Positions 1-64,000 of a DNA stretch of 64,000 nt are shown one piece after another; positions within the stretch are counted from its first letter, which is position 1, and every line of letters begins with the position of its first letter. The stretch is from Gammaproteobacteria bacterium (GTDB lineage: Bacteria; Pseudomonadota; Gammaproteobacteria; Eutrophobiales; Eutrophobiaceae), in contig OZ244905.1 in the NCBI GenBank assembly GCA_965221695.1, positions 3,200,001 to 3,264,000 of the forward strand. The letters run 5' to 3'. The notes beneath the pieces are model-generated. The model searched no databases. It worked only from the letters and a program-made list of their open reading frames with translations, and was not told the origin of the DNA. A program made the position numbers and the translations under genes.

Positions 1-348
1 AGCATTAAACGTTTGGCGAGGATGCTAGGCGCCGAGTTCAATGAAGGCGACGATGAGACGCCTTGGCTGGAAGTGGCGCGCCACATAGCGGCAAAACAAT
101 TTGAAAGAATCGATCAGGCATTCATCAGGGTAATGGACACGCTGGAAGACACTGTTGCAAACAATATTGTAGCTGCCGGCGCCGGACGCTTTATTATCGA
201 GAAAATTGCGCGCAAACATGCTTGTGAAGTCACTAGTTTTGAGGATTTGTTACCGATACCCGACCAGAAACTGCGCGCCGCCAATAATTGTTCTACCGCC
301 ATCGCGGTTGCAGGATTAGCTCGGCAATATGTCAATGCGTCTGATTGA
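1..348 (+). CDS. C-terminal part of a hydantoinase/oxoprolinase-fold H4MPT-linked C1 pathway protein (Orf9/MfnF-like), truncated by the window edge
   Basis: LARMLGAE...W...ARHIA..Q, AAGAGRF and a C-terminal C.TAIAVA motif. The order orf9-pabB-orf21 is the known arrangement in H4MPT gene clusters. Confidence 0.6.
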   Translation, partial: SIKRLARMLGAEFNEGDDETPWLEVARHIAAKQFERIDQAFIRVMDTLEDTVANNIVAAGAGRFIIEKIARKHACEVTSFEDLLPIPDQKLRAANNCSTAIAVAGLARQYVNASD

Positions 349-1687
349 ACTCGATTACACCCGGGACTCTGCCGCGCTGTTTTGCCATATCGCGCATGAG
401 CCTTGGAGTATTTTTCTGGACAGCGGCTATCCGTTGATAGACAGTGGTCGCTACGATATCATGAGCGCTCGTCCGTACCGGACTCTTCTCACCCACGGCG
501 AAGAAACCCGGATAGCCGGTGGCGCGGCTGTACAGTATTCAAAAGACGACCCGTTTGCCCTGGTCAAGCGCGAACTGGGCGATCATCGTATCAACTTCTC
601 TGGCCTCCCCTTTTCCGGTGGCGCGCTGGGGTATTTCTCCTATGACCTGGGACGCCGCATAGAACAATTGCCGACTCTGTGTGTGGATGACATCAACATG
701 CCTGATATGGCTATCGGCCTGTATGACTGGGCGGTCGTCGTCGACCATCACCGAAGAAGCGCCTGGCTGATGGCTGCGGACGGTTCCCAAATAGGCGAAA
801 CCGGTTGGAAAGCTTTGCAGAAGCTGTTCAGCAAGAGCAATACTCGGGAAACGTCTGCTTATTCGGCGCTATCGAACCTGCTCACTCATACCAATAAGGA
901 GCAGTATCGGGAAGCCTTTGACCGGATCAAGCGCTATATCCGTGAGGGCGATTGTTATCAGGTAAACCTGGCCCAGCGTTTCAGTGTTGCTGTTTCAGGG
1001 GACCCATGGAGCGTATATCGGCGTTTGAGAAAATTCAACCCGGCTCCTTTTTCCTGCTTTTTTCGACTGGAGGATGCCAGTATACTGAGTTCCTCGCCGG
1101 AGCGGTTTCTTTCCGTCTCCAATGACCTGGTGGAAACCAAACCTATTAAGGGCACCATAAGACGCTCAGTTTATGCCTATGAAGACACAGCCCTGGCGGC
1201 GCAACTGCTCGAAAGTGAAAAAGACCGGGCAGAAAACCTGATGATCGTCGACCTACTGCGGAATGATATCGGCAAGAATTGTGAAACAGGCAGCGTTATG
1301 GTTCCGAGTTTGTTTGCGCTGGAAAGCTTTGCCAGCGTCCATCACCTGGTCAGCACCGTGACTGGCAGGCTTGCCCAGGGCCGGCACGCGTTGGATCTGC
1401 TACGCGGCGCGTTTCCCGGCGGCTCCATCACCGGCGCGCCGAAACTGCGCGCCATGCAGATCATCGAAGAACTGGAGAAATACCGCCGCGGTGTTTATTG
1501 TGGCGCCATCGGTTATATCGGCTTCGACGGCAATATGGACAGTAGCATTGCGATACGCACCCTGACGCACAAAGATGACAGGACTTATTTCTGGGCAGGC
1601 GGAGGGATTGTGGCGGATTCCAGCGCTGACTCCGAATATACGGAGTGTTATACCAAAGCGGAAGCCATCATGCGGCTATTCAGGTAG
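329..1687 (+). CDS. pabB: Aminodeoxychorismate synthase component I
   Basis: PFSGGALGYFSYDLG, GDCYQVNLAQRF, SSSPERF, TKPIKGT, KDRAENLMIVDLLRND, FPGGSITGAPK motifs. Confidence 0.93.
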   Translation: MSMRLIELDYTRDSAALFCHIAHEPWSIFLDSGYPLIDSGRYDIMSARPYRTLLTHGEETRIAGGAAVQYSKDDPFALVKRELGDHRINFSGLPFSGGALGYFSYDLGRRIEQLPTLCVDDINMPDMAIGLYDWAVVVDHHRRSAWLMAADGSQIGETGWKALQKLFSKSNTRETSAYSALSNLLTHTNKEQYREAFDRIKRYIREGDCYQVNLAQRFSVAVSGDPWSVYRRLRKFNPAPFSCFFRLEDASILSSSPERFLSVSNDLVETKPIKGTIRRSVYAYEDTALAAQLLESEKDRAENLMIVDLLRNDIGKNCETGSVMVPSLFALESFASVHHLVSTVTGRLAQGRHALDLLRGAFPGGSITGAPKLRAMQIIEELEKYRRGVYCGAIGYIGFDGNMDSSIAIRTLTHKDDRTYFWAGGGIVADSSADSEYTECYTKAEAIMRLFR

Positions 1688-1708
1688 TCTGGATGTAACG
1701 GTCTTGAT

Positions 1709-2347
1709 ATGTGGATAGTCAAGGTGGGCGGCAGTCTGGAAACGGCTTCCGGACTGCGGCCGCTACTGACGCTGCTGGCCGATTATGGCCATACAGGAGT
1801 CATCATCGTACCCGGCGGCGGGCGCTTCGCCGAGCGGGTGCGCGCCGAACAACGCATTACAGGTATGGATGATACCGCCGCGCATGGCTTGGCGATCCGG
1901 GCCATGGAACAATACGCCGCGGTATTGTGCGCGCTGGAGCCGCGGCTGTATCCCATTGCCAACGTCAGCGAAATAACCGGCGCAAGAAGGGCATCCACGG
2001 TCCCGGTTTGGCTGCCCGCTGACTTGCTTGCCGGTGAACCCGGCGTACCCGCGAACTGGCAGGTGACCTCGGACAGCCTGGCCCTGTGGTTTGCCGGAAA
2101 GGTAAATGCCGAAGCGTTAATCCTGATCAAGTCAGTATCGAATAAGACAAACAACGCAAAAGAACTTGCCGCGTCCGGATACCTGGATGACTATTTTCCG
2201 GAGATGATGAAAAAAACAGCCCTTGGGATGATCGCCTGCATCAGTATCGAAAATCAGCAAATCCTGCGGCAAGCGCTGGCCTCCCGCACAATACCGCCTG
2301 AATTACGGATAGTCGCGCAGGTTAAATCAAGAAGGCCTGGCGCCTGA
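1709..2347 (+). CDS. Amino-acid-kinase family protein (Orf21/MfnE-like, methylofuran biosynthesis)
   Basis: VKVGGSL, VPGGGRFA, H.LAI.AMEQY, WQVTSDSLA motifs; neighbour of orf9-like gene and pabB. Confidence 0.7.
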   Translation: MWIVKVGGSLETASGLRPLLTLLADYGHTGVIIVPGGGRFAERVRAEQRITGMDDTAAHGLAIRAMEQYAAVLCALEPRLYPIANVSEITGARRASTVPVWLPADLLAGEPGVPANWQVTSDSLALWFAGKVNAEALILIKSVSNKTNNAKELAASGYLDDYFPEMMKKTALGMIACISIENQQILRQALASRTIPPELRIVAQVKSRRPGA

Positions 2348-2427
2348 AGGAGGTTAGAGGCGCCAGGCAAAGCGCCGAGCTCCTGCTGGGCTTCCCGCTG
2401 AAATCGTTTTTTACCGGTCGAGCAGCA

Positions 2428-3645
2428 TCAGTCCCAGTTCAATACGCCACCGGTCTGGTATTCGGTTACGCGTGTTTCAAAAAAGTTCTTTTCTTTGTTC
2501 AGGTCCATGAGTTCACTCATCCAGGGAAAAGGGTTGCCGGCTCCGGGATACTGTTCGTTCAAACCGATCTGGGCGCAACGCCGGTTGGCGATGAACTTAA
2601 GATAATCTTCAAACATCCTGGCATTGAGGCCCAGCACACCTCTCGGCATAGTGTCGCAGGCATAACGGATCTCCAGTTCCACTGACTCGCGCAACATGGC
2701 GATAATTTCCTGTTGAAACTCCGCGGTCCATAAATGGGGGTTTTCAATTTTTATCTGATTGATCACGTCGATGCCGAAGTTCATGTGCATGGATTCATCC
2801 CGCAGGATGTATTGAAACTGCTCGGCGCAGCCCGTCATCTTGTTGCGCCGGCCCATGGACAGGACTTGTACGAAACCCACGTAGAAAAAGATGCCTTCGA
2901 ATACAATATAAAACGCAATCAGGTCCCGCAACAGGCGTTGGTCAGCCTTAGGCGTGCCGGTATGGAAGGTCGGGTCGCCAAGGCTTTGGGTGAAACGCAT
3001 AGCCCATGCGGCCTTGTCGTGTATGGAAGGTATCTCGCGATACATGTTGAATACCTCGGCCTGATCCAAGCCTAGCGACTCAACACAGTACTGGTAGGCA
3101 TGGGTATGCAAAGCCTCTTCAAAAGCCTGCCGCAGCAGGTATTGGCGGCACTCGGGATTGGTAATATGCCGATACACCGCCAACACCAGGTTGTTGGCCA
3201 CCAGTGAATCTGCGGACGCGAAGAACCCCAGGTTGCGTTTTATGATGATCCGTTCATCCTCGCTGAGACCATCAGGGTTTTTCCACAACGCAATGTCTGC
3301 GTTCATGTTGATTTCCTGGGGCATCCAGTGATTGGCGCAGGCGTCCAGGTATTTCTGCCAGGCCCAGGTATATTTGAACGGCACCAGTTGATTCAGATCG
3401 GCGCGGCAGTTGATCATCTGCTTGTCGTCGACACTGATCCTGCCAGCGCCGAATTCGACTTCCTCCAGGCCGGTGGCGCCGCCCGTGTCAGGGCCTTGTC
3501 CGGATGTGAACAACAGGTCCGGGTCCGACGGCACAGGGTCGTTAGTTGCTTCCGGTCCTGGCGCCGCGACCGCATGGGGTGGCGGGTTGTTCTCCCCTTT
3601 CACTTGTTTGATATTTGCAATAGGATCATCCCAACTGGTCAACAT
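2428..3645 (-). CDS. nrdB: Ribonucleotide reductase class Ia beta subunit
   Basis: [30 protein letters not shown] and C-terminal [13 protein letters not shown]. Start taken at the ATG at 3645 after AAGG; the ORF track extends to 3654. Confidence 0.95.
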
Positions 3646-3771
3646 AGTATTCACCTTATCAGAGAACAGAAGAAGGAGGGCAGAAGACAGAAAATGGAAC
3701 TGGACAGGTAACCGGGCTCATATTCATAGACCGTATGATACTGTTCTCCGTCCTTTGCGCTCTGTTTCGTG

Positions 3772-6717
3772 TCACTGGCATGACTCACAGTCCACCTCGT
3801 TTAACGAACAGACCTTGGCTTCCGGTTGTTCGGAATTTTTGCGTTCAACCGCGGCAAGCCTGTTTTCCCGACCACCGCTCAAGGTGGATTTTTCCACGTG
3901 GGTCGCGCCCAGGCTGCGCAGGTAATAGGTTGTCTTAAGACCTCTTACCCAGGCCAGCTTGTACAGGTTGTCCATTTTCTTGCCGTCCGGCGCGGACATG
4001 TACAAATTCAAAGACTGCGCTTGATCGATCCATTTCTGCCGGCGTGACGCGCATTCCACCAGCCAGCGCGGATCCACCTCGAAGGCAGTCGAGTAAAGCA
4101 GTTTCAAATCATCCGGAATGCGGTCGATCTGCTGCACGCTACCGTCGAAATATTTCAGGTCGCTGACCATGACCTCATCCCAGATCCCCCGCGCCTTAAG
4201 GTCATTCACCATATACGGGTTGACCACGGTAAACTCGCCGGACAGGTTTGATTTGACAAACAGGTTCTGGTAAGTCGGTTCGATGGACTGGCTGACGCCG
4301 CAAATGTTGGAAATTGTCGCAGTCGGAGCAATGGCCATGCAATTGGAATTACGCATGCCCGTCTTTTTTACGCGTTTACGTAATGTGGCCCAATCGAGTC
4401 TGCTGGTTTTGTCCATCTCCAGATACCCGTCCCGACTTTTATCCAGCGCGTCGATGGAATCGATTGGCAGAACGCCCTTGCTCCAGAGTGAGCCCTTGAA
4501 ACTGGTATATGCGCCGCGTTCCTCAGCCAGGTCGGTCGACGCCTTGATGGCATAATAGCTGACCATCTCCATACTGGAATCGGCAAATTCAACCGCTTCC
4601 TCGGACGCATACGCCAGACGCAGTTTATACAGCGCATCCTGGAACCCCATAAGACCTAAGCCCACCGGACGATGTTTCAGGTTGGAACGGCGAGCCTGCG
4701 GCACGCTGTAATAGTTATAGTCGATGACGTTGTCCAGCATGCGCATGGCGGTGTTGATGGTCTGTTCCAGCTTGGCCTGGTCCACGCCGTCTTCGGTTAC
4801 GTGTTGGGCCAGGTTCACGGAACCGAGGTTGCAGACAGCTATTTCGTCGTCCGACGTGTTCAATGTGATCTCGGTGCACAGGTTGGAAGAATGCACCACG
4901 CCGATATGCTGTTGCGGTGAGCGCAGGTTACACGGGTCTTTGAACGTGAGCCACGGGTGGCCGGTCTCATACAGCATTGAGAGCATCTTACGCCACAGGT
5001 CCTGCGCCTTTAGGGTTTTGTGCAGCTTCAGTTGGCCCTGAGTCGCCATTTGCTCGTATTCCTGGTAGCGCTGGGCAAACTCATCTCCACACAAGTCATG
5101 CAGATCCGGTGTGTCATCCGGAGAGAACAGAGTCCAGTTTCCGCCCTCGCAGACGCGCTGCATGAACAGGTCCGGGATCCAGTTGGCGGTATTCATGTCG
5201 TGGGTGCGACGCCGGTCATCGCCGGTATTTTTGCGCAACTCCAGGAATTCCTCGATATCCAGATGCCAGCTTTCCAGGTAGCCGCACATGGCGCCTTTAC
5301 GTTTTCCTCCCTGGTTAACAGCTACCGCGGTATCATTGGCAACCTTGAGGAACGGGACCACCCCCTGGGACTTTCCGTTGGTCCCTTTGATGTGCGCGCC
5401 CATGGAGCGCACCCGGCTCCAGTCATTGCCCAGTCCGCCGGCGAATTTGGATAACAGGGCATCGTCCCTGATCGCGCTGAAGATACCGTCGAGGTTGTCG
5501 GGCACCGTAGTCAGGTAACAACTGGAAAGTTGTGGCCGGCATGTTCCCGAATTAAACAGGGTAGGCGTGGAACTCATGAAATCGAAGGAGGACAACAGTT
5601 CGTAGAACTCGATCGTCCTGCTTTCCCGGTCCAACTCGTTAATGGCCAGGCCCATCGCCACGCGCATGAAGAAAGCCTGCGGCAGTTCGATACGGACATG
5701 CTCATCGGTATGGATGAAATAGCGGTCGTACAGAGTCTGCAGGCCCAAGTAGGTGAACAGGTGGTCCCGTTCAGGCTTCAGCGCCTTGCCCAGACGGTCC
5801 AGGTCGTACTTCACCAGTTCATGGCCCAACAGGTCCAGGGACGCGGCGGTCTCAATATACTTGCGGAAATACAGCGGGTAGCGCTCGGCCATCTGTGTCT
5901 GGGTTGCTTCCGTGGCGCCCTGGTTGATATAACTCAGGGCTTCCTTGCGCAAGCCGTCCAGCAACAGGCGGGCGGCCACGTAGGTGTAATTCGGCTCTTT
6001 TTCGATCAGCGCCCGGGCGCTCATGACCAGCGCATGGTTGACATCGGATTCATTGACCCCTTCGAACAGGTTGCGCTGCGCATCGTCAATTATGAGACTA
6101 CCGTCAACCTGTTCCAGACCGTTGCATGCCTCGTTGACGACGGCAAACACGCGCTCCATATCCAGTTTTTTCAACGCGCCGTCTGCGGTTTTTACATTGA
6201 TGCCACCGCTTGTGTCGTCCTGCTCGAGCTGCGCGTCGCCGGCTGTTTCAACACGGTCCCGAGCCCGTTGCTCCCGATAGATTACGTACGCGCGCGCCAC
6301 CTTCTGTTCCCCGGCGCGCATCAATGCCAGTTCGACCTGATCCTGGATATCCTCAATGTGTACAGTGCCGCCACTGGGCAGACGGCGCGTCACGCCCCTG
6401 GCCACCTGCTCGGTGAGCTCCTTCACTTTTTCATGGACGCGCGTAGACGCTGCAGCGGCGCCACCTTCCACCTCCAGGAAAGCCTTGGTGATGGCAACGC
6501 TGATTTTGGATGCGTTAAAAGCCGTGACCTTGCCGTTACGGCGGATGACGTTATATTCTCCGGGTTGGTAGGCAGTCAATTCGCCGGTATATTCCGGATC
6601 CGGCTGCCCGCCGTTCTGTTTGGCAGGTTCTTTGCCGGTATGAATCCCGTCGGCGTTTACGTCAATCACGGACTCTGCCAGGACAGATTTTTCGCTTTGC
6701 ATAGGGCCTATCCGCAT
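3772..6717 (-). CDS. nrdA: Ribonucleotide reductase class Ia alpha subunit with two N-terminal ATP cones
   Basis: VIRRNG and VKTADG cone starts, STPTLFNSG, SSCY, SNLCTEI, VCNLGS, APTATIS, LKTTYYLR and C-terminal C...CESCQ. Confidence 0.96.
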   Translation of the reverse strand: MRIGPMQSEKSVLAESVIDVNADGIHTGKEPAKQNGGQPDPEYTGELTAYQPGEYNVIRRNGKVTAFNASKISVAITKAFLEVEGGAAAASTRVHEKVKELTEQVARGVTRRLPSGGTVHIEDIQDQVELALMRAGEQKVARAYVIYREQRARDRVETAGDAQLEQDDTSGGINVKTADGALKKLDMERVFAVVNEACNGLEQVDGSLIIDDAQRNLFEGVNESDVNHALVMSARALIEKEPNYTYVAARLLLDGLRKEALSYINQGATEATQTQMAERYPLYFRKYIETAASLDLLGHELVKYDLDRLGKALKPERDHLFTYLGLQTLYDRYFIHTDEHVRIELPQAFFMRVAMGLAINELDRESRTIEFYELLSSFDFMSSTPTLFNSGTCRPQLSSCYLTTVPDNLDGIFSAIRDDALLSKFAGGLGNDWSRVRSMGAHIKGTNGKSQGVVPFLKVANDTAVAVNQGGKRKGAMCGYLESWHLDIEEFLELRKNTGDDRRRTHDMNTANWIPDLFMQRVCEGGNWTLFSPDDTPDLHDLCGDEFAQRYQEYEQMATQGQLKLHKTLKAQDLWRKMLSMLYETGHPWLTFKDPCNLRSPQQHIGVVHSSNLCTEITLNTSDDEIAVCNLGSVNLAQHVTEDGVDQAKLEQTINTAMRMLDNVIDYNYYSVPQARRSNLKHRPVGLGLMGFQDALYKLRLAYASEEAVEFADSSMEMVSYYAIKASTDLAEERGAYTSFKGSLWSKGVLPIDSIDALDKSRDGYLEMDKTSRLDWATLRKRVKKTGMRNSNCMAIAPTATISNICGVSQSIEPTYQNLFVKSNLSGEFTVVNPYMVNDLKARGIWDEVMVSDLKYFDGSVQQIDRIPDDLKLLYSTAFEVDPRWLVECASRRQKWIDQAQSLNLYMSAPDGKKMDNLYKLAWVRGLKTTYYLRSLGATHVEKSTLSGGRENRLAAVERKNSEQPEAKVCSLNEVDCESCQ

Positions 6718-6804
6718 AAATTATTGGTATTGAATGCCGCTTGCGGGACTGGTCAGGAACCCGGAAGCGGGGTGAAGTCTGTTACGCGAAACTTAAGTAT
6801 TACA

Positions 6805-6852
6805 CTACTATATTCTGTGGTCAAGTAATTTTTTCACAACAATATCTGGTGG
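6805..6852. promoter_or_regulatory. Tandem NrdR boxes
   Basis: CTACTATATTCTGTGG (6805-6820) and CAACAATATCTGGTGG (6837-6852), 32 bp apart, upstream of nrdA; resemble the acaCwAtATaTwGtg consensus. Confidence 0.7.
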
Positions 6853-6881
6853 GTTTTGCTGTGGTTTAGCATTGGGTAACT

Positions 6882-6890
6882 TGTGGATAA
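6882..6890 (-). promoter_or_regulatory. DnaA box upstream of nrdA
   Basis: TGTGGATAA, the reverse complement of the perfect TTATCCACA. Confidence 0.6.
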
Positions 6891-6970
6891 GCTGCGGAAA
6901 AAAATGGGTCGGAATATCTTGTTAAATAGCTCTATAATATCCGTTCTTCAACAATTTACAGGGAGACAAA

Positions 6971-9070
6971 ATGGGCTTACGCATCGGTGTAGACGTGGGC
7001 GGCACCTTCACGGATTTTCTGGTCGTGGATGCGGCTGGCAATACCGATATCCATAAGACCTCGACGACGCCTGAGGATCCGTCTGTGGGCTTTTTCCGCG
7101 GTCTGCAAAAGGCAGCGCAACAGCGCGGACTGTCGCTGAACGAATTCCTGCGGCAGGTGGAAACCATCGTTCATGGCACTACCATTACCACCAACGCCAC
7201 CCTGACCGGCGATGGCGCGAACGCCGGTTTTATCACGACAAAAGGTTTTCGCGATGTGCTCAATATGCGTCGTGGCCTGAAAGAGCGCCAGTTTGAAAAA
7301 TATGCCCCGCCGCCGGCCCTGATACCACGCCGCCACATTCAACCGGTTGAAGAACGCATTAACGTCCTGGGTGAAGCGCTAATATCCCTGAATGAGGAAG
7401 ATGTCCGGCGCGCGGCCCGCTATTTCCGGGAGCAAGACATCGAAGCCGTCGCCGTGTCGTTCCTCTGGTCGTTCCGCAATCCTGCCCATGAGTTGAGGGT
7501 AAGGGAAATACTGGAACAGGAACTGCCCGGCATCTACGTGTCGCTGTCCACAGAAGTCCTGCCGCAGATCCGTTTGTACGAGAGAAACAGCGCCACCGCG
7601 TTGAATGCTTATGTGGGCCCGGTATTGACCCGTTATATTTCCAGGTTGCTGGCCCGGCTCGAAACCGGGAACTTTGCCGGCAACTTGTTGATCATGCAAT
7701 CCAACGGCGGGGTCATGTCGCCCCAGGTGGCGCAGCGCTACGCTTCCAACACCTTATTATCCGGGCCGGCCGGCGCGCCCATGGCCGGCGTGTTCTACGG
7801 CAGCACGCAAGGTTTCAAAAATGTCATTACCATCGACATGGGCGGCACTTCGTTCGATGTGGCCCTGGTAAAAAATGCCGAACCGGCAGTGACTACGGAA
7901 GGAACCATCGGCGAACACCGCATCGCCTCGCCCATCCTGGATATCCATACCATTGGCGCCGGCGGCGGCTCCATCGCTTGGATCGACTCGGGCGGACTGC
8001 TTGCCGTCGGCCCGAAGAGCGCCGGCGCCGCTCCGGGACCGGCCTGTTACGGCCGCGGCGGCGTCCTGCCGACGGTCACCGATGCGCAGTATGTGCTGGG
8101 TTACCTGGACCCGACATATTTTGCCGCCGGCGAATTGCAGCTCGACGCCGAAGCGGCGCGCGCCGCCATAGATCAACATATTGCGCAACCGTTATCCATG
8201 GACCTGGTTGCGGCGGCGGACGGCATTTACCAACTGGTCAATAACAATATGGCGGCGGCTCTGGGCGTTGTGTCCGTGCAGCGGGGTTACGATCCCAGGG
8301 AGTTTGTGCTGGTGGTTGCCGGTGGAGCCGGGCCCATCCATGCCGCGGCTATCGCCAAGGAGCTGGATATCCCGTTGATACTCATCCCCAGGGAATCGTC
8401 AGTGTTCTGCGCGGCCGGCATGTTGATCGCCGACCTCAAGCACGATTACGTCCGCACCTATGCCACCGATATCGATCAGGTCGATACAGAACAGGTCGCG
8501 GCCTTGTATGCAGAGATGGCGGCAACTGCCAGGAACACGCTGAAATCGGAGGCCGTTGCTGATGAATTGGTGGAGATAAACTATTCGGCAGACCTGCGCT
8601 ATATCGGCCAGTTCAATGAAGTCGAAGTGATGTTACCGAATGCCGGGGAATTATCTGAGCAGGTTCTGAAGCAGCTCTGTGACGCGTTCCATTTGAAACA
8701 CGACAGCTTGTACGGTTATTCGATGTCTGACGCGGAAGTGGAATTGATCAACCTGCGTATCAGCGCGCGCGGCAAGACCACAAAACCGGCCCAGGAACGT
8801 CATGAACCACGTGGCGCAGACGCCGAGCACGCGTTGTTGGGCGCAAGAAAAGCCTGGTTTGGCGGCGGGTTTGTCGATACCCCGGTCTATGACGGACTGG
8901 CCCTGACAAGCGGCAACCAGATCACTGGACCGGCCATAGTGGCGCAGCCTACCACTACGATTGTAACGCCGCCGGGTTTCAAATTGTGCTGTGATGACTA
9001 TAATAATTATCTTCTTTATCCAGAAGATAAAGACTTGGCCCAATTAATCAGCACATTACGCAACAGGTGA
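6971..9070 (+). CDS. Hydantoinase A/5-oxoprolinase-type ATP-dependent amidohydrolase, ATPase subunit
   Basis: IGVDVGGTFTD, HGTTITTN, MQSNGG, LSGPAG, DMGGTSFD, IGAGGGS, PGPACYG, DLRYIGQ. Confidence 0.9.
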   Translation: MGLRIGVDVGGTFTDFLVVDAAGNTDIHKTSTTPEDPSVGFFRGLQKAAQQRGLSLNEFLRQVETIVHGTTITTNATLTGDGANAGFITTKGFRDVLNMRRGLKERQFEKYAPPPALIPRRHIQPVEERINVLGEALISLNEEDVRRAARYFREQDIEAVAVSFLWSFRNPAHELRVREILEQELPGIYVSLSTEVLPQIRLYERNSATALNAYVGPVLTRYISRLLARLETGNFAGNLLIMQSNGGVMSPQVAQRYASNTLLSGPAGAPMAGVFYGSTQGFKNVITIDMGGTSFDVALVKNAEPAVTTEGTIGEHRIASPILDIHTIGAGGGSIAWIDSGGLLAVGPKSAGAAPGPACYGRGGVLPTVTDAQYVLGYLDPTYFAAGELQLDAEAARAAIDQHIAQPLSMDLVAAADGIYQLVNNNMAAALGVVSVQRGYDPREFVLVVAGGAGPIHAAAIAKELDIPLILIPRESSVFCAAGMLIADLKHDYVRTYATDIDQVDTEQVAALYAEMAATARNTLKSEAVADELVEINYSADLRYIGQFNEVEVMLPNAGELSEQVLKQLCDAFHLKHDSLYGYSMSDAEVELINLRISARGKTTKPAQERHEPRGADAEHALLGARKAWFGGGFVDTPVYDGLALTSGNQITGPAIVAQPTTTIVTPPGFKLCCDDYNNYLLYPEDKDLAQLISTLRNR

Positions 9071-9074
9071 TGCT

Positions 9075-10823
9075 ATGAATACCGAAGCAGAAGCCAGGAC
9101 TATCGATCCGATCAGGGTTTCCGTCATCGGCAACCGTCTTGACGCAATCAGCAAGGAAATCGGCCAGACTATGTTGCGCACCTCGCGCTCGCCGATTTTT
9201 TCCGAAGCGCGCGATTTCGTCACGGCCGTCTTCGACAAACGGCTGCGGCTGGTCGCCCAGACTGCGTATATTCCGGTTTTGATGGGCGCGCTGCCGTTCG
9301 CCATCAGGAGTATTGCGGAGACCTTTGCCGGCGACATAAACGAAGGCGATGTGTTCATCCTGAACGATCCGTATCACGGCAATAATCATCCGCCGGACAT
9401 TAATATAGCCAAACCTGTTTTCTTTAACGGCGAGATCGAATTCTGGTCCATCTGCAAGGGTCATCATGCCGATGTCGGCGGCGGCGGCGTGGCTGGTTAT
9501 AACCCGGCAGCAAAGAGCGTCTGGGAGGAATGCATCCGCATCCCGCCGGCGAAGCTGTATGACGCGGGCAAACCGAACAAGGCGTTGTGGGATACGATCC
9601 TGCTCAACGTGCGCTTGCCGTTCCTGGTGGAAGGCGATTTGCATTGCGAGGTGGGCGCGGTCACCAAGGGCGAACGCAGTCTGCTGGCATTACTGGAAAA
9701 ATACGGCGTCGAACAGGTCAACCTGGCCATCGATCAGATCTTCGATGCCGCGGAGAAACAGATGCGTTCGGCCATCGCTACGCTGCCCAACGGCGATTAC
9801 GCCGCGGAACGTTATATTGACCATGACGGCATTAACAAGGATCGCATGATCGCGGTCAGGCTGACTATCAGGGTGGCGGACGAAGACATCACCTTCGATT
9901 TCAGCGGGTCTGACGCACAGGCTGCCGGTTACGTGAACAGTTCTGTGCCGAATACCTTGTCGTCAGCCTACCTTGCCTTGTTTATGTCCATCGGGTCCGA
10001 TCTGAGATTCAACGAAGGCGCTTTGCGCGCCCTGCATGTGGTGGCGCCTGAGGGCACGGTCGTTAACCCCATGGAACCCGCCCCCGTGACCGGTTGCACC
10101 ATCAATACCGCGCAGACCATTATCGAAGCTGCCTGGTTGGCTCTGTCACAGGCAGCGCCTGATAGAGTTGACGCAGCCTGGGCGCGTTGGTGCGCGCCCG
10201 CCTCCATGGGCATGAACCCGCGTACCGGCCGCTTGTTCGGCGACATCCATTTCATGTGTAAGGGTGGCGGTGGAGCCTCCCGGGGACTGGACGGTTGGGA
10301 TCATATCGGCACCGTTGTTTGCGCCGGCGGGGTGCGGGCGCCGGATCCGGAACTGCACGAACTGGTCAATCCGTACACGGTGTTGCAGTACGAATACTGG
10401 CCGGACAGCGCCGGCGCCGGGGAGTGGCGCGGCGGTATGGGCACAATCTACCGCTGGCGCGCCGAGGCCGACCATATCGCGCTGGCCAATTTCGGTGGCG
10501 GCAACCGGGAGGCAACTGCGCCGTTTGGTCTCGCCGGCGGTAAGGCTGCGCCGCCGCACCAGCTCTATTTGAAGAAGGGCGACGCAAGCATAGAAGTGGA
10601 TGCGGAAAGTTTTTATGACTACAGCTCCGGCGATATATTCGAGATCTATCAGAGTGGGGGAGGCGGATTTGGCGACCCGTTCAAGCGTTCTATTGAGAAA
10701 GTCAAAGACGATGTGGCGAACGGGCTGGTTTCCGCGCGCCAGGCTCGGGAGCAGTATGGCGTGGCCATCGACCCCGAATCTTTAGCCGTGGATGAGGCGC
10801 AAACGCAAGCGCTGAGGAGCTGA
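9075..10823 (+). CDS. Hydantoinase B/oxoprolinase-type subunit
   Basis: RTSRSPIFSEARDF, NDPYHGNNHPPD, HHADVGG, DSAGAGEWRGG, GGGGFGDP. Confidence 0.9.
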   Translation: MNTEAEARTIDPIRVSVIGNRLDAISKEIGQTMLRTSRSPIFSEARDFVTAVFDKRLRLVAQTAYIPVLMGALPFAIRSIAETFAGDINEGDVFILNDPYHGNNHPPDINIAKPVFFNGEIEFWSICKGHHADVGGGGVAGYNPAAKSVWEECIRIPPAKLYDAGKPNKALWDTILLNVRLPFLVEGDLHCEVGAVTKGERSLLALLEKYGVEQVNLAIDQIFDAAEKQMRSAIATLPNGDYAAERYIDHDGINKDRMIAVRLTIRVADEDITFDFSGSDAQAAGYVNSSVPNTLSSAYLALFMSIGSDLRFNEGALRALHVVAPEGTVVNPMEPAPVTGCTINTAQTIIEAAWLALSQAAPDRVDAAWARWCAPASMGMNPRTGRLFGDIHFMCKGGGGASRGLDGWDHIGTVVCAGGVRAPDPELHELVNPYTVLQYEYWPDSAGAGEWRGGMGTIYRWRAEADHIALANFGGGNREATAPFGLAGGKAAPPHQLYLKKGDASIEVDAESFYDYSSGDIFEIYQSGGGGFGDPFKRSIEKVKDDVANGLVSARQAREQYGVAIDPESLAVDEAQTQALRS

Positions 10824-10830
10824 GACCAGT

Positions 10831-12471
10831 ATGGAAAAAGCCGAACAAATCCGGGAGTCTGTGAGCGACAGCCCGGACCAGGTGTTTGAGACAGCTTCCG
10901 GTCTTCCCATTGAGGAATTATACGGTCCTGAGCAGGTCGATGAGCAATATTGGGCGAGCGCTGTGGGCGAGCCCGGCGCGTACCCGTTTACCCGCGGGCC
11001 CTACCCGAACATGTATCGCGGCCGTATCTGGACCAGGCGCTTTCAGGTTGGTTTCGGGTCGCCCCAGGAGAGCAACGAGCGAATTAAATTCCTTCACAAA
11101 CACGGGGCTAACGGCTTTGTCATAACGATTGATTTGCCCACTTCCTATGGATTCGACTCGGATGACCCGATTGCCGAAGGTGAGGTAGGAGTAACCGGCC
11201 TGGCGCTGAGCACGCTGGAAGACATGCGCGCGCTGTATGACGGCTTCGGTCCGGATACAGTCTCATACGCGTTGTCGATCCGTCCGCCGGTGTCCTCGGT
11301 TTCCTTGGCTATGCTGGCCTGTGTCGCCGAAGAGAAAGGCATCCCGCTGTCCCGGGTCATAGGGACGCAACAGAATGATCCGTTCTACCAGATGAGCGGC
11401 GGACCGTTACAGACCACGACCCGGTTTTTCCCCATCCAGGGCACCTTGCGTTTGTGTATCGATAACATTCAATTCATGACCGAGCACATGCCGCGCCTGA
11501 ACTGGATGGTCACCAACGGCTACAACCTGCGGGAGACCGGTGTGAATGCCATTGAGGATGGCGCGTTCACACTCGGTCATGCCTTCGACATCTTTCGCCT
11601 GGCAAAGGAGCGCGGCCTCGATATCAACCGCTTTCCGCAACGGGCTTCGTTTTTTCTGTCCTGTTCCATCGATTTTTTTGAAGAGATTGCGAAGTTCCGC
11701 GCTATGCGCCGGCTCTATGCCAAAACCATGCAGGAAGAATTCGGTGCGACTGACCCGACCAGCCAGCGCATGCGCTTTTCCGTGCAATCCGCCGGCAACA
11801 CGCTTACCACACAACAGCCTGAAGTGAATATCGTACGCGCCGGCATAGAAGCTATGGCTGCCGTGTTCGGCGGCGCCCAGTCTATCCATTTGTGTTCCTA
11901 TGATGAGGGACATGGATTGCCCACTGAAGAATCCTCTCGCATTGCGTTACGCACGCAGCAGGTGATTGCCTATGAATCCGGCGTCACGAAGACCGTGGAT
12001 CCGCTGGGTGGCTCCTGGTTCGTGGAGCATCTGACCGATAGCATCGAGCGTGAGATAAGCAGTAAACTGCTGGAAATCAAAGAGCAGGGCGGAATGGCCA
12101 AAGCAATACAGGACGGTTGGCTGGAGGAACAAATCAATGCCGCTCGTTATCGCAATCAGCGCGACCTGGATTCAGGGCGCAAGACGCTGGTCGGCGTGAA
12201 TCGGTACACCATTCCCAAGCAGGAGGAAAGAAAGATTCAGACGCATAAGATCAAGGCCGATGAATGGGGGGAGCGCCGCAGTCAATACCTGTCGGCGTTT
12301 CGGCGCAATAGGGACCAGCAGCAATGGAGCGACGCTCTGAGCCAGATTGAACGAGCTTGGCGAGCGGAAGAGAACATGGTGCCGGCTATCATGAACGCGC
12401 TGCGTCTGAACGCCACCATGGGCGAGATCCACGAGGCGATGCGCAACGCCCAGAACTGGTCGTTTCGATGA
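10831..12471 (+). CDS. B12-dependent acyl-CoA mutase, large (substrate-binding) subunit; methylmalonyl-CoA mutase family, atypical specificity
   Basis: GEPGAYPFTRGPYPNMYRGRIWT, DLPT.YGFDSD, GEVG, FFEEIAKFRAMRR, GGAQS.H..SYDE, DPLGGSWFVE.LT, VGVN. Confidence 0.92.
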   Translation: MEKAEQIRESVSDSPDQVFETASGLPIEELYGPEQVDEQYWASAVGEPGAYPFTRGPYPNMYRGRIWTRRFQVGFGSPQESNERIKFLHKHGANGFVITIDLPTSYGFDSDDPIAEGEVGVTGLALSTLEDMRALYDGFGPDTVSYALSIRPPVSSVSLAMLACVAEEKGIPLSRVIGTQQNDPFYQMSGGPLQTTTRFFPIQGTLRLCIDNIQFMTEHMPRLNWMVTNGYNLRETGVNAIEDGAFTLGHAFDIFRLAKERGLDINRFPQRASFFLSCSIDFFEEIAKFRAMRRLYAKTMQEEFGATDPTSQRMRFSVQSAGNTLTTQQPEVNIVRAGIEAMAAVFGGAQSIHLCSYDEGHGLPTEESSRIALRTQQVIAYESGVTKTVDPLGGSWFVEHLTDSIEREISSKLLEIKEQGGMAKAIQDGWLEEQINAARYRNQRDLDSGRKTLVGVNRYTIPKQEERKIQTHKIKADEWGERRSQYLSAFRRNRDQQQWSDALSQIERAWRAEENMVPAIMNALRLNATMGEIHEAMRNAQNWSFR

Positions 12472-12499
12472 GCCTCCGGGATTATTGGAGGAACGTACA

Positions 12500-12898
12500 A
12501 TGACTGGGAGAAATAGAGTTTTACTGGCCAAAATGGGGCTGGACTGCCATGACACCGGCATCATTACTGTCGCCCAGCAGCTTCGGGAAGGCGGTTTTGA
12601 GGTGATTTATCTGGGTTTGCACAATGACGCGGACCAGGTGGTCAAGGCAGCGTTAGAGGAAGATGCAGACCTGATCGGCGTTAGTTTTCTGTCCGGTCAG
12701 CATCTTACACAGGTGCGCAAACTGCTGCGCAGCCTGCGCGCCAGTGAACTGGAGATACCGGTAGTGTGTGGCGGTGTGATTCCCGATGACGATGCCGAAC
12801 AACTGCTGAGCATGGGTGTCAGCGAGGTGATCAGACCCGGCGCCCTGACCGAAGATGTGCTTACCGTTGTCAGGCGGGCCCTGGCGCGCCAAACGTAA
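12500..12898 (+). CDS. Cobalamin-binding small subunit of the acyl-CoA mutase
   Basis: LLAKMGLDCHDTG (DxHxxG), SFLSGQH, CGGVIP. Confidence 0.92.
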   Translation: MTGRNRVLLAKMGLDCHDTGIITVAQQLREGGFEVIYLGLHNDADQVVKAALEEDADLIGVSFLSGQHLTQVRKLLRSLRASELEIPVVCGGVIPDDDAEQLLSMGVSEVIRPGALTEDVLTVVRRALARQT

Positions 12899-14446
12899 AT
12901 GATGACCCTGGATGAGATTGTCCGGCGCAATAGCTTGCGTTATCCGGGCCAGCCGGCCCTGGTCTGCGACGGTATCTGTCGTTCCTGGGTTGAATTAGAC
13001 CAGCGTGTAAACAAGGTCGGCAACGCGCTGCTGCAGTCCGGACTGCGCGCTGGCGAGCGCGTGGCGATATTGCTTGGCAATTGCAGCGAATACTTTGAGA
13101 TTTATTTCGCCTGCGCGCGCGCAGGCCTGATCGCGGTCCCCGTGAATTATCGCTTGACGGGTTCCGAACTGGATCAGATTATCGACCATGCGCAGCCGTC
13201 GCTGTTGATTACGGACGCTGAATATGCCGGCCAGGCGCGGACAATACACAACTTGCCGGCGCGTCGCTGGCGCTTGTCCGACGGGGCCGCGCGGGACGAT
13301 CAGGACCAGGGGTTTCAGGATTACCATTCAATAGTGGACGCGGCGGACTCAAAGCCGGTCAGCGCCGTTCCCAATGACACTTTTGCAATATTTTACACCA
13401 GCGGCACTACCGGGCCGCCCAAGGGCGCCATGGTTTCCCATCGGAACCTGGAAATGAACGGTTATAACCAGGCCATCGCCGACCGCTCCACCTCCGGTGA
13501 TGTCAACCTGGTAGCGACGCCGATCTACCACATGGGCGCGGTGTTCATGGCTGTGACTTACATGATGCTCGGCTGCGCCCAGCAGATCCTGAAGAAGTTC
13601 GACCCCGGCGCCTGGCTGGCATTGCTGGAACAAAGTCGCGCCAGTGTCGCGCTGTTGGTGCCGACCATGATCAATGCCGTACTGAATGCGCCCGACCTGC
13701 GCCGCTACAATTTGTCCTCGTTGCGCCTGATATTTTACGGTGGCGGTCCCATGCCGCCAGCCGTGCTGGAACGGGCTATGCGCGAGCTTGGCTGCGGGTT
13801 CACCCAAGGTTATGGTTTGACCGAAACACTGGAAGCGACCTTCCTGGTTAGCGCCGATCATGTGCTGGACGGGAGCGCCGCGCAGGCCCGGCGTCTGGCC
13901 TCGGCAGGACGTGAAGCGGTAGGCGCTGAAATCCGCATCGTGGATGAAGCCGGCGCCGATCTGGGAGTTGGCGAGGTCGGTGAAATCCTGATTCGCAGTG
14001 AGTCAGTCATTGCCGGATACTGGAACAACCCGGAGGAAACCGCAACCGCAATCAGGGACGGATGGTTCCATAGTGGCGATCTGGGATACCTGGATGAAAA
14101 CCGCTACCTGTTTGTCGTCGACAGAAAAAAAGACATGGTGATCAGTGGCGGCATGAATATCTATTGCAAGGAAATCGAAAGCGCGCTATACCGGCATCCT
14201 GCGACGCTGGAAGCGGCCGTGATCGGCCTGCCTGATGAGAACTGGGGAGAGATTGTCACGGCTGTTATTGTTATCAAGCCTGGGCAGCGGGCGAGCGCTG
14301 AGGAATTACTTGAGCTGTGCAAGGCGTCGCTTGCCGGTTACAAAACGCCCAAAAAAGTCTTTTTTCGGGACGAATTGCCGAAAAATCCGAGCGGAAAAAT
14401 CCTGAAACGGATATTACGTCAGCAACTGGCAGACAGTGATGGATGA
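12899..14446 (+). CDS. Acyl-CoA synthetase (AMP-forming)
   Basis: YTSGTTGPPKG, GYGLTE, GWFHSGDLG, DRKKDMVISGG, LPKNPSGKIL. Confidence 0.92.
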   Translation: MMTLDEIVRRNSLRYPGQPALVCDGICRSWVELDQRVNKVGNALLQSGLRAGERVAILLGNCSEYFEIYFACARAGLIAVPVNYRLTGSELDQIIDHAQPSLLITDAEYAGQARTIHNLPARRWRLSDGAARDDQDQGFQDYHSIVDAADSKPVSAVPNDTFAIFYTSGTTGPPKGAMVSHRNLEMNGYNQAIADRSTSGDVNLVATPIYHMGAVFMAVTYMMLGCAQQILKKFDPGAWLALLEQSRASVALLVPTMINAVLNAPDLRRYNLSSLRLIFYGGGPMPPAVLERAMRELGCGFTQGYGLTETLEATFLVSADHVLDGSAAQARRLASAGREAVGAEIRIVDEAGADLGVGEVGEILIRSESVIAGYWNNPEETATAIRDGWFHSGDLGYLDENRYLFVVDRKKDMVISGGMNIYCKEIESALYRHPATLEAAVIGLPDENWGEIVTAVIVIKPGQRASAEELLELCKASLAGYKTPKKVFFRDELPKNPSGKILKRILRQQLADSDG

Positions 14447-15398
14447 CCAGTTTGTCGCCAGGTTGCTGAACCGGGACCGGCTGACGCTTGCCCGGTCCAT
14501 ATCGATGGTGGAATCCGGGGATAACGCGGCGCGCCGGATGCTTGACCTCGTCCATCCTCATACAGGCCAGGCCTATCGGGTAGGTGTGACCGGTCCTCCA
14601 GGCGCCGGCAAATCCACCCTGACCGGAGAGCTCACCAAGGTTCTGCGCCAGGGCGGCCACAGTGTCGCAATTATTGCAGTGGACCCCAGCAGCCCGTTCA
14701 CATCCGGCGCCTTGCTTGGCGATCGGGTGCGCATGGCGGACCTGGACAACGATGATAACGTATTCATCCGCAGTATGGCCACTCGCGGCGCGGGGGGAGG
14801 CATGAGCGCCAATTGCGCCGATGTGGCCGACATATTTGATGCGGCAGGGTTTGCTTATATATTCATTGAAAGCGCTGGCGTGGGCCAAACTGAACTGGAT
14901 GTGCGTCACCTGGTGGACACGACTGTTGTGATGCTGGCGCCGGAGGCGGGCGATCAGGTCCAGGCGGCCAAGGCCGGCCTGATGGAAATCGCGGATATTT
15001 TCGTAATGAACAAATGCGACCGGCCCGGCAGCGCCGCGGCCTTGCAAGCATTGCAGTTTGCGCTGAGCTTCAAAAACCGCGACAGCCGGGCTTGGCAGAC
15101 TCGTGTCATTGAAACCATCGCCAGCGAGTCCAAGGGCATGGACGCGCTCTTTGAAGAGATCCTGCGCCATAGATCTTTCCTGCAAACCAGCGCCCGGCAC
15201 AGCGAACTGTTGCAAATGCGGGCGGAAATGAGGTTGGAAAGAAGTATCCGGGACGCGATCGAGCAGCGGGTGTGGTCAAGCGATAACAGCCAGCGGCTGG
15301 CGCGCGCGCTGCCACTGATCAGGGATGGCAGGTTATCCCAGGATGAAGTGGTTACTGATATCTGTTCAAATATCAAAACGCCGGTTCTCGATCGATGA
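14436..15398 (+). CDS. meaB: MeaB/ArgK-type G-protein chaperone of B12 mutases
   Basis: GVTGPPGAGKST, AVDPSSPFTSGALLGDRVRM, FIRSMATRG, GVGQTE, NKCD. Confidence 0.9.
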   Translation: MMDDQFVARLLNRDRLTLARSISMVESGDNAARRMLDLVHPHTGQAYRVGVTGPPGAGKSTLTGELTKVLRQGGHSVAIIAVDPSSPFTSGALLGDRVRMADLDNDDNVFIRSMATRGAGGGMSANCADVADIFDAAGFAYIFIESAGVGQTELDVRHLVDTTVVMLAPEAGDQVQAAKAGLMEIADIFVMNKCDRPGSAAALQALQFALSFKNRDSRAWQTRVIETIASESKGMDALFEEILRHRSFLQTSARHSELLQMRAEMRLERSIRDAIEQRVWSSDNSQRLARALPLIRDGRLSQDEVVTDICSNIKTPVLDR

Positions 15399-17125
15399 GC
15401 GGCAGTTATCGCGCGCCGCTGGAAGATTCGCTGTTTATCCTGGAGCGCGTCATCCGTTGGGAAAGATTGTTCGAGTTGCCGGCCTACCGGCACGCCGACC
15501 ATGATCTGGCCAGGGTGGCGCTGGAGGAGGGCGCAAAATTCTGTGAGCGGATAGTGGGTCCTATTAATGCGGTCGGCGATGAACAAGGCAGTGTGTTGCA
15601 GGATGGCAGGGTGAGAACGCCCGACGGTTTCAAGGAAGCCTACCAGTCATTCATTACAGCAGGCTGGCCCGGTTTGGACCTGCCGGCAGAGTATGGCGGC
15701 CAGCAATTGCCGTTGACCGCGCAGGTCGCGTTTGCGGAAATGCTCAACGGCGCCTGCCTGGCATTCGCGATGTTGCCGCTGATGCTGCGAGCCGGCACCC
15801 GGTTATTGATTGACCACGCCGATGAGAAATTGAAACAACTGGTCGTTCCCCGGCTGGTCAGCGGCGACTGGGGCGCGACCATTTGCATCACAGAAGCTCA
15901 GGCGGGTTCCGATGTCGGGCGCATCAAAACCCTGGCCAGGCCGCAGGCAGACGGCAGTTACCGGCTCACCGGCGGCAAGCTATTTATCACCTATGGAGAA
16001 CAGGATTTTACCGAGCAGATAATCCACCTGGTCCTGGCCAGGACTCCGGACGCGCCGTCCGGAAGCAGGGGGATTAGCCTGTTTCTGGTCCCCCGGTTAT
16101 TGTTTGACTCCGGGCAGTCCAACGGTGTGCGCGCGTCGCGGCTGGAGCGGAAAATGGGATTGAAGGCTTCGCCGACCTGCGCGCTAAGCCTGGATGACGC
16201 CATCGGTTACCGCATCGGCGAGGAGTTCAGAGGTTTGAACGCGATGTTTACCATGGTCAACCTGATGCGCCTGGAGGTATCCATACAGGGGCCGGCGATC
16301 GGCGCCGCGGCTACCGCCAAAGCGCTTGACTATGCGCGGGAACGGCGCCAGGGCGGCGCGCCGGACGCCAAGGCGACGCGCATCATTGAACATGCGGATG
16401 TGCGGCGCATGTTATTGATCATGCATTGCCGGAACATGGCGATGCGCGCCCTCGTGTTTGAAGCCGCGAGCAATCTTGACATCGCCCATAACGGGATGGA
16501 TGAAGACGAACGGCGTCAAGCTCTGCAACTGGCAGAATACCTGTTGCCGGTATGCAAAGCCTGCGCTTCCGAAGCAGGCTTCGAGGTAGCCAGCCTGGCC
16601 GTACAGGTTTTCGGCGGACACGGGTATATCACCGAATCCGGGGTGGAACAGTATGTGCGCGATGTGCGGGTAGCCGCCATCTATGAGGGCGCCAACGGCA
16701 TCCAGGCGCTGGACCTGGTGTCGCGCAAACTGTTACGCGACCAGGGCGCGAGGTTTCAGATACTGGCCGACAGCATTACGGCCACACTGGATCAGATTGG
16801 CGAAAGCGCGCCGCTCGAACAGATACACCAGGCGACACAAACCGGGCTGGCGGTACTGGAACGAGCCACGCAACATATTCTGCAACGGGCCGAGGCGGGA
16901 GCGCGGCGTGAGATTGAGTTTGTTGCCAAGGACTACTGCTTGCTGACAGGGTTGGTTGCCGGCGCCTGGATGTGGTTGCGGATTGCGCAGGCCGACGCTG
17001 TTGCTGACCGGGATGAGCTGTTCAATCATGTTGGCTGCGCCCGATTCTATGCCGAGTACCTGATGCCGGAGGCGCACACCCTGGCGCATCGGATCGCCAC
17101 AGACTTTACCGGGGCAGAAGCATAA
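15395..17125 (+). CDS. Acyl-CoA dehydrogenase (long, DmdC/AidB-like subgroup)
   Basis: CITEAQAGSD, GGKLFITYGE, KMGLKASPT, HADVRRML, QVFGGHGY, IYEGANGIQALDL. Confidence 0.9.
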   Translation: MSGSYRAPLEDSLFILERVIRWERLFELPAYRHADHDLARVALEEGAKFCERIVGPINAVGDEQGSVLQDGRVRTPDGFKEAYQSFITAGWPGLDLPAEYGGQQLPLTAQVAFAEMLNGACLAFAMLPLMLRAGTRLLIDHADEKLKQLVVPRLVSGDWGATICITEAQAGSDVGRIKTLARPQADGSYRLTGGKLFITYGEQDFTEQIIHLVLARTPDAPSGSRGISLFLVPRLLFDSGQSNGVRASRLERKMGLKASPTCALSLDDAIGYRIGEEFRGLNAMFTMVNLMRLEVSIQGPAIGAAATAKALDYARERRQGGAPDAKATRIIEHADVRRMLLIMHCRNMAMRALVFEAASNLDIAHNGMDEDERRQALQLAEYLLPVCKACASEAGFEVASLAVQVFGGHGYITESGVEQYVRDVRVAAIYEGANGIQALDLVSRKLLRDQGARFQILADSITATLDQIGESAPLEQIHQATQTGLAVLERATQHILQRAEAGARREIEFVAKDYCLLTGLVAGAWMWLRIAQADAVADRDELFNHVGCARFYAEYLMPEAHTLAHRIATDFTGAEA

Positions 17126-17130
17126 CCCCC

Positions 17131-17256
17131 TCAGGTCAGTTTCAATATCGCGACCACCAAGCCAGCCACGCCCAGACCAATACCGAACATTCACTTTACC
17201 AGCCTGGTTTCCATATTTGCCAGATCAGGTTTGGTTGCGACTTGTTCGGTTTCTTG
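17131..17256 (-). pseudogene. Remnant of a small coiled-coil + TM protein gene (DUF1640-like), paralogous to 36073-36288
   Basis: Manual translation QETEQVATKPDLANMETRLVK*MFGIGLGVAGLVVAILKLT*. The conserved Trp codon is TGA at 17191-17193 and the N-terminus is missing. Confidence 0.75.
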
Positions 17257-18147
17257 TCAATCTCGGCTGAATACAAACTTGTCCTTTTCCCGTCTTACCG
17301 GCGGTTTGATCTGCGGGCGGCCTTTTTGCAGTTTGCCCAAGGCGTAGCCCTGTACCTTGGAAGCGCCGGTAATGATGGTGAATTTCATCAGCCAGCCGCT
17401 GGCCGTGGCCAGCATGCAGGCCAGCAAAGCCAGGGGTTGCAGCAGCGCCGGCTGGACCGCTACCGTGGCCAACAGCAATAGAGGCAGGGCGTGACCCAGA
17501 ATGATATGGGGCCTGTTTACCCCATCAAGAACTTTCAAAACAGCCGGGGGGGCTTGATTGGTGGCCAGTCTTTGCCGGTAATGATTCCAGCACAACAGGC
17601 GCCAAGCCAGCAATCCCATCAGCAGGTACAGTAGCCACAACTGCGCCGCGCCGGAAAATATCAGCAGGATGGACAGGATGGCAGCGCCTTCCGTCAGCCC
17701 GGCGCTCATGATCAGCGGCGCCACAGCGGCTTCCCGCCAGGCCGGAATGCCCTTGCTGGCCCTGAGGATTCTGCCCTGGCAATAGAGGAACAGGAAGCCC
17801 AGCAGACCGGCGGCGGCAAGCAGGGCGGGCGATTTCAGCAACACCCCGAGTAAGGTTGTTGCAAACAGCAGGATCGCCACGGAGGCCTCCCGGGTCATCC
17901 ACGAGGTTTGAGGATGGAAAAATACATGCAGGAAACGCCACGGCCGGCCAATCTCCAGCCATACCAGGAATAATCCCAGCCCGACGAACGCCAGCGCCGC
18001 CAGGCCGACAACCGCTCCCGGTGTCTCTGGCCAGTAAGCGATGGAAACCATCAGGATCAGGGCCCCGCCGCTGCCGCCAAACATGAAATTGCCCGCCGCG
18101 CGCCAGTCCCACTGCGTCTGCAATATATTGCCGAAAGTGTTTTGCAT
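17257..18147 (-). CDS. padD: Membrane anchor subunit of a molybdoenzyme (PadD/DmsC-like)
   Basis: QTQWDWRAAGNF..GG.G, LEIGRPWR, HPQTSWMTRE, GIPAWR; multiple TM segments. Confidence 0.75.
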   Translation of the reverse strand: MQNTFGNILQTQWDWRAAGNFMFGGSGGALILMVSIAYWPETPGAVVGLAALAFVGLGLFLVWLEIGRPWRFLHVFFHPQTSWMTREASVAILLFATTLLGVLLKSPALLAAAGLLGFLFLYCQGRILRASKGIPAWREAAVAPLIMSAGLTEGAAILSILLIFSGAAQLWLLYLLMGLLAWRLLCWNHYRQRLATNQAPPAVLKVLDGVNRPHIILGHALPLLLLATVAVQPALLQPLALLACMLATASGWLMKFTIITGASKVQGYALGKLQKGRPQIKPPVRREKDKFVFSRD

Positions 18148-18260
18148 GGTTTACTTGAATCTCATATTAAGTGCGCTCGCAGCGCCGGTTATCCCACTGA
18201 ACTCCCGCTTCCCAGCCTGCCCCTGTCTGGTGTTGAGCAGGAGCGGGAGTGGTATGTGCC

Positions 18261-18298
18261 TTAAGGAACCTCTGAGGATTAACTCAGAGTATTCTTAG
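18261..18298 (-). repeat. Single-hairpin remnant of the five-hairpin element
   Basis: TTAA-GGAACCTCTGAG-GATTAA-CTCAGAGTATTC-TTAG. Confidence 0.75.
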
Positions 18299-18302
18299 AC
18301 AC

Positions 18303-19004
18303 TTAATCCTGTCCATTCTGTACATCAATGTTAATCGCCTCTGTCTGCCGTCTCCTGTCCTCCGCATCCCACAGGTAATAAAAGCCCGGTTCCGTGCCAA
18401 GCTCGGCATGCATCTGGAACCAGGTGTTCTCCGCCAGCAGTTCTGATACATTGCTGTTTTCATCTTCTATGTCGCCGAAGCTCAGCGCATCGGCAATGCA
18501 AGAGTTGACACAGCCCGGGGTCGCTTCAGGATCAATACCGGGAGTGAGCCCCTGCTCGACGCCGGCATCCACCCGGTCCGAGCAAAAAGTGCATTTCTGC
18601 GCCACGCCCAGGGTACGCTCATCGAAACGTTTAGCTTCGGTTTCGGTGGGGATGTCGCCGTAGGCGAATTCGGGCCGGTCCACCTTGTAGCGCGCCTGGT
18701 AAGGGCAGGCCACGGTGCAGTAGCTGCAACCGATACACAAGTCGTAATCGATCGTGACGATGCCGTCTTCCCGCTGCGCCGTGGCAGTGCTGGGGCAGAC
18801 ATGCATGCAGGGCGGGTCTGCGCAGTGCTGGCAGCCCACCGGCATGAACAGGCGTTGCACATCGGGAAACTCGCCCCATTCGACATCCAGCACCTTGCGC
18901 CATTGCACGCCCGGCGGGGTTGCGTTGGTGTGTTTGCACGCCGCGGTGCAGGTCTGGCAGCCGACACAACGGTTGAGGTCGGCAATCATTACATATCGGG
19001 TCAT
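18303..19004 (-). CDS. padC: 4Fe-4S dicluster electron-transfer subunit (PadC/DmsB-like)
   Basis: CVGCQTCTAACK, CQHCADPPCMHVCP, CIGCSYCTVACPY, KCTFC. Confidence 0.85.
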   Translation of the reverse strand: MTRYVMIADLNRCVGCQTCTAACKHTNATPPGVQWRKVLDVEWGEFPDVQRLFMPVGCQHCADPPCMHVCPSTATAQREDGIVTIDYDLCIGCSYCTVACPYQARYKVDRPEFAYGDIPTETEAKRFDERTLGVAQKCTFCSDRVDAGVEQGLTPGIDPEATPGCVNSCIADALSFGDIEDENSNVSELLAENTWFQMHAELGTEPGFYYLWDAEDRRRQTEAINIDVQNGQD

Positions 19005-19069
19005 GGTGGTTGTCGCTTTGGTTTTCAGTTACCTGGGTCGGGAGCCTGTAGCTCGAGGTTTGCCGGCGA

Positions 19070-21832
19070 TCATTCCCTGATGTCCCGCACATCCGAGCCG
19101 ATGCGGGTGACATATACTTTGGTTCCGTCTATGCTGGAACCGCCGCCGTCCAGTGAATCCATATTCATCGGCACCAGCGCGTTCAACCCGGGACGTTTCA
19201 TTTCCTTGGCAAACGGCATCTTCCATTGGCCGAACTGGGCAATCATCACCACCACATCGGGGCGCACCCCCTGGCGCAGGCGCGCATAACCGCGGGTGGA
19301 GTTCACCGGCGAGGTGACTTCGATCAGGTCGCCGTCCTCGATACCCAGCTCTTGCGCCTTGCCGGCGTTCATGATAATTCCGTCATGGCCATACACGTTG
19401 TCCGCTACTTCCTTCATCAGTTGTATGCCCACATTGGCTCCCCAGGCGTACTGCATGCTGCGGCCGGTCAACAGCCAGAATGGATAGTCTTCGGCCTTGA
19501 CATTACAACTGCGCTCGATGATTTCATCCCATAAGCGGTTCAGGTCCTTGAATTCTGGTAAAGGCTCGTATTCTTCCAGTTGTTTATCCCACCAGTGTAC
19601 GCCGGTCTCGTGCAGACGATTGGCCAGTTGTTTCCCCATCCGGTAATAACGTTCCTGGTAAGGCAGTTCAAAGCGTAGCTCCAGATCTTCCAGCTTGTGG
19701 TACAGGTACCAGTTCAGACGGGAGTAAGGCCGAGTCTTGAAACCGTTTTTTCTGAACCAGTCCAGGTCCAGGATCTCTTTGCCACCGGTCAGGTCGTGGC
19801 TCGCCGCCTTGCTGACCGCGTTCCAGATATCGTCTTGTGTGTGTTCCTTATCCGGCGCCAGAGAGAAATCGTACTCGTCGGTCTGCAGCGGAATACCGCA
19901 GACGCCGGCGTTAATGGCGCCGTTATACGCCTCCAGCAAACCGGTGCGTTTGGCCAGTTCGTTGGCGATCCAACTGAAATCCTTGGCCTCGTGCATCGGC
20001 TCGATCACCGCCTGGCGCAAGGCCCAGCCTTCAGATTCCCAATGATTCTCAAAATAATGCCCGCCGCCAATTCGGTGCAACTGGTCGCTTTCCAGGTCGG
20101 TGGCTTCCGGCATGATGACATCCGCATAGTGATTGCTCTCATCCTGGGTGTAGGCAAACGCGGCGATGAACGGGAATTCAGCCATCACATCGCCCATCTT
20201 GTCGGTCTCTGAATGTGAGATGGCCGGGTTGCATTTGTAGATGAACCAGACATCCGGCGGGTTCGGTTTGGGCCAGCTCTCCGCGGCCCGTCCCTGTAAT
20301 CTCAGCCAGGCCAAGGTGGTAGAGCCGAACAATTGCGCTCCCAGCTTATCGCCGCCCATTGGCGTGAGGCTGTTGTGGGCATGACGGGTGAACGGGTTGG
20401 CATCCCAGCCTTGTTTGTCGGTGGGAGTGAAAGTATGTGTCATAAAACCGTCTTCGCCCGCTTCCACGGTCAACGACCGCTCCCAGTCGGTGTCGCCGGC
20501 CACGTGCGTGGTGCTGCCCAGCATGCCGCCGGGAACCTCCAGCGCGCCCACCAGAACCTGCATCATGGTATGCGCCCAGACGCATTCATACGCGCCCCAA
20601 CCGTTGTTGACGGATTTGCCCAGCACGGTAGCCACTGGACGATATGGCAGTTCGCGCCCGTCCACTACCTCGGTTTCGCCGATATGGGCGTGGGCCAGGA
20701 ATTCATTGGTAACGCGGCGAATGGTTTCAGCGGGAACTTCGGAGATCTCTGCCGCCCATTCCGGCGTTTTATCGGCCAGCATCTGCCTGGTTTTTTCCAG
20801 TCCGGTATCCGCCTGAACGCTGTCGTAATGCCAGGTTTCCTCGTCCGCGCCGATTTCGATTACGCCGGTCACGGTGAATGTTCCTACCAGGGCCGGGTCT
20901 GTATCGGCCTGGTCATAAGCAGCGGCCTGGTTTGTCTTGTTGTCCCACAACAAGGGTTTCTTTGTCTTTGGATCGCGCAGATAAAACCCGTTGGGACCGA
21001 CCAGGTAGGGCGAAGCCGTCCGATTTTTCAGGAATGGCATGTCCAGCCTATCTATAGGGGTCTCATGCAACATCACATGCAGCATCGCATATAACACCGC
21101 ATTGTCGGTCTTGGTCTTGATCGGTATCCATTCCGTGGCATTCGCGCCGGTTACCGACAGATGGGGCTCGAACTGTATGCGTTTCATGCCGCGCTTGCGC
21201 GCATCTGCGTGGCGGCGCACGCCGGTCACCCCGCCGGAGGCGTCGATGTTCATGCCGAATGAAATGATATATTCGCAACGGGGCGTATCCGGCAGGATGG
21301 TAAATGCCCGGTGCCAGAGTTCGCCGAACATATGTTCGGTGTGATAACACTTGACCGTGCCGCCGGCGCCGAGGCTCTGGTCGAATGGACCCCAGGCAAA
21401 CAACAGCGCGGGGAAACTGCCCATATACTTGAACGGCGTGGCCGCGCCGCCGGTAGTAAAAGCCAGACGCGGGTTGCCATTTTCATCCATTACGCCTTTG
21501 GCCCTGGTCGCGTTCATCTTCTCAGCGACAATATCCAGCGCCTCATCCCAACTGATCTCCACCCAGCCCGGGTCCTCATGCCGGCCCTTTTTCGGGTTGG
21601 TGCGTTTCATCGGCTTCCTGATACGATGCGGGTTGTACAGCTTCTGTACCAGCCCGAAGGGTTTCACGCAAACCTTGCCATCCGCAGGATGCTCACCTTT
21701 CAGGTCAAAATTCGGTTCTATTTTCGTGGCAACACCGTCAACGGTCTCCACGGTGAGCAGGTCGGGGCCGTTCACGCACTGGTAACAATACGTGGAAACC
21801 CGTTTCACATCGGGTTCAACTTTGGCGTGCAT
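19070..21832 (-). CDS. padB: Molybdopterin oxidoreductase, DMSO reductase family; phenylacetyl-CoA:acceptor oxidoreductase large subunit-like
   Basis: TYCYQCVNGPDLL...EPNF...GKVCVK..GL.QK.YNP.R, DPGWVEISWDEALD, YPFWLLT.RSMQYAWG.N; no Tat signal. Confidence 0.78.
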   Translation of the reverse strand: MHAKVEPDVKRVSTYCYQCVNGPDLLTVETVDGVATKIEPNFDLKGEHPADGKVCVKPFGLVQKLYNPHRIRKPMKRTNPKKGRHEDPGWVEISWDEALDIVAEKMNATRAKGVMDENGNPRLAFTTGGAATPFKYMGSFPALLFAWGPFDQSLGAGGTVKCYHTEHMFGELWHRAFTILPDTPRCEYIISFGMNIDASGGVTGVRRHADARKRGMKRIQFEPHLSVTGANATEWIPIKTKTDNAVLYAMLHVMLHETPIDRLDMPFLKNRTASPYLVGPNGFYLRDPKTKKPLLWDNKTNQAAAYDQADTDPALVGTFTVTGVIEIGADEETWHYDSVQADTGLEKTRQMLADKTPEWAAEISEVPAETIRRVTNEFLAHAHIGETEVVDGRELPYRPVATVLGKSVNNGWGAYECVWAHTMMQVLVGALEVPGGMLGSTTHVAGDTDWERSLTVEAGEDGFMTHTFTPTDKQGWDANPFTRHAHNSLTPMGGDKLGAQLFGSTTLAWLRLQGRAAESWPKPNPPDVWFIYKCNPAISHSETDKMGDVMAEFPFIAAFAYTQDESNHYADVIMPEATDLESDQLHRIGGGHYFENHWESEGWALRQAVIEPMHEAKDFSWIANELAKRTGLLEAYNGAINAGVCGIPLQTDEYDFSLAPDKEHTQDDIWNAVSKAASHDLTGGKEILDLDWFRKNGFKTRPYSRLNWYLYHKLEDLELRFELPYQERYYRMGKQLANRLHETGVHWWDKQLEEYEPLPEFKDLNRLWDEIIERSCNVKAEDYPFWLLTGRSMQYAWGANVGIQLMKEVADNVYGHDGIIMNAGKAQELGIEDGDLIEVTSPVNSTRGYARLRQGVRPDVVVMIAQFGQWKMPFAKEMKRPGLNALVPMNMDSLDGGGSSIDGTKVYVTRIGSDVRDIRE

Positions 21833-21882
21833 GCTTCATTCCCCCTTCTGTATTCACATGGATGTACAGGATAAACAGGATG

Positions 21883-21915
21883 TTAAGGAACCTCTGATTA
21901 AGTCTCATAGTTTCC
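21883..21915 (-). repeat. Terminal-hairpin remnant of the five-hairpin element in the padB leader
   Basis: TTAA-GGAACCTCTGA-TTAAG-TCTCATAGTTTCC. Confidence 0.75.
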
Positions 21916-22049
21916 TGAAACACAAAATTCTGATATTTATTGCGAATTATTGAATCCTGTTGAATAAGATTATAGACCATCGACAGTTACACATCGACCT
22001 ACCCGAAATTATACAGACAAATTATCCTGTATATCCATGTATATACCAT

Positions 22050-22457
22050 TCAGGCATCGACCACCGCGGTGGCGGTAATCTCGATCAGGAACTCCGGTAG
22101 GGCCAGAGCCTGGATGCCCAGCAAGGTGTTCGCCGGCAGACGCTCCGGGTCAAAATAACGGCTCATGGCTGCGCTGATGGCAGGTATTTTGTCGCTATTG
22201 TAGTCCACCACATAGATATCCAGGCGCACGACATCGCGCATGCTGGCGCCTGCCGCGGCCAGGGCTGATTGTATGTTTTCCAGGGCCTGGACGGTCTGTT
22301 GCTCCAGGTCGTTGCCGCCGACAATGTTCATGTCCTTGTCCCAGGCAGTCTGCCCTGCGCAGTGGATGATCTTTGTGCCGGTGGAGACGACGACCTGGGA
22401 AAAACCGTATTGCCCGGAAGGCCACAGGTTTTCAGGTTGGATATGCTGATTTGCCAT
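22050..22457 (-). CDS. RidA/YjgF family protein
   Basis: GFSQVV, IHCAGQTA, QT.QALEN, PANTLLGI.ALA.PEFLIEI; the catalytic Arg position appears to be Asn. Confidence 0.85.
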   Translation of the reverse strand: MANQHIQPENLWPSGQYGFSQVVVSTGTKIIHCAGQTAWDKDMNIVGGNDLEQQTVQALENIQSALAAAGASMRDVVRLDIYVVDYNSDKIPAISAAMSRYFDPERLPANTLLGIQALALPEFLIEITATAVVDA

Positions 22458-22629
22458 GGTTCACCTGTTCAGTTGTGAGAGCGCTACATTGTTGTAAAAA
22501 AAGTTGCTGTCAGATAATGCTTGTAGTATATTTCCATTGTGTACATAGCAATTTCGCATTGTATAACGCATAAGATTTAAATCACAACGGCAAGTATAGA
22601 ATTTCTGATCAATTTAGAAGGGGAACATC

Positions 22630-25122
22630 ATGATTCGTATTGCAGTTACTTGTTCAGCCAGAGCGCTGAAACTTTCCTTGGTTGCATTTCTGCTCAGTCC
22701 TGTTGTGCCGGCGCTGGCGCAGAGCAGCATGCTGGAAGAAGTGATCGTTACCGCACAGAAGCGCGAAGAGTCAATCCAGGATATCGGTATCGCCATTACC
22801 GCGTTTTCCGGCGAACAACTGGATGCGCTGGGGCTGACTGATAGCACCGCCATTGCTGAGTTTACGCCAGGCATGCACATATCCGGCAATAATGCCGGTT
22901 ATACCCAGCAGGTTACCATCCGCGGCGCCACCCAGAACGATTTCAATGATCTCGCTGAGGCCCCTAATGCGGTGTATGTCGACGAAGCCTACCAGGCAGC
23001 CGGCCAGGCGCAGCTATTCTCCCAGTTCGACATGCAGCGCGTGGAAATACTGAAAGGCCCGCAGGGCACCTTGTTCGGTCGCAACGCTACCGGCGGCCTG
23101 GTGCATTACGTCACCAATAAACCGACAGATGAGTTTGAAGGTTATGGCGATATTCAATACGGCCGTTATGACACCATGCGTTTTGAAGGCGCGGTCAGCG
23201 GCCCGTTGGCGGAAGGCGTCAAGGCTCGTGTCTCCGGCTTCTATCGCAGCCATGATCCGATCATGAAGAACATCTTCCAGCCCAATGAAGTTGCCCAGGG
23301 CGGCTATACTCCATGGGTCGGTAATACCGACCTGAACGGTTCCATGGATGGCCAGGATGACCTTTGGTCTGAGGATTCCTATTCTATCCGAGGCCAGTTG
23401 CTGCTGGAGCCCAGCGATACCGTTGAAATTGAGCTTAAAGGCCAGTACGCCAAGCGGCAGACTTCATCCGGTCCTTACCAGAATGTCGCAACCATCAGTG
23501 TGGTGGATGATCAGGCCCGTGTGGTCAACACGCTGTTTTCCAATGCGCGGACCAATCCGAATTCCTGTGAGCAATTGATCGGATCACCGGACGGCACAGC
23601 GACAACCATGTGTGTTCCGGGTGGTTCGGCGCTGGATCTGGATTTTGATGACTTGAGACCGGCGCCGGATACCGACTTTTTTGGCTACAAGGATCCGGAT
23701 GGAACTGAAGGGCTAACCACTTCCACCGACCATGCCTTGGACGACCATGATACCTATGAGACCTGGAGTGTAACCGGCAAGTTCAGTATTGACTTTGACT
23801 TCGCCACCCTGGTGGCGGTACTCAATTATTCGGACCAATACAAGATAACTTCTCTGGATGTAGACGCCGGTCCTGGCCCGCAGTTCGATGTGACTGCGGA
23901 TTCAATCATTGACTGGTACACCCAGGAAATACGGCTGGAAGGCGAAGCGGATAAATATCGCTGGATTGTCGGCACCTATTACCTGACCATCGACGGCGAA
24001 TTCTCCCAAAATCTGTCCGATACCATTGGCGGAATCAATACATTTGCCAGCCTTTTCGGCGGTTTTGAAGGGAATGTTGAGGCTTTCGGCCAGTTCTGGG
24101 ACACCTCGTTCGATGCGTTCCTCGAGACCAAGTCGTTCTCTCTGTTTGGTCAGGTTGATTATGACCTCACCGAGCAGTTGATGTTCTCTCTGGGCGCGCG
24201 CGGCATTTGGGAGAAGAAGGATTACGAGTTCAACAGTAACTTCTTCATCAATACCCGGGACGCGACTGTCCAAGGCCTGAGAAGCGGCGATACGCCGCTG
24301 GGAGCGACACCGTTCCCCTATCACGAAGAAGAGACAGATGATTTTCTCTGGTCCGGCAGGGTCGGGCTGCAATACGCCCATAACGACGACCTGATGGTGT
24401 ATGGCACATTCAACCGCGGCGTCAAAGCGGGCAACTGTAATTCACCTTTGCTGACGTTCCTGACCCCGGAACAGTATTGCTACGATGAAGAAATATTGCT
24501 GGCTTATGAAGCAGGTTTCAAATCCACTCTGTTTAACGGCAAGGCCCGGGTAAACGGCGCCATTTACTATTATGACTATTCCGATTACCAGGTCTTTCAG
24601 TTCATTGGCACCTCCGGCGCGGTATTCAACGTGGACGCGGAATACTACGGCGGCGAGGTGGAAATATTCGCCAACCCCATCGACAATCTGGACCTGATAT
24701 TCGGCATTGCCTACATTGACCCGACAGTAAAAGACGTAAATGTTGCTCCGGATTTGCCGCGTGACGTCGAGCCATCATTCACTCCGGAGGTACAGTTCAG
24801 CGCCTTGGGCCGCTACACCTGGCCTTTGACCGGGGTAGGGGGCAACCTGGCCTTGCAGGTGGATGGCAATTATGCTTCGTCTGCCTTCCACAATATCAAC
24901 AATTTTGATACGCACTATATGAAAAGCTACTGGCGCGGCAACGCCAGTCTGTCCTGGTACAGCGCTGACGAACGTTGGGAGGTGACCGGGTTTGTCGATA
25001 ATTTTTCCGATACCCGCAACCAGAACATCGGTTTTGAACTGGCCGCCATCTGTGGTTGTGATGAGCAATCCTTCGGCTGGCCGCGCACTTACGGCGTAAA
25101 GCTGAGATATAATTATTTCTGA
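22630..25122 (+). CDS. TonB-dependent receptor
   Basis: Signal peptide, LEEVIVTAQKREE, VEILKGPQGTLFGRNATGG, C-terminal PRTYGVKLRYNYF. Confidence 0.93.
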   Translation: MIRIAVTCSARALKLSLVAFLLSPVVPALAQSSMLEEVIVTAQKREESIQDIGIAITAFSGEQLDALGLTDSTAIAEFTPGMHISGNNAGYTQQVTIRGATQNDFNDLAEAPNAVYVDEAYQAAGQAQLFSQFDMQRVEILKGPQGTLFGRNATGGLVHYVTNKPTDEFEGYGDIQYGRYDTMRFEGAVSGPLAEGVKARVSGFYRSHDPIMKNIFQPNEVAQGGYTPWVGNTDLNGSMDGQDDLWSEDSYSIRGQLLLEPSDTVEIELKGQYAKRQTSSGPYQNVATISVVDDQARVVNTLFSNARTNPNSCEQLIGSPDGTATTMCVPGGSALDLDFDDLRPAPDTDFFGYKDPDGTEGLTTSTDHALDDHDTYETWSVTGKFSIDFDFATLVAVLNYSDQYKITSLDVDAGPGPQFDVTADSIIDWYTQEIRLEGEADKYRWIVGTYYLTIDGEFSQNLSDTIGGINTFASLFGGFEGNVEAFGQFWDTSFDAFLETKSFSLFGQVDYDLTEQLMFSLGARGIWEKKDYEFNSNFFINTRDATVQGLRSGDTPLGATPFPYHEEETDDFLWSGRVGLQYAHNDDLMVYGTFNRGVKAGNCNSPLLTFLTPEQYCYDEEILLAYEAGFKSTLFNGKARVNGAIYYYDYSDYQVFQFIGTSGAVFNVDAEYYGGEVEIFANPIDNLDLIFGIAYIDPTVKDVNVAPDLPRDVEPSFTPEVQFSALGRYTWPLTGVGGNLALQVDGNYASSAFHNINNFDTHYMKSYWRGNASLSWYSADERWEVTGFVDNFSDTRNQNIGFELAAICGCDEQSFGWPRTYGVKLRYNYF

Positions 25123-25148
25123 GCGAGTCTCGCTACCAGAGATATTGT

Positions 25149-25177
25149 AAAAACCGGGGCAAAGCCCCGGTTTTTTT
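25149..25177. terminator. Rho-independent, probably bidirectional terminator
   Basis: AAAAA-CCGGGGC-AAA-GCCCCGG-TTTTTTT between convergent genes. Confidence 0.85.
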
Positions 25178-25211
25178 GTATTTATTCCTAAGTCATCAAT
25201 AAGAGACAACG

Positions 25212-25300
25212 ATGAATCACAGATCGGTATACAGTAATGACGTCCTGATTTTGGACGAAGAAGAAAAAGCGTTGATAACGGAAAGATTGTTCTCAAGTAG
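25212..25300 (+). pseudogene. Possible remnant of an addiction-module (TIGR02574-like) antitoxin
   Basis: MNHRSVYSNDVLILDEEEKALITERLFSS resembles the L..EERA.LAE.L..S pattern; the frame then runs into the metZ 3' end. Confidence 0.3.
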
Positions 25301-25309
25301 CGGAACAGT

Positions 25310-26506
25310 TCATGCCAATGCTTTTGTTAATGCCTCTTGCAAGTCGTTCTTCAGGTCTGCTGTGTCCTCATGACCTATCGATAAGCGGATCAAGCCCGGT
25401 TCGATGCCCGACTCGCTTTTCTCCTTGTCCGTTAACCGGTTGTGAGTCGTGGTCGCGGGATGAGTGATCGTGCTTTTGCTGTCGCCCAGGTTGGCGGTAA
25501 TGGAGAACAGTTCGGTGTTGTCGATGAGCCGCCAGGCCATTTCTTTTCCTCCCTCGACGACAAAGCTGACGATTCCGCCGAAGCCCTGTTGCTGGCGCTG
25601 CGCCAGTTCGTGCTGCGGGTGATCAGCCAGGCCCGGATAGTAGACCTTTTGGATTCCCGGGCGACCCGTTAACCACTCGGCAACCTGCGCAGCGTTGCGG
25701 CTGTGGGCCTGCATGCGTAGTCCCAAGGTTTCCAGTCCTTTCAGGAACACCCAGGCATTGAACGGACTCATGCTCGGACCGCCGTACTTGAGGATATGGT
25801 ACACATCCTCTCCCAGCAGATCTTCGTTACCCAGCACTGCGCCGCCGACGCAGCGTCCCTGACCGTCCAGGTACTTGGTGGCGGAATGAATGACGATATC
25901 AGCGCCAAGCTCGAACGGCCGCTGCAATGCCGGTGTGCAGAAGCAGTTGTCCACCACCAGCAGGCAGCCGTGGCGCCGGGCGATGCCGGCCAGGCGCTGA
26001 ATATCCGCTATTTCAGTCAAGGGATTGGAGGGTGTCTCGAGATACAACAAGCGCGTGCTGGCGGTAATCGCCTGCTCCCAGGCGGCGTAATCGCTGAGAG
26101 ACACATAGCTGGTTGCGATACCGAACTTGCTCAATACCTTGTTGAACAGGTTCACCGTAGTGCCGAACACACTCAGTGAGGATACGATATGGTCGCCGGC
26201 CTTCAGCAAGCCCAGGCTGGTAGTCAGTATGGCGCCCATGCCGGATGACGTCGCAATGCACCGTTCCGCGCCCTCCAGGGCCGCCAGCCGTTCTTCGAAG
26301 ATGCGCACCGTGGAATTGGTGAACCTGGAGTAGATATTGCCCGGTTCTTCCTCGGCGAACCTGGCCGCGGCCTGGGCTGCGTCCTTAAAGACGTAGCTGG
26401 ATGTCAGGAACAACGGTTCGCTGTGTTCGCCTTCTGCGGTTGGTTGCCGTCCTGCGCGCACCGCCAGGGTGTTTACACCATATCGATGAGGATCGATTTT
26501 AGCCAT
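25310..26506 (-). CDS. metZ: O-succinylhomoserine sulfhydrylase
   Basis: EHSEPLFLTSSYVF, GNIYSRFTN, ETPSNPL, VDNCFCTP, HSATKYLDGQGR, SITANLGD.K.TITHPATTTH; AAGGAG RBS before the ATG at 26506. Confidence 0.92.
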   Translation of the reverse strand: MAKIDPHRYGVNTLAVRAGRQPTAEGEHSEPLFLTSSYVFKDAAQAAARFAEEEPGNIYSRFTNSTVRIFEERLAALEGAERCIATSSGMGAILTTSLGLLKAGDHIVSSLSVFGTTVNLFNKVLSKFGIATSYVSLSDYAAWEQAITASTRLLYLETPSNPLTEIADIQRLAGIARRHGCLLVVDNCFCTPALQRPFELGADIVIHSATKYLDGQGRCVGGAVLGNEDLLGEDVYHILKYGGPSMSPFNAWVFLKGLETLGLRMQAHSRNAAQVAEWLTGRPGIQKVYYPGLADHPQHELAQRQQQGFGGIVSFVVEGGKEMAWRLIDNTELFSITANLGDSKSTITHPATTTHNRLTDKEKSESGIEPGLIRLSIGHEDTADLKNDLQEALTKALA

Positions 26507-26644
26507 GTTATCTCCTTGACCCCTATCTGTTTCCGGCACAAACCACCGGAACAGAACGGGCCAGACAGTTCAATCAGCAATGCCTGAAAAGAGTCCACCT
26601 GTAGAGAGTACATGGCTGAGTACGGGATTCACTGCCGGGGGCAC

Positions 26645-26682
26645 AAAAAAACCCGCATTCAGCTTGATTGCTAAAGCAGGTT
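26645..26682 (-). terminator. Intrinsic terminator forming the riboswitch expression platform
   Basis: Minus strand AACCTGC-TTTAGC-aatcaa-GCTGAAT-GCGGGTT followed by a U run. Confidence 0.7.
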
Positions 26683-26686
26683 GGTT

Positions 26687-26740
26687 CTCTTTAGCCGTAT
26701 TTATAATGCGCCCGCAAGCTGAATCTCAAATCGGCGCACA
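26687..26740 (-). ncRNA. SAM-II riboswitch upstream of metZ
   Basis: Minus strand TGTGCGCCGATTT...TTGCGGGCGCATTATAAATACGGCTAAAGAG matches the SAM-II pattern GCGC-GAUUU...UUGC-GCGC...AUAAAU-GCUAAA. Confidence 0.85.
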
Positions 26741-26747
26741 ACTCGTA

Positions 26748-26906
26748 TTAAGGAAACTCTGATTAAGTCAGAGTTTCCTGCGATACAGGGAAGTATCGCC
26801 ACAATCAATGACGATAAGTCATTGATTGTGTGAGCACGACAAAAATCGCATTTTTGTTGTGCGTGCTCTGACAAGTCCGGGATGGACTTGTTCAGAGCTT
26901 CCTTAA
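26748..26906 (-). mobile_element. Five-hairpin MITE-like element, copy A (151 bp, 26752-26902), flanked by TTAA direct repeats
   Basis: Imperfect terminal inverted repeats GGAAACTCTGATTAAGTC / GGAAGCTCTGAACAAGTC, five internal stem-loops and homology to 54459-54613. Confidence 0.85.
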
Positions 26907-26934
26907 CTATAATTCAATTACTGGTTAGTGTCAA
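26906..26934 (-). promoter_or_regulatory. Sigma70 promoter for the riboswitch-metZ transcript
   Basis: TTGACA (26934-26929), 17 bp spacer, TATAGT (26911-26906). Confidence 0.75.
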
Positions 26935-27110
26935 ATTTTCTGTGTAAACCGGAAGTCTGGGCAAAAGGAGTCATCTTTCGGGAAATACAATATGAAGTGT
27001 CCCTTCGGGACCGGTATCTGACTGGACTCCCATTTTCATGGGAGTGGTACGGGGGAATGTCCTGACCTGTACCAATAATATTATGCTTGTGTTGCCATGA
27101 TTATGCGGGT

Positions 27111-27279
27111 TTAACCGGAAGCATCTCGATTGGTAATGAGATAATCGCGATATTGCTCCCGCAAGTGCAATTTGCTGACTTTTCCAGTTGCCGTATGGGG
27201 CAGTTGTGCAACGAAAACAACGGCGTCAGGCTTCCACCAGCTTGCCGTCGAACCAGGCCCGCAGCTCCTCAGCGATCAT
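27111..27279 (-). pseudogene. C-terminal remnant of an AlkK/DmdB-like acyl-CoA ligase, frameshifted
   Basis: AEELRAWFDGKL, then in another frame WKPDAVVFVAQLPHTATGKVSKLHLREQYRDY...*. Confidence 0.75.
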
Positions 27280-27310
27280 CACATCAATCGGTGAGATATT
27301 CGGGCTAACC
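27267..27310 (-). repeat. Second dispersed repeat family, terminal fragment
   Basis: 44-nt match with 6 mismatches to 47126-47169; minus strand TTAG-CCCGAATATCTCACCGATTGATGTGATGATCGCTGAGG. Confidence 0.7.
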
Positions 27311-27355
27311 CGTGTGGAAGCTTTCGAAGGTAAAATAATCCTGTTCATAGGCATT

Positions 27356-28507
27356 TTACAAGTCCGTCAACAGGCGCTTGGCTGATACTGCTCGTATTTT
27401 CTCGTTCAGTGGGTATGATTCCTCGCCTGCATGTATCACGATCAACTCCGTGAGTTCGAGGTCTTTTACAGCATGGCGCATTGAAGCAGTGACTGCCGGC
27501 GCCGAGGATAGCTTAATCTCGATGCCCAGTCTCTCCTTTGCTGATGGAATGAACAGGTCGAGCTCAGCGCCAGTGTGGGTTCGCCAATAATAAAATTCCC
27601 GGCCGACTCCACTCAGATGTTCCATAACCAACTCCAACAACAGCCCCTCCCAGGTACTGCCTCTTGCAGGATGTGTATCCAGGGTATCGGTATCACTGAT
27701 ACCGAGCAGGGAATGTACTAATCCTGAATCCCTGATATAAATTTTTGGCGCCTTGACCTGGCGCTTTTTCAGGTTTGCAAACCACGGGACCAGTTGCTTG
27801 ACGACCAGCGCGTCAGTAAGAATGTCAAGGTAACGGCGTACCGTCGTATCGGCGACGCCGAAAGAACGCGCAAATTCTGATGAATTCCAGACCTGGCCAT
27901 GTCGGTGAGCCAGCATCGCCCAGAAACGTCGCAGGGTTGTTCCCGATGTTTGCACACCCAGTTGGGCCAGGTCGCGTTCAATGAAAGTCCGGGTAAAGCT
28001 CTCCAACCATTCAAAGCAGTCACGGTTCGACCTGGACAGGTAGGCGCTCGGAAAACCGCCTCGGAGCCAGCGTCGATCAAGCCGGTTATTTCCCACTTCA
28101 TTCAGTCCCAGACCGCCCAGCTCGTAGTAGTTGATGCGACCGGCAAGGGACTCGGAGGACTGTCTCAACAGGTTCGGCGAGGCGCTGCCCAGAACCAGGA
28201 AACGCGCCGGTCTGGGCCTGCGGTCTGATAGCGCTCTAAGTAATGGAAACAGGTCGGGCTGGCGCTGTATTTCATCGATGATCACCAACCCCTTCAGGTT
28301 TTGCAGCGCGAGTTTTGGATCTCCTCCAAACCGGGAGAGAACTGCGGGGTCTTCCAGGTCAAAGTGGTGTGATTGTCGATTGTAGCGTTCGGCCACCTGC
28401 TTTGCCAGGGTAGTCTTACCGACCTGCCGCGGCCCCAGGATAGCGACGACCTCGAAGTTACGAAGACGCCTGATAATTTCATTGCTATGCCTGGACCGAA
28501 CAATCAT
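27356..28507 (-). CDS. AAA+ ATPase (AAA_14 + DUF4143 type)
   Basis: GPRQVGKTT, IIDEIQ, LGSAS, ESLAGR, GGFP, KAPKIYIRDSG, YYWRT..GAELD. Confidence 0.88.
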   Translation of the reverse strand: MIVRSRHSNEIIRRLRNFEVVAILGPRQVGKTTLAKQVAERYNRQSHHFDLEDPAVLSRFGGDPKLALQNLKGLVIIDEIQRQPDLFPLLRALSDRRPRPARFLVLGSASPNLLRQSSESLAGRINYYELGGLGLNEVGNNRLDRRWLRGGFPSAYLSRSNRDCFEWLESFTRTFIERDLAQLGVQTSGTTLRRFWAMLAHRHGQVWNSSEFARSFGVADTTVRRYLDILTDALVVKQLVPWFANLKKRQVKAPKIYIRDSGLVHSLLGISDTDTLDTHPARGSTWEGLLLELVMEHLSGVGREFYYWRTHTGAELDLFIPSAKERLGIEIKLSSAPAVTASMRHAVKDLELTELIVIHAGEESYPLNEKIRAVSAKRLLTDL

Positions 28508-28930
28508 ATTCTCAAGATTACCATGAAAATTCGGTAATGACCACAGATATTTCAGTGTTGCTGTAATCCGATACTATGAATTTTTTTTAGCGGCAGGGCG
28601 GTAATAACATCAGGTCGAGTGCGGCGGCTCGGAGAGATTCTTGGCTACAGCAGACGGCAGGTCCGTTCGTTCGATATATTGTTGCATATCGTTCTTTAAA
28701 AATAAGATATACAACAATAATTTCTTGGCATTCATATTCTGTCAGTAATCGCAGGCGTTCCGCCTGCCTGCGGGTGGGACGCCCACGCCCCCAGGGGTTC
28801 AGTCTGCAGGTCGTAGGCGTCAGGGGGAAGGAGGCAACATCAACACCGCATCCGTTCCTGCGTTTGAAGGCCGTCGCTACTGGCGACTTTCAATGAACGC
28901 GGCGTGATAGATGCAATTTAATATGACGGC

Positions 28931-31414
28931 TCAGAACTGTTTGCGCAGGGTTACGCCGTAGGTGCGGGTCTCGCGCAGGTAGCTAGCCAGTTTGCCGGTT
29001 TGCAACGGCACGTCGAACACGGCGGCGTGCCTATCCTTATCCAGCAAGTTGCGCGCCCAGAAGGAGATATCCAGGTCAAAGGCATCCAGCGTCAGGCCGG
29101 CGCGGACATTGAGCAGACCGAAGCCATCCTGTAGCTTGATCGGGTCGGCATTGCCGTCTGTCACGGTATTACTGCGGTGGCTGTAGTCCGCATGGACATA
29201 GCCAGTCAGGCTGTCGTTGAATGAGTGCGACAGGGTCGCGGACAGCAGCACGGTATGCTTCGGGTCACCGGCCAGGCGGTCACCGCTGCGATCGCAAAAA
29301 TTGTCCCCGGGGTTACGCTGGCCCGGGTCCGGCGTGCCGGTCAGGAACGGCGTGGCCACCCAGCAGTTAGCCATCTCGAATTCGTCGTACTCGGCATCGT
29401 TATAGATATAGGCCCCACTCAAACTCAGGCCATCGAGCGGTGTCCAGTACACCTCCAGTTCCCCGCCCTTGGCCTCCAGTTTGCCTGCGTTGCGCAGGTT
29501 AAAGCCGGTACCGGTGAAGGAATTGCTCTGGAAATCGTCAATGGTTGTGTAATGCAGCGCCAGGTTCACGCGCAGGTTGTGCTCGGGGACTACCAGCTTC
29601 ATGCCGAGCTCGACTGCGTCTGACTTCTCGGCGCCGAACACCTGGTTGAACCCCACGGGGATGCGGTCGGTATTGGCGCCGCCGGATTTGAAACCGGTGG
29701 CATAACCGGCGTATAGCAGCAGGTCATTGTTCGGGGTCCAGATCATCCTGGCGTTCCAGGTAATCTGGTCGTCCTTGAGGGTTTCATCCACATCGGGACG
29801 CGGCGATATAGCTGGCGTCAGGTAAAACCCCCAACCCGGGCGCGCGAGTTGCGCCAGCAATACCGGGTTCAGCGGCGCCAGGCCCTGGCTCGCCAGGAAC
29901 AGGTTCGTGCCTATGGCCGTGAAATCCGGCGGTGGACCAAAGGTGTCCTGATAAAAAGACCCGTTCAGTCGTTTTTTTTCATCGGAGTAACGCAGTCCGG
30001 CAGATACGCTCCACTGTTCATGCAACTGCACATCGAACTGGCCAAACAACGCCCAGGCCTCGTGGTCCTGCAGCATGACATTCAGCGCCCTGCCGCCGGG
30101 CAGCACGGCCGGGCCTGGCGGCGGGATGCGCCCGCCGGTCAACGCGGAGATCAGGCTGACCCCATTAATTAACGCGCGGAGGTCCGGGTCTCCGTTTGTG
30201 ACGAATGCCTCGAAAGCCGATCCCGGTGTAGTGGTTGTCCAGTTGTTGAGGTTCTGGTTGAAATAATACGTCCCGACCAGGTAGTCAATCCGGCCCCGGC
30301 TCCCCGACAGGCGTAACTCCTGTGAAAACATCTCCGACTCTCCGCGGTTGTAGCGCGTGATAATGTCTGCCGCATTGAAATCCACATCCGAATCGTCCGT
30401 CGTGTTGAACGTGCGATAGGCGCTGATCGCAGTAAGCGTGTCCGTGGCGCTGAGATTCCAGTTAAGCTCCGCCGACACGCCGCTGTCATCGTTCCGGGAG
30501 GCCGGCAACTGGTTCATGTGCACCACATAGTCGGTGAATTGATCTTCGCTTAGCAGTGGCACGCCCAGATTCGCCAGTAGGGCATCGGAACCCGGTCGGC
30601 CGTCAAACGAGAAATAATTGTTACGGAACGTGGCCGCAGCGCAGCATATTTCGTCGATCTCAGCATAGTCCAGGATCACGCGCAGGGACAAGTCTTCAGT
30701 AGGCGTGTACAGCAATTGCGCCCGCCCCCCGTAACGATCCCGGTCATTGAGCAGGTTACCGCCCTCACCCAGCGCGTCGACAAACCCGTCTCGGCTGGTC
30801 AGAAATGCCGTCATCCGCATCGCCAGTACATCCTCCACCAGGGTTCCTCCGAACGCGCCGTTGGCGCTGAACAGGTCCAGGTTACCATAGCTCAGTTCCA
30901 GGTAGCCGTCTGTCTCATGGGATGGCGCCACCGTGTTCAGCAGTACTGCGCCCGCGGATGAGTTGCGCCCGAACAGAGTTCCTTGGGGGCCGCGCAACAC
31001 CTCTACCCGCTCGACATCCGCCAGTTCGTTGATCAGCGAACTCTGGCGCGGCCGGTAAACGCCATCTACGTAGAGGCCGACCGAGGGCTCGAGGCCGAAG
31101 TTCTGGGAACTGGTGCCAATACCGCGTATGTTGAAGTTTGCGGTGGTGGCGCTCTGGCTCTGTCCGACACGAAGCGCCGGCGCGCTGTGCTGAAGGTCGT
31201 ATATGTCGGTGATTCCGTATTCGACCAGTTGCTCGCCGGACAGTGCAGTGACCGCGACCGGGATGTCCTGGATATTCTGCTCTCGCTTTTGCGCGGTAAC
31301 GATGATCTCTTCAAGGAGTTCCTCGATCTGCGCAAACGTCGCAAGCGGTAAAAATAATGAGAAAACGGCAATACATGCCGGCAGCCACGCTTGAATACTG
31401 GTTCTGAATAACAT
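28931..31414 (-). CDS. TonB-dependent receptor
   Basis: Signal peptide, LEEIIVTAQKREQ, VEVLRGPQGTLFGRN, C-terminal RTYGVTLRKQF. Confidence 0.93.
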   Translation of the reverse strand: MLFRTSIQAWLPACIAVFSLFLPLATFAQIEELLEEIIVTAQKREQNIQDIPVAVTALSGEQLVEYGITDIYDLQHSAPALRVGQSQSATTANFNIRGIGTSSQNFGLEPSVGLYVDGVYRPRQSSLINELADVERVEVLRGPQGTLFGRNSSAGAVLLNTVAPSHETDGYLELSYGNLDLFSANGAFGGTLVEDVLAMRMTAFLTSRDGFVDALGEGGNLLNDRDRYGGRAQLLYTPTEDLSLRVILDYAEIDEICCAAATFRNNYFSFDGRPGSDALLANLGVPLLSEDQFTDYVVHMNQLPASRNDDSGVSAELNWNLSATDTLTAISAYRTFNTTDDSDVDFNAADIITRYNRGESEMFSQELRLSGSRGRIDYLVGTYYFNQNLNNWTTTTPGSAFEAFVTNGDPDLRALINGVSLISALTGGRIPPPGPAVLPGGRALNVMLQDHEAWALFGQFDVQLHEQWSVSAGLRYSDEKKRLNGSFYQDTFGPPPDFTAIGTNLFLASQGLAPLNPVLLAQLARPGWGFYLTPAISPRPDVDETLKDDQITWNARMIWTPNNDLLLYAGYATGFKSGGANTDRIPVGFNQVFGAEKSDAVELGMKLVVPEHNLRVNLALHYTTIDDFQSNSFTGTGFNLRNAGKLEAKGGELEVYWTPLDGLSLSGAYIYNDAEYDEFEMANCWVATPFLTGTPDPGQRNPGDNFCDRSGDRLAGDPKHTVLLSATLSHSFNDSLTGYVHADYSHRSNTVTDGNADPIKLQDGFGLLNVRAGLTLDAFDLDISFWARNLLDKDRHAAVFDVPLQTGKLASYLRETRTYGVTLRKQF

Positions 31415-31823
31415 GATACCCCCTGATATAATTTCAATGCCTCAAAATAACGCTTGCAATCAGTTGAAATTGTATCCTAATATTAAGATACTACCAAAAA
31501 ACCGAATTCATGGGGGGAGGGGAGACAACCCAGCGATGCTCGCTAAGATCGGTCAGACGGATTGGATCAAAGTTAAGCGGCCTTTGACAGGCACATATTT
31601 TACTGGGGCCTCAAGGGATAAATATCTGACCTTTATATTTTGCGGGAATTGCTGGAAATAACTAACCTCAATAACAACCTGTATCGGGAAATCTGTCGTG
31701 TAATTTACGGAGACCGGATATGGCTCTCCCCTGCGGCATGGGTCACATGCCACCACAATGCAGAGACCTGATCATGAAGTTTCGGTAGATTACATTCAGT
31801 TTCACACTCAGTGGGAACATAAA

Positions 31824-32882
31824 ATGCAGCAGCAGACAAACGACTCTAAAGATAGTACTGTCCGGCCCGAATGGTTTGGCTACGCGCAGTTGGGCCTGAT
31901 ACTCCTTGTGATTGCAATTGCCTTGTACTTTGCCCGGGCGCCGGGTCGTGTCCAGCTTGACATGGCGCCTGCCCAGGTTGTGGGCGAAACCAAACCGGCC
32001 GTCAATGTCATCCGGCCGGCGCCGACCGAGCAGGCGCTGACGGTAAAACTGACCGGTTCGGTCAGGGCATACGACAAGGTGGTGGTGCGCTCTGAAGTTG
32101 CAGGGCGGGTGGTTTGGGTTTCACCCGATTTTACCAACGGTGGGTCGGTCACGGCAAACGAGGCGTTTGTCAGGCTTGATCCGGCTCGGTACGAACTTAA
32201 GGTGGAAGCGGCGGAAATGGCAGTCAGTCAAGCACAAAATACCGGCGCCGCCCAAACTGCGCTGAAACTTGCACAACTCGATCTTGCGCGTACCGAGATT
32301 TCGCTTCCCTACGATGCCCGGGTAATATCATCATCCATTTCGGTGGGCGAACTGGTTGGCCCCGTTGAAGGGCTGGACGGCGCCGCCTCAATACTGGGCA
32401 TCGTTTATCAACCCTCAATACTAGCGGTTGACGTTCCGATTGATCCGAAAGTCCTCGAATACCTCACACCCGTAATCGATCGTGCGGCAACTGTTCATAT
32501 TCGGGCGGAGACATATTCAGCCAGTGTCAATCGCATCTCATCGGTAGTTGCGCCGCAGACGCGTATGGCGTCCCTGTTCCTGAGGTTTGCGCCGGATTAC
32601 CCGCCGGAGTCGCTGCCCCTGCCGGGGTCGTTCGTCGAGGTTGAGATAGAAGGACCCGCTTACCAGGATGTCTTTGTGCTACCGGATTCCGTTCTCCAGG
32701 AAGGCGACAGTGTATGGACAGTGCAGGACGGTGTCCTGCGTTCGCTCACACCACAAGCGCTTGGACGTGTCGACACTGGACTGGTGGTGGAGGCATTCGA
32801 TGCGGGCGAGGGGATTGTTGCAGGCATTCTGCCCGGCGCCGGCGATGGCCTGGCAGTTCAGGTGGCTGAAACTTTGCAATAA
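31824..32882 (+). CDS. RND efflux periplasmic adaptor (membrane fusion protein)
   Basis: N-terminal TM, SEVAGRVVWVS, L.RTEI.LPYDARV, PGSFV.VEI.G. The start could be 31758. Confidence 0.85.
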   Translation: MQQQTNDSKDSTVRPEWFGYAQLGLILLVIAIALYFARAPGRVQLDMAPAQVVGETKPAVNVIRPAPTEQALTVKLTGSVRAYDKVVVRSEVAGRVVWVSPDFTNGGSVTANEAFVRLDPARYELKVEAAEMAVSQAQNTGAAQTALKLAQLDLARTEISLPYDARVISSSISVGELVGPVEGLDGAASILGIVYQPSILAVDVPIDPKVLEYLTPVIDRAATVHIRAETYSASVNRISSVVAPQTRMASLFLRFAPDYPPESLPLPGSFVEVEIEGPAYQDVFVLPDSVLQEGDSVWTVQDGVLRSLTPQALGRVDTGLVVEAFDAGEGIVAGILPGAGDGLAVQVAETLQ

Positions 32883-32940
32883 TAGCAAACAACCCTATCC
32901 AGGCTGTTAAAGCCCTCAATCAGACAAAACCGGTGCAATC

Positions 32941-35900
32941 ATGAAATCAGGTCTTATCGCTTATTTTGCAGGAAATCCCGTTGCCGCCTACCTGCTGATG
33001 GCATTTCTGATTATCGGCGGGTTGCTGTCCGGGCAACAACTTGCGGTGCAGATTTACCCCGAGATGGATCTCCGCACAGTGACTGTAAAGGTGCGCACGC
33101 CCGGCTCGTCTCCCCGGGAAATTTCGGAAGATATCAACCGTCGAATTGAACAGAGCATAATCGGTATCTCCGGCGCTGAGCGGGTTGTCAGCGCCGCGAG
33201 TGAAGGCCTGGGAACGGTCACGGTTGAGGTGGCAACCTTTGCCAATCCCGCCACGGTCCTGGAAGATGTCCGCGAGGCAGTGGACAGCATTGATGGTTTT
33301 CCGCCCTTGACTGCGGAACAGCCTGAAGTGGAACTTGACCAACTCGATTATGAAGTCCTGACCCTGGCCGTCTTATCCGATGTTGTCGGAGAGAGGGAAT
33401 TACGGTCTGCCGCGGAGGCGTTGCGTGATGATCTGCTGGCGTTGCCGTCCATTTCACAGGTAAAGCTGCTGGGCACCCGTGACCGTGAGATAAGTATCGA
33501 ACTGAACGAGGAGGACCTGCAGCGTAATAACCTGACCGTCAACGATATCATCTCAGTAGCGCGGAACGCCTCATTCAACATGACGTTTGGTGAGTTGCGC
33601 ACGGGTTCCGGCGGTATTGTGCTGCACACGGTCGCAAAACGGCAAACAGGCAAAGAATTCGAGAACATACCGCTGATTACGCGGCTTGACGGCACGCTTG
33701 TCATGCTTGGCGATGTGGCGGAGATTCGCGATGGATTCAGTGATGAGGATGTTATCTCCGAAGTTGATGGCGCCCCCGCAGTTTTTGTGCGGATTGACAC
33801 GGCCCGGCAGCAGTCGATTGTTGCTATGGGCGAGGAGATCAAGAACTGGCTTGCGAACTATGAAACTCCCAGCACTGTCACGGTCTCGATCTGGAACGAC
33901 CGGGCACAGCCTGCGATTGACAGGATATCGGACATTCTCGGCAATGCGTTGCTCGGCATAATACTGGTTTTCATCTGCCTTGTTCTTGTGTTCGACCTGC
34001 GCGTTGCTATCTGGATAACCGTCGGCATCCCGCTGTCTCTGATCGGTTCACTGATGTTCTTTGAACTGGCGGACATGACGCTTAACGTTGCTACCATATT
34101 CGGGTTTTTCCTGCTGATCGGGATTGTCGTGGATGATGCTGTGGTAGTGGGTGAGAGCATCGCCGCGGAACGGGAGAGTGGGAAAAATGCTCTGGATGCG
34201 GCCATTTCCGGCGCGCACGCGGTAGTGGGTCCGATCACCATCGGCGTACTGACAACGCTGTTCGCTTTTTTTCCATTCCTGTTCATTACCTCGGGCAACT
34301 ACCAGATTGTAACCGTATTCCCCTATATGGCGCTGTTCGTCCTGTTTGTGTCGCTGGTTGAAGCATTCTTTATCCTGCCTGCCCACTTGTCGCATCAGCA
34401 ACGGTGGAGCCTGCCGCCGTTAAGCCTGGTTCAAGACAGGGTCAGTGGCAGGTTGAACGAGTTCCGCGACCAGGTGGTGGTGCCGGTAGTATCCTGGTCA
34501 GTAAGAAACACTTTCATCACGCTGGCAGGCGGCATACTGCTGATAATATTGGCGCTGGCGTTGCTTCGCTCCGATATCGTCCGACTCGTCCTTTTCGATA
34601 AATCGGCCTATGCCGGCAATCATGTTCAAGCTGATATTTACCTCCCGGTCGGCGCGCCTTTTGACGCCACTCACGCTACTGCAGAACATTTCGTAGATGC
34701 CGCGCAGGCCATGAATGAAGAGCTTGGCGGAATGGCGATAAACTCGGTCAGTATGCTGGTTGGTAACGTTATGTTGCCGTCGTATATGGACCGGGACTTC
34801 AATGAGAGCCACATGGCGACGGTAAGGCTACACCTTAATGAAAAGCCGCTCCGCACGGTAACACCCCAGGAAATAGAAAGAGCATGGCGCGGGAAACTCG
34901 GTGATATTTCCTACCTGGAAAAAACTGAATTCCAGACCACACGTATGCATATCGGAGCAAGCGCCGCCTACGCGCTGAAACATGAAGATTTCGAGGTTCT
35001 GAAGCAAGCAACGGCTGAACTGAAATCCCGTATGGCCACTATCCCGGGCATTTACGGAATTTCCGACAGTTTGTCTCTCGGCAAACGGCATTTTGAGATT
35101 GCGCTTACACCGGCTGGCATTGCCGCGGGACTGTCGCCGGCAGTTGTCGGCGCGCAGTTACGCGCCAATTTCCATGGAATCGAGGTACAGCGGATCCAGA
35201 GCGGTAACGAAGAGATTAAAGTAGTAGTAAGGTATCCGCCTGATCGGCGGGGAAGTCTGCGTGAACTCGCGGAGGAGCATATCCGGCTACCCGGCAACGG
35301 CAGGGAAATCCCATTTTCCATGGTGGCGCAAATCACGGAACAACGTGAATTAACCAAGTTGGTCCGCGTAAATGGTAAGCAAACGGCTCTGCTCAGCGCA
35401 CACGCCGATACATCGGTTGTCACGCCCAGACAGGCCAGGCGTACTATCAGTCAGGAGGTCTTTCCGGAACTGCTGGCAAAGTATCCCGGTCTGAAGATCG
35501 AGGCTGACCAGGGCGCAAGAGATGAGAGAGCTTTATTGAAGACCCTGGGTTTATTGGTGCCCATAGTTCTGATTGCAATGTATGCGCTCATTGCCGCATT
35601 CCTGCGCAGCTACTGGAAACCGGTTATCGCCGTTGCCGGTATTCCCATCGCATTCTCCGGCGCGGTCCTGAGCCATTGGCTGCTCGGTTGGGATTTCACT
35701 GCCATGTCGATATTCGGTGTGGTGGGCGTCTCCGGGATTGTCGTGAATGATGCACTGGTGCTGCTGGATCGCTACAACCGGATTCGCCAGGAAGATGATA
35801 ATGTGTTTCCGGCCATTGCCGCTGCATCTGCGGCGACCCGCCATCGTTTCCGGGCGGTTCTGCTGACGAGTCTCACAACCATCCTGGGTTTGTCTCCGTT

Positions 35901-36039
35901 GCTCTACGAACGCAGCGACGAACTGATATACCTGGTGCCGTTTGTCGTGAGCATGCTCGGCGGCCTGGTATTCGCGACCCTGGCTACCCTGGTATTGCTG
36001 CCGACGCTGGTCATGGTTGTCGAAGGCCGCAAGGAATAG
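32941..36039 (+). CDS. RND family inner-membrane transporter (AcrB/AcrD/AcrF)
   Basis: 1032 aa; NPVAA, GIVVDDAVVVGE, GIVVND.LVL.D, RFRAVLLTSLTT. Confidence 0.92.
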   Translation: MKSGLIAYFAGNPVAAYLLMAFLIIGGLLSGQQLAVQIYPEMDLRTVTVKVRTPGSSPREISEDINRRIEQSIIGISGAERVVSAASEGLGTVTVEVATFANPATVLEDVREAVDSIDGFPPLTAEQPEVELDQLDYEVLTLAVLSDVVGERELRSAAEALRDDLLALPSISQVKLLGTRDREISIELNEEDLQRNNLTVNDIISVARNASFNMTFGELRTGSGGIVLHTVAKRQTGKEFENIPLITRLDGTLVMLGDVAEIRDGFSDEDVISEVDGAPAVFVRIDTARQQSIVAMGEEIKNWLANYETPSTVTVSIWNDRAQPAIDRISDILGNALLGIILVFICLVLVFDLRVAIWITVGIPLSLIGSLMFFELADMTLNVATIFGFFLLIGIVVDDAVVVGESIAAERESGKNALDAAISGAHAVVGPITIGVLTTLFAFFPFLFITSGNYQIVTVFPYMALFVLFVSLVEAFFILPAHLSHQQRWSLPPLSLVQDRVSGRLNEFRDQVVVPVVSWSVRNTFITLAGGILLIILALALLRSDIVRLVLFDKSAYAGNHVQADIYLPVGAPFDATHATAEHFVDAAQAMNEELGGMAINSVSMLVGNVMLPSYMDRDFNESHMATVRLHLNEKPLRTVTPQEIERAWRGKLGDISYLEKTEFQTTRMHIGASAAYALKHEDFEVLKQATAELKSRMATIPGIYGISDSLSLGKRHFEIALTPAGIAAGLSPAVVGAQLRANFHGIEVQRIQSGNEEIKVVVRYPPDRRGSLRELAEEHIRLPGNGREIPFSMVAQITEQRELTKLVRVNGKQTALLSAHADTSVVTPRQARRTISQEVFPELLAKYPGLKIEADQGARDERALLKTLGLLVPIVLIAMYALIAAFLRSYWKPVIAVAGIPIAFSGAVLSHWLLGWDFTAMSIFGVVGVSGIVVNDALVLLDRYNRIRQEDDNVFPAIAAASAATRHRFRAVLLTSLTTILGLSPLLYERSDELIYLVPFVVSMLGGLVFATLATLVLLPTLVMVVEGRKE

Positions 36040-36072
36040 CTCCGTTTCGCAACGGGATGGGGATAAAACCGA

Positions 36073-36288
36073 TCAGGTCAGTTTCATAATGGCGATAGCT
36101 AGACCGGCTATGCCCAACATCCATTTTATCAATCGGTTTTCCATATTCGCCAAACTGGTTTGCATGTTTGCAATATCCAGTTTTGTCGCCACCTGTTCGC
36201 TTTGGGTCACATCGTTGACCGCTTCAGTTGCCAGTTGTTTATCCACGCCGGCTGCCATTAATGCATTATAGAGCGCCAAGCTACTCAC
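36073..36288 (-). CDS. Small coiled-coil protein with C-terminal TM helix (DUF1640/CCDC90-like)
   Basis: LYNALMAAGV...A.EAV...VATKLDI...ENRLIKWM + TM; GGAG RBS before the GTG at 36288. Confidence 0.7.
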   Translation of the reverse strand: MSSLALYNALMAAGVDKQLATEAVNDVTQSEQVATKLDIANMQTSLANMENRLIKWMLGIAGLAIAIMKLT

Positions 36289-36427
36289 TGTTATCTCTCC
36301 AAATCTATATCGTTTAACCAAAGGTTTATTTGGAATGCTTATCGTCGCGTTCCCTCGATTCCGCTCTGGGCTGTATTATAATATGCTCCTGTAAATAATG
36401 TAAGCTCTGCTCAAGTCGATTTAAACC

Positions 36428-38227
36428 ATGTCCCGGACAATCAACCGCAGGGATCTCGATTTTCTGATCTACGAAATGCTCGATGTCGAGAGCCTGTGCG
36501 CGCGCGAGGTTTTTTCCGGCCAGGGGCGCGACGTTTTCGACCCCATGCTCGACCTGGCCGAGGATATCGCCCGGGATCACTTTCTGGCCTGTGCGGATGC
36601 CGGGGACAAGCAGCCTGCGGAACTGGTGGACGGCAAGGTAAGGATGATTCCCGAAGCGCAAACCGCAATGGATAACCTGTACGAAGCCGGGTTTGTCGCT
36701 TCCTGTCTGGATGCTGAATATGGCGGCCTGCAACTGCCTGTGACGGTAGCCAACGCTTGCATGGCCGTATTTCAATCGGCCAACACGGGGTTGTGTGGCC
36801 TGCCGTTCCTCTCGGTGGGCGTTGCCAACCTGATCAACGCCTACGGGAGCGCAGAACAAAAAGCCCGGTATATTCCACCGTTACTGAACGGCCGGTTTTA
36901 CGGCACCATGTGCCTGTCCGAGCCCCACGCGGGGTCCTCACTGACCGATATCCGCACCAGGGCTGAATTGCAACAGGACGGGACCTACCGCATAACCGGC
37001 AACAAGATGTGGATTACCGGTGGAGAACATGAACTGAGCGAGAATATCATTCACATGGCGCTGGCGAAGATCCCGGGTGGTCCGCCAGGCGTAAAAGGCA
37101 TTTCGCTGTTTATTATCCCGCGTTACCGGGTCGAAACAGATGGCGGTGTGGGTGAGGCCAACGATGTTTCCCTGGCCGGTCTGAACCATAAGATGGGGCA
37201 GTGCGTCACACCGAACTGTGCGCTGAATTTCGGTGAGAACGGAGGTTGTACCGGTTACCTGGTGGGCGAACCTCATCGCGGACTGGAGTATATGTTTCTT
37301 ATGATGAACGAAGCCCGTATCGGCGTGGGAATGGCCGCGATTGGTACAGGTTATGCGGGCTACCAATATTCGCTGGAGTATGCGCGCGAACGCGTTCAGG
37401 GCCGATTGCCGGACAATAAGGACCCGGCAAATCAAATGGTCCCCATTATTCAACATGCCGACGTAAAGCGTATGCTTCTGGCACAGAAAGCCTACGTGGA
37501 AGGGGGGTTGGCGCTGTGCCTGTTTGCCTCTTCCCTGGTTGACGAGGAGAAAACCAACCCGGACGCAACGCAACGAAACGAATCAGCCCTGTTGCTGGAT
37601 GTGCTGGTGCCGATTGTGAAGGCCTGGTGCGCCGAGTGGAGCCTGGAAGCGAACAAACATGCCATCCAGATCCTGGGCGGGTACGGTTACACCACGGACT
37701 TTCCGGTAGAGCGTCTGTACCGGGATAACCGCATCAACATGATTCATGAGGGCGCTAACGGTATCCATGGCATCGACCTGCTGGGCCGGAAGGTAATGAT
37801 GCAAAATGGCGCGGGGTTCAGGTTGCTGGTACGCAGGATACAACAGGATGCTGACGCGGCGGGGGCTAGCGGGAACTTGTCGGACTATGTCGCAGACCTC
37901 AACCGGGCCGTGGCAACCGTAACGGAAACGACGGAAGTTCTGGCCGCAACGGCAGCCAGCGGAGATTTGAGCAGGTTTCTGGCGAACTCCTCTGCGTACC
38001 TGGACATGCTCGGCCACGTGGTCGTTGCCTGGTTGTGGTTGAAACAGGCCGTGGTCGCCCGGTCTGGCTTGGCGCAGGCAAACGACGCCGACCGGCAATT
38101 CTACCAGGGCAAGCTGCAGGCCTGCCGCTATTTCTTCCGCTGGGAACTGCCGAAAATCAAGGCCCAGGCCGAGTTGCTGTCCGGGTTGGATACGACCTGC
38201 CTGGATATGCCGGAAGAATCGTTTTAA
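36428..38227 (+). CDS. Acyl-CoA dehydrogenase (long form)
   Basis: GTMCLSEPHAGSSL, GNKMWITGGEH, LNHKMG, QILGGYGY, IHEGANGIHGIDLLGRK. Confidence 0.92.
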   Translation: MSRTINRRDLDFLIYEMLDVESLCAREVFSGQGRDVFDPMLDLAEDIARDHFLACADAGDKQPAELVDGKVRMIPEAQTAMDNLYEAGFVASCLDAEYGGLQLPVTVANACMAVFQSANTGLCGLPFLSVGVANLINAYGSAEQKARYIPPLLNGRFYGTMCLSEPHAGSSLTDIRTRAELQQDGTYRITGNKMWITGGEHELSENIIHMALAKIPGGPPGVKGISLFIIPRYRVETDGGVGEANDVSLAGLNHKMGQCVTPNCALNFGENGGCTGYLVGEPHRGLEYMFLMMNEARIGVGMAAIGTGYAGYQYSLEYARERVQGRLPDNKDPANQMVPIIQHADVKRMLLAQKAYVEGGLALCLFASSLVDEEKTNPDATQRNESALLLDVLVPIVKAWCAEWSLEANKHAIQILGGYGYTTDFPVERLYRDNRINMIHEGANGIHGIDLLGRKVMMQNGAGFRLLVRRIQQDADAAGASGNLSDYVADLNRAVATVTETTEVLAATAASGDLSRFLANSSAYLDMLGHVVVAWLWLKQAVVARSGLAQANDADRQFYQGKLQACRYFFRWELPKIKAQAELLSGLDTTCLDMPEESF

Positions 38228-38245
38228 GGAAGCTCTGAACAAGTC
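38224..38245 (+). repeat. 5'-end remnant of the five-hairpin element overlapping the acyl-CoA dehydrogenase stop codon
   Basis: TTAA-GGAAGCTCTGAACAAGTC, identical to the terminus of copy A. Confidence 0.75.
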
Positions 38246-38296
38246 TCCAAGTGTTCTTTATTCTATAATTGAATCCAGTGGCTTGAGATCTGAGTT

Positions 38297-39610
38297 ATGG
38301 CAATAATCAATGAGAGCGTCGAGGCATCCCTGGATGCGGCCGCGAGTAACGAAACCGCCTACACCATTTCCGTAGGCGATACGTTCAACGGCATCCTGGA
38401 TCACAGGTTAGACGAGGACTGGATCGGGATAGAACTGGAGAGGGGGAAAACCTATACGATTGCCCTGTCAGGGCGCGGGTCGGCCCCCGACAAGGCGGAA
38501 GACACCATCCTGAAATTGTTCGATGCCGTGGAGAATCACATTCTCACGAACGACGATATCGATGCGAAAAACCGCGTGTTCGATTCACGCTTGACGTTTA
38601 CCGTGCTTGCCAGCGACATCTACTATATCAGCGCTGCCAGCTATACCAGCAACCCGGCCACGGACAATTCCGGGACTTATACGATACAGGTTGATGAGAT
38701 AGAGGTGGTTACCACCATAGACGGTACTGTCACGGGTACCCGGTGGGATAACAGCCTGACCGGGACCGATGGGGTAGAAAAGATCTATGGACTCGAGGGA
38801 AACGATTACCTGTACGGCCTTGGCGGTGACGATGAACTGGACGGCGGAGCCGGTGACGACACGTTGAACGGAGGCGGCGGCGCCGACAGGCTGACCGGTG
38901 GTGATGGCGAAGACACCGTGTCCTACGCGGGTTCTCCCGCAGGTGTGACGGTGCGCCTGCATCATCCCACACCTCGGGGAGGTGACGCTCAGGGCGATAC
39001 GTTCGAGGGTGCTGTCACTTTTACATATACGGACAACGGCAATCGGGTGGATGTGGAACTGCCGGACATCATCAACCTGAGCGGTTCGGATCATGATGAT
39101 ATCCTGGCCGGTGATCAGCGGGCCAACACGCTTTCAGGAGGAAGAGGCAACGATACGATATACGGGGGCCCCGGCGGTGACGATACGAACAGTGACATCA
39201 TAGACGGTGGCCCGGGAGATGACAGGCTGTTCGGCGGCCGGGGCGATGATACGCTGTACGGCGGCGAGGGTAACGACACACTCAAGGGCGGATCCGGCGC
39301 TGACATCCTGGTGGCCGGTTCCGGCGATGACATGCTGTTCGGCGGCGCTGGCCCGGATGTGCTTGAAAGCGGCGCCGGTTTTGACACCTTCATCTTCGCT
39401 TCAGGACATGGGGAAGATACCATAATCGATTTCAGAAACGGCAGGGATTTAATCGACATCAGCGCGTTTGATCTACCGGGTTTCGATGACCTTGCCATTT
39501 CGTCAGGTACCGAAGGTGTGACTATCGACTTGACGGAACAGGGGGGAGGAACCATCCTGTTGGAAGATTTCCCTATCGCCAACCTGGATGCGGGAGACTT
39601 CCTGTTCTGA
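38297..39610 (+). CDS. RTX-type Ca2+-binding secreted protein with an N-terminal PPC-like domain
   Basis: DEDW..I.L..G.TYTI.L.G...DT.L.L.D...NDD domain, numerous GGxGxDxL nonapeptides, C-terminal G.DTI.DF..G.D.ID and DFLF (T1SS-type end). Confidence 0.85.
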   Translation: MAIINESVEASLDAAASNETAYTISVGDTFNGILDHRLDEDWIGIELERGKTYTIALSGRGSAPDKAEDTILKLFDAVENHILTNDDIDAKNRVFDSRLTFTVLASDIYYISAASYTSNPATDNSGTYTIQVDEIEVVTTIDGTVTGTRWDNSLTGTDGVEKIYGLEGNDYLYGLGGDDELDGGAGDDTLNGGGGADRLTGGDGEDTVSYAGSPAGVTVRLHHPTPRGGDAQGDTFEGAVTFTYTDNGNRVDVELPDIINLSGSDHDDILAGDQRANTLSGGRGNDTIYGGPGGDDTNSDIIDGGPGDDRLFGGRGDDTLYGGEGNDTLKGGSGADILVAGSGDDMLFGGAGPDVLESGAGFDTFIFASGHGEDTIIDFRNGRDLIDISAFDLPGFDDLAISSGTEGVTIDLTEQGGGTILLEDFPIANLDAGDFLF

Positions 39611-39719
39611 CCGGCGGCAGCTTATCTGTGGGCGAGTGGGTTCAGGATACGACCCCGACCAGGTCCACATGATGTCCGCATGATATCCTTGGATAATCCG
39701 GTCATACAACGTTATTACA

Positions 39720-40730
39720 ATGGAAGCCTTTGATACGGAAAAACTGAATTTCTACCTTGAAGATCAGGTTGCCGGTTTCCGCGGGCTGGTCAAGGCAAAA
39801 AAGTTCCCCGGTGGCCAGTCGAACCCGACCTGGTTGCTGAGCGCGACAAGCGGCCGCTACGTGTTACGCAGCAAACCCCATGGCGACCTGCTCAAGTCAG
39901 CCCATGCCGTGGACCGCGAGTTCAGGGTGATACACGCGTTGGCCGCTACCGATGTGCCGGTTGCCCGCGCGCTGTGCCTGTGTGAGGACGAGGGAGTCAC
40001 CGGCGCTATGTTCTACGTGATGAGCTACGAGGAAGGTCGCATATTCTGGGATCCGGCGCTGCCGGAACTCAGTAAAACAGAACGGGCGGGTTATTATCGC
40101 GAGTTGATCCGTGTTCTTGCCGCGATACATAGCGTCGATATCGGCTGTGCCGGCCTGGGTGATTATGGCCGGCCAGGCAACTACTACGAGCGCCAGATCA
40201 GCCGCTGGACAAAGCAATACAAGGCTGCCGAAACTGCTGTTATCGAACCCATAAATACGTTGATGGAGTGGCTGCCGGCCAATACCCCGACAGATGACGG
40301 CCAGAGCGCGTTAATCCACGGGGACTACCGCCTGGACAACCTGATCTTCCATCCCGATAAGACGCGCATCCGAGCTGTGATAGACTGGGAACTCTCCACC
40401 CTCGGTCATCCCCTGGCGGATCTGGCTTATCTTTGCATGTGTCTGCGCCTGCCGGCCGAAGGAGACGTCAGAGGATTGGCGGATAAGGACCGCACCGCGC
40501 TGGGCGTGCCGGATGAACAGGCCGTTATCGAGCAATACTGTGAATTTCGCGACATCCCGGCAATAGAAAACTGGCATTTTTACCTGGCCTTCAGCTATTT
40601 TCGCATGGCCTCCATCTGCCAGGGCGTCTACAAGCGCGGCCTGGACGGCAACGCTTCCAGCACAAAAGCGCTGGAACTGGGCAGGCTGGTTGAACCCCTT
40701 GCCACAGCAGCGGTGGAATTGATTAACTGA
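39720..40730 (+). CDS. APH-like phosphotransferase (ACAD10/11 kinase-domain homolog)
   Basis: GGQSNPT, LLKSAHAVDREF, HGDYRLDN, IDWELSTLGHP. Confidence 0.9.
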   Translation: MEAFDTEKLNFYLEDQVAGFRGLVKAKKFPGGQSNPTWLLSATSGRYVLRSKPHGDLLKSAHAVDREFRVIHALAATDVPVARALCLCEDEGVTGAMFYVMSYEEGRIFWDPALPELSKTERAGYYRELIRVLAAIHSVDIGCAGLGDYGRPGNYYERQISRWTKQYKAAETAVIEPINTLMEWLPANTPTDDGQSALIHGDYRLDNLIFHPDKTRIRAVIDWELSTLGHPLADLAYLCMCLRLPAEGDVRGLADKDRTALGVPDEQAVIEQYCEFRDIPAIENWHFYLAFSYFRMASICQGVYKRGLDGNASSTKALELGRLVEPLATAAVELIN

Positions 40731-40770
40731 TGCGCGTTCTTTCCACAAACATAGACAGTTTTTTTTCGAG

Positions 40771-41544
40771 GTGAAAAAAATGGCAACAGATCTGTTTGAC
40801 TTGAGCGGCAAGATCGCGTTGGTAACCGGCGCCAGTCGCGGCATCGGCGCCGAGGCCGCGCGCCTGCTGGCCCGACAGGGCGCTCACGTTATTATCTCCA
40901 GCCGCAAGCAAGCAGCCTGCGAGGAAGTGGCCGGCAGTATCCGGGATGAAGGCGGGCAGGCGGCCGCGTTGGCCTGCCACATCGGCGACCTGGGGCAAAT
41001 CGATGCGATCTTTGCCCGGATTAGGCAAGAGTATGGCCGCTTGGATGTGCTGGTCAACAATGCCGTAACAAACCCTTATTACGGTCCCATCACGGAAACA
41101 GACGCCGCCGCGTTTGATAAGACCGTTGAGGTCAACTTGCGCGGGTACTTCTTCATGTCCGCCAATGCGTGCAAGCTGATGAAGGAAAACGGCGGCGGTT
41201 CCATCGTCAACGTGGCGTCCGTGGACGGGGTCAGGCCCGGCGCGATGCGGGGTATTTATTCCATCACCAAGAGCGGCATCATCCAGATGACCAAGGCGTT
41301 TGCGCAGGAGTGCGGTCCGGACAATATCCGGGTAAACGCGCTGCTACCGGGATTGACCGATACAAAATTCGCCGGCGCCCTGACCGGCAATGATGCAATT
41401 CTGAAATCCTGGTTGGATGAAATGCCGTTGCGGCGCTATGCCCAGCCGGATGAGATGGCCGGCGCTATCCTGTTCCTGGCATCCGCCGCCTCCGGCTTTG
41501 CTACCGGCAGTATCCTTCCCGTGGACGGGGGCTACCTGATTTGA
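40771..41544 (+). CDS. Short-chain dehydrogenase/reductase
   Basis: TGASRGIG, LVNNA, YSITK, RVNALLPG. Confidence 0.92.
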   Translation: MKKMATDLFDLSGKIALVTGASRGIGAEAARLLARQGAHVIISSRKQAACEEVAGSIRDEGGQAAALACHIGDLGQIDAIFARIRQEYGRLDVLVNNAVTNPYYGPITETDAAAFDKTVEVNLRGYFFMSANACKLMKENGGGSIVNVASVDGVRPGAMRGIYSITKSGIIQMTKAFAQECGPDNIRVNALLPGLTDTKFAGALTGNDAILKSWLDEMPLRRYAQPDEMAGAILFLASAASGFATGSILPVDGGYLI

Positions 41545-41550
41545 CGAGGA

Positions 41551-41784
41551 TCAGGCAATAATCTTCCACAGGACGGCCATGGTGAATGCCAGGTTGAAAC
41601 CAAGCATCCATTTCAGCAGACTCAATTGCGCTTGCACGTCATCAACCCGTTTATCGAGCAGTTGTATATCCGCCTTGGTTGCCAGGTTTTCGGAAGATAA
41701 GGCTTCCGCTGCCTGACGCGCTTGATCATGCGGCACACCCGCAGTGATAAAAGCCTGGTAAACTTCGGAAATCATAGTTGCCAT
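41551..41784 (-). CDS. Small coiled-coil protein with C-terminal TM helix (DUF1640-like)
   Basis: EVYQAFITAGVP...AR.AAEAL...LATKADI...LLKWMLG + TM. Confidence 0.7.
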   Translation of the reverse strand: MATMISEVYQAFITAGVPHDQARQAAEALSSENLATKADIQLLDKRVDDVQAQLSLLKWMLGFNLAFTMAVLWKIIA

Positions 41785-41867
41785 GGGCACATATTATAGC
41801 ATTCTTAACTTATTTAAACCTACATTCGTTTTGCCGCTATCACATACGGGTTAAGAAAGCCAGCCAA

Positions 41868-43292
41868 CTATGATATAAGACGGGGGTGTTGCCAAGGCGC
41901 CAGCAACTCAGCGATGCCTGCTTTCTCAACCACGGCGCGGGATGCCTGGTTCATGTCTGCAATCAATTCTTCCTGGTCCAGTTTTGTGGAGCGCCCGTTT
42001 TCAACGATTAGGTCGCCATCCACCATTACATACCGTACATCAGCGCCGCGCGTGAAAAATATCAGGCTCGCGACAGGCCGCAGGCAGGGTTGGTGATGTA
42101 AGGCGCGGGTATCCACGATCGTCAGGTCAGCAAGCGCGCCTTCTCGCAACATTCCCAGGTTTTTATGCAGCATTTTCCCGCCAAGCCTGGTTGCCATGGT
42201 CAGTAACATTTCAGCAGTTGTCACTTCCGGATCAAGGCGCCCGACACGTTGTAACATCAACCCGGTCTTCATCGCTTCAAACATATGCTGTCCGGCTATT
42301 GCTGTGCCATCCGTGCCGAGCGTCACATTGGCGCCGGCCTTGAGCAAGTCTTCCAGTCTCACGATGCCCGACGCCAGGTATTGGTTGCTGATCGGGTTAT
42401 GGATTACGGTTGTTGCGGACTCACCCAGCATTCGGATTTCTTCATCATCCAACCAGATGCCATGCGCAAGTGTGGTGTGATCGCCCAGAATATTCTGCTT
42501 ATATAACCAGGCTGCGGGACGCATGCCGTAAAGCGACTCAAAAATTTCAACTTCAAATTTGGATTCACTGCAATGCACTTGCCACGACAGGTCAAAATCA
42601 CGGGCGAGTTCGCTACTGCCGATCAACAAATCAGGGTCAGCGTAGACTACGTTCTTTGGTCCGGGCCAGATATCCACAAGCCTGTTGCCGGCCATCGCGT
42701 GCATGCAGGCGCGTGTTATGTCCAGTTCCTGCTGCACGGTATAGTTGAACATGCGCGGGTCGCAATTCATCCGATGACCTCCCTCGGTCATCGGGCCAAA
42801 CATCCCGCGCGCCAGCATTGCCCTGATGCCTGCTTCCTGGTAGGCATCGGCAACGGCCAGAATACTGTCTTCATCGACCGGGGCATAGTGCTGGTCGACA
42901 ACAGTCGTTGTGCCTGACAGGGCGCTTAACAGCGCCGCAAACCGCACTGCGATCACCGCCTGTTCCCGTGTTACCTGGCTGGCCAGCGGCAACATGAACC
43001 GTTCCAACCAGGGCAACAGGCTCAGTCCATCCCCCAAGGTCTTGCCCAAACTCTGGAACAGGTGCGTATGCGCATCCACCAGTCCCGGTATCATTACCTG
43101 GCCGGAAAAATCAATAGTGCGTTTTGCTCTTTTAATCCTTGCTCGGACAATTGCTTCGCTGCCAATCGCCACAATCTTATTTGCCCGGACCGCCACCGCT
43201 CCGGCCCGGATGTACGGGGCTTCGGGGTCAACAGTGATGATGTCGCCACCGGTAAACAGCGCATCAACTACATCGGGCGCTGTGCTCATCAC
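41868..43292 (-). CDS. Amidohydrolase family deaminase (MTA/SAH/guanine deaminase-like)
   Basis: PGLVDAHTH, HCSE, LAHG, HNPISN, LGTDG. Confidence 0.88.
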   Translation of the reverse strand: MMSTAPDVVDALFTGGDIITVDPEAPYIRAGAVAVRANKIVAIGSEAIVRARIKRAKRTIDFSGQVMIPGLVDAHTHLFQSLGKTLGDGLSLLPWLERFMLPLASQVTREQAVIAVRFAALLSALSGTTTVVDQHYAPVDEDSILAVADAYQEAGIRAMLARGMFGPMTEGGHRMNCDPRMFNYTVQQELDITRACMHAMAGNRLVDIWPGPKNVVYADPDLLIGSSELARDFDLSWQVHCSESKFEVEIFESLYGMRPAAWLYKQNILGDHTTLAHGIWLDDEEIRMLGESATTVIHNPISNQYLASGIVRLEDLLKAGANVTLGTDGTAIAGQHMFEAMKTGLMLQRVGRLDPEVTTAEMLLTMATRLGGKMLHKNLGMLREGALADLTIVDTRALHHQPCLRPVASLIFFTRGADVRYVMVDGDLIVENGRSTKLDQEELIADMNQASRAVVEKAGIAELLAPWQHPRLIS

Positions 43293-44497
43293 GGTTGAGC
43301 AGGCGTATGCACTGACGTCTTTCTCACGTTTTCCGTGTGTTCTTCGGGCGCCAGTTTTATCGCCAGCGCCAACAAGACCAGAACGACAAAATAGCCGGCG
43401 GATGCTACCATCAACACAACATAATTGTTGCTCGCCTCCACGATTCGGCTGCTCACCCAGGGCGCGATTGACGTGCCGGTGGTAGCGCCCAGAAGCAATG
43501 CCGACACAAGCCTCGGTGGCGGCATCCGCAGCATCTGGGTTGCGAGTGAGAGCGTGATCTTAAGCAGTCCCAGATTGACAACCCCACATACGAAAGCGAA
43601 ATAAATCAGCCCATTAATCTCGCGATAACTCCACAATGGAACGGTCGCCAGAGCGCTGGCGAATGCGCCAATTAAAAGTGTCCACCGGACGCCTATCTTA
43701 AACACCCACCAGGCGCTGAATAATTGGGCAACAAACATGCCGGTCCAGAATCGGCTGACAATCAACCCGGCTTCACCAAGCGTAGCGCCCAAGCGGGTTT
43801 CCGCGTAATTCGGAAGCCAAAGAAACAGGGAATATTGCGCGAGCGTATAGATGAAAAGCGCGAAAATGCAGACCCATGCGCCAATCGGCCAAGGCTCGCG
43901 CGTACGCGTAGTCCGGTTTTGCAATCCTGCTCTGGTCTGATGGTCGGGAAATGTTGATAGCGTTGTCAACGCGATAATGATGCAGGCGATGACGCCAACA
44001 AACAGATAGGTTCCATACCATTGAATGTCACGGACCGCCAACTGCACTGCCAACCAGGATGTAACAATGCCGGCGATGCTGAAACAGCCGTCAGTAATGA
44101 TCAACATAGAGGCGCGGCGTTCCTGTACGTATAACTTTGATATGGTTATGGCCGCGCCGGAGAGGCCCGCGCCACAACAGGCGCCGACCATTCCCAATGC
44201 CAACCAGATGCCAGGCAAATCTGACTGGAGAGGCAATGAGATGAGGCTGAGCAGAATGAGGCCGTAGATGACGAGTAGGGCATATTTCAGGCTTGCCCAT
44301 TCATAGATAAACAATGCGGCCAGCGAGCCAACAAAAATACCGCCCGTGAACCAACTGAAATTGGCGGTAATCCTGGTAATAGGCTGATTGAAATACTCCG
44401 CCATCTGCCCTGTGATAATGCCAACAGGGTTCATCATGCCGGACATGACAAAATAGGCAAGAAAACAAACCGTTGTGGTTCGTTGTATGTTATTCAA
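43289..44497 (-). CDS. tsgA: MFS transporter, TsgA-like
   Basis: About 12 TM; FLAYFVMSG..., A.ITI.KLY..ERRASML..TD..FS.AG, LFIYTLAQ, FWTGM. Confidence 0.65.
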   Translation of the reverse strand: MNNIQRTTTVCFLAYFVMSGMMNPVGIITGQMAEYFNQPITRITANFSWFTGGIFVGSLAALFIYEWASLKYALLVIYGLILLSLISLPLQSDLPGIWLALGMVGACCGAGLSGAAITISKLYVQERRASMLIITDGCFSIAGIVTSWLAVQLAVRDIQWYGTYLFVGVIACIIIALTTLSTFPDHQTRAGLQNRTTRTREPWPIGAWVCIFALFIYTLAQYSLFLWLPNYAETRLGATLGEAGLIVSRFWTGMFVAQLFSAWWVFKIGVRWTLLIGAFASALATVPLWSYREINGLIYFAFVCGVVNLGLLKITLSLATQMLRMPPPRLVSALLLGATTGTSIAPWVSSRIVEASNNYVVLMVASAGYFVVLVLLALAIKLAPEEHTENVRKTSVHTPAQP

Positions 44498-44518
44498 CGA
44501 GCAGATTCCTTGTTCCGT

Positions 44519-45322
44519 TCAGGCGCTCTTTGCCTGTTCCATTCTATAAATTGTCTCCAGCGCGATTTGGATCTCCATTTCCCAGGCGGCGGCGAGTTTC
44601 TTGTTTTCCGTTGTATAGATTACCTCACCCGTGTTCAGATTGCCTGATACACCACAAATGCAAGCGGCGCGCAGGCCACGCAGGTGGGCAACTGTAAACA
44701 TCGCCGATGCTTCCATTTCGACATTCTGCACACCCAGCTTAATAAGCTTGTTAATCCACTCTGATTCGCTGTAAAACGCATCGTCAGATGCGCTGATACC
44801 ACTATAGACCTGGTGGTCAGTGTCAGCCGTCAGCTCTTTTGCTACCTGGGTCAAGAGGTATGTCAACCCTATGTCCGGAACAGCAGGGAAACAATCCGGG
44901 ACATAAAATCCGGAAGTGCCTTCATTTTTCATGGCTCCGTTGCTGATCACGATATCGCCAATTTTAATATTCTCACGCAACGCTGCTGAGCTGCCGATAC
45001 GGATGAAGGTATTGGCCCCGATATTGGCCAGTTCTTCCACGGCAATGGCAGTGGAAGGACAACCCATGCCTGTAGAGCAAACACTCACTTTGATCCCCTT
45101 GTGCTCGCCGGTGAAGGTGCGATGTTCCCGATGGCTTGCTTTCAGTTCCGCATTGTCCAGATATTTCGCGACCCGGTCACTTCTTGCCGGGTCGCCAGGC
45201 AGCAAAACATACTCTCCGACATCGCCAGGCTCTAACGCAATATGATACTGGCGAACGCCTTTGGTGATTTCCCATTTGTTAAGCTCAGGCATAACTAACG
45301 TATTATTGTTGTCTACGGTCAA
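44519..45322 (-). CDS. Nucleoside phosphorylase (uridine phosphorylase-like)
   Basis: QYHI, LLPGDPAR, STGMGCPSTAIAVEEL, FIRIG, EGTS, NVEMEAS. Confidence 0.88.
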   Translation of the reverse strand: MTVDNNNTLVMPELNKWEITKGVRQYHIALEPGDVGEYVLLPGDPARSDRVAKYLDNAELKASHREHRTFTGEHKGIKVSVCSTGMGCPSTAIAVEELANIGANTFIRIGSSAALRENIKIGDIVISNGAMKNEGTSGFYVPDCFPAVPDIGLTYLLTQVAKELTADTDHQVYSGISASDDAFYSESEWINKLIKLGVQNVEMEASAMFTVAHLRGLRAACICGVSGNLNTGEVIYTTENKKLAAAWEMEIQIALETIYRMEQAKSA

Positions 45323-46910
45323 AATTCCAGGCTAACTTCGGTGCCGAAATAACTCGGATCGGTTACCGTCGCAGCAAGATTCAGGAACGCCAAACCATTA
45401 AAGACGGTTACCTCGTTGGTAATATTTCGGCCAACAAAAGCAATGTCAAGGCCGGTATTTGCATGACGATAGCCGGCGCGCACACCGCCAATCCAGCGGG
45501 ATTCGGAGACAAACTCGACGGATTCATACAAGAATATATTTGCCTTACTTTTATAATTCCAGTCTGTGTTGAAATATAGCTCGCCGCTTTCGAGTGGCGC
45601 GGTGTAATCCAGTATGACATTGAATATCCACTCTGGCGCGAGCGGCAAGGGGTTGCCATCAACAAACACGTTGGTCACCGGTCCAAATGGCCCCGGATCG
45701 ACCGAACGGATCGGGTCCAGCGCGGTGCATGCCGGTGTACTGCCGCACCTGGATTCAGACAGCGTCTTATCCCTGATTTCCGTATTATTGTAACTCAAGT
45801 TCGAACGCAGGTGTAGCGTGCTGGAGATGGCGAGTTCAAGATCGGTTTCAAAGCCATAGCCACGAGTATTATCAATGTTAATAAGCCGATTAGTATTATC
45901 CGTTTGGCCGACGGCTGTGATTTGCTGGTCGTTGATGTCATAAAGGTAGCCGTTGATATTCCAACGCGCCCTGCCGCATTAACACTACGCCCATTACGGG
46001 AGCCGTAGGATGCGCGCAAAAAACCCTCGCGTTCATAAGTCGGTTTAACCGTGTCAATCTTGACGATGCCGGCATTGGTGTTGCGTCCGAAAAGCGTTCC
46101 TTGCGGGCCATTTAGAATTTCGACTTGGGCGACATCAAAAACCGGGATGCTTCGTAACGTGGTGCTTTCGATAGACACATCGTCCAACACCAGTGAAACG
46201 GGCTGGCTGGCATTAATATCAAAATCAGTGTTGCCAAGACCCCGGATGTAAAACTGGGGCAGGAAACGACCTGAGTTGCCGTTGACATTCAGGCTGGGCG
46301 CTCTCGCAGCCAGCGCCTTGATGCTGACGCCGCCACTCAGAATAGCGTCAAAATCCGCAGCGGGGATGGCAGTCACGGCGGCAGGGATATCCTTCAATGT
46401 CTGCTCGCGTTTTTGCGCGGTCAATACAATTTCTTCCAGCACGAACTCGCTGGTAGCGGCTTCGTTGCCGGCATTCGAGTTGTTACTGTCTGCGGTCTGG
46501 GCAGCCACTGCGGTTACGGCTGCTGCGCCTGCAAACAGGGTCAGTACACGAGAAAACCAGGGTTTGCGTTTGTTTTTTGCCATTTGCTCTGTCCTCTTCA
46601 TGCTGTTAGCGCCTGGAGCGCCATTGGTGACAATCAATACACCTCTTTTATCCACCATACCCCGGAGGCCGGTGTCCATCAGTAGCAGTCTTAAGGCCTC
46701 ATCCAATGTGAAGTCTCCCATCACCGCGTTGGTGGCAATATGGCGTACCTCGTCGTAAGGAAATAACAACGGCGTTTTCGACTGTTGAGCCAGAAGATTT
46801 AACGTCGTTCCTGCTTCTCCGGCCGGGATATCAAATTGATATCTTATGGCTTCTGCATACAACCCTACAGATGTTGACATCAATATAAGCAACATGAAGA
46901 TGCGGGACAT
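45319..46910 (-). pseudogene. Signalling-type (STN-domain) TonB-dependent receptor with a large internal deletion and frameshift near 45975
   Basis: STN and plug (GPQGTLFGRN) in one frame end at RSVNAA; a second frame resumes GRARWNINGYLYD...GYGFETD...YFGTEVSLEF*. Most of the barrel is absent. Confidence 0.82.
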
Positions 46911-47039
46911 GAGTCCCACCTTTAATTGCCCATGACATCCGGCTGCTCTGATTGTCTCCTTCGAGTCGGTCGCCTGATGAATTAAGACAGTTGCCCGATA
47001 AAAATCCGCCATAAGCTTTCGGTCGCGAGCGCCCGCGTA

Positions 47040-47169
47040 CTGACACACAAATCCGCCTGGAGCGGATTTGGACATCCGAAGAAAGCCCGAAGGGGGCGCC
47101 CCACGGATGGGGCGCATCAAAAAATCCTCAGCAATCATCGCATCAATTGGTGAGATTTCCGGGCTAGCC
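47040..47169 (-). repeat. Multi-hairpin repeat of the second family, between fecR and the receptor
   Basis: Begins at the fecR stop (CTAG-CCCGGAAATCTCACC); hairpins GCGCCCC/GGGGCGC and CAAATCCGC/GCGGATTTG; matches 27267-27310. Confidence 0.6.
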
Positions 47170-48189
47170 ATTGTCAGGGTGAAGAAAAATCCTGTCTGCT
47201 TCAGCGTGTTCTACACGCACTCCGAAGCCTTTTTGCAACGCATTGAGCAAACTGTCTATCTCACCGATGCGAAAATATCCACCAATCCGAAGCTGTTTCA
47301 GGGACGGGTCAGAGATATGGATTTCAATCGGTGTATATCTGCTGACTTCTTTTATTACCGACTCCAGCGCGTCCCCTTCGAAAATTAACATACCATCTCG
47401 CCAGGCCAGACGTTGGATGATTGTCCGGGGTTCCAGGGTTTCTATCGAATGAAGCGCTTTGTCGAATGAGCCAGATTGGCCTGCAGTCAGCGTGGCAGGC
47501 TCCTTTTCCCGCGGTGATGCAACAGGCGAGGGATTGGTTTCGTCCTCCGTTGTGCCAGACAATCGCACTACGCCTTCACTCACAGTGATTTGTATGGCCG
47601 GCTCATCCAGGCGGACAGAAAACGCAGTGCCGATTGCTGTGATTGTTCCTTTTGGCGTTGCGACGACGAAAGGTCGTTGACTGTCCGCGTGCACGTCAAA
47701 AAATGCTTCTCCCTCGTACAAGTAAACTGTCCTTCCTGCCTCTTCATAATCCACTTTCAGCTTGCTGGCTGTATTCATTCTTATGTTGGAGCCATCAGAC
47801 AGGCGCAGCGCCTTTTGTTCTCCTATGCTGGTTTCGTGAAGCTGTGATGTCCGGATTTCCGGACGGGGATAAAAGTCTACGGCAACCAATAACAGCCCAA
47901 AAAACAAAACTGCCAGGCTCGCTGCTATCGATGCCGGCGCCCAATAGCGGGCGAATACTGATTTGCCGGGCGCGATGATGATCTCGCGATAGGCGGCGAG
48001 CACGTCCAGTTTGTCCCACAGATCAGCCATACGTTCCAGCTCCTCGGCGTGAATCGGGCTCTGTTCAATCCATGCCTTAAGCGCTTTCAAATCCTGGGTG
48101 GTCATCTTCCCCGAATCAAGCTTGGCTACCCATGTACTTGCCTGTTCTCGAATCTTTGAACGAATCGGCATATCAATTACCTGTGTCAT
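47164..48189 (-). CDS. FecR-family anti-sigma/transmembrane sensor
   Basis: EQAS.WVAKL, central TM, T.IGEQ..L.LSDGS...NT.S, GEAFFDV, AIGTAFSV, AWRDG.L.F. Confidence 0.9.
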   Translation of the reverse strand: MTQVIDMPIRSKIREQASTWVAKLDSGKMTTQDLKALKAWIEQSPIHAEELERMADLWDKLDVLAAYREIIIAPGKSVFARYWAPASIAASLAVLFFGLLLVAVDFYPRPEIRTSQLHETSIGEQKALRLSDGSNIRMNTASKLKVDYEEAGRTVYLYEGEAFFDVHADSQRPFVVATPKGTITAIGTAFSVRLDEPAIQITVSEGVVRLSGTTEDETNPSPVASPREKEPATLTAGQSGSFDKALHSIETLEPRTIIQRLAWRDGMLIFEGDALESVIKEVSRYTPIEIHISDPSLKQLRIGGYFRIGEIDSLLNALQKGFGVRVEHAEADRIFLHPDNG

Positions 48190-48194
48190 GACTT

Positions 48195-48749
48195 TTATTC
48201 ATTACCTGTTTCTTGTTGAGATAGATGATCGTTTTCATCCACATAAAACTCCTTGCTTATCAGCAGTAAACCTTTGGCGATATGTTTTTCCACAGTGCTT
48301 TCGGCAATACCGAGCTGTGCGGCTATCTCCTTCTGCTTCAACCCATGGACTTTCTTCAAGATATACACTTCTCTGACACGAGGAGGCAAATTGGCAATGG
48401 CCAGTAACGCCAATTCCAGTTGCTGCTCGATGATTGCGCTGTGCTCAATGCCTTTTTCATTACCATCCGGAACCGGTAATTCTGTAATGTTCGCCAGATT
48501 GCCGGTACGCCGGTTACGCTTGCTTTCTAGCTGATTCAACGCCAGATTTTTCGCAGTCCGATACAGAAATGCCCGGGGCGACTTTATTGAGACAGAACGT
48601 TCAGCCTGGTAAGCCTTTAGAAAAGCCTCATGCAGCGTATCCTCTATATCTTCCGCAGAATCGAGGAAACGGCGCAGAAAACGGCCCAACGAAGACTTAT
48701 TCTTCAAGAAAGCGCTTGCAATGTCGTCGCGATTTTTTTCGTAATCCAT
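48195..48749 (-). CDS. ECF sigma factor (FecI-like)
   Basis: EDTLHEAFLKA, PRAFLYR.AKNLALN, LPPRVREV..L...GL...EIA..LGI..STVEKH. Confidence 0.9.
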   Translation of the reverse strand: MDYEKNRDDIASAFLKNKSSLGRFLRRFLDSAEDIEDTLHEAFLKAYQAERSVSIKSPRAFLYRTAKNLALNQLESKRNRRTGNLANITELPVPDGNEKGIEHSAIIEQQLELALLAIANLPPRVREVYILKKVHGLKQKEIAAQLGIAESTVEKHIAKGLLLISKEFYVDENDHLSQQETGNE

Positions 48750-48903
48750 TTATTTCGGATTGATAATACTGCCGGTTGTAATCAAGACAGTTGAGTTGGA
48801 TATTTCCGCTATAGGATAGTAAACCGATACTTGATTCGTAGTGTCTCTCCTATCTTCAATCTATAATCTGTATATACAGTATTAACGGAAAAGAGGCGCT
48901 TCT

Positions 48904-49158
48904 GTGGAAACGCAAGTTATTGTCCGGGTTGATTCCCAGCTTAAGAAGAAGGTTGACACTTCTGCCAGGGCAGAAGGTAAAACCGTGAGTTTTGTCGTCA
49001 GGGAACTGCTTGAGGGATATGTCAAAAGTCGGGATATGTCGTTGTATATTGGTGAACTCTGGGATCTTATCGGCAGTCGCATGAAAATGGCAGGGAGCAC
49101 ACAAAATGATGTTGAAAATGTTATCAGGGAAGCGAGGGAAAAAGCCTATCGAGGTTAG
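48904..49158 (+). CDS. Ribbon-helix-helix (CopG-like) DNA-binding protein, putative antitoxin
   Basis: QVIVRVDSQLKKKV...A..EGKTVS.VVRELL..Y; palindrome TGTATATACA upstream. Confidence 0.75.
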   Translation: METQVIVRVDSQLKKKVDTSARAEGKTVSFVVRELLEGYVKSRDMSLYIGELWDLIGSRMKMAGSTQNDVENVIREAREKAYRG

Positions 49159-49280
49159 ACAGAACGGCATTTAACGCAGGAAGAGTCCGCGCAGTTCAGT
49201 ATGCTGTCGGTGATAATTACGACTTCATTCAATCGATATAAATCAGCGCGGGCCTTATCACTGAGTCGGTAACATGCCAT
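49155..49280 (-). pseudogene. Truncated ParE-type toxin
   Basis: Overlaps the parD 3' end; MACYRLSDKARADLYRL is a ParE/RelE N-terminus, followed by unrelated sequence and a stop after 41 aa. Confidence 0.65.
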
Positions 49281-49539
49281 CTTTCCTTAATTGCTCCAGC
49301 ACTTCCTTCCTGATATCTTCCGGCGTTTGTTGGCTCAATCCGCTTTTTTCTCCCTCAATCAGAGCAAGGCGGATTGCTTCGATTCCGGTATTGCGGTTTT
49401 GCCGCTCGCGAATGAGATCACTGATCACCTCGCTTTCCGAGCGGTATTGGCCACTGGCGACCTGGGCTTTTAGCCATTCATTATGGGTATCTGTAAAGGT
49501 AATACTCTTTCTGGGACTGGCGCTGTCATTGTGAGTCAA
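49258..49539 (-). CDS. parD: ParD-family antitoxin (CC2985-like)
   Basis: KSIT.T....EW...QV.SGQY.SESEVI.DLIR...IR.ALIEGE.SG. Confidence 0.85.
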   Translation of the reverse strand: MTHNDSASPRKSITFTDTHNEWLKAQVASGQYRSESEVISDLIRERQNRNTGIEAIRLALIEGEKSGLSQQTPEDIRKEVLEQLRKDGMLPTQ

Positions 49540-49599
49540 TTAATGGTGCGACTATGCACCAGAATTGCATTTGTTGTAAACACATTACGTATAGCTCCA

Positions 49600-49731
49600 G
49601 TGGTAGAAGGGACAAACCTGACCAACGATTTCCACGCGATAAACGGTTTCCCGTCAGGTCTGGGCGGTCGCGGTTACTACATCAATACCCCGCGTACCGT
49701 GATAGGCAGGTTGAGCTATAACTTTTTCTGA
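49600..49731 (+). pseudogene. C-terminal fragment of a TonB-dependent receptor
   Basis: VVEGTNLTND...YYINTPRTVIGRLSYNFF*, with no upstream coding sequence. Confidence 0.65.
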
Positions 49732-49766
49732 TGCGGTAGAATTCTGTTTTTATAAAGGAAGTGATT

Positions 49767-51371
49767 CTATTTGCGAGGGTCAATCTCCTGCTTTTCCAGG
49801 AGCGTGATTAGTGGCTGGAGATGTTTCTCATATTTCTTCCATCTTCCGATGGAAGATTGATATATGGGTTGTCTTATCTGTACCGCGCTGGCGGTGCTGG
49901 ATGGCGCCGAACTTTTATGAAATTGCAGGCACGCGTCCTGCCAATTCAATCTGCAAAACTCTATGATGCCGTGACTGACTTCTTCCTGGCGCATCACTAA
50001 TTCTTCATACTGAATCTCCAGGATGCTTTCTCCAAGCGTTTTTTTCCAGTGTTCCATCAGCCTGTGCCATACCACGAAATACTTTGCCAGATCATTTAAA
50101 TCATAGGCGAATGGATAAGACGCGGTAAACATGGTCTTGTACATGGAAAAACATGAATCCATGGCGTTACGACTTAACGCGATGATTTTGGCATTCGGGA
50201 GCGCCGCATGTATCAGGCCGCAATACAGGTAATTTAACGGCATCTTATCGATAAACATCGGCGTATGCCCGGTTCGTGGTCGCGTTGCTTCGATATAGGA
50301 ATGCCCCAATGACTTCATGTCGATATCCAGACTGGCTTCAACCATTTCTGTCCTGGAAAGGCGTTGTCTGCCATTCATTCCAGCGATTGCTTTGATAAGC
50401 TGTGCCGCAAATTCAGTGAGTTCGCCGGCGGGATAGACGTCACTATGGTTTGCGATAATTCGTTCTACCAGTGTGGTGCCGCTGCGTGGAAGGCCGAGCA
50501 CGAAAATGGGTTCATCGGATTCATCCCCGCTCTTCAGATTCTGTAGAGCGTCGCGGGTATGAGTTGAGATGATCTTTTCCATGACTTCAATATCCTGGTC
50601 AACATCGTATTGCATATGCTGGTGTTTCAGCGCGCATGCCGAGTTGAAATATGCAAACGCGCCGTCATAGTCCTCTATGTCCTCCTTCTCTTTCCCAAGC
50701 GCAAACCGGATAAGCATTTCGTCCTGCCAATTGTCCAGGCCATCCTGCAGGAGTTGTTCCATCTCGTCTATATGATTCGATTCAAGGGTCCAATGTCCGA
50801 GATCAGAACGAATGTAATGTGCTTTGCAGTCCCTGGGATTTATACGGATTGTCTTTTCCAGATTTTGCCGGGCCTTACCCAGTTGTCCGGTCATACGCTG
50901 ACATGCGGCAAGATTATACAGGAACAATGGATTATCGGGGTCGGCGCTTACCGCTTTTTCAAAAAGCGGTAATGCTTTCAACTGCTCATCAGCAAAGGTG
51001 TAGATACTTCCCAATGAATCCAGAATTGCAGGATCAGCCGGACTGAGTCTCACTGCCTTATCAGCCGATGAGATAGCGCCGGATTTGTTGCCGGACGCGA
51101 TGTAGCAGCGCCCGAGCAGGGCCCAATAAAAGGGTTTGTCCGGTTCAAGCCTGACCGCCTGACTTGCGCATTCGACAGCGTTGTTAAGGGCGCCGCGACC
51201 AAGGTTGATCTCGCTCAGAAGATACCAGCCCCGCGGGTCGCGCCGGTACCGATTTATATGTTCGTTACAAAGCCCAATAGCATCTTGTGAACGTCCTGTA
51301 CGCCAGAGCCTGACCGCTTGTTCGTAAAGCCTGCTGCTTTCAGCAGCTTTTATGGGTTTATTCCGGAGCAA
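49767..51371 (-). CDS. TPR-containing sulfotransferase family protein
   Basis: N-terminal TPRs; PIFVLGLPRSGTTLVE, FIDKMPLN, YEELV, TASAVQIRQPIY.SSIGRW. Confidence 0.9.
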   Translation of the reverse strand: MLRNKPIKAAESSRLYEQAVRLWRTGRSQDAIGLCNEHINRYRRDPRGWYLLSEINLGRGALNNAVECASQAVRLEPDKPFYWALLGRCYIASGNKSGAISSADKAVRLSPADPAILDSLGSIYTFADEQLKALPLFEKAVSADPDNPLFLYNLAACQRMTGQLGKARQNLEKTIRINPRDCKAHYIRSDLGHWTLESNHIDEMEQLLQDGLDNWQDEMLIRFALGKEKEDIEDYDGAFAYFNSACALKHQHMQYDVDQDIEVMEKIISTHTRDALQNLKSGDESDEPIFVLGLPRSGTTLVERIIANHSDVYPAGELTEFAAQLIKAIAGMNGRQRLSRTEMVEASLDIDMKSLGHSYIEATRPRTGHTPMFIDKMPLNYLYCGLIHAALPNAKIIALSRNAMDSCFSMYKTMFTASYPFAYDLNDLAKYFVVWHRLMEHWKKTLGESILEIQYEELVMRQEEVSHGIIEFCRLNWQDACLQFHKSSAPSSTASAVQIRQPIYQSSIGRWKKYEKHLQPLITLLEKQEIDPRK

Positions 51372-51439
51372 ATTTTACTATGCCGTTGTTCAGATTAGAC
51401 CAGTTTCATGAATTAATTGCCGTCGTGACAGATGGTGTA

Positions 51440-52696
51440 TTATTTTATTATCAATTCCAGCGGCAGTTCGGAAAACTTTTCACAGCCGGTTTCCGTTACC
51501 ATGATGCTTTCACTGTAACCAATACCGTATTGCCGGTATTTCATGTTTGTCGGGGGCATGTGAAAGGTCATGCCGGGTTGCAGCTCACGTTCCTCCCCCT
51601 GGCGCAGTGATAGGATTTCACCCTCGCCCCAGTCCGGCGGATAATTGATGCCGATGGAATATCCCAGCCGGTTACGATAGTTATCTCCAAATCCAAGCCT
51701 GCGCACGAAACTGCGCACATGCTCATCACATTCATGCGATGTCCGTCCCGGCCTGATAAAAGCCAGGGCCTCACCGACGGCATCGATCAACGCCCGGGCG
51801 CAGTCAAGCATTTCCTGTGCCGGATTGCCCAGGAAGATGGTGTACATGCGCGCGCAGCAATAACGGTGTTGTGAAGCTGAAATTTCGAAGAACATTACAT
51901 CATCCTGTTTCAGCATGTTGCTGCCGCCGGTCTGGTGCGGCAGGCAACTGCGTTCACCGGCCAATACGAAAGGCGGCAGGCCCATGTATTCTCCGCCGTT
52001 TTCAAAAATGGTCTTATTGACGATGGCGTTGATGGCGTCGGCTGAGACACCGGGCGCCGAAGCGTTCCAGCCAGCTTGCATGGCCTTGTCGACGATGGTT
52101 GAAGACTTGCGCATCACTGCGATCTCTTCGTGGGATTTAATCATGCGGGCATCCCAGAGCGCTTGGGTGGCATCGGTGAACTCCGCCTGCGGCAAATCCT
52201 TGCGCAGACTGTCATGCTCCTCCACGGTGTAGTAAAAACCCTGCTTTTCCACGCCGATGCGCTTTCCCTCCAGCCCCAGTTCCAACAGTACGCCGGCTGT
52301 GACCGAAGGCGGGTGATCATCTTCTTCCACCAATACCGAACGGGTTATCCAACTGTATTCCGGGACATTGAGGATCTCATAGCTGCGGATGACGAACACG
52401 GGATCCTGATCCGGTGTAACCACGATGCAATGATATTTATAGTAACCAGGGGTTTCATAACCACAAAGGTAAGTGATATTCTCCGGGCCACGCACCAACA
52501 GCGCATCGAGTCCCTCGGCTTCCATCCGCGCCAGTATCTTGTCATAGCGGCGCTGGAATTCCTCCAGGCTGAAGGCCAGGCGGTCGCTGTGAGCAAAGGT
52601 GATGGTATGGCCGTTCGCCAGTGTGCGCGGTTGCTTCCGGACTTCCGCCTCGGTTGCAATATCATAGACGTCGATTACAGGTTTGAAGATAGCCAC
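51440..52696 (-). CDS. M24/creatinase-fold amidohydrolase, ectoine hydrolase (EutD/DoeA)-like
   Basis: FSLEEFQRR, NITYLCGY, R.IKS.EEI, LPH, FFEI, RLGYSIGINYPPDWGE, L.PGMTFH. Confidence 0.75.
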   Translation of the reverse strand: MAIFKPVIDVYDIATEAEVRKQPRTLANGHTITFAHSDRLAFSLEEFQRRYDKILARMEAEGLDALLVRGPENITYLCGYETPGYYKYHCIVVTPDQDPVFVIRSYEILNVPEYSWITRSVLVEEDDHPPSVTAGVLLELGLEGKRIGVEKQGFYYTVEEHDSLRKDLPQAEFTDATQALWDARMIKSHEEIAVMRKSSTIVDKAMQAGWNASAPGVSADAINAIVNKTIFENGGEYMGLPPFVLAGERSCLPHQTGGSNMLKQDDVMFFEISASQHRYCCARMYTIFLGNPAQEMLDCARALIDAVGEALAFIRPGRTSHECDEHVRSFVRRLGFGDNYRNRLGYSIGINYPPDWGEGEILSLRQGEERELQPGMTFHMPPTNMKYRQYGIGYSESIMVTETGCEKFSELPLELIIK

Positions 52697-52730
52697 GATA
52701 TACTCCTTGATGTCTGGTTGATTATATTTT

Positions 52731-52760
52731 GGAAGCTCTAACTTAATCTCTGAGCTTCTT
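52731..52760 (+). repeat. Degenerate terminal-hairpin remnant of the five-hairpin element
   Basis: GGAAGCTCTAA-CTTAA-TCTCTGAGCTTC. Confidence 0.55.
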
Positions 52761-52778
52761 TTTCATTATAATGCTGAC

Positions 52779-53543
52779 ATGCCTGAAACTTCCAAACTTG
52801 ATATAGATTATAACCTCGATAACGGCCCGGCAACTTACCGGATCGGTCTTATCGTGATGGATACGGACGAAACGTCCGAGTGGGATTTCCAACGATTGTT
52901 GCCCGCTGACGGCGAAGTAATATTCTATGCCACAAGGATAACGACTGTGAATCCGGTCACTCTGGACAACCTGCGCAGACATGGACCGCAACTGGCCCGT
53001 TCTGCGTCCCTGTTGTTGCCCAACGTTGATTTGGATGCGATTGTTTATAGCTGCACTTCAGGTACCGTAGCCATGGGATTTGCGGAGGTACAGGCCCAGG
53101 TTCAGCAGGGAAGACCGCAGGCGCCGGTCATCACCCCGATTACTGCCGCGATAGCAGCCTTTCGGCAACTGCGCATTGATACGATATCCCTGTTGACGCC
53201 TTATCTTGACCCGGTGAATCAGTCAATGTGTGAATTCATCGAAAAAAACGGTGTTGCTGTGAAGAATATAAGCAGTTTCTGCGAGCAAAGTGACGTGGAC
53301 ATAGCCCGCATCCCGCCTGCGGCGATTATTGAAGGGGCACGTTCATGCTATCGGCAGGGAAGTGATGCCTTGTTTATTTCCTGTACTGCCTTGCGGGCCG
53401 CCGCACAAGCGAGCAGACTTGAGGCGGAACTGGGCGTGCCTGTGCTCACCAGCAACCAGTGCATGTTCTGGCAGGCCCTGCGCACGGCCGGTTACCGCAA
53501 GCCGCTATCCAGCCATGGCCGGATACTGGAAACGTCCGGTTGA
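52779..53543 (+). CDS. Asp/Glu racemase-maleate isomerase family protein, EutA-like
   Basis: RIGLI...TD.T.E.DF, NP.T..NLR, YSCTSG, LLTPY, FISCTALRA, TSNQ. Confidence 0.8.
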   Translation: MPETSKLDIDYNLDNGPATYRIGLIVMDTDETSEWDFQRLLPADGEVIFYATRITTVNPVTLDNLRRHGPQLARSASLLLPNVDLDAIVYSCTSGTVAMGFAEVQAQVQQGRPQAPVITPITAAIAAFRQLRIDTISLLTPYLDPVNQSMCEFIEKNGVAVKNISSFCEQSDVDIARIPPAAIIEGARSCYRQGSDALFISCTALRAAAQASRLEAELGVPVLTSNQCMFWQALRTAGYRKPLSSHGRILETSG

Positions 53544-53571
53544 TCGCGCGCCTCCCGGAAGCTTCCGGTTG

Positions 53572-54345
53572 TTATTGGCCTATAGTGCGATCCCGACCGA
53601 TGATCTTCATCAGCAGTTGAGCTGGCGGACCTGCTAGAGCCCCTCCATCCACGACGATTGATTGGCCGGTAATATAGGCGCTTTCATCAGCGGCCAGGAA
53701 GTGGAATACACCGGCGATATCGTCGGTTGAACCTATGCGGCCCAACGCCGTGAGGGCATTGCTCAAGTTCTCTCCTTCATCGCCACTGCCCATGTCAGTA
53801 TCAATATAGCCGGGACATACGGCATTAACTCGGATCCTGCGCGGGCCAAGTTCCAGAGCGGACATGCTTGTCAGGCTGAGGACGGCTTTTTTCGCTGCGC
53901 TGTATACCGCAGTGCCGATCATGTTCTTGAAAGCCGCTGCTGAAGAAGTATTGATGATGGAACCGCCGTCGTTCATGTGCGCGGGGGCATGTTTCAAACC
54001 GTACAACACGCCCCACTGGTTGATGCGCGTGACTTTTTCAATCAGCCATTGTTCGGTCTCTTCGATCTTCGGGCCGATATCGCCGACGCCGGCATTATTG
54101 CAAACGATATCGAGCCTGGCGCCGAGGAAGTCGACGGTTTCAGCCAGGGCTCGAGCCAAGCTTTTTTCATTGCCGACATCGACCGTGACAAACGTTGCGC
54201 CAATTTCTTCCGCAACCCGGGCGCCATCCTCAATATCGGCGATAACAACCCGTGCGCCGGCCTGGATGAAGCGGGCGGCCACAGCCCGACCGATACCGCG
54301 CTTGCCGCCCGTGATAAACGCCGTTTTGCCTTGCAGGGAAAACAT
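53572..54345 (-). CDS. Short-chain dehydrogenase/reductase
   Basis: TGGKRGIG, CNNAG, YSAAK, RVNAVCPG. Confidence 0.92.
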   Translation of the reverse strand: MFSLQGKTAFITGGKRGIGRAVAARFIQAGARVVIADIEDGARVAEEIGATFVTVDVGNEKSLARALAETVDFLGARLDIVCNNAGVGDIGPKIEETEQWLIEKVTRINQWGVLYGLKHAPAHMNDGGSIINTSSAAAFKNMIGTAVYSAAKKAVLSLTSMSALELGPRRIRVNAVCPGYIDTDMGSGDEGENLSNALTALGRIGSTDDIAGVFHFLAADESAYITGQSIVVDGGALAGPPAQLLMKIIGRDRTIGQ

Positions 54346-54424
54346 GATTAAACCTTCCTCTATAAATTGCTGAGACGATAATTATGGGATCAGGACAGAC
54401 AACCGTTATTTTAGTTTATCATTT

Positions 54425-54453
54425 TTAACACTTTACTGGCTCCTGAGTATAAT
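54425..54453 (+). promoter_or_regulatory. Sigma70 promoter immediately upstream of element copy B
   Basis: TTAACA (54425-54430), 17 bp spacer, TATAAT (54448-54453). Confidence 0.7.
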
Positions 54454-54454
54454 A

Positions 54455-54617
54455 TAAAGGAAACTCTGAACAAGTCCATCCTGGACTTGTCAGAGTACGG
54501 AAAACAAAAATGCGATTTTTGTTTTCCTCACAATATCAATGCCTTACAGTCATTGATATTGACGATACATCCTTGTATCGTAGGAACCTCTGAGACTTAA
54601 TCTCAGAGGTTCCTAAA
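54455..54617 (+). mobile_element. Five-hairpin MITE-like element, copy B (155 bp, 54459-54613), flanked by TAAA direct repeats
   Basis: Reverse-complement homolog of 26752-26902, with the same five stems and termini. Confidence 0.85.
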
Positions 54618-54725
54618 TTTGGAGAGGGATGTAGTCGTCCTGAGACAATGAAAGTTTTTGCGGGACTTACAAGGATCCGGAGCGCCTGAATTGTAGTATG
54701 CAACAATCCCGGAGGGTAATGAGAT

Positions 54726-56432
54726 ATGGCAAAAATTCATGGCGGTGAAATACTTGTTCGAGCGCTTCTAGCAGCGCGGATAGATACCTTGTTTGGTCTT
54801 GAAGGCGGTCATATCGATTTGATTATCCATGCCGCCCGCGACGCCGGCTTCAAGAGCATTGATGTGCGGCATGAGGCGGTTGCAGGTTATGCTGCTGACG
54901 CTTATATCCGCACCTGTGGCAAACCGGCCGTATGCGTAACGACTGCTGGTCCGGGGTTTGCCAATGTGATTACGGCCATTGTCAGTTCTTACCTGGATCG
55001 CATTCCAGTATTGCATGTAGCTGGTGCGGTGCCACTCAGAGAAGCTGAAACCAATGCGCTGCAAGGTGATTTTGATCAAGTGGCCATGGTGCGCCCTGTA
55101 ACCAAGTGGGCTGAACGGGCGACGTCTGTGGAAATGATTGCGCCACTGGCATACGCCGCTATCAAGGCCATGTTTGCGGGGGCGCCTGGACCGGCGTTTC
55201 TGGAAATTCCGATTGATGTGCTGTTTTCCGAAATTGAGGAGGATTCCATTGAGATTTCCTCCCTGGCGCCTGTATCGCCACGTCCTGCGCCGGGAGCAGT
55301 TGAGTTGGCGCGCGCCATGTCGTTACTGGCAAAGGCCAGGCGTCCTGCCATACTGGCAGGCAGCGGCGCGATATTATCGCAGTGTTCGGAACAACTGCAG
55401 CAATTTGCCGAACTGGCTTCGACCCCGGTGTTCACAAATATCAAGGCGCTTGGCATTCTCCCGGGAAAGCATCCGTTGGCCTGCGGTAGTTTTACCAATC
55501 TTGCGCGCAGTTCGCTGGAACCGGATGTCATATTGATCCTGGGCGCCCGCAATGGAATGTACATGGGTGGGCCGACTCACGCCGTCATCCCTGCCGATGC
55601 AAAGATTATCCATGTGGATGTGGATTTCCGGGAAATTGGTCGAATGCACCCGGCCGATGTCCCTATCGTCGCAGATTGCCGGGAAACACTATCGGCAATG
55701 CTCAAAGAGAAGGTTGCCTGGCCCGAGCGCGCCGATTGGGTTGCCCAGGCAAAGAGGGCAGGGGATTGGCGCCGGGAGCGATACGGCCACGCGCTGACTG
55801 ATGAAGAGTTGCCTATGCATCCATACCGGGTCGCGGCTGTGATTGCCGAATACATCAATGACAGAACTGTTATTGTTCAGGACGGTGGTGATACAGGAGG
55901 CTGGGCGGAGATCACCGTTTCAGAGAAAATCCCCGGTCCTGGAAAACATCTTGCCATCGGGTACTTGGGAAATCTTGGCATGCACCAGGGGTTTGCGATT
56001 GCCGCCCAGTGTGCCTATCCGGATCACAAGGTAATTTGCCTGACCGGAGACGGCGCGGCAGGGTTCCAACTACAGGAGTTCGACACCATGGTACGTCATA
56101 ACCTGCCTATCATCACGGTCGTATTCAATAATCTTGCCTGGGGAATGAGTTACGAATTTCAGATAAGGCAGGAACACGGCTTGTCATGGGTGGAGTTGCA
56201 AGATAACCTGCGCTATGACTTGGTATGCGAAGCATGTGGCGGTCACGGTGAATTTGTTCAGACTGCGGCAGAATTGAAACCCGCGCTCGAACGCGCGCTC
56301 GCATCCTCCAGGCCGGCCTGTATAAACGTTATGTGCAGATCGGTGGCATCGCCTAAAACAGAGGCCTTCATGCAGGCGGAAGGTGTAGACGACATCATTC
56401 TTCCCTACTACCAGAATCTGAAGCGCAGTTGA
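54726..56432 (+). CDS. ThDP-dependent enzyme, benzaldehyde lyase / 2-hydroxyacyl-CoA lyase-like
   Basis: GGE..VR.L, FGL.G.HID, RHEA.AG.AA..Y.R, ETN.LQ, YLG.LG, GDGAAGF...NN.AWG. Confidence 0.8.
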   Translation: MAKIHGGEILVRALLAARIDTLFGLEGGHIDLIIHAARDAGFKSIDVRHEAVAGYAADAYIRTCGKPAVCVTTAGPGFANVITAIVSSYLDRIPVLHVAGAVPLREAETNALQGDFDQVAMVRPVTKWAERATSVEMIAPLAYAAIKAMFAGAPGPAFLEIPIDVLFSEIEEDSIEISSLAPVSPRPAPGAVELARAMSLLAKARRPAILAGSGAILSQCSEQLQQFAELASTPVFTNIKALGILPGKHPLACGSFTNLARSSLEPDVILILGARNGMYMGGPTHAVIPADAKIIHVDVDFREIGRMHPADVPIVADCRETLSAMLKEKVAWPERADWVAQAKRAGDWRRERYGHALTDEELPMHPYRVAAVIAEYINDRTVIVQDGGDTGGWAEITVSEKIPGPGKHLAIGYLGNLGMHQGFAIAAQCAYPDHKVICLTGDGAAGFQLQEFDTMVRHNLPIITVVFNNLAWGMSYEFQIRQEHGLSWVELQDNLRYDLVCEACGGHGEFVQTAAELKPALERALASSRPACINVMCRSVASPKTEAFMQAEGVDDIILPYYQNLKRS

Positions 56433-56474
56433 TTCCCTCCGAAACCGGCTCCGAGTAGATGCGGAGACTTCGGG

Positions 56475-57728
56475 TTAGTCTTGGCCCCGCATCAGCAGCA
56501 ATACTGTCTGAAGCAGCACATTGGCTCCTTGTTCCAGGTGTCGCCAGTCCGTATTCTCGTCTCTCCGGTGGCTGCGTCCTCCCTTACTGGGGACAAAAAT
56601 CATCCCGCTGTCAGTGATGCGACTTAGGTTCTGTGCGTCATGCAGCGCTCCCGAGGGCATGTTGTGGGCAGAGATCCCCAATCCGTCGCAGGCGGTAGTT
56701 ATGCTGTTCCGCACCCGTGTTGACATCTGTGCAGCGCTTGCTTCAGGTATGTTTTCAAAGCGCACTTCCAAACGGTGTTTTGCTGCAATATCCTTCGCCA
56801 GGTTTATGGTTTCCTTTGCGAGTCTCTGCTTGGCGGCGTCTTCAACCTCGCGGATCTCCTGGAATAGCCTGACCTCTCCCGGCACGATATTGTGTGATTG
56901 TGGTTTCAACTCGACAATGCCATAAGTGATCCTAACGCGCCCGGGGGTGCCATGCTTGAGCACATGGGCGCGGGCCCGTGTGCAAAATTCCGCTGCCCCG
57001 GTGAATGCGTCACGGCGCAAGTCCATGGGTGTGGTGCCGGAATGGTTGGACTCACCCGTAAAGGTGATCCACAGGTTACTGTTGCCGGCGATCGCTTCCA
57101 CGTTGCCGATGGACAGGCCCAAGGCTTCCAGCACAGGGCCTTGTTCTATGTGTAATTCCACATAGGCTGAAATTTCATCGGGTTGGCGTATGGCCCGGGC
57201 TGCATCAGCCGCTTCAAAGCCGGCAGACTGCATGGCAGTCGTCAGAGGTTCGCCGGCGGCATTTCTGGCGTTGTAGAGTTCATCCATATCCAACAGGCCG
57301 CAAACCGCTTTTGAGCCCAGGGCATCGAAGAAATGGCCTTCCTCGTCCACGAAGGCCACGCATTCGAAAGCCATCGGTAAACGTATTGCCTGTTGCTTCA
57401 ATACGCGCGCTACTTCCAGGGCGGCCAACACGCCATAAGCGCCGTCCAGCGGTCCGCCGTCGGGCACGGTGTCGATATGTGACCCGGCCATGATGCAGGG
57501 CACGTCATCCGCGCCGATACGGCCAATCACATTGCCTACGGCATCATTGCGATTTGCGATCCCGGCTTCGGTGAGGCGGGAACGCAGCCAGGCCCTGGCC
57601 TCCTCGTACTGCGGGGAAAAAGCGGGGCGAAACAAGCTCCCTTGACTATTGCGGCCGATGGCAGACAACGAGTCGATATCAGCGCGCAGCGTTTCTGCAT
57701 TGATGCGTAGAGATTGCCAGTCGGTCAT
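56475..57728 (-). CDS. Zn-dependent M20 amidohydrolase (N-carbamoyl-amino acid/allantoate amidohydrolase family)
   Basis: GSHIDTVPDGG.LDG..GV, DEEG, ELHIEQGPVLE, HSGTTPM, SGA.HDA, SH..DE. Confidence 0.9.
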   Translation of the reverse strand: MTDWQSLRINAETLRADIDSLSAIGRNSQGSLFRPAFSPQYEEARAWLRSRLTEAGIANRNDAVGNVIGRIGADDVPCIMAGSHIDTVPDGGPLDGAYGVLAALEVARVLKQQAIRLPMAFECVAFVDEEGHFFDALGSKAVCGLLDMDELYNARNAAGEPLTTAMQSAGFEAADAARAIRQPDEISAYVELHIEQGPVLEALGLSIGNVEAIAGNSNLWITFTGESNHSGTTPMDLRRDAFTGAAEFCTRARAHVLKHGTPGRVRITYGIVELKPQSHNIVPGEVRLFQEIREVEDAAKQRLAKETINLAKDIAAKHRLEVRFENIPEASAAQMSTRVRNSITTACDGLGISAHNMPSGALHDAQNLSRITDSGMIFVPSKGGRSHRRDENTDWRHLEQGANVLLQTVLLLMRGQD

Positions 57729-57746
57729 ATCAGCTAATTGTATTGC

Positions 57747-58493
57747 TCAGCCCATGTACAAACGACCCAGTTCAACGCGTTGTTGCGGCGCGCCGGCCAA
57801 CCGCAGGAGCTCCCAGAGACTGACGGAATTGGCTGTCAGTACGGGTTTGCCCAATTTCTCTTCAAGTCCGGCGATGAGGTGGAAGGTGGGCAAGGCGGTA
57901 TCCGGGACTAGAATGGCTTCCGCATCGGGGTGGTCAACCGCACATACCGCTTCCTCTACCTGTGCGGCCGGGATCAGCGCCGCATCCCAGCCACTGAGTA
58001 TGTCCAGGCACTGTATGTTTACCGTATGCTTGTTTCGGTGTTCTAGAAACGTTATAAACTTGGCGCTTACCGGTTCCGGGTAACTTGCCATGATGGCGAC
58101 CCGGTTCAGGTTTAACGTATCCAATGCGTGAATGAATGCCAGTGAGGTGGTGCTGGCAGGGCAGCCGGCTGCCTTGCCGATGGCTGAGGCCTGCTCCCTG
58201 GACCATTCATAGCCGCCGACAAAACTGGCGCTGGTACAAGCCCAGATCACCGCGTCCGGGTTCAGTTCCTCTAGTTTGCCGCCGGCAATGCCCAAGGCCG
58301 TTATGTCTCCGCTTTTCAGCAGTGAAGCTACATCATGATCCCTGTCCTCTCCATACAGACGAGTTGTGACCAGGAATATCCTGACCGCGCCGCCGGTTGC
58401 TTCGGCGAACCTGTAATAGTCCTGTTCGCCGCCTCCCACGGGATAGATGACCCCGAGCCTTGTGACTTTTTCTTCCACGTCAGTGTTGCGCAA
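57747..58493 (-). CDS. Maleate isomerase/arylmalonate decarboxylase family protein
   Basis: WACTSASF, PASTTS.AF, VPDTAL, LGKPVLTAN. Confidence 0.8.
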   Translation of the reverse strand: MRNTDVEEKVTRLGVIYPVGGGEQDYYRFAEATGGAVRIFLVTTRLYGEDRDHDVASLLKSGDITALGIAGGKLEELNPDAVIWACTSASFVGGYEWSREQASAIGKAAGCPASTTSLAFIHALDTLNLNRVAIMASYPEPVSAKFITFLEHRNKHTVNIQCLDILSGWDAALIPAAQVEEAVCAVDHPDAEAILVPDTALPTFHLIAGLEEKLGKPVLTANSVSLWELLRLAGAPQQRVELGRLYMG

Positions 58494-59544
58494 CCGGCAG
58501 TTTTACGTCCAGCTCCGCAGCCACCTTAGAAATTATCCGCCAGGTAGCCTTGAGCACCGGCACGCCGTGTTGCAACCGCCGTTCCCGTTCTGCAAAGGCC
58601 TGTTCTCCCGGTATCCGTATCTCGTCAACACCGGGGGCTTTTTTTGACGCTTTGATCCGGCTGATATAGTCATTTGCGGCCGCTTCGAATGCGCCGGCTT
58701 CCTGGAAACAGGTCGGGTCGACGGCAATGAAAAAGTGGCCCATCCCATCAATTTTCTCGCCGGTATACAGCCCCCAGAGATCCGGGGCCAGCGCGCTGCC
58801 GGTAAGCGGACCGCTGAGTAACGCGACACAGAGCGCGATCCCGAAGCCTTTATGGCCGGCGAGTGGGCTGATCGCGCCTTCCCGGATGGCCGCGGCGTCT
58901 GTTGTCGGCAGTCCGTCGGGGCCGATGCCGGTTCCCGCCGGCACCGTTTCTCCGTGGTATGCAGCCTGGCGTATACGGGCGCTGGACAGCGCGCTCGTGG
59001 CCATATCAAATACCAGCGGATCCTGCTTGCCGGCAGGGAAGCCGAAGGCCAGGGGATTGGTGCTCAACATGCGTTCCACCCCTCCGTAAGGGTGAACCAG
59101 CGGCGGTCCCGCAGTGAAAGCGAGACCTACCATACCTGCCCGGGCCATACGCTCGGCATAGAATCCCAGCATGAAGATATCCGAACTGTTGGTTACGCCT
59201 ACGGCACAGACGCCAAATTCCCGGGCCTTGGCAACGGCTTCGTCCACTGCCATCAGCGCGGCCGGTTGGCCCAGGCCCTTGTTTCCGTCGACCAGGATAC
59301 CGGCTTTATGCTCCCAGCAGATTTTCGCGCGCGCATCCGCGCTGATCACGCCACTGCGAATGTAATCCAGGATGTAAGGCATATAGTCGATGCCCTGCAA
59401 TCCTTTGCCGCGCAGGTCGGCTTCAAAATGTACCAGGGCCGCTTGCTCCGCAATGTCATCAGGGCAACCGACCGCACACAGCAACCGCCGCATCAGTGAG
59501 AACAGTTCTTCTGCGTCTATGACCAGTTCCGGTCTTTCTGTCAT
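58480..59544 (-). CDS. Ldh_2 family (AllD/ComC/Mdh-type) NAD(P)-dependent oxidoreductase
   Basis: EADLRG, DG..GLGQ, TNP.AFGFP, DMATS, GHKGFG, IRIPGE; start at MTERP (59544). Confidence 0.85.
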   Translation of the reverse strand: MTERPELVIDAEELFSLMRRLLCAVGCPDDIAEQAALVHFEADLRGKGLQGIDYMPYILDYIRSGVISADARAKICWEHKAGILVDGNKGLGQPAALMAVDEAVAKAREFGVCAVGVTNSSDIFMLGFYAERMARAGMVGLAFTAGPPLVHPYGGVERMLSTNPLAFGFPAGKQDPLVFDMATSALSSARIRQAAYHGETVPAGTGIGPDGLPTTDAAAIREGAISPLAGHKGFGIALCVALLSGPLTGSALAPDLWGLYTGEKIDGMGHFFIAVDPTCFQEAGAFEAAANDYISRIKASKKAPGVDEIRIPGEQAFAERERRLQHGVPVLKATWRIISKVAAELDVKLPVAQH

Positions 59545-59584
59545 CTGCTCTTCCTGTCGGGATACCGATTTAATGCTGCCCGCG

Positions 59585-61330
59585 TCAGTTGGTCTGGTAA
59601 CCGGAACCAAGCGCCTTGTAGGCGCCGTCGGTCCCATACCAGGTGATGAATTCTTCCCAGTTGGGCGCTTCGCGCCAGTTGATTTCGGTGTCGGTAACCA
59701 CTTGTACCAGCGCTGTCTTGCCGGAATCCAGGGCGCGTCGAATCGCGGGACCAATCTCTTCGGTCCTGGTTACATACTCACCATGGGCGCCCAGGCCCCG
59801 GGCAACCTGATCCAGCCGGATATCCTTCTGGCCCTCCACCTCCACTTTACCGTCTTCACCAAAAGTATCCACATAAGCGGACTGCTCCATGCCCCAGGCG
59901 CCGTCGAAATTCACGATGATCACGATCGGCAGGTTATGGCGGGTCATGGTTTCCAGTTCCATCAGGTGGAACATGAGCGCGGAGTCGCCGGTGATCAAAG
60001 CCACCCTGCGCTCGTTGCCAACAGCCAGTTGCGCGCCGATGGCATAAGGCATCCCCGCGCCCAGGTGCCCGAACTTGGAAGTCCACAGGTAATCGTTGCT
60101 GCGCTGTTCGTGGTAGAGAAATTCCCACAACGTGGTGCAACCCCCGTCCCTGACGATGACCGCGTCATCCGGGATGGCCTTGCGCGCTTCAACCATCAGG
60201 CGTCCGGGGTGGATCTTTTCCGTTGCCGGCGCTGCGTCGATAAGCGAGTTACGGAAGCTGACGAAACGTTCACGCCATTCAGCCAGCCTGGCGTGGGGGG
60301 TGAATGGTCCCGAAGCCTGCAATGCCCGGGTCAACTGGGGCGCAACATCGCGTAAATCGCCTACCAGGGGCACATCGATTTCCCGATTGACGCCAATGGC
60401 AGACGGATCTCGTTCAATATATATCCACTTTCTGCCGGTGTTGCCCTCGGCAAAATGGAATGCCTTGCCGTAATGGAAATTCTCTCCTATGGAAGCGCCC
60501 ACCGCCAGTACCACATCAGCCTCCGCCACCGCCTCATTGGCGGATTCAGAGGAATACATTAATACTTGTTCGTGGGTTTCTGGCAGTGCTCCACGCCCGC
60601 CCCAGGTGCAGATTACGGGACATTTCAGGGTTTCAGCCAAGCCTCTGACCTGGTCATGGCCCCTTGAGGTATGTACGCCTGTACCGGCGATCAATATCGG
60701 CAGTTGCGCATTCCTCAGGGTCTGTACAGCCTCGTCGATGGCTTGCGGGTCAGCCTGCTGTGTAGTCAGGCGGTATTGCTCCGGTGGCAGGATGGGATCG
60801 AATTCCAGTTTTTCAAATTCGGTGTTCTCCGGTATCTCAATGAATACCGGTCCCGGCTTACCCGACTGGGCCTGTCGAAATGCCTCGCGGAAAACCTCGT
60901 CCACCAATGCCGGGAACTCGATGATACCGATGTATTTCATCGCTTCTTCGAAAAAGCGCGGTTGGTGCGTATACTGAAACTTGCTGCGCCGTACCGAAGA
61001 GTCGAATACCCGCGCCCGTTGCGCGGCGATAAACAAGGTGGGAATATTTTCCTTGGAGGCAAGGACCGCGGCAGGCAGCATGTTGGCAACGCCTGGTCCT
61101 TCACCGGCCATTACGACACCCATCCTCCCGGTCATGCGGGACAGGCCGTCAGCCATCATGCCCCCTGCGGCTTCGTGGCGCGGGCTGATAACCTTGATGC
61201 CCTTCTTTACGGCCTGGTGGTGAATTTCCAGGTAGCCGGGGTCAGGAATGGAAAATATATGTCCGATGCCTTCCGCCAGGAACAGGTCGACAATTCGCTC
61301 GCCAACGGATTGTGTAATCGTGTTGCCCAT
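59585..61330 (-). CDS. ThDP-dependent enzyme (acetolactate synthase/acyl-CoA lyase-like)
   Basis: RHEAAGGMMADG.SR.TG, GPGVAN, PGPVFIEIP, GHLG.G.PYAIGA, TGDSA...NFDGAWG. Confidence 0.85.
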   Translation of the reverse strand: MGNTITQSVGERIVDLFLAEGIGHIFSIPDPGYLEIHHQAVKKGIKVISPRHEAAGGMMADGLSRMTGRMGVVMAGEGPGVANMLPAAVLASKENIPTLFIAAQRARVFDSSVRRSKFQYTHQPRFFEEAMKYIGIIEFPALVDEVFREAFRQAQSGKPGPVFIEIPENTEFEKLEFDPILPPEQYRLTTQQADPQAIDEAVQTLRNAQLPILIAGTGVHTSRGHDQVRGLAETLKCPVICTWGGRGALPETHEQVLMYSSESANEAVAEADVVLAVGASIGENFHYGKAFHFAEGNTGRKWIYIERDPSAIGVNREIDVPLVGDLRDVAPQLTRALQASGPFTPHARLAEWRERFVSFRNSLIDAAPATEKIHPGRLMVEARKAIPDDAVIVRDGGCTTLWEFLYHEQRSNDYLWTSKFGHLGAGMPYAIGAQLAVGNERRVALITGDSALMFHLMELETMTRHNLPIVIIVNFDGAWGMEQSAYVDTFGEDGKVEVEGQKDIRLDQVARGLGAHGEYVTRTEEIGPAIRRALDSGKTALVQVVTDTEINWREAPNWEEFITWYGTDGAYKALGSGYQTN

Positions 61331-61367
61331 GTGTTATCCCCAGATATATTGTCGCTTGATTATTATA

Positions 61368-61495
61368 AGAGGTTCCTTAACATAGTATTATAAATCCTGT
61401 CGCTTGTATTCCCGCCGGCGTCTGCATCAACATCGTTTGCGGGATGCAGGTCCCTAGTGAATAATATTAGGGAATAATCATCAGAGGTTCCTTAG
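61368..61495 (+). repeat. Two further end remnants of the five-hairpin element
   Basis: AGAGGTTCC-TTAA (61368-61380) and TTAG-GGAATAATCA-TCAGAGGTTCC-TTAG (61467-61495). Confidence 0.55.
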
Positions 61496-61516
61496 CCGAT
61501 TGTCAGGAGCGCTACC

Positions 61517-62698
61517 ATGCCGCAGACCAATACAGTCCTTACCATCCCTGAGCCCGGTGTTGTGCAACTGAAGGAAAAACCGTATCCGCGCATCGTTGCG
61601 CCTTATGTCCTGGTCAAGGTGGCTATTGCGCCGATTTGTATTGAACACCAGATCTACCGGGATTTTACTTTCGAGTGGCATGAAGATTACGAACATTTGG
61701 GTCACGAGGGCGTCGGCGAGGTAGTCGAAAGCTGGAACGGTTCCAGGTTCAAGCCTGGCGATCGTGTGATTATCTACCAGGGGGATCCCTGTGGAGAGTG
61801 TTTTGTCTGTACCCGTGGCCTCAGCCCTACCCACTGCATGGACCATCCTTATGAACAGATGGATGGTGGCGCGACTCTGCAGGGCGTGGTGGATGACGGC
61901 CGTGGCACGGCTATGATGGAGTATACGGGCAGGATGGGCGTGGGCATGCGCGCCATTGAACTCAAGTGCAACAGTGAATCCGGGGGGTTTGGCTTCTCGC
62001 GTTATCGCATAGCTCCGGAAATCATGTTGCAGAAGATTCCCGACAATCTCGACTTCCGCCATGCGGCAGCGGCCAACTGCACGGCAGGCTGCACCTACAC
62101 CGGCATCGAGGAGCTGGGCGTCAGTCATGGCGATCACGTCCTGGTAGCAGGCATCGGTTTTATCGGGTTCGGCGCGATCATTAACGCCAAGTACCGGGGA
62201 GCGACCGTGATTGCGCTGGGACGCAATCAATACCGCATGCGTCTGGCACAGAAAATGGGGGCGGACTACCTGCTGAATCCCGAGGATCCGGACTGGCTTG
62301 AGCAACTTCGTGATATTACCGGCTATAAACAGGGCGTGGATTATGCCGCCGAATGTTCCGGTTACCCGTTTTATCAGACCCGTACCATCGCCGCTCTGCG
62401 TCGTTACGGCGGCGCATTCTTCTTCGGCTTCCTACCGGGTTCAGCGGAAAAATTAGGCATCCATGTGCTGGATGAGATCATGAACCGGCATGTATCATTG
62501 ACCGGCGGCCATGATGTGCGCTGGCATGATCGTGAAGGATTACTTAACATGCTGCAGGATCCAAGTGTTCAGAAGGCGGTGGATGTGGCGGTGACCCATG
62601 AGTTCAACATGAGCAATGGAAAGGGAGCCTTCGAAGCAGCCCTGTCGAAAAAGGCCGGTAAGATTTATCTATATCCGTGGGATGATTACGCCGGTTGA
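61517..62698 (+). CDS. Zn-dependent medium-chain dehydrogenase
   Basis: LGHEGVGEV, CGECFVC...C structural Zn site, AGIGFIG. Confidence 0.85.
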   Translation: MPQTNTVLTIPEPGVVQLKEKPYPRIVAPYVLVKVAIAPICIEHQIYRDFTFEWHEDYEHLGHEGVGEVVESWNGSRFKPGDRVIIYQGDPCGECFVCTRGLSPTHCMDHPYEQMDGGATLQGVVDDGRGTAMMEYTGRMGVGMRAIELKCNSESGGFGFSRYRIAPEIMLQKIPDNLDFRHAAAANCTAGCTYTGIEELGVSHGDHVLVAGIGFIGFGAIINAKYRGATVIALGRNQYRMRLAQKMGADYLLNPEDPDWLEQLRDITGYKQGVDYAAECSGYPFYQTRTIAALRRYGGAFFFGFLPGSAEKLGIHVLDEIMNRHVSLTGGHDVRWHDREGLLNMLQDPSVQKAVDVAVTHEFNMSNGKGAFEAALSKKAGKIYLYPWDDYAG

Positions 62699-62756
62699 GT
62701 AACCGGAAGGAGAAGCCCTGATGGAATCAGTCCTCCCTCAAATTGTCTGAGCTCTT

Positions 62757-63524
62757 TCAATAGAAGCGGTCCTTGCCGATAAGCCGCACCAACAACTGTG
62801 CGGTCGGGCCGCAAGACCAACCACTGTCCACCCGTAATGACTGACCGCTGATGTAGCTGCTTTCATCTGCTGCCAGGAAATGGAAAACCCCTGCCAGGTC
62901 GGCGACGGTGGCAACCCTGCCCAACGTGGTAAAGGCATGGGCAAGTGATTGGCCCTCAATGTCGCTACCCATGGCCGTTGTGGTATAGCTCGGGCAGATT
63001 GCATTGACCCTGATTGCGCGGGGGCCCAGTTCCAGAGCTGCCATTTCCGTCATACTGATCACAGCCGCTTTGGCAGCGGAATAAACGGCGCTACCAATCT
63101 TGCTTTCTATCGCGGCCATCGAGGCGGTATTGATAATCGAACCGGCGTCATTCATTCGTGCCGGCGCGTGTTTGAGTCCGTACATGACGCCCCATTGGTT
63201 GATGCGCGTGATCTTTTCCAGCAGGCCCTGGTCCGTTTCCTCGATTTTCGGACCGATATCACCGACGCCGGCGTTGTTGCAAACAATATCCAGTTTGGTG
63301 CCCAGTGTAGCGACGGCTGAATCCAGTGCGGTTGCGACGCTTGTCTCATCAGCGCTGTCAAGCGGTGTATAGTAGGCGCCGATTTCCGCGGCTGTCCCGG
63401 AGCCGTCCACAATGTCTGCTATGACCACGCGAGCGCCCGCGCCGACAAACCGTTCAGCTACGGCGCGGCCGATACCTCCCGCTCCGCCGGTGATGAAAGC
63501 CGTCTTATTTTCAAGTGAAAACAT
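62757..63524 (-). CDS. Short-chain dehydrogenase/reductase, close paralog of 53572-54345
   Basis: TGGAGGIG, CNNAGVGDIGPKIEET, YSAAK; start at MFSLENK (63524). Confidence 0.9.
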   Translation of the reverse strand: MFSLENKTAFITGGAGGIGRAVAERFVGAGARVVIADIVDGSGTAAEIGAYYTPLDSADETSVATALDSAVATLGTKLDIVCNNAGVGDIGPKIEETDQGLLEKITRINQWGVMYGLKHAPARMNDAGSIINTASMAAIESKIGSAVYSAAKAAVISMTEMAALELGPRAIRVNAICPSYTTTAMGSDIEGQSLAHAFTTLGRVATVADLAGVFHFLAADESSYISGQSLRVDSGWSCGPTAQLLVRLIGKDRFY

Positions 63525-63531
63525 CGCTGTC

Positions 63532-64000
63532 TCAACCTGTGTATGCGGATGGCGCAAAAGCGTCCCTGTCGGTGCGGACATCAATCAAAAAAGGACCTTT
63601 CGAATCTATCGCCCTTGCGAGCGCCGATGGGAAGTCTGCCGGCCGGGTAACTTTTACCGCGTCAACGCCCATGGTTTTTGCAAGTTCTGCGAATTCAACG
63701 TCCGTATATTGCCAGAGCTCTTCGTGACGTCCGCGCAATTTGCCACCATAGGCAGGTATATAGACCTCCAGTTCTTCGTTCATGGATACATTATTGGCGA
63801 CCAGGATCACCACTGGGATGTTCCAGCGAGCAGCGGTTTCCAGTTCGGCCAGGTGATACCAGAGCCCGCCGTCTCCACTGAACAGGACGACCTGCCGTTC
63901 ATTTCCAAGAGCGCATTGCGCGCCTATTGCCGCTGGCAACCCCCAACCCAGGGAACCGGCTGCCCGAATAAAATCCTGTCCGGGTTTGACCAGGTCCACG
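63532..64000 (-). CDS. C-terminal part of a third ThDP-dependent enzyme, truncated by the window edge
   Basis: GSLGWGLPAAIGA, SGDGG...ELETA...NN. Confidence 0.85.
   Translation of the reverse strand, partial: VDLVKPGQDFIRAAGSLGWGLPAAIGAQCALGNERQVVLFSGDGGLWYHLAELETAARWNIPVVILVANNVSMNEELEVYIPAYGGKLRGRHEELWQYTDVEFAELAKTMGVDAVKVTRPADFPSALARAIDSKGPFLIDVRTDRDAFAPSAYTG

What the first reader, a model, noticed from the sequence alone, without database searches (positions are those of the whole stretch)
26752..54613. Five-hairpin element whose two copies differ almost only by compensatory base-pair changes
Seen (copy A + strand versus reverse complement of copy B): stem 1 GGAAACTCTGA/TCAGAGTTTCC vs GGAACCTCTGAGA/TCTCAGAGGTTCC; stem 2 GCGATAC/GTATCGC vs ACGATAC/GTATCGT; stem 3 CACAATCAATGAC/GTCATTGATTGTG vs CAATATCAATGAC/GGCATTGATATTG; stem 4 GCACGACAAAAA/TTTTTGTTGTGC vs GGAAAACAAAAA/TTTTTGTTTTCC; stem 5 ACAAGTCC/GGACTTGT is identical. 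Loops are 5-6 nt, with TTAAG and TCGCA invariant. Each copy has its own 4-bp direct repeat (TTAA, TAAA). Known: the termini resemble the IS5 inverted repeat GGAAGGTGCGAAYAAG, and IS5 duplicates 4-bp TA-centred targets. Inference: a non-autonomous mobile element whose secondary structure (RNA or ssDNA) is maintained, i.e. a candidate mobile structured ncRNA or regulatory cassette. Hairpin-templated mutation is an alternative source of the covariation.
Basis: partly seen in the sequence, partly recalled or inferred. Interest (0 to 1): 0.8.

Follow-up and report, generated by a model that had tools for sequence, protein, structure and literature searches.

The report
Mobile five-hairpin repeat with CsrA-type loops
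A 151-base jumping DNA element, present about 90 times in this bacterial genome and in many other bacterial families, folds into five hairpins, and two of them display the RNA motif bound by the global regulator CsrA, so it may spread regulator-binding sites around genomes.

Summary
The two copies (window 26752-26902 on +, 54459-54613 on -) fold into five hairpins. They differ by 21 substitutions, 14 of them in 7 compensated pairs.

They belong to a MITE family with 88 full copies in this 3.54-Mb genome. The family has 4-bp YTAR target duplications, IS5-like ends, and precise empty sites in a sister genome and in a public run. Matching IS5-group insertion sequences occur in other genomes. None was found in this one.

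A covariance model finds the element in 30 of 151 genomes sampled one per family across the class, and in a second class. Covariation is very strong (55 of 57 pairs). It lies between subfamilies; single copies decay about neutrally.

New here:
- The best-conserved columns are the loops of hairpins 2 and 5, which read CA.GGA.G.
- Hairpin 2 matches the CsrA SELEX consensus RUACARGGAUGU. Hairpin 5 carries the commonest CsrB repeat.
- Both motifs lie on one strand, and G:T wobbles favour that strand.
- 98 of 103 consensus sites in the genome lie in this family.

Most likely this is an IS5-mobilised MITE whose cargo is a CsrA-binding RNA module. Binding and transcription are untested.

The parts
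26748..26751 (.). Left copy of the 4-bp target duplication (TTAA) of copy A
   Evidence: The sister genome G008 has a single TTAA at this place.
26752..26902 (+). MITE copy A, 151 bp, five hairpins; the top (GGA-bearing) strand is the window + strand
   Evidence: Covariance model R1 scores 177.5 bits, E 1e-55. Fold.
26752..26778 (+). Copy A hairpin 1: the left terminal inverted repeat paired with an internal inverted copy of itself, loop TTAAG
26780..26799 (+). Copy A hairpin 2: 7-bp stem and hexaloop AGGGAA. It matches the CsrA SELEX consensus at 11 of 12 positions in this copy.
26800..26830 (+). Copy A hairpin 3 (13-bp stem)
26834..26862 (+). Copy A hairpin 4 (12-bp stem, loop TCGCA)
26865..26898 (+). 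Copy A hairpin 5: 14-bp stem with one bulge. Its 3' arm is the IS5-like right end. The loop is GGGAT here and AGGAT in the family consensus.
26903..26906 (.). Right copy of the target duplication (TTAA) of copy A
   Evidence: In run X3 a contig joins 26747 to 26903.
54455..54458 (.). Target duplication (TAAA) beside copy B, low-coordinate side
54459..54613 (-). MITE copy B, 155 bp; the top (GGA-bearing) strand is the window - strand
   Evidence: R1 scores 166 bits, E 5e-52. Fold.
54583..54613 (-). Copy B hairpin 1 (13-bp stem, lengthened by a complementary GA/TC insertion)
54562..54581 (-). Copy B hairpin 2: hexaloop AAGGAT. It matches RUACARGGAUGU at 12 of 12 positions.
54531..54561 (-). Copy B hairpin 3
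54499..54527 (-). Copy B hairpin 4
54463..54496 (-). Copy B hairpin 5: loop AGGAT closed by C-G, which reads CAGGATG, the commonest repeat of E. coli csrB
54614..54617 (.). Target duplication (TAAA) beside copy B, high-coordinate side

Best explanation
[quoted passage not shown] It inserts at YTAR/TTAA sites and duplicates 4 bp. Its interior is not filler. It is a cargo of tandem hairpins whose pairing is kept by selection among the lineages that proliferate, while individual inserted copies decay about neutrally. The most likely reason for this constraint is RNA-level function of one strand. When the top strand is transcribed, hairpins 2 and 5 present GGA in C-G-closed loops. Hairpin 2 reads as the CsrA SELEX consensus and hairpin 5 as the CsrB-type repeat. 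The element would then be a mobile two-site CsrA/RsmA-binding module. It could place neighbouring transcripts under Csr control and, taken over about 90 copies, add to the pool of CsrA-titrating RNA. Shown: MITE anatomy, mobility, the IS5 link, wide distribution, covariation, loop conservation and the strand asymmetry. Inferred: transcription, CsrA binding and any regulatory effect. My odds are about 0.97 for the MITE/IS5 part, about 0.8 for selection on structure at family level, and about 0.45-0.5 for CsrA binding as the reason.
For: MITE anatomy. There are 196 nhmmer hits and 88 full-length copies, 44 on + and 44 on -. An identical 4-mer flanks 67 of 88 copies, 63 of them at the consensus boundary; 50 of the 67 are YTAR and 33 are TTAA. 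By a rough ORF call, 81 of 88 copies are intergenic.

Mobility. G008 has a precise empty site at copy A. One G008 copy has a clean empty site in G000. A contig in run X3 joins 26747 to 26903 with 4 shared letters.

IS5 link. The right end shares 15 of 19 bases with an E. coli IS5A end. Nine IS copies of 1092-1239 bp have ends GGAAnCTCTGA..AAG; 8 of the 9 have perfect YTAR duplications, and a transposase tested from one of them carries PF01609 plus PF05598. G136, G143, G153 and G058 hold both such an IS and the MITE. G039 holds an internally deleted IS with the same ends and a CTAA duplication.

Structure. On MAFFT alignment A3 (70 sequences), 97.7% of cells pair. 19 of 57 pairs change on both sides (208 cells), against 5-8 pairs and 10-26 cells with slid partners, and 0 of 500 shuffles reach this. 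On the cross-family alignment A5 (49 sequences), 93.5% of cells pair and 55 of 57 pairs change on both sides (523 cells), against 29-36 pairs and 84-119 cells when slid.

Selection at family level. Of 49 private stem substitutions in 66 copies, only 3 leave a Watson-Crick pair. Between copies A and B, 14 of 16 stem substitutions are compensated.

CsrA reading.
- The consensus RUACARGGAUGU, with GGA in a hairpin loop, is stated in PMC4347634 (passages).
- The mean information of the hairpin 2 and 5 loops is 1.41 and 1.37 bits, against 0.84-1.12 for stems and 0.62-0.91 for the other loops. The near-invariant columns read CA.GGA.G.
- 35 of 49 cross-family rows have ACANGGANG in hairpin 2, and 0 of 49 have it on the reverse strand.
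- In this genome 79 of 88 copies have ACA[AG]GGATGT and 70 of 88 have CAGGATG. 98 of the 103 genome-wide consensus 12-mers lie in this family.
- E. coli csrB holds CAGGA[ACT]G 9 times.
- The IS ends lack the motif.
- The two motifs are direct, not inverted.
- G:T wobbles outnumber A:C: 31 versus 19 types in A3, and 7 versus 0 types seen three or more times; 58 versus 34 types in A5, p 0.016.
- The long variant adds hairpins with loops CUGGA and AUGGAA.
- The genome has one csrA and no CsrB or RsmZ match.
- The second-class relatives also read CAUGGAUG and CAUGGACG in these loops.
Against: No transcription or binding data exist, and no RNA run holds the region.

Within this genome the motifs are not protected in single copies. 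Private changes number 8 in the 9 positions of the hairpin 5 loop region and 4 in the 12 positions of the hairpin 2 motif, against an average of 0.49 per position.

The GGA strand is more often antisense to neighbours. It is 32 same versus 48 opposite for genes whose 3' end faces the element, and 40 versus 56 for 5' ends. Neither difference is significant. Both window copies are antisense to the adjacent promoter-like sites.

csrA presence does not separate holders from non-holders: 25 of 30 holders have it, against 123 of 151 genomes overall.

Copy A itself deviates in both motifs (AGGGAA, CGGGATG). The consensus comes from E. coli CsrA. Alignment A5 was fitted to the model, so its pair counts lean towards the structure.
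Confidence: 0.5

Rival explanations
1. The hairpins and their loops are needed for transposition itself. Extruded cruciforms or single-strand hairpins would bring the two ends of a very short element together, or would be bound by the transposase or a host DNA-bending protein. Only copies with intact hairpins would then be amplified. No RNA role is involved.
For: Selection acts on proliferating lineages and not on resident copies, which is what a transposition requirement predicts. Hairpins 1 and 5 are built from the terminal repeats themselves. The element is about one DNA persistence length long (established knowledge). Orientation is random with respect to replication (45 versus 43) and nearly random with respect to genes.
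Against: The nine autonomous IS copies examined have no CA.GGA.G motif within about 120 bp of either end, so the transposase does not need it at its own ends. The two motifs are in direct orientation, not mirrored about the ends. G:T versus A:C asymmetry points to one strand. A MITE of the same IS clade in G053 is one long hairpin without this cargo.
Confidence: 0.22
2. It is an ordinary selfish MITE. The palindromes are created and kept by replication template switching (hairpin-templated mutation), and the CsrA-like loops are a coincidence carried along by descent.
For: Template switching can create and maintain hairpins (PMC8794818; search listing and start of abstract only). Stem 1 carries complementary 2-nt insertions, with one-arm intermediates present in the family. 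One orthologous G000/G008 pair differs by a compensated double change. Resident copies decay about neutrally.
Against: Only 3 of 49 private stem changes are compensated, so templated repair is rare per copy. Yet subfamily consensus stems are 94-98% paired, which needs selection. A mutational process would not hold loops constant while stems turn over: the loops of hairpins 2 and 5 are the most conserved columns. An exact 12-of-12 match to the consensus is expected about 1.7 times in the whole genome by my arithmetic (4^-11 per position, uniform base composition), and 103 are seen.
Confidence: 0.1
3. It is a structured RNA or DNA module with a role other than CsrA binding. Examples are a transcript-end stabiliser or insulator that makes insertions harmless in either orientation, or a site for another GGA- or SD-like-binding factor.
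For: Both strands fold equally well. Insertions are tolerated in tandem, divergent and convergent intergenic regions roughly in proportion to their length: 42/27/19 observed against 51/22.5/14 expected. Other bacterial MITEs are reported to affect mRNA stability (recalled, not checked here).
Against: None of the hairpins has a terminator-like U tail. A pure stability role does not explain invariant CA.GGA.G loops or the strand asymmetry.
Confidence: 0.15

Closest known systems
IS5-group insertion sequences (E. coli IS5 and relatives) and MITEs derived from them
   Same: The terminal repeat begins GGAA and contains GAAYAAG(TCC); 15 of 19 bases match IS5A. The duplicated target is 4 bp, YTAR. 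Partner elements encode a transposase with PF01609 plus PF05598, 46-56% identical to InsH.
   Different: There is no transposase in the element, and none was found in this genome. The interior is a conserved five-hairpin cargo that is absent from the IS ends.
Structured bacterial MITEs such as Correia (Neisseria) and ERIC/YPAL (enterobacteria, Yersinia); their properties are recalled from memory, not checked here
   Same: These are elements of roughly 100-170 bp, high in copy number and intergenic. They are transcribed with neighbouring genes, fold as RNA, and are reported to alter mRNA processing or stability.
   Different: Those fold mainly as one long hairpin between the two ends and are tied to other transposase families and target duplications. 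Here there are five independent tandem hairpins, modular gain and loss of hairpins (43, about 80, 151 and about 222 bp forms), and loops that read as CsrA sites. No sequence similarity was found to any Rfam family.
CsrA/RsmA-sequestering RNAs (CsrB, CsrC, RsmX/Y/Z and analogues such as Aln1a-c)
   Same: They carry several short hairpins with A(N)GGA in the loops (PMC5864184 and PMC9788540, passages). The hairpin 5 motif CAGGATG is the commonest repeat in E. coli csrB, 6 of 9. A tandem array of units of hairpins 2-5 exists in G049.
   Different: Those are single or few-copy genes with their own promoter and terminator, and without terminal repeats or target duplications. The Rfam CsrB and RsmZ models find nothing in this genome, and RsmY gives only a 20-bit hit elsewhere. 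This element has only two GGA loops per unit and no terminator.
REP/BIME palindromic repeats and IS200/IS605-type hairpin-dependent elements
   Same: They are abundant intergenic hairpin-forming repeats. Recognition by structure is known for these systems (established knowledge).
   Different: Those leave no target duplication and show strand or replication bias. This element makes 4-bp duplications and shows no replication-strand bias, 45 versus 43.

Membership tests
MITE (non-autonomous DNA transposon) | Short, non-coding, with terminal inverted repeats | tested here: met
   The element is 151 bp with ends GGAAnCTCTGA... and ...TCAGAGnTTCC.
MITE (non-autonomous DNA transposon) | Target-site duplication of fixed length | tested here: met
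   67 of 88 copies have an identical 4-mer on both sides, 63 of them at the consensus boundary.
MITE (non-autonomous DNA transposon) | Many dispersed copies and presence/absence polymorphism | tested here: met
   There are 88 full copies. Empty sites occur in G008, in G000 and in run X3.
MITE (non-autonomous DNA transposon) | An autonomous element with matching ends | tested here: met
   It is found in other genomes (G143, G153, G058, G136). It was not found in G000 or G008.
IS5 family, IS5 group | IS5-type terminal repeat | tested here: met
   15 of 19 bases are identical to the E. coli K-12 IS5A end.
IS5 family, IS5 group | 4-bp YTAR target duplication | tested here: met
   50 of 67 duplications are YTAR. 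8 of 9 partner IS copies are flanked by TTAA, TTAG, CTAA or CTAG.
IS5 family, IS5 group | Mobilisation by a DDE_Tnp_1/DUF772 transposase | not testable with these tools
   The partner IS encodes such a protein. Mobilisation of the MITE by it is inferred.
CsrA/RsmA-binding RNA | GGA in the loop of a short hairpin, matching the high-affinity consensus | tested here: met
   Hairpin 2 matches RUACARGGAUGU in 79 of 88 copies. Folding puts GGA in a hexaloop closed by C-G.
CsrA/RsmA-binding RNA | Two or more sites per RNA | tested here: met
   Hairpins 2 and 5 each carry a site, and the long variant has four GGA loops.
CsrA/RsmA-binding RNA | Transcribed on the GGA strand | not testable with these tools
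   No RNA run is listed for the region. Both window copies are antisense to the neighbouring promoter-like sites.
CsrA/RsmA-binding RNA | Binds CsrA | not testable with these tools
   One csrA gene is present in the genome.
Rfam CsrB / RsmY / RsmZ and all other Rfam families | Score at or above the family's gathering threshold | tested here: not met
   There are 0 matches in the window at gathering. Only chance-level hits overlap the element at E up to 10. The CsrB and RsmZ models find 0 matches in the genome, and RsmY gives 20 bits elsewhere.
REP/BIME or IS200/IS605-type hairpin elements | No target duplication; strand bias relative to replication | tested here: not met
   4-bp duplications are present. 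Orientation is 45 versus 43 with respect to the replication direction inferred from GC skew. A Y1/RAYT transposase was not searched for.

The most novel reading that the evidence does not exclude
A MITE family has captured a two-site CsrA-binding RNA module and carries it across bacterial lineages. In this genome it supplies 98 of the 103 perfect high-affinity CsrA consensus sites. It is present in about a fifth of the gammaproteobacterial families sampled and in a second class. Transposition would then rewire the Csr regulon gene by gene. The summed transcripts, or tandem arrays such as the one in G049, would act as a distributed, horizontally transferable CsrA sponge.
Probability: 0.3. Interest if true: 0.85.

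Novelty: new variant of a known kind. Interest (0 to 1): 0.65.

Why it matters
Three things follow if the reading holds.

1. A global post-transcriptional regulator would have most of its best binding sites supplied by a transposon. That would be a direct route by which mobile DNA rewires a regulon. Two full-text searches for CsrA together with MITE terms found only an unrelated Rfam paper.

2. The family is a clean natural case of selection on nucleic-acid structure acting at the level of a proliferating element rather than its resident copies. It can be tested with a transposition assay.

3. There are practical consequences. The element is abundant in uncultured Pseudomonadota (30 of 151 class-level and 24 further phylum-level genomes sampled) and matches no Rfam family. 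It breaks short-read assemblies: many G039 copies lie at contig ends. It will be called as a 'novel structured ncRNA' by covariation screens unless it is recognised as a MITE.

Even if CsrA binding fails, the five-hairpin cargo with invariant loops still needs an explanation.

Tried and rejected
1. A first pattern with a 6-nt loop found nothing; the loop has 5 nt.

2. The partner IS was sought in the own genome. PF01609 gave 0 hits, E. coli InsH gave 0, and self-BLAST found no multi-copy IS, only tandem gene repeats and a few duplications. Pairs of end-like hits within 4 kb were all separate MITEs. The two hits in L081 flank an ordinary gene.

3. The 30 loci of the best PF01609 hits in relatives had no matching ends. 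The partner turned up only with InsH as the query.

4. The flanks of copy B were not found in 5 relatives, so there is no empty-site test for copy B.

5. blastn (distant mode) against plasmids gave no match. An exact 30-mer scan of IMG/VR gave 0. No vector for the spread between lineages was identified.

6. No RNA holder is listed for the region, so expression could not be examined. Only contigs were laid.

7. Orientation against replication was 45 versus 43, which rejects a lagging-strand single-strand DNA insertion mechanism.

8. The distribution over intergenic classes is not significantly different from the expectation by length (my chi-square is about 4.4 on 2 degrees of freedom).

9. csrA presence versus MITE presence is uninformative.

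10. The weak RsmY-like hit of 20 bits is not more structured than shuffles (z 0.85). It is left as a note.

11. Literature. MITE/IS5/hairpins/compensatory, CsrA plus MITE terms, CsrA plus repetitive/mobile terms, and CAGGAUG plus CsrB (0 papers) gave no description of this element. Two papers read in passages describe ordinary Csr-type sRNAs. Supplements were not consulted.

12. A global MAFFT alignment of all copies gave a poor consensus fold. It was replaced by a length-matched alignment (A3) and by model-based alignments (A4, A5). A4 contained weak reverse-strand rows and was filtered or replaced by A5.

13. In the orthologue comparison the pair L091:5224 was dropped, because the G000 copy there is a truncated, different variant. 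L087, L190 and L194 (truncated) were dropped from the information-content count. L181, from an unpublished genome, was never used.

Full report
**1. The observation**

Copy A lies at window 26752-26902 on the + strand and copy B at 54459-54613 on the - strand. Each is flanked by its own 4-bp direct repeat: TTAA for A and TAAA for B. Each strand folds into five consecutive hairpins far more stably than shuffles (z -11.9, -12.7 and -16.8; 0 of 200 shuffles as good). On the model alignment the copies differ by 21 substitutions. Of these, 14 form 7 compensated pairs, 2 are one-sided changes in stems and 5 are unpaired. A complementary 2+2-nt insertion also lengthens stem 1. It slightly overstates 'almost only', and it misses that stem 5 has 14 pairs and one compensated pair of its own.

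**2. A large family in this genome**

The window is G000:C1:3200001-3264000 of a one-contig genome of 3.54 Mb and 55% G+C. Iterated nhmmer finds 196 hits. Of these, 88 are full length, 44 on each strand.

The remaining hits fall into the following forms:
- a form of about 222 bp with three extra hairpins between hairpins 2 and 3;
- forms of about 80-85 bp with hairpins 1, 2 and 5;
- forms of about 43 bp that are hairpin 5 alone with both complete ends;
- fragments.

An identical 4-mer flanks 67 of the 88 full copies, 63 of them at the consensus boundary. The commonest are TTAA (33), CTAA (8), TTAG (7), TTTA (5), CTTA (3) and CTAG (2); 50 of the 67 are YTAR. By a rough ORF-based gene call, 81 of 88 copies are intergenic.

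**3. Mobility**

In the closest relative, G008, the flanks of copy A are 99% identical and meet at a single TTAA.

I then tested 31 G008 copies against G000:
- 15 are shared at the same site;
- 1 has a clean empty site in G000;
- 1 is a probable empty site, with flanks meeting within about 10 nt in a divergent stretch;
- 1 has 34 bp between the flanks;
- 13 could not be resolved.

In public run X3 one contig (depth 80.5) joins 26747 to 26903 with 4 letters shared by both sides. Other contigs of that run carry the filled form. The flanks of copy B were not found in five relatives.

**4. The transposase link**

The E. coli K-12 IS5A ends, read from the record, share 15 of 19 bases with the reverse complement of the element's right end. 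G000 and G008 have no PF01609 match and no InsH homologue, and G000 has no multi-copy IS.

Elsewhere, InsH-like genes lie in elements of 1092-1239 bp. Their ends read GGAAnCTCTGA..AAG, and 8 of the 9 examined are flanked by perfect TTAA, TTAG, CTAA or CTAG duplications. One transposase that I tested carries PF01609 and PF05598, the same pair found in IS5. G136, G143, G153 and G058 hold both such an IS and the MITE. G039 holds an internally deleted copy with the same ends and a CTAA duplication.

Seven of the 30 MITE-holding genomes in the class sample have an InsH-like hit at E up to 1e-20, so most holders look like orphans. This count includes the unpublished genome G165.

**5. Distribution**

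The element was found in 19 of 22 genomes of the same genus. The records with names are uncultured Gammaproteobacteria MAGs.

I built covariance model R1 from 70 copies. It matches 30 of 151 genomes drawn one per family across the class, usually over all 151 model positions. In a phylum-level draw it matches 24 genomes of another class, including 20 of 36 in one family. Remote members have different terminal repeats but keep hairpins 2-5.

Rfam has no match. The plasmid collection and IMG/VR gave none either.

**6. Structure is under selection, at family level**

On gap-free MAFFT alignment A3, 97.7% of cells pair. 19 of 57 pairs change on both sides (208 cells), against 5-8 pairs and 10-26 cells when partners are slid, and 0 of 500 shuffles reach the observed values. 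On cross-family alignment A5 (49 rows), 55 of 57 pairs change on both sides (523 cells, against 84-119 when slid). A5 was fitted to the model, so it leans towards the structure.

Resident copies behave differently. Among 66 copies of exactly 151 bp there are 74 private substitutions: 49 at 114 stem sites and 25 at 37 unpaired sites. Only 3 of the 49 stem changes leave a Watson-Crick pair; the others give G:T (18), A:C (11) or another mismatch (17).

Eighteen orthologous G000/G008 pairs differ by 26 substitutions (about 0.96%). Their flanks, counted for those pairs plus one pair that was dropped, differ at 200 of 11013 positions (1.8%). One difference is a compensated double change.

Compensation is therefore a property of the lineages that proliferate. 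It is not a result of repair or selection in place. This argues against frequent hairpin-templated correction, which remains possible as the rare source of variants (PMC8794818; listing and start of abstract only).

**7. What the structure may be for**

In the cross-family alignment the most informative parts are not the stems. They are the loops of hairpins 2 and 5, at 1.41 and 1.37 bits. Stems score 0.84-1.12 bits and the other loops 0.62-0.91. The near-invariant columns spell CA.GGA.G, and the variable columns fall exactly at the two dots.

Hairpin 2 reads AUACA(A/G)GGAUGU. This is the CsrA SELEX consensus RUACARGGAUGU, with GGA in a hexaloop closed by C-G. PMC4347634 states the consensus and the preference for GGA in a hairpin loop (passages). 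Hairpin 5 reads CAGGAUG, which is 6 of the 9 CAGGA[ACU]G repeats in E. coli csrB.

Further points bear on this reading:
- 79 of 88 copies in G000 keep the hairpin 2 motif and 70 of 88 keep the hairpin 5 motif. On the reverse strand 2 of 88 copies show any such motif.
- 98 of the 103 consensus 12-mers in the whole genome lie in this family. My arithmetic gives about 1.7 expected by chance.
- Both motifs are on the same strand.
- The motifs are absent from the ends of the autonomous IS copies.
- G:T wobbles, tolerated only if that strand folds, outnumber A:C. In A3 the count is 31 versus 19 types, and 7 versus 0 among types seen three or more times. In A5 it is 58 versus 34 types, p 0.016.
- The extra module of the long variant adds loops CUGGA and AUGGAA.
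- In G049 units of hairpins 2-5 form a tandem array of 3.4 units.
- The genome has one csrA and no CsrB or RsmZ match.
- The second-class relatives read CAUGGAUG and CAUGGACG in the two loops, and 5 of 5 holders tested there have csrA.

**8. What speaks against the RNA/CsrA reading**

There are no expression or binding data. Within G000 the motifs are not protected in single copies.

The GGA strand is somewhat more often antisense to neighbouring genes: 48 versus 32 and 56 versus 40, neither significant. Both window copies are antisense to the promoter-like sites that abut them. This could mean that sense insertions are counter-selected, or that there is no RNA role.

csrA is too common to discriminate: 25 of 30 holders have it, against 123 of 151 genomes overall. 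There is no bias with respect to replication, 45 versus 43. The distribution over intergenic classes follows their length.

**9. Verdict**

The element is certainly an IS5-group MITE, so in kind it is known. Three things are not ordinary. It has a conserved, modular five-hairpin cargo kept by compensatory change. It is spread over about a fifth of the sampled families of its class and into a second class. Its two invariant loops coincide with the CsrA recognition motif on one strand.

I give about 0.97 to the MITE/IS5 reading and about 0.8 to selection on structure at family level. I give about 0.45-0.5 to CsrA binding as the reason. A transposition requirement (0.22) is the main rival. In the papers I could search I found no description of this element or of CsrA-site-bearing MITEs. 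ISfinder could not be consulted.

Noticed in passing
window 26670-26747 (-), with 25310-26539 (-) and 26906-26934 (-): A SAM-II (RF00521) riboswitch-like aptamer scores 35.4 bits, just under the gathering score of 36, with E 1e-6. It starts exactly at copy A's target TTAA and lies upstream of a Cys/Met-metabolism PLP enzyme gene (PF01053). A strong promoter-like site (TTGACA-17-TATAGT, 11 of 12) lies on the other side of the MITE. Copy A therefore splits the promoter from the riboswitch. The sister genome G008 has the uninterrupted form.
   Followed up: partly
window 54425-54453 (+): A promoter-like site TTAACA-17-TATAAT (11 of 12) ends 5 bp before copy B and points into it, towards the TPP-enzyme gene at 54726-56432. 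Copy B lies in a divergent intergenic region next to an SDR gene at 53572-54345 (-). Both window copies sit just downstream of -10-like boxes.
   Followed up: no
window 26956-27137: In run X3 one contig skips these 180 bp and has 11 other letters in their place. G008 also lacks part of this stretch. This is a second structural polymorphism next to copy A.
   Followed up: no
G000:C1:1437767-1437886 (-) (L264 about 1501-1620): A weak RsmY-model hit (20 bits, gathering 57) has four GGA motifs and a terminator-like stem. Overall it is not more stable than shuffles (z 0.85). It could be the genome's own Csr-type sRNA or it could be chance.
   Followed up: partly
G000:C1:1649604-1649687 (+): A fragment of the MITE (model positions 68-150) lies about 350 bp downstream of the single csrA gene at 1650034-1650189 (-).
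   Followed up: no
L265 1604-2022 (G049:C1, about 2569103-2569521): A tandem array with period 124 and 3.4 units, 97% matching, is made of hairpins 2-5 without hairpin 1. It contains seven GGA loops and lies directly after a gene end, a layout like a CsrB-type RNA.
   Followed up: partly
L208 991-1275 (G053): G053 has no csrA match but carries 14 copies of the same IS clade. It also has a 285-bp MITE with the same ends that folds as one long hairpin and lacks the five-hairpin cargo.
   Followed up: partly
G000:C1, about 1.04-1.10 Mb: There are kilobases of near-identical (up to 99.9%) tandem repeats in a 279-bp register, probably inside giant repeat-protein genes. Separately there is a 2.6-kb exact duplicate at 1958047 and 2116931.
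   Followed up: no
window 27356-28507 (-): The gene whose 3' end faces copy A encodes an AAA_14 plus DUF4143 ATPase.
   Followed up: no
L043 5755-5906, L068 6610-6761, L093 5199-5350: In high-G+C Proteobacteria MAGs the same five-hairpin element has G+C-rich stems in hairpins 3 and 4, of quite different sequence. It keeps the hairpin 2 loop AUGGAU and an identical hairpin 5.
   Followed up: partly

Follow-up and report, generated by a model that had tools for sequence, protein, structure and literature searches.

Two copies of a five-hairpin IS5-type MITE immediately downstream of near-consensus promoters in a gammaproteobacterial genome

The window analysed here, a 64,000-nucleotide stretch whose own numbering is used throughout, contains two copies (A and B) of a short repeated element, each of which lies just downstream of a promoter-like sequence. 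Copy A (26752..26902, minus strand) is a 151-bp, five-hairpin member of the GGAAGC subfamily and has a TTAA duplication on both sides (26748-26751 and 26903-26906). It begins 3 bp after a TTGACA-17-TATAGT promoter (26906..26934, minus strand) that matches 11 of 12 consensus positions and is the sole site of that quality in a consensus scan of the copy A region. The left-hand TTAA and the -10 box share one base, which is the last T of the box and the first of the duplication. Directly after the right-hand TTAA begins a SAM-II-like riboswitch aptamer (26670..26747, minus strand), which scored 35.4 bits against RF00521 (gathering threshold 36; E 2.6e-6). The aptamer stands upstream of a methionine/SAM-type gene, which lies directly downstream and encodes a 398-aa PLP-dependent enzyme of Cys/Met metabolism (25310..26506, minus strand; PF01053, E 6.8e-139).

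Orthologues of this enzyme are 83-96% identical in all five relatives compared (G008, G004, G001, G019 and G003), and copy A is missing from the orthologous site in every one of them. The empty site in G008 reads TATAGTTAATATG. Across the five congeners the -35 TTGACA is invariant and the -10 is kept as TATxxT, and the SAM-II-like leader forms a near-invariant block in the alignment of the orthologous loci. The orthologous leaders scored 36.0, 35.0 and 32.6 bits against RF00521 in three of the five relatives at E<=0.001, the other two being unreported at that threshold. Judged by sequence, promoter A is evidently real and predates the insertion of copy A, and in the congeners it starts the SAM-II-like leader of the Cys/Met-metabolism gene. 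A second, unrelated insertion of ~155 bp, composed of REP-like hairpin units and flanked by 11-nt direct repeats (26956..27110, minus strand), lies ~10 nt upstream of the promoter A -35. It is not found at this point in G008, and its inner part gave ~80 BLAST matches in the genome.

Copy B (54459..54613, plus strand; 155 bp) belongs to the GGAAAC subfamily and carries a TAAA duplication on both sides (54455-54458 and 54614-54617). It begins 5 bp after a TTAACA-17-TATAAT promoter (54425..54453, plus strand), which likewise matches the consensus at 11 of 12 positions and is the sole such site in the scan of the copy B region. The gene downstream encodes a 568-aa thiamine-pyrophosphate enzyme (54726..56432, plus strand; PF02776, PF00205 and PF02775), and the divergent neighbour encodes a 257-aa short-chain dehydrogenase (53572..54345, minus strand; PF13561 and PF00106). 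When relatives were searched at the DNA level with the copy B locus, the element alone was matched and the flanks gave no match; a protein search in five relatives found no orthologue of the downstream gene, the best match being 32% identical. The scan of this region also listed, at 9 of 12, a candidate hybrid outward promoter with a -35-like TGGACT inside end 1.

The limits of both copies were set by the family-wide ends and the duplications. The sequence-only reading of this DNA had placed the two copies 3 and 5 bp after these promoters, and both positions were confirmed. Its further statements, that the copies are entered from the same end and that the promoters lie outside the element, also stand: A and B can be aligned over ~155 nt and face their promoters the same way round, their flanks are unrelated, and promoter A is present at the empty congener sites.

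The element is a 151-bp, five-hairpin, non-coding MITE of IS5 type. In the 3.54-Mb genome there are 90 element matches of at least 120 nt, whose ends are GGAA...TTCC inverted repeats; the left end reads GGAA(A/G)CTCTGA... and the right end ...TCAGAG(G/T)TTCC in copies genome-wide. The right end could be located in 85 copies, and the modal length of 151 was found in 65 of these. Identical 4-bp duplications occur at 61 of the 85 (TTAA at 32, CTAA at 7, TTAG at 6, TAAA at 4, and others), and the target duplication of the element is described by TTAA/YTAR, or Py-T-A-Pu. The shoulders of the target are biased as well, with A at -3 in 32 and at -2 in 37 of 59 sites, and T at +5 in 30 and at +6 in 26 of the 59. 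The element is widespread in the genus, with matches in 19 of 22 further genomes searched; of 53 copies taken from ten other species, 30 have identical 4-mers on both sides. An Rfam search of the whole window at gathering thresholds gave no match, and the element corresponds to no described RNA family.

Kinship with the IS5 group is supported by two insertion sequences. One, in the congener G022 (L065:1033-2182), matches the MITE at 15 of 19 bases at each end and has CTAA/TTAA as its flanks. PF01609 and PF05598 (DDE_Tnp_1 and DUF772) were found in its transposase, which shares 53-57% identity with annotated transposases of the IS5 family and has an in-frame stop in this copy. The other, a plasmid-borne annotated IS5-family element (L155), has GG...CTGA(A/T)CAAG ends that match the MITE at 13 to 14 of 19 bases, together with a TTAA duplication. 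The MITE shares the GG start and the CTGA(A/T)CAAG core with both insertion sequences; it differs from them in having no coding capacity, a length of 151 bp and an interior of three further hairpins. A search for PF01609, the only transposase family searched there, gave no match in the MITE-bearing genome, and the family was matched in 16 of 22 congeners. Of 12 PF01609 loci from congeners, 11 lacked a MITE-like end at <=5 mismatches, the L065 locus alone having one. Additionally, two facing 28-nt matches at another locus (L045), considered as a possible full-length insertion sequence, proved to be a pair of MITE copies with an ordinary open reading frame of 363 aa between them.

The AT-rich, -10-like target shoulder is the sole promoter feature enriched beside the element. 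With a promoter weight matrix built on textbook frequencies, the -10-like score beside end 1 was 4.50, compared with 2.16 at control sites (P 1e-12), whereas the -35 score was not enriched over intergenic TTAA controls (P 0.57). AT content at -50 to -20 was no higher than at controls (0.529 vs 0.549), and the mean promoter score was 4.35 at the copies vs 4.12 at AA[AT]TTAA control sites (P 0.97). End 1 had a stronger -10-like signal than end 2 (paired P 0.0006), which a symmetric target would not predict and which was considered as a possible sign of orientation-specific targeting; in the relatives the asymmetry had the same direction but was not significant (P 0.17).

Among the 90 copies, the two in the window have the best promoter matches beside them. 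At an 11-of-12 threshold chosen post hoc, after copies A and B had been singled out for their promoter coincidence, two copies were seen beside a promoter against 0.16 of 90 predicted from TTAA controls (P 0.011), such a promoter lying within 12 nt at 0.18% of 3968 oriented intergenic TTAA sites. When the controls were chosen to have neighbouring -10-like hexamers of comparable quality, 0.32 were expected (P 0.04). A third promoter-like site close to the consensus points into another copy from the end 2 side, so that an 11-of-12 site precedes 3 of 180 element ends, vs 0.43 expected with such matching (P 0.009). Lowering the threshold to 10 of 12 gave five in the same genome vs 2.93 expected (P 0.16). 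In the ten other species none of the 53 copies (0 of 106 ends) abuts an 11-of-12 promoter, and pooling the genome with its relatives gave 3 vs 0.68 expected at 11 of 12 (P 0.03) and 5 vs 4.6 at 10 of 12 (P 0.49). A small promoter excess remains but vanishes at the looser threshold. Enrichment over control sites is seen at 11 of 12, and neither at 10 of 12 nor for the -35 box.

The excess at 11 of 12 would be explained by a transposase that prefers the easily melted or melted -10 to +1 DNA of strong promoters, making TTAA sites adjacent to transcription starts into hot spots. In keeping with this, 3 of the 46 intergenic 11-of-12 promoter-like sites have an element within 12 nt downstream, the shoulder of the target looks like a -10 box, and promoter A bears the second, unrelated insertion near its -35. 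IS5 hot spots have also been argued to fall in destabilised (SIDD) regions of promoter-regulatory DNA (PMC5493358). However, the -35 box is not enriched, AT content at -50 to -20 does not exceed that of controls, the other species contribute no case, and the threshold was picked after the finding had been seen. Furthermore, when spacers were classed from the 2560 ORFs of a crude ORF caller, 46 copies fell in tandem, 27 in divergent and 17 in convergent ones; the distribution of free TTAA sites predicts 49.5, 25.1 and 15.4 (P 0.75), so that convergent spacers, expected to be promoter-free, are undepleted. Promoter-directed targeting, one of the proposals of the earlier reading, is thus unlikely, and as a property of the family it is not borne out.

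A second proposal was that insertion at TTAA is random and that copies at the 5' ends of transcripts are kept for transcript stabilisation, attenuation or release of a small RNA. The RNA of the element would suit such a role. The predicted folds of copies A and B reach -81.4 kcal/mol (z -15.0) and -80.6 kcal/mol (z -13.6), with all five hairpins present in each single-sequence fold. Pairing in the stems is maintained by compensatory changes in a set of 127 distinct copies, pair 42-68 being GC in 62 and CG in 49, although RNAalifold on these 127 copies recovers just parts of the five hairpins. Given the spacing from the -10 boxes and the start of the riboswitch model, the element would lie at the very 5' end of the mRNA; if transcription began 6-8 nt downstream of the -10, the RNA 5' end would fall 0-5 nt before hairpin 1. 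ERIC and Correia elements are described as altering mRNA processing and stability (PMC10969869). The element is also found in the forward orientation more often than not upstream of gene starts (36 vs 22, P 0.09) and in tandem spacers (30 vs 16, P 0.054), but neither bias is significant. A strong promoter precedes just 2 or 3 of the 90 copies, and 29 of the 46 copies in tandem spacers are nearer the 3' end of the upstream gene, which speaks against 5'-leader selection as a family property. Copy A, absent from all five relatives and 98% identical to its nearest genomic copy, looks recent rather than long retained, and conservation of the hairpins may serve transposition as well as an RNA function. 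We regard selection as a leader as distinctly unlikely. Similarly doubtful is a bolder combination, in which DNA melting at the -10/+1 of strongly transcribed promoters would attract an IS5-type transposase, MITEs would accumulate at transcription starts, and the first hairpin would act as a 5' cap-like stem altering mRNA life, including that of the SAM-II leader.

Alternatively, the element could act as a mobile promoter, its own outward site near end 2 driving genes and the flanking promoters being irrelevant. Copy B does contain a predicted TTGATA-17-TATCGT site facing out of end 2 (54553..54581, plus strand; 9 of 12), the equivalent site in a tandem pair of copies scores 11.2 bits, and the forward bias upstream of gene starts would fit. 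Correia elements and other MITEs are also described as carrying promoters (PMC10969869). In copy A, however, the equivalent -10 reads TATCGC and lacks the key final T, and the promoter scan of the copy A region reported no site inside the element; moreover, 33 of the 90 copies are directed at a convergent gene's 3' end. A mobile promoter is therefore highly improbable.

Taken together, the results are best explained, with a probability of roughly 0.7, by chance insertions at TTAA beside -10 boxes that were tolerated, the element being an IS5-type MITE without a family-wide promoter association. The element lands genome-wide at AT-rich TTAA sites and therefore looks like ordinary mobile DNA. 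An IS5-group transposase acting in trans would cut a staggered 4-bp Py-T-A-Pu target, mostly TTAA with short A/T-rich shoulders, and duplicate it. The stretch between the -10 and the start would be an ordinary target because it is short, AT-rich and often contains such a tetranucleotide, and it would be among the few places in a 5' region able to absorb 151 bp without breaking promoter or leader. For copy A, the target TTAA would have overlapped the final base of the -10, and its duplication would have rebuilt the -10 on the left and returned the riboswitch leader intact on the right. Such insertions would be tolerated because the duplication restores the -10, and the five-hairpin module would become the first ~150 nt of the mRNA. 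Copies A and B would probably be co-transcribed and neutral.

The results, of modest importance, document a family of IS5-type MITEs in a gammaproteobacterial genus that is uncultured. Copy A is a clean natural case in which an apparently recent insertion separates a conserved -10 from a riboswitch exactly at their junction while sister species keep the site empty, and the filled and empty sites offer a ready comparison for the effect of a structured 5' extension on a riboswitch-controlled mRNA. If the weak excess at strong promoters is true, the idea of IS5-type elements reading DNA melting would apply to a MITE as well; as a general rule, this idea is not supported by the tests made here.

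Correia elements differ from the IS5-type MITE in end sequence and in target. In Neisseria gonorrhoeae, the Correia element immediately after the mtrCDE promoter nevertheless offers a parallel, as a ~150-bp MITE between promoter and operon; it is co-transcribed with regulatory consequences, and Correia elements carry an IHF site and are cut by RNase III (PMC10969869). ERIC elements in Yersinia transcripts are also hairpin-forming MITEs that are co-transcribed, as copies A and B would be, and they change mRNA decay; in contrast to the present case, the effect is documented in that source at 3' ends via an RNase E site, and the ERIC sequence is unrelated to that of the MITE. In E. coli, IS5 hot spots (glpFK, bglGFB and flhDC) lie in SIDD promoter-regulatory DNA, with melting proposed as the guide, and the insertions, which are upstream of operons (at bgl, upstream of the promoter), activate silent operons (PMC5493358). 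The likeness is that of an IS5-type element on CTAA/TTAA in promoter regions, whereas copies A and B lie between -10 and +1 and, at -50 to -20, the flanks do not surpass controls in AT content. IS5 targets include CTAG, CTAA, TTAG and others, again Py-T-A-Pu, with CTAG leading (15 of 24) in the ISfinder table quoted in PMC5493358. The MITE mainly targets TTAA instead (32 of 61), yet it makes the same 4-bp Py-T-A-Pu duplication and agrees with that list of IS5 targets.

The two full-length MITE copies in the window are real insertions between the -10 box and the predicted transcript start. On the minus strand, copy A (26752-26902) is entered through TTGACA, 17 nt, TATAGT, TAA and then GGAAGCTCTGAACAAG..., and copy B (54459-54613, plus strand) through TTAACA, 17 nt, TATAAT, ATAAA and then GGAAACTCTGAACAAG.... 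A consensus scan scored both promoter A (26934..26906, minus) and promoter B (54425..54453, plus) at 11/12, which bears out the sequence-only reading that the copies lie just behind near-consensus promoters; its observation that both are entered from the same end (end 1, the other being end 2) also stands. The copies can be aligned over ~155 nt, with unrelated sequence on the outside.

Searching the whole 3,539,060-bp genome with copy B gave 288 BLAST matches, 90 of at least 120 nt and 37 of 50-119 nt. The 90 long matches were oriented, and of the 85 whose right end could be located, 65 have the modal length of 151 bp. The ends are inverted repeats (GGAA...TTCC), and the same four bases flank both sides in 61/85 copies (TTAA 32, CTAA 7, TTAG 6, TAAA 4, two each of CTTA, TAAG and CTAG, and six others once). 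Each copy contains five consecutive hairpins, with folds of -81.4 kcal/mol (z -15.0) for copy A and -80.6 kcal/mol (z -13.6) for copy B. Comparison of 127 distinct copies, drawn from this genome and ten others, shows compensatory switches at several stem pairs, such as pair 42-68 (GC in 62, CG in 49) and pair 76-100 (AT in 93, TA in 30). There are two subfamilies, a GGAAGC type that includes copy A, whose closest relative within the genome is 98% identical, and a GGAAAC type that includes copy B. The family is matched in 19/22 further genomes of the genus and 4/18 sampled from outside it, and a 28-nt end pattern is matched exactly only in records titled uncultured Gammaproteobacteria and one uncultured Enterobacteriaceae bacterium record.

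Additionally, an inverted pair of MITEs surrounds a single 363-aa ORF outside the window (G000:C1:47098-48507) and in the closest relative, G008 (L045:301-1710), a composite-transposon-like arrangement. A ~50-bp repeat with 15 BLAST matches in the genome (examples at G000:C1 2265245-2265280, 829367-829402, 1981669-1981704, 1213291-1213321 and 336295-336333) carries a MITE in five cases, three at the same TTAA, one four bases further and one at the repeat's end; either a hot spot or co-amplification would account for this. In one copy of the repeat, its end is followed by its own inverted repeat.

The element is an IS5-type MITE, because of its ends, its 4-bp duplications, the IS5-like ends and target of two fetched loci (L065 and L155), and the target list in passages of PMC5493358. 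A search for PF01609 transposases found none in this genome, and 16/22 congeners have matches. One of 12 fetched loci, L065 from congener G022, contains a 1150-bp IS (1033-2182) flanked by CTAA and TTAA, whose ends match the MITE end at 15/19 positions. Its transposase frame, with DDE_Tnp_1 and DUF772 domains, shares 53-57% identity with annotated plasmid transposases of the IS5 family; because the frame carries one in-frame stop, a TGA 33 codons past the ATG, this IS is probably inactive. There is a single weak MITE match in G022. L155, a plasmid IS annotated as IS5-family, has ends of the form GG...CTGA(A/T)CAAG and is flanked by duplicated TTAA.

The gene downstream of copy A encodes a Cys/Met-metabolism PLP enzyme (PF01053) with orthologues 83-96% identical in 5/5 relatives examined, and the element is missing upstream of all five. 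In G008 the empty site reads TTGACA-17-TATAGTTAATATGAG..., which is the window sequence minus the element and one TTAA. All five relatives share an invariant -35 and a TATxxT -10, a comparison which indicates that promoter A is real, and the SAM-II-like leader directly after it is nearly invariant. Because of these empty sites and the conserved promoter and leader, copy A appears to have landed recently, on a TTAA that overlapped the end of the -10 by one base. The TTAA duplication rebuilt the -10 on one side and restored the leader on the other, and a start 6-8 nt past the -10 would place the 5' end just within the element, 0-5 nt ahead of hairpin 1.

The SAM-II-like riboswitch aptamer (RF00521; 26670-26747, minus), upstream of the PLP enzyme, scores 35.4 bits against a gathering threshold of 36; leaders of 3/5 relatives score 36.0, 35.0 and 32.6 bits and no RF00521 match was reported in the other two. 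The aptamer here sits in a gammaproteobacterial lineage. When the copy A leader is folded over 401 nt (26500-26900, minus), the MFE structure pairs 8 nt of element hairpin 2 with the 5' strand of the riboswitch region; this predicted pairing is weak, since its ensemble frequency is ~0 and the isolated element folds alone. The riboswitch leader with the element in the window and without it in the relatives makes one neat natural comparison.

A second insertion of ~155 bp (~26956-27110, minus), built of REP-like hairpin units and flanked by 11-nt direct repeats, lies ~10 nt upstream of the promoter A -35, so that the promoter is bracketed by two unrelated insertions. It is missing from G008, and its units have ~80 BLAST matches in the genome. 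The gene that precedes promoter A in congeners G008 and G003 can be aligned further upstream only over its final part (27111-27330, minus); beyond this remnant the sequence differs, with a DUF4143/AAA_14 ATPase gene at 27356-28507.

At the copy B locus, a DNA search of relatives returned element matches only, and an orthologue of the downstream thiamine-pyrophosphate enzyme was not found in five relatives (best 32% identity). Two promoter-like sites of 9/12 involve the element, TTGATA-17-TATCGT inside it (54553-54581, plus), pointing out of end 2, and a hybrid of TGGACT in end 1 with a -10 in the flank (54478-54451, minus), directed toward a divergent dehydrogenase gene.

To what extent do these two loci speak for the family? 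For each of the 90 copies, the 60-70 nt flanking either end were scored for TTGACA-16/18-TATAAT with the -10 ending 0-12 nt from the element, using match counts and a weight matrix whose frequencies are textbook values; at least five copies share a flank, sitting in another repeat, so that the 90 are not fully independent. Copies A and B are the best two of the 90, and a third has an 11/12 site reading into end 2. The mean score of end-1 flanks was 4.35 versus 1.76 at plain intergenic TTAA sites. Against AA[AT]TTAA sites with the same A-rich shoulder (n=221), however, no difference is left (4.35 for the copies, 4.12 for these controls; P 0.97). The advantage is lost because it stems from the -10-like component, for which end 1 scores 4.50, end 2 2.94 and controls 2.16 (P 1e-12 and 0.009); the -35 component is not enriched (-0.60, -0.58 and -0.97 in the same order; P 0.57 and 0.19). 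Beside the copies, the region from -50 to -20 is no richer in AT than in controls. Reconstructed from 59 distinct sites, the target approximates (A/T)AA-n-TTAA-n-TT, and a TAAAAT-TAA-type target sequence is itself -10-like.

A true promoter-directed targeting of the MITE would draw on a slight excess of copies at the strongest promoter matches. With controls matched on -10 quality, 2 copies versus 0.32 expected have an 11/12 site (P 0.04), and both ends together gave 3 versus 0.43 (P 0.009); 3 of the 46 intergenic 11/12 sites in the genome read into an element. This excess is suggestive, but it depends on the threshold (5 versus 2.93 at 10/12, P 0.16) and is not replicated in relatives, where none of 106 ends (53 copies, ten other species) has an 11/12 promoter. 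Pooling those ends gave 3 versus 0.68 at 11/12 (P 0.03) and 5 versus 4.6 at 10/12 (P 0.49). We consider such targeting unlikely.

Selection for copies in mRNA leaders seems slightly less probable still. Gene positions were taken from our own ORF-based calls (2560 ORFs, 86% coding). On this basis, 46 copies fall in tandem, 27 in divergent and 17 in convergent spacers, where the distribution of free TTAA sites predicts 49.5, 25.1 and 15.4 (P 0.75). Tandem-spacer copies lie nearer the 3' end of the upstream gene in 29/46 cases, and orientation biases are mild (30 versus 16, P 0.054; 36 versus 22, P 0.09).

Based on these results, the family behaves as a transposon picking AT-shouldered TTAA sites in spacers and shows no general link to promoters or 5' leaders. 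The sequence-only interpretation is partly supported: it holds locally, in that copies A and B lie behind promoters and promoter A is kept in 5/5 relatives, but promoter targeting or leader selection does not hold as a general property, given the unenriched -35, the expected spacer classes and the 0/106 ends. We favor target-driven coincidence plus tolerance for copies A and B, with a probability of about 0.7.

Passages of PMC5493358 describe IS5 targets as CTAG, CTAA, TTAG and others, that is Py-T-A-Pu, and IS5 hot spots in destabilised promoter-regulatory DNA; the MITE here uses mostly TTAA, and also CTAA, TTAG and CTAG. MITEs that act on a transcript are described in passages of the review PMC10969869, which include ERIC, acting with RNase E, and elements between promoter and operon such as Correia at mtrCDE, with RNase III processing. 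The Correia case is likewise one of a MITE lying between a promoter and its operon.
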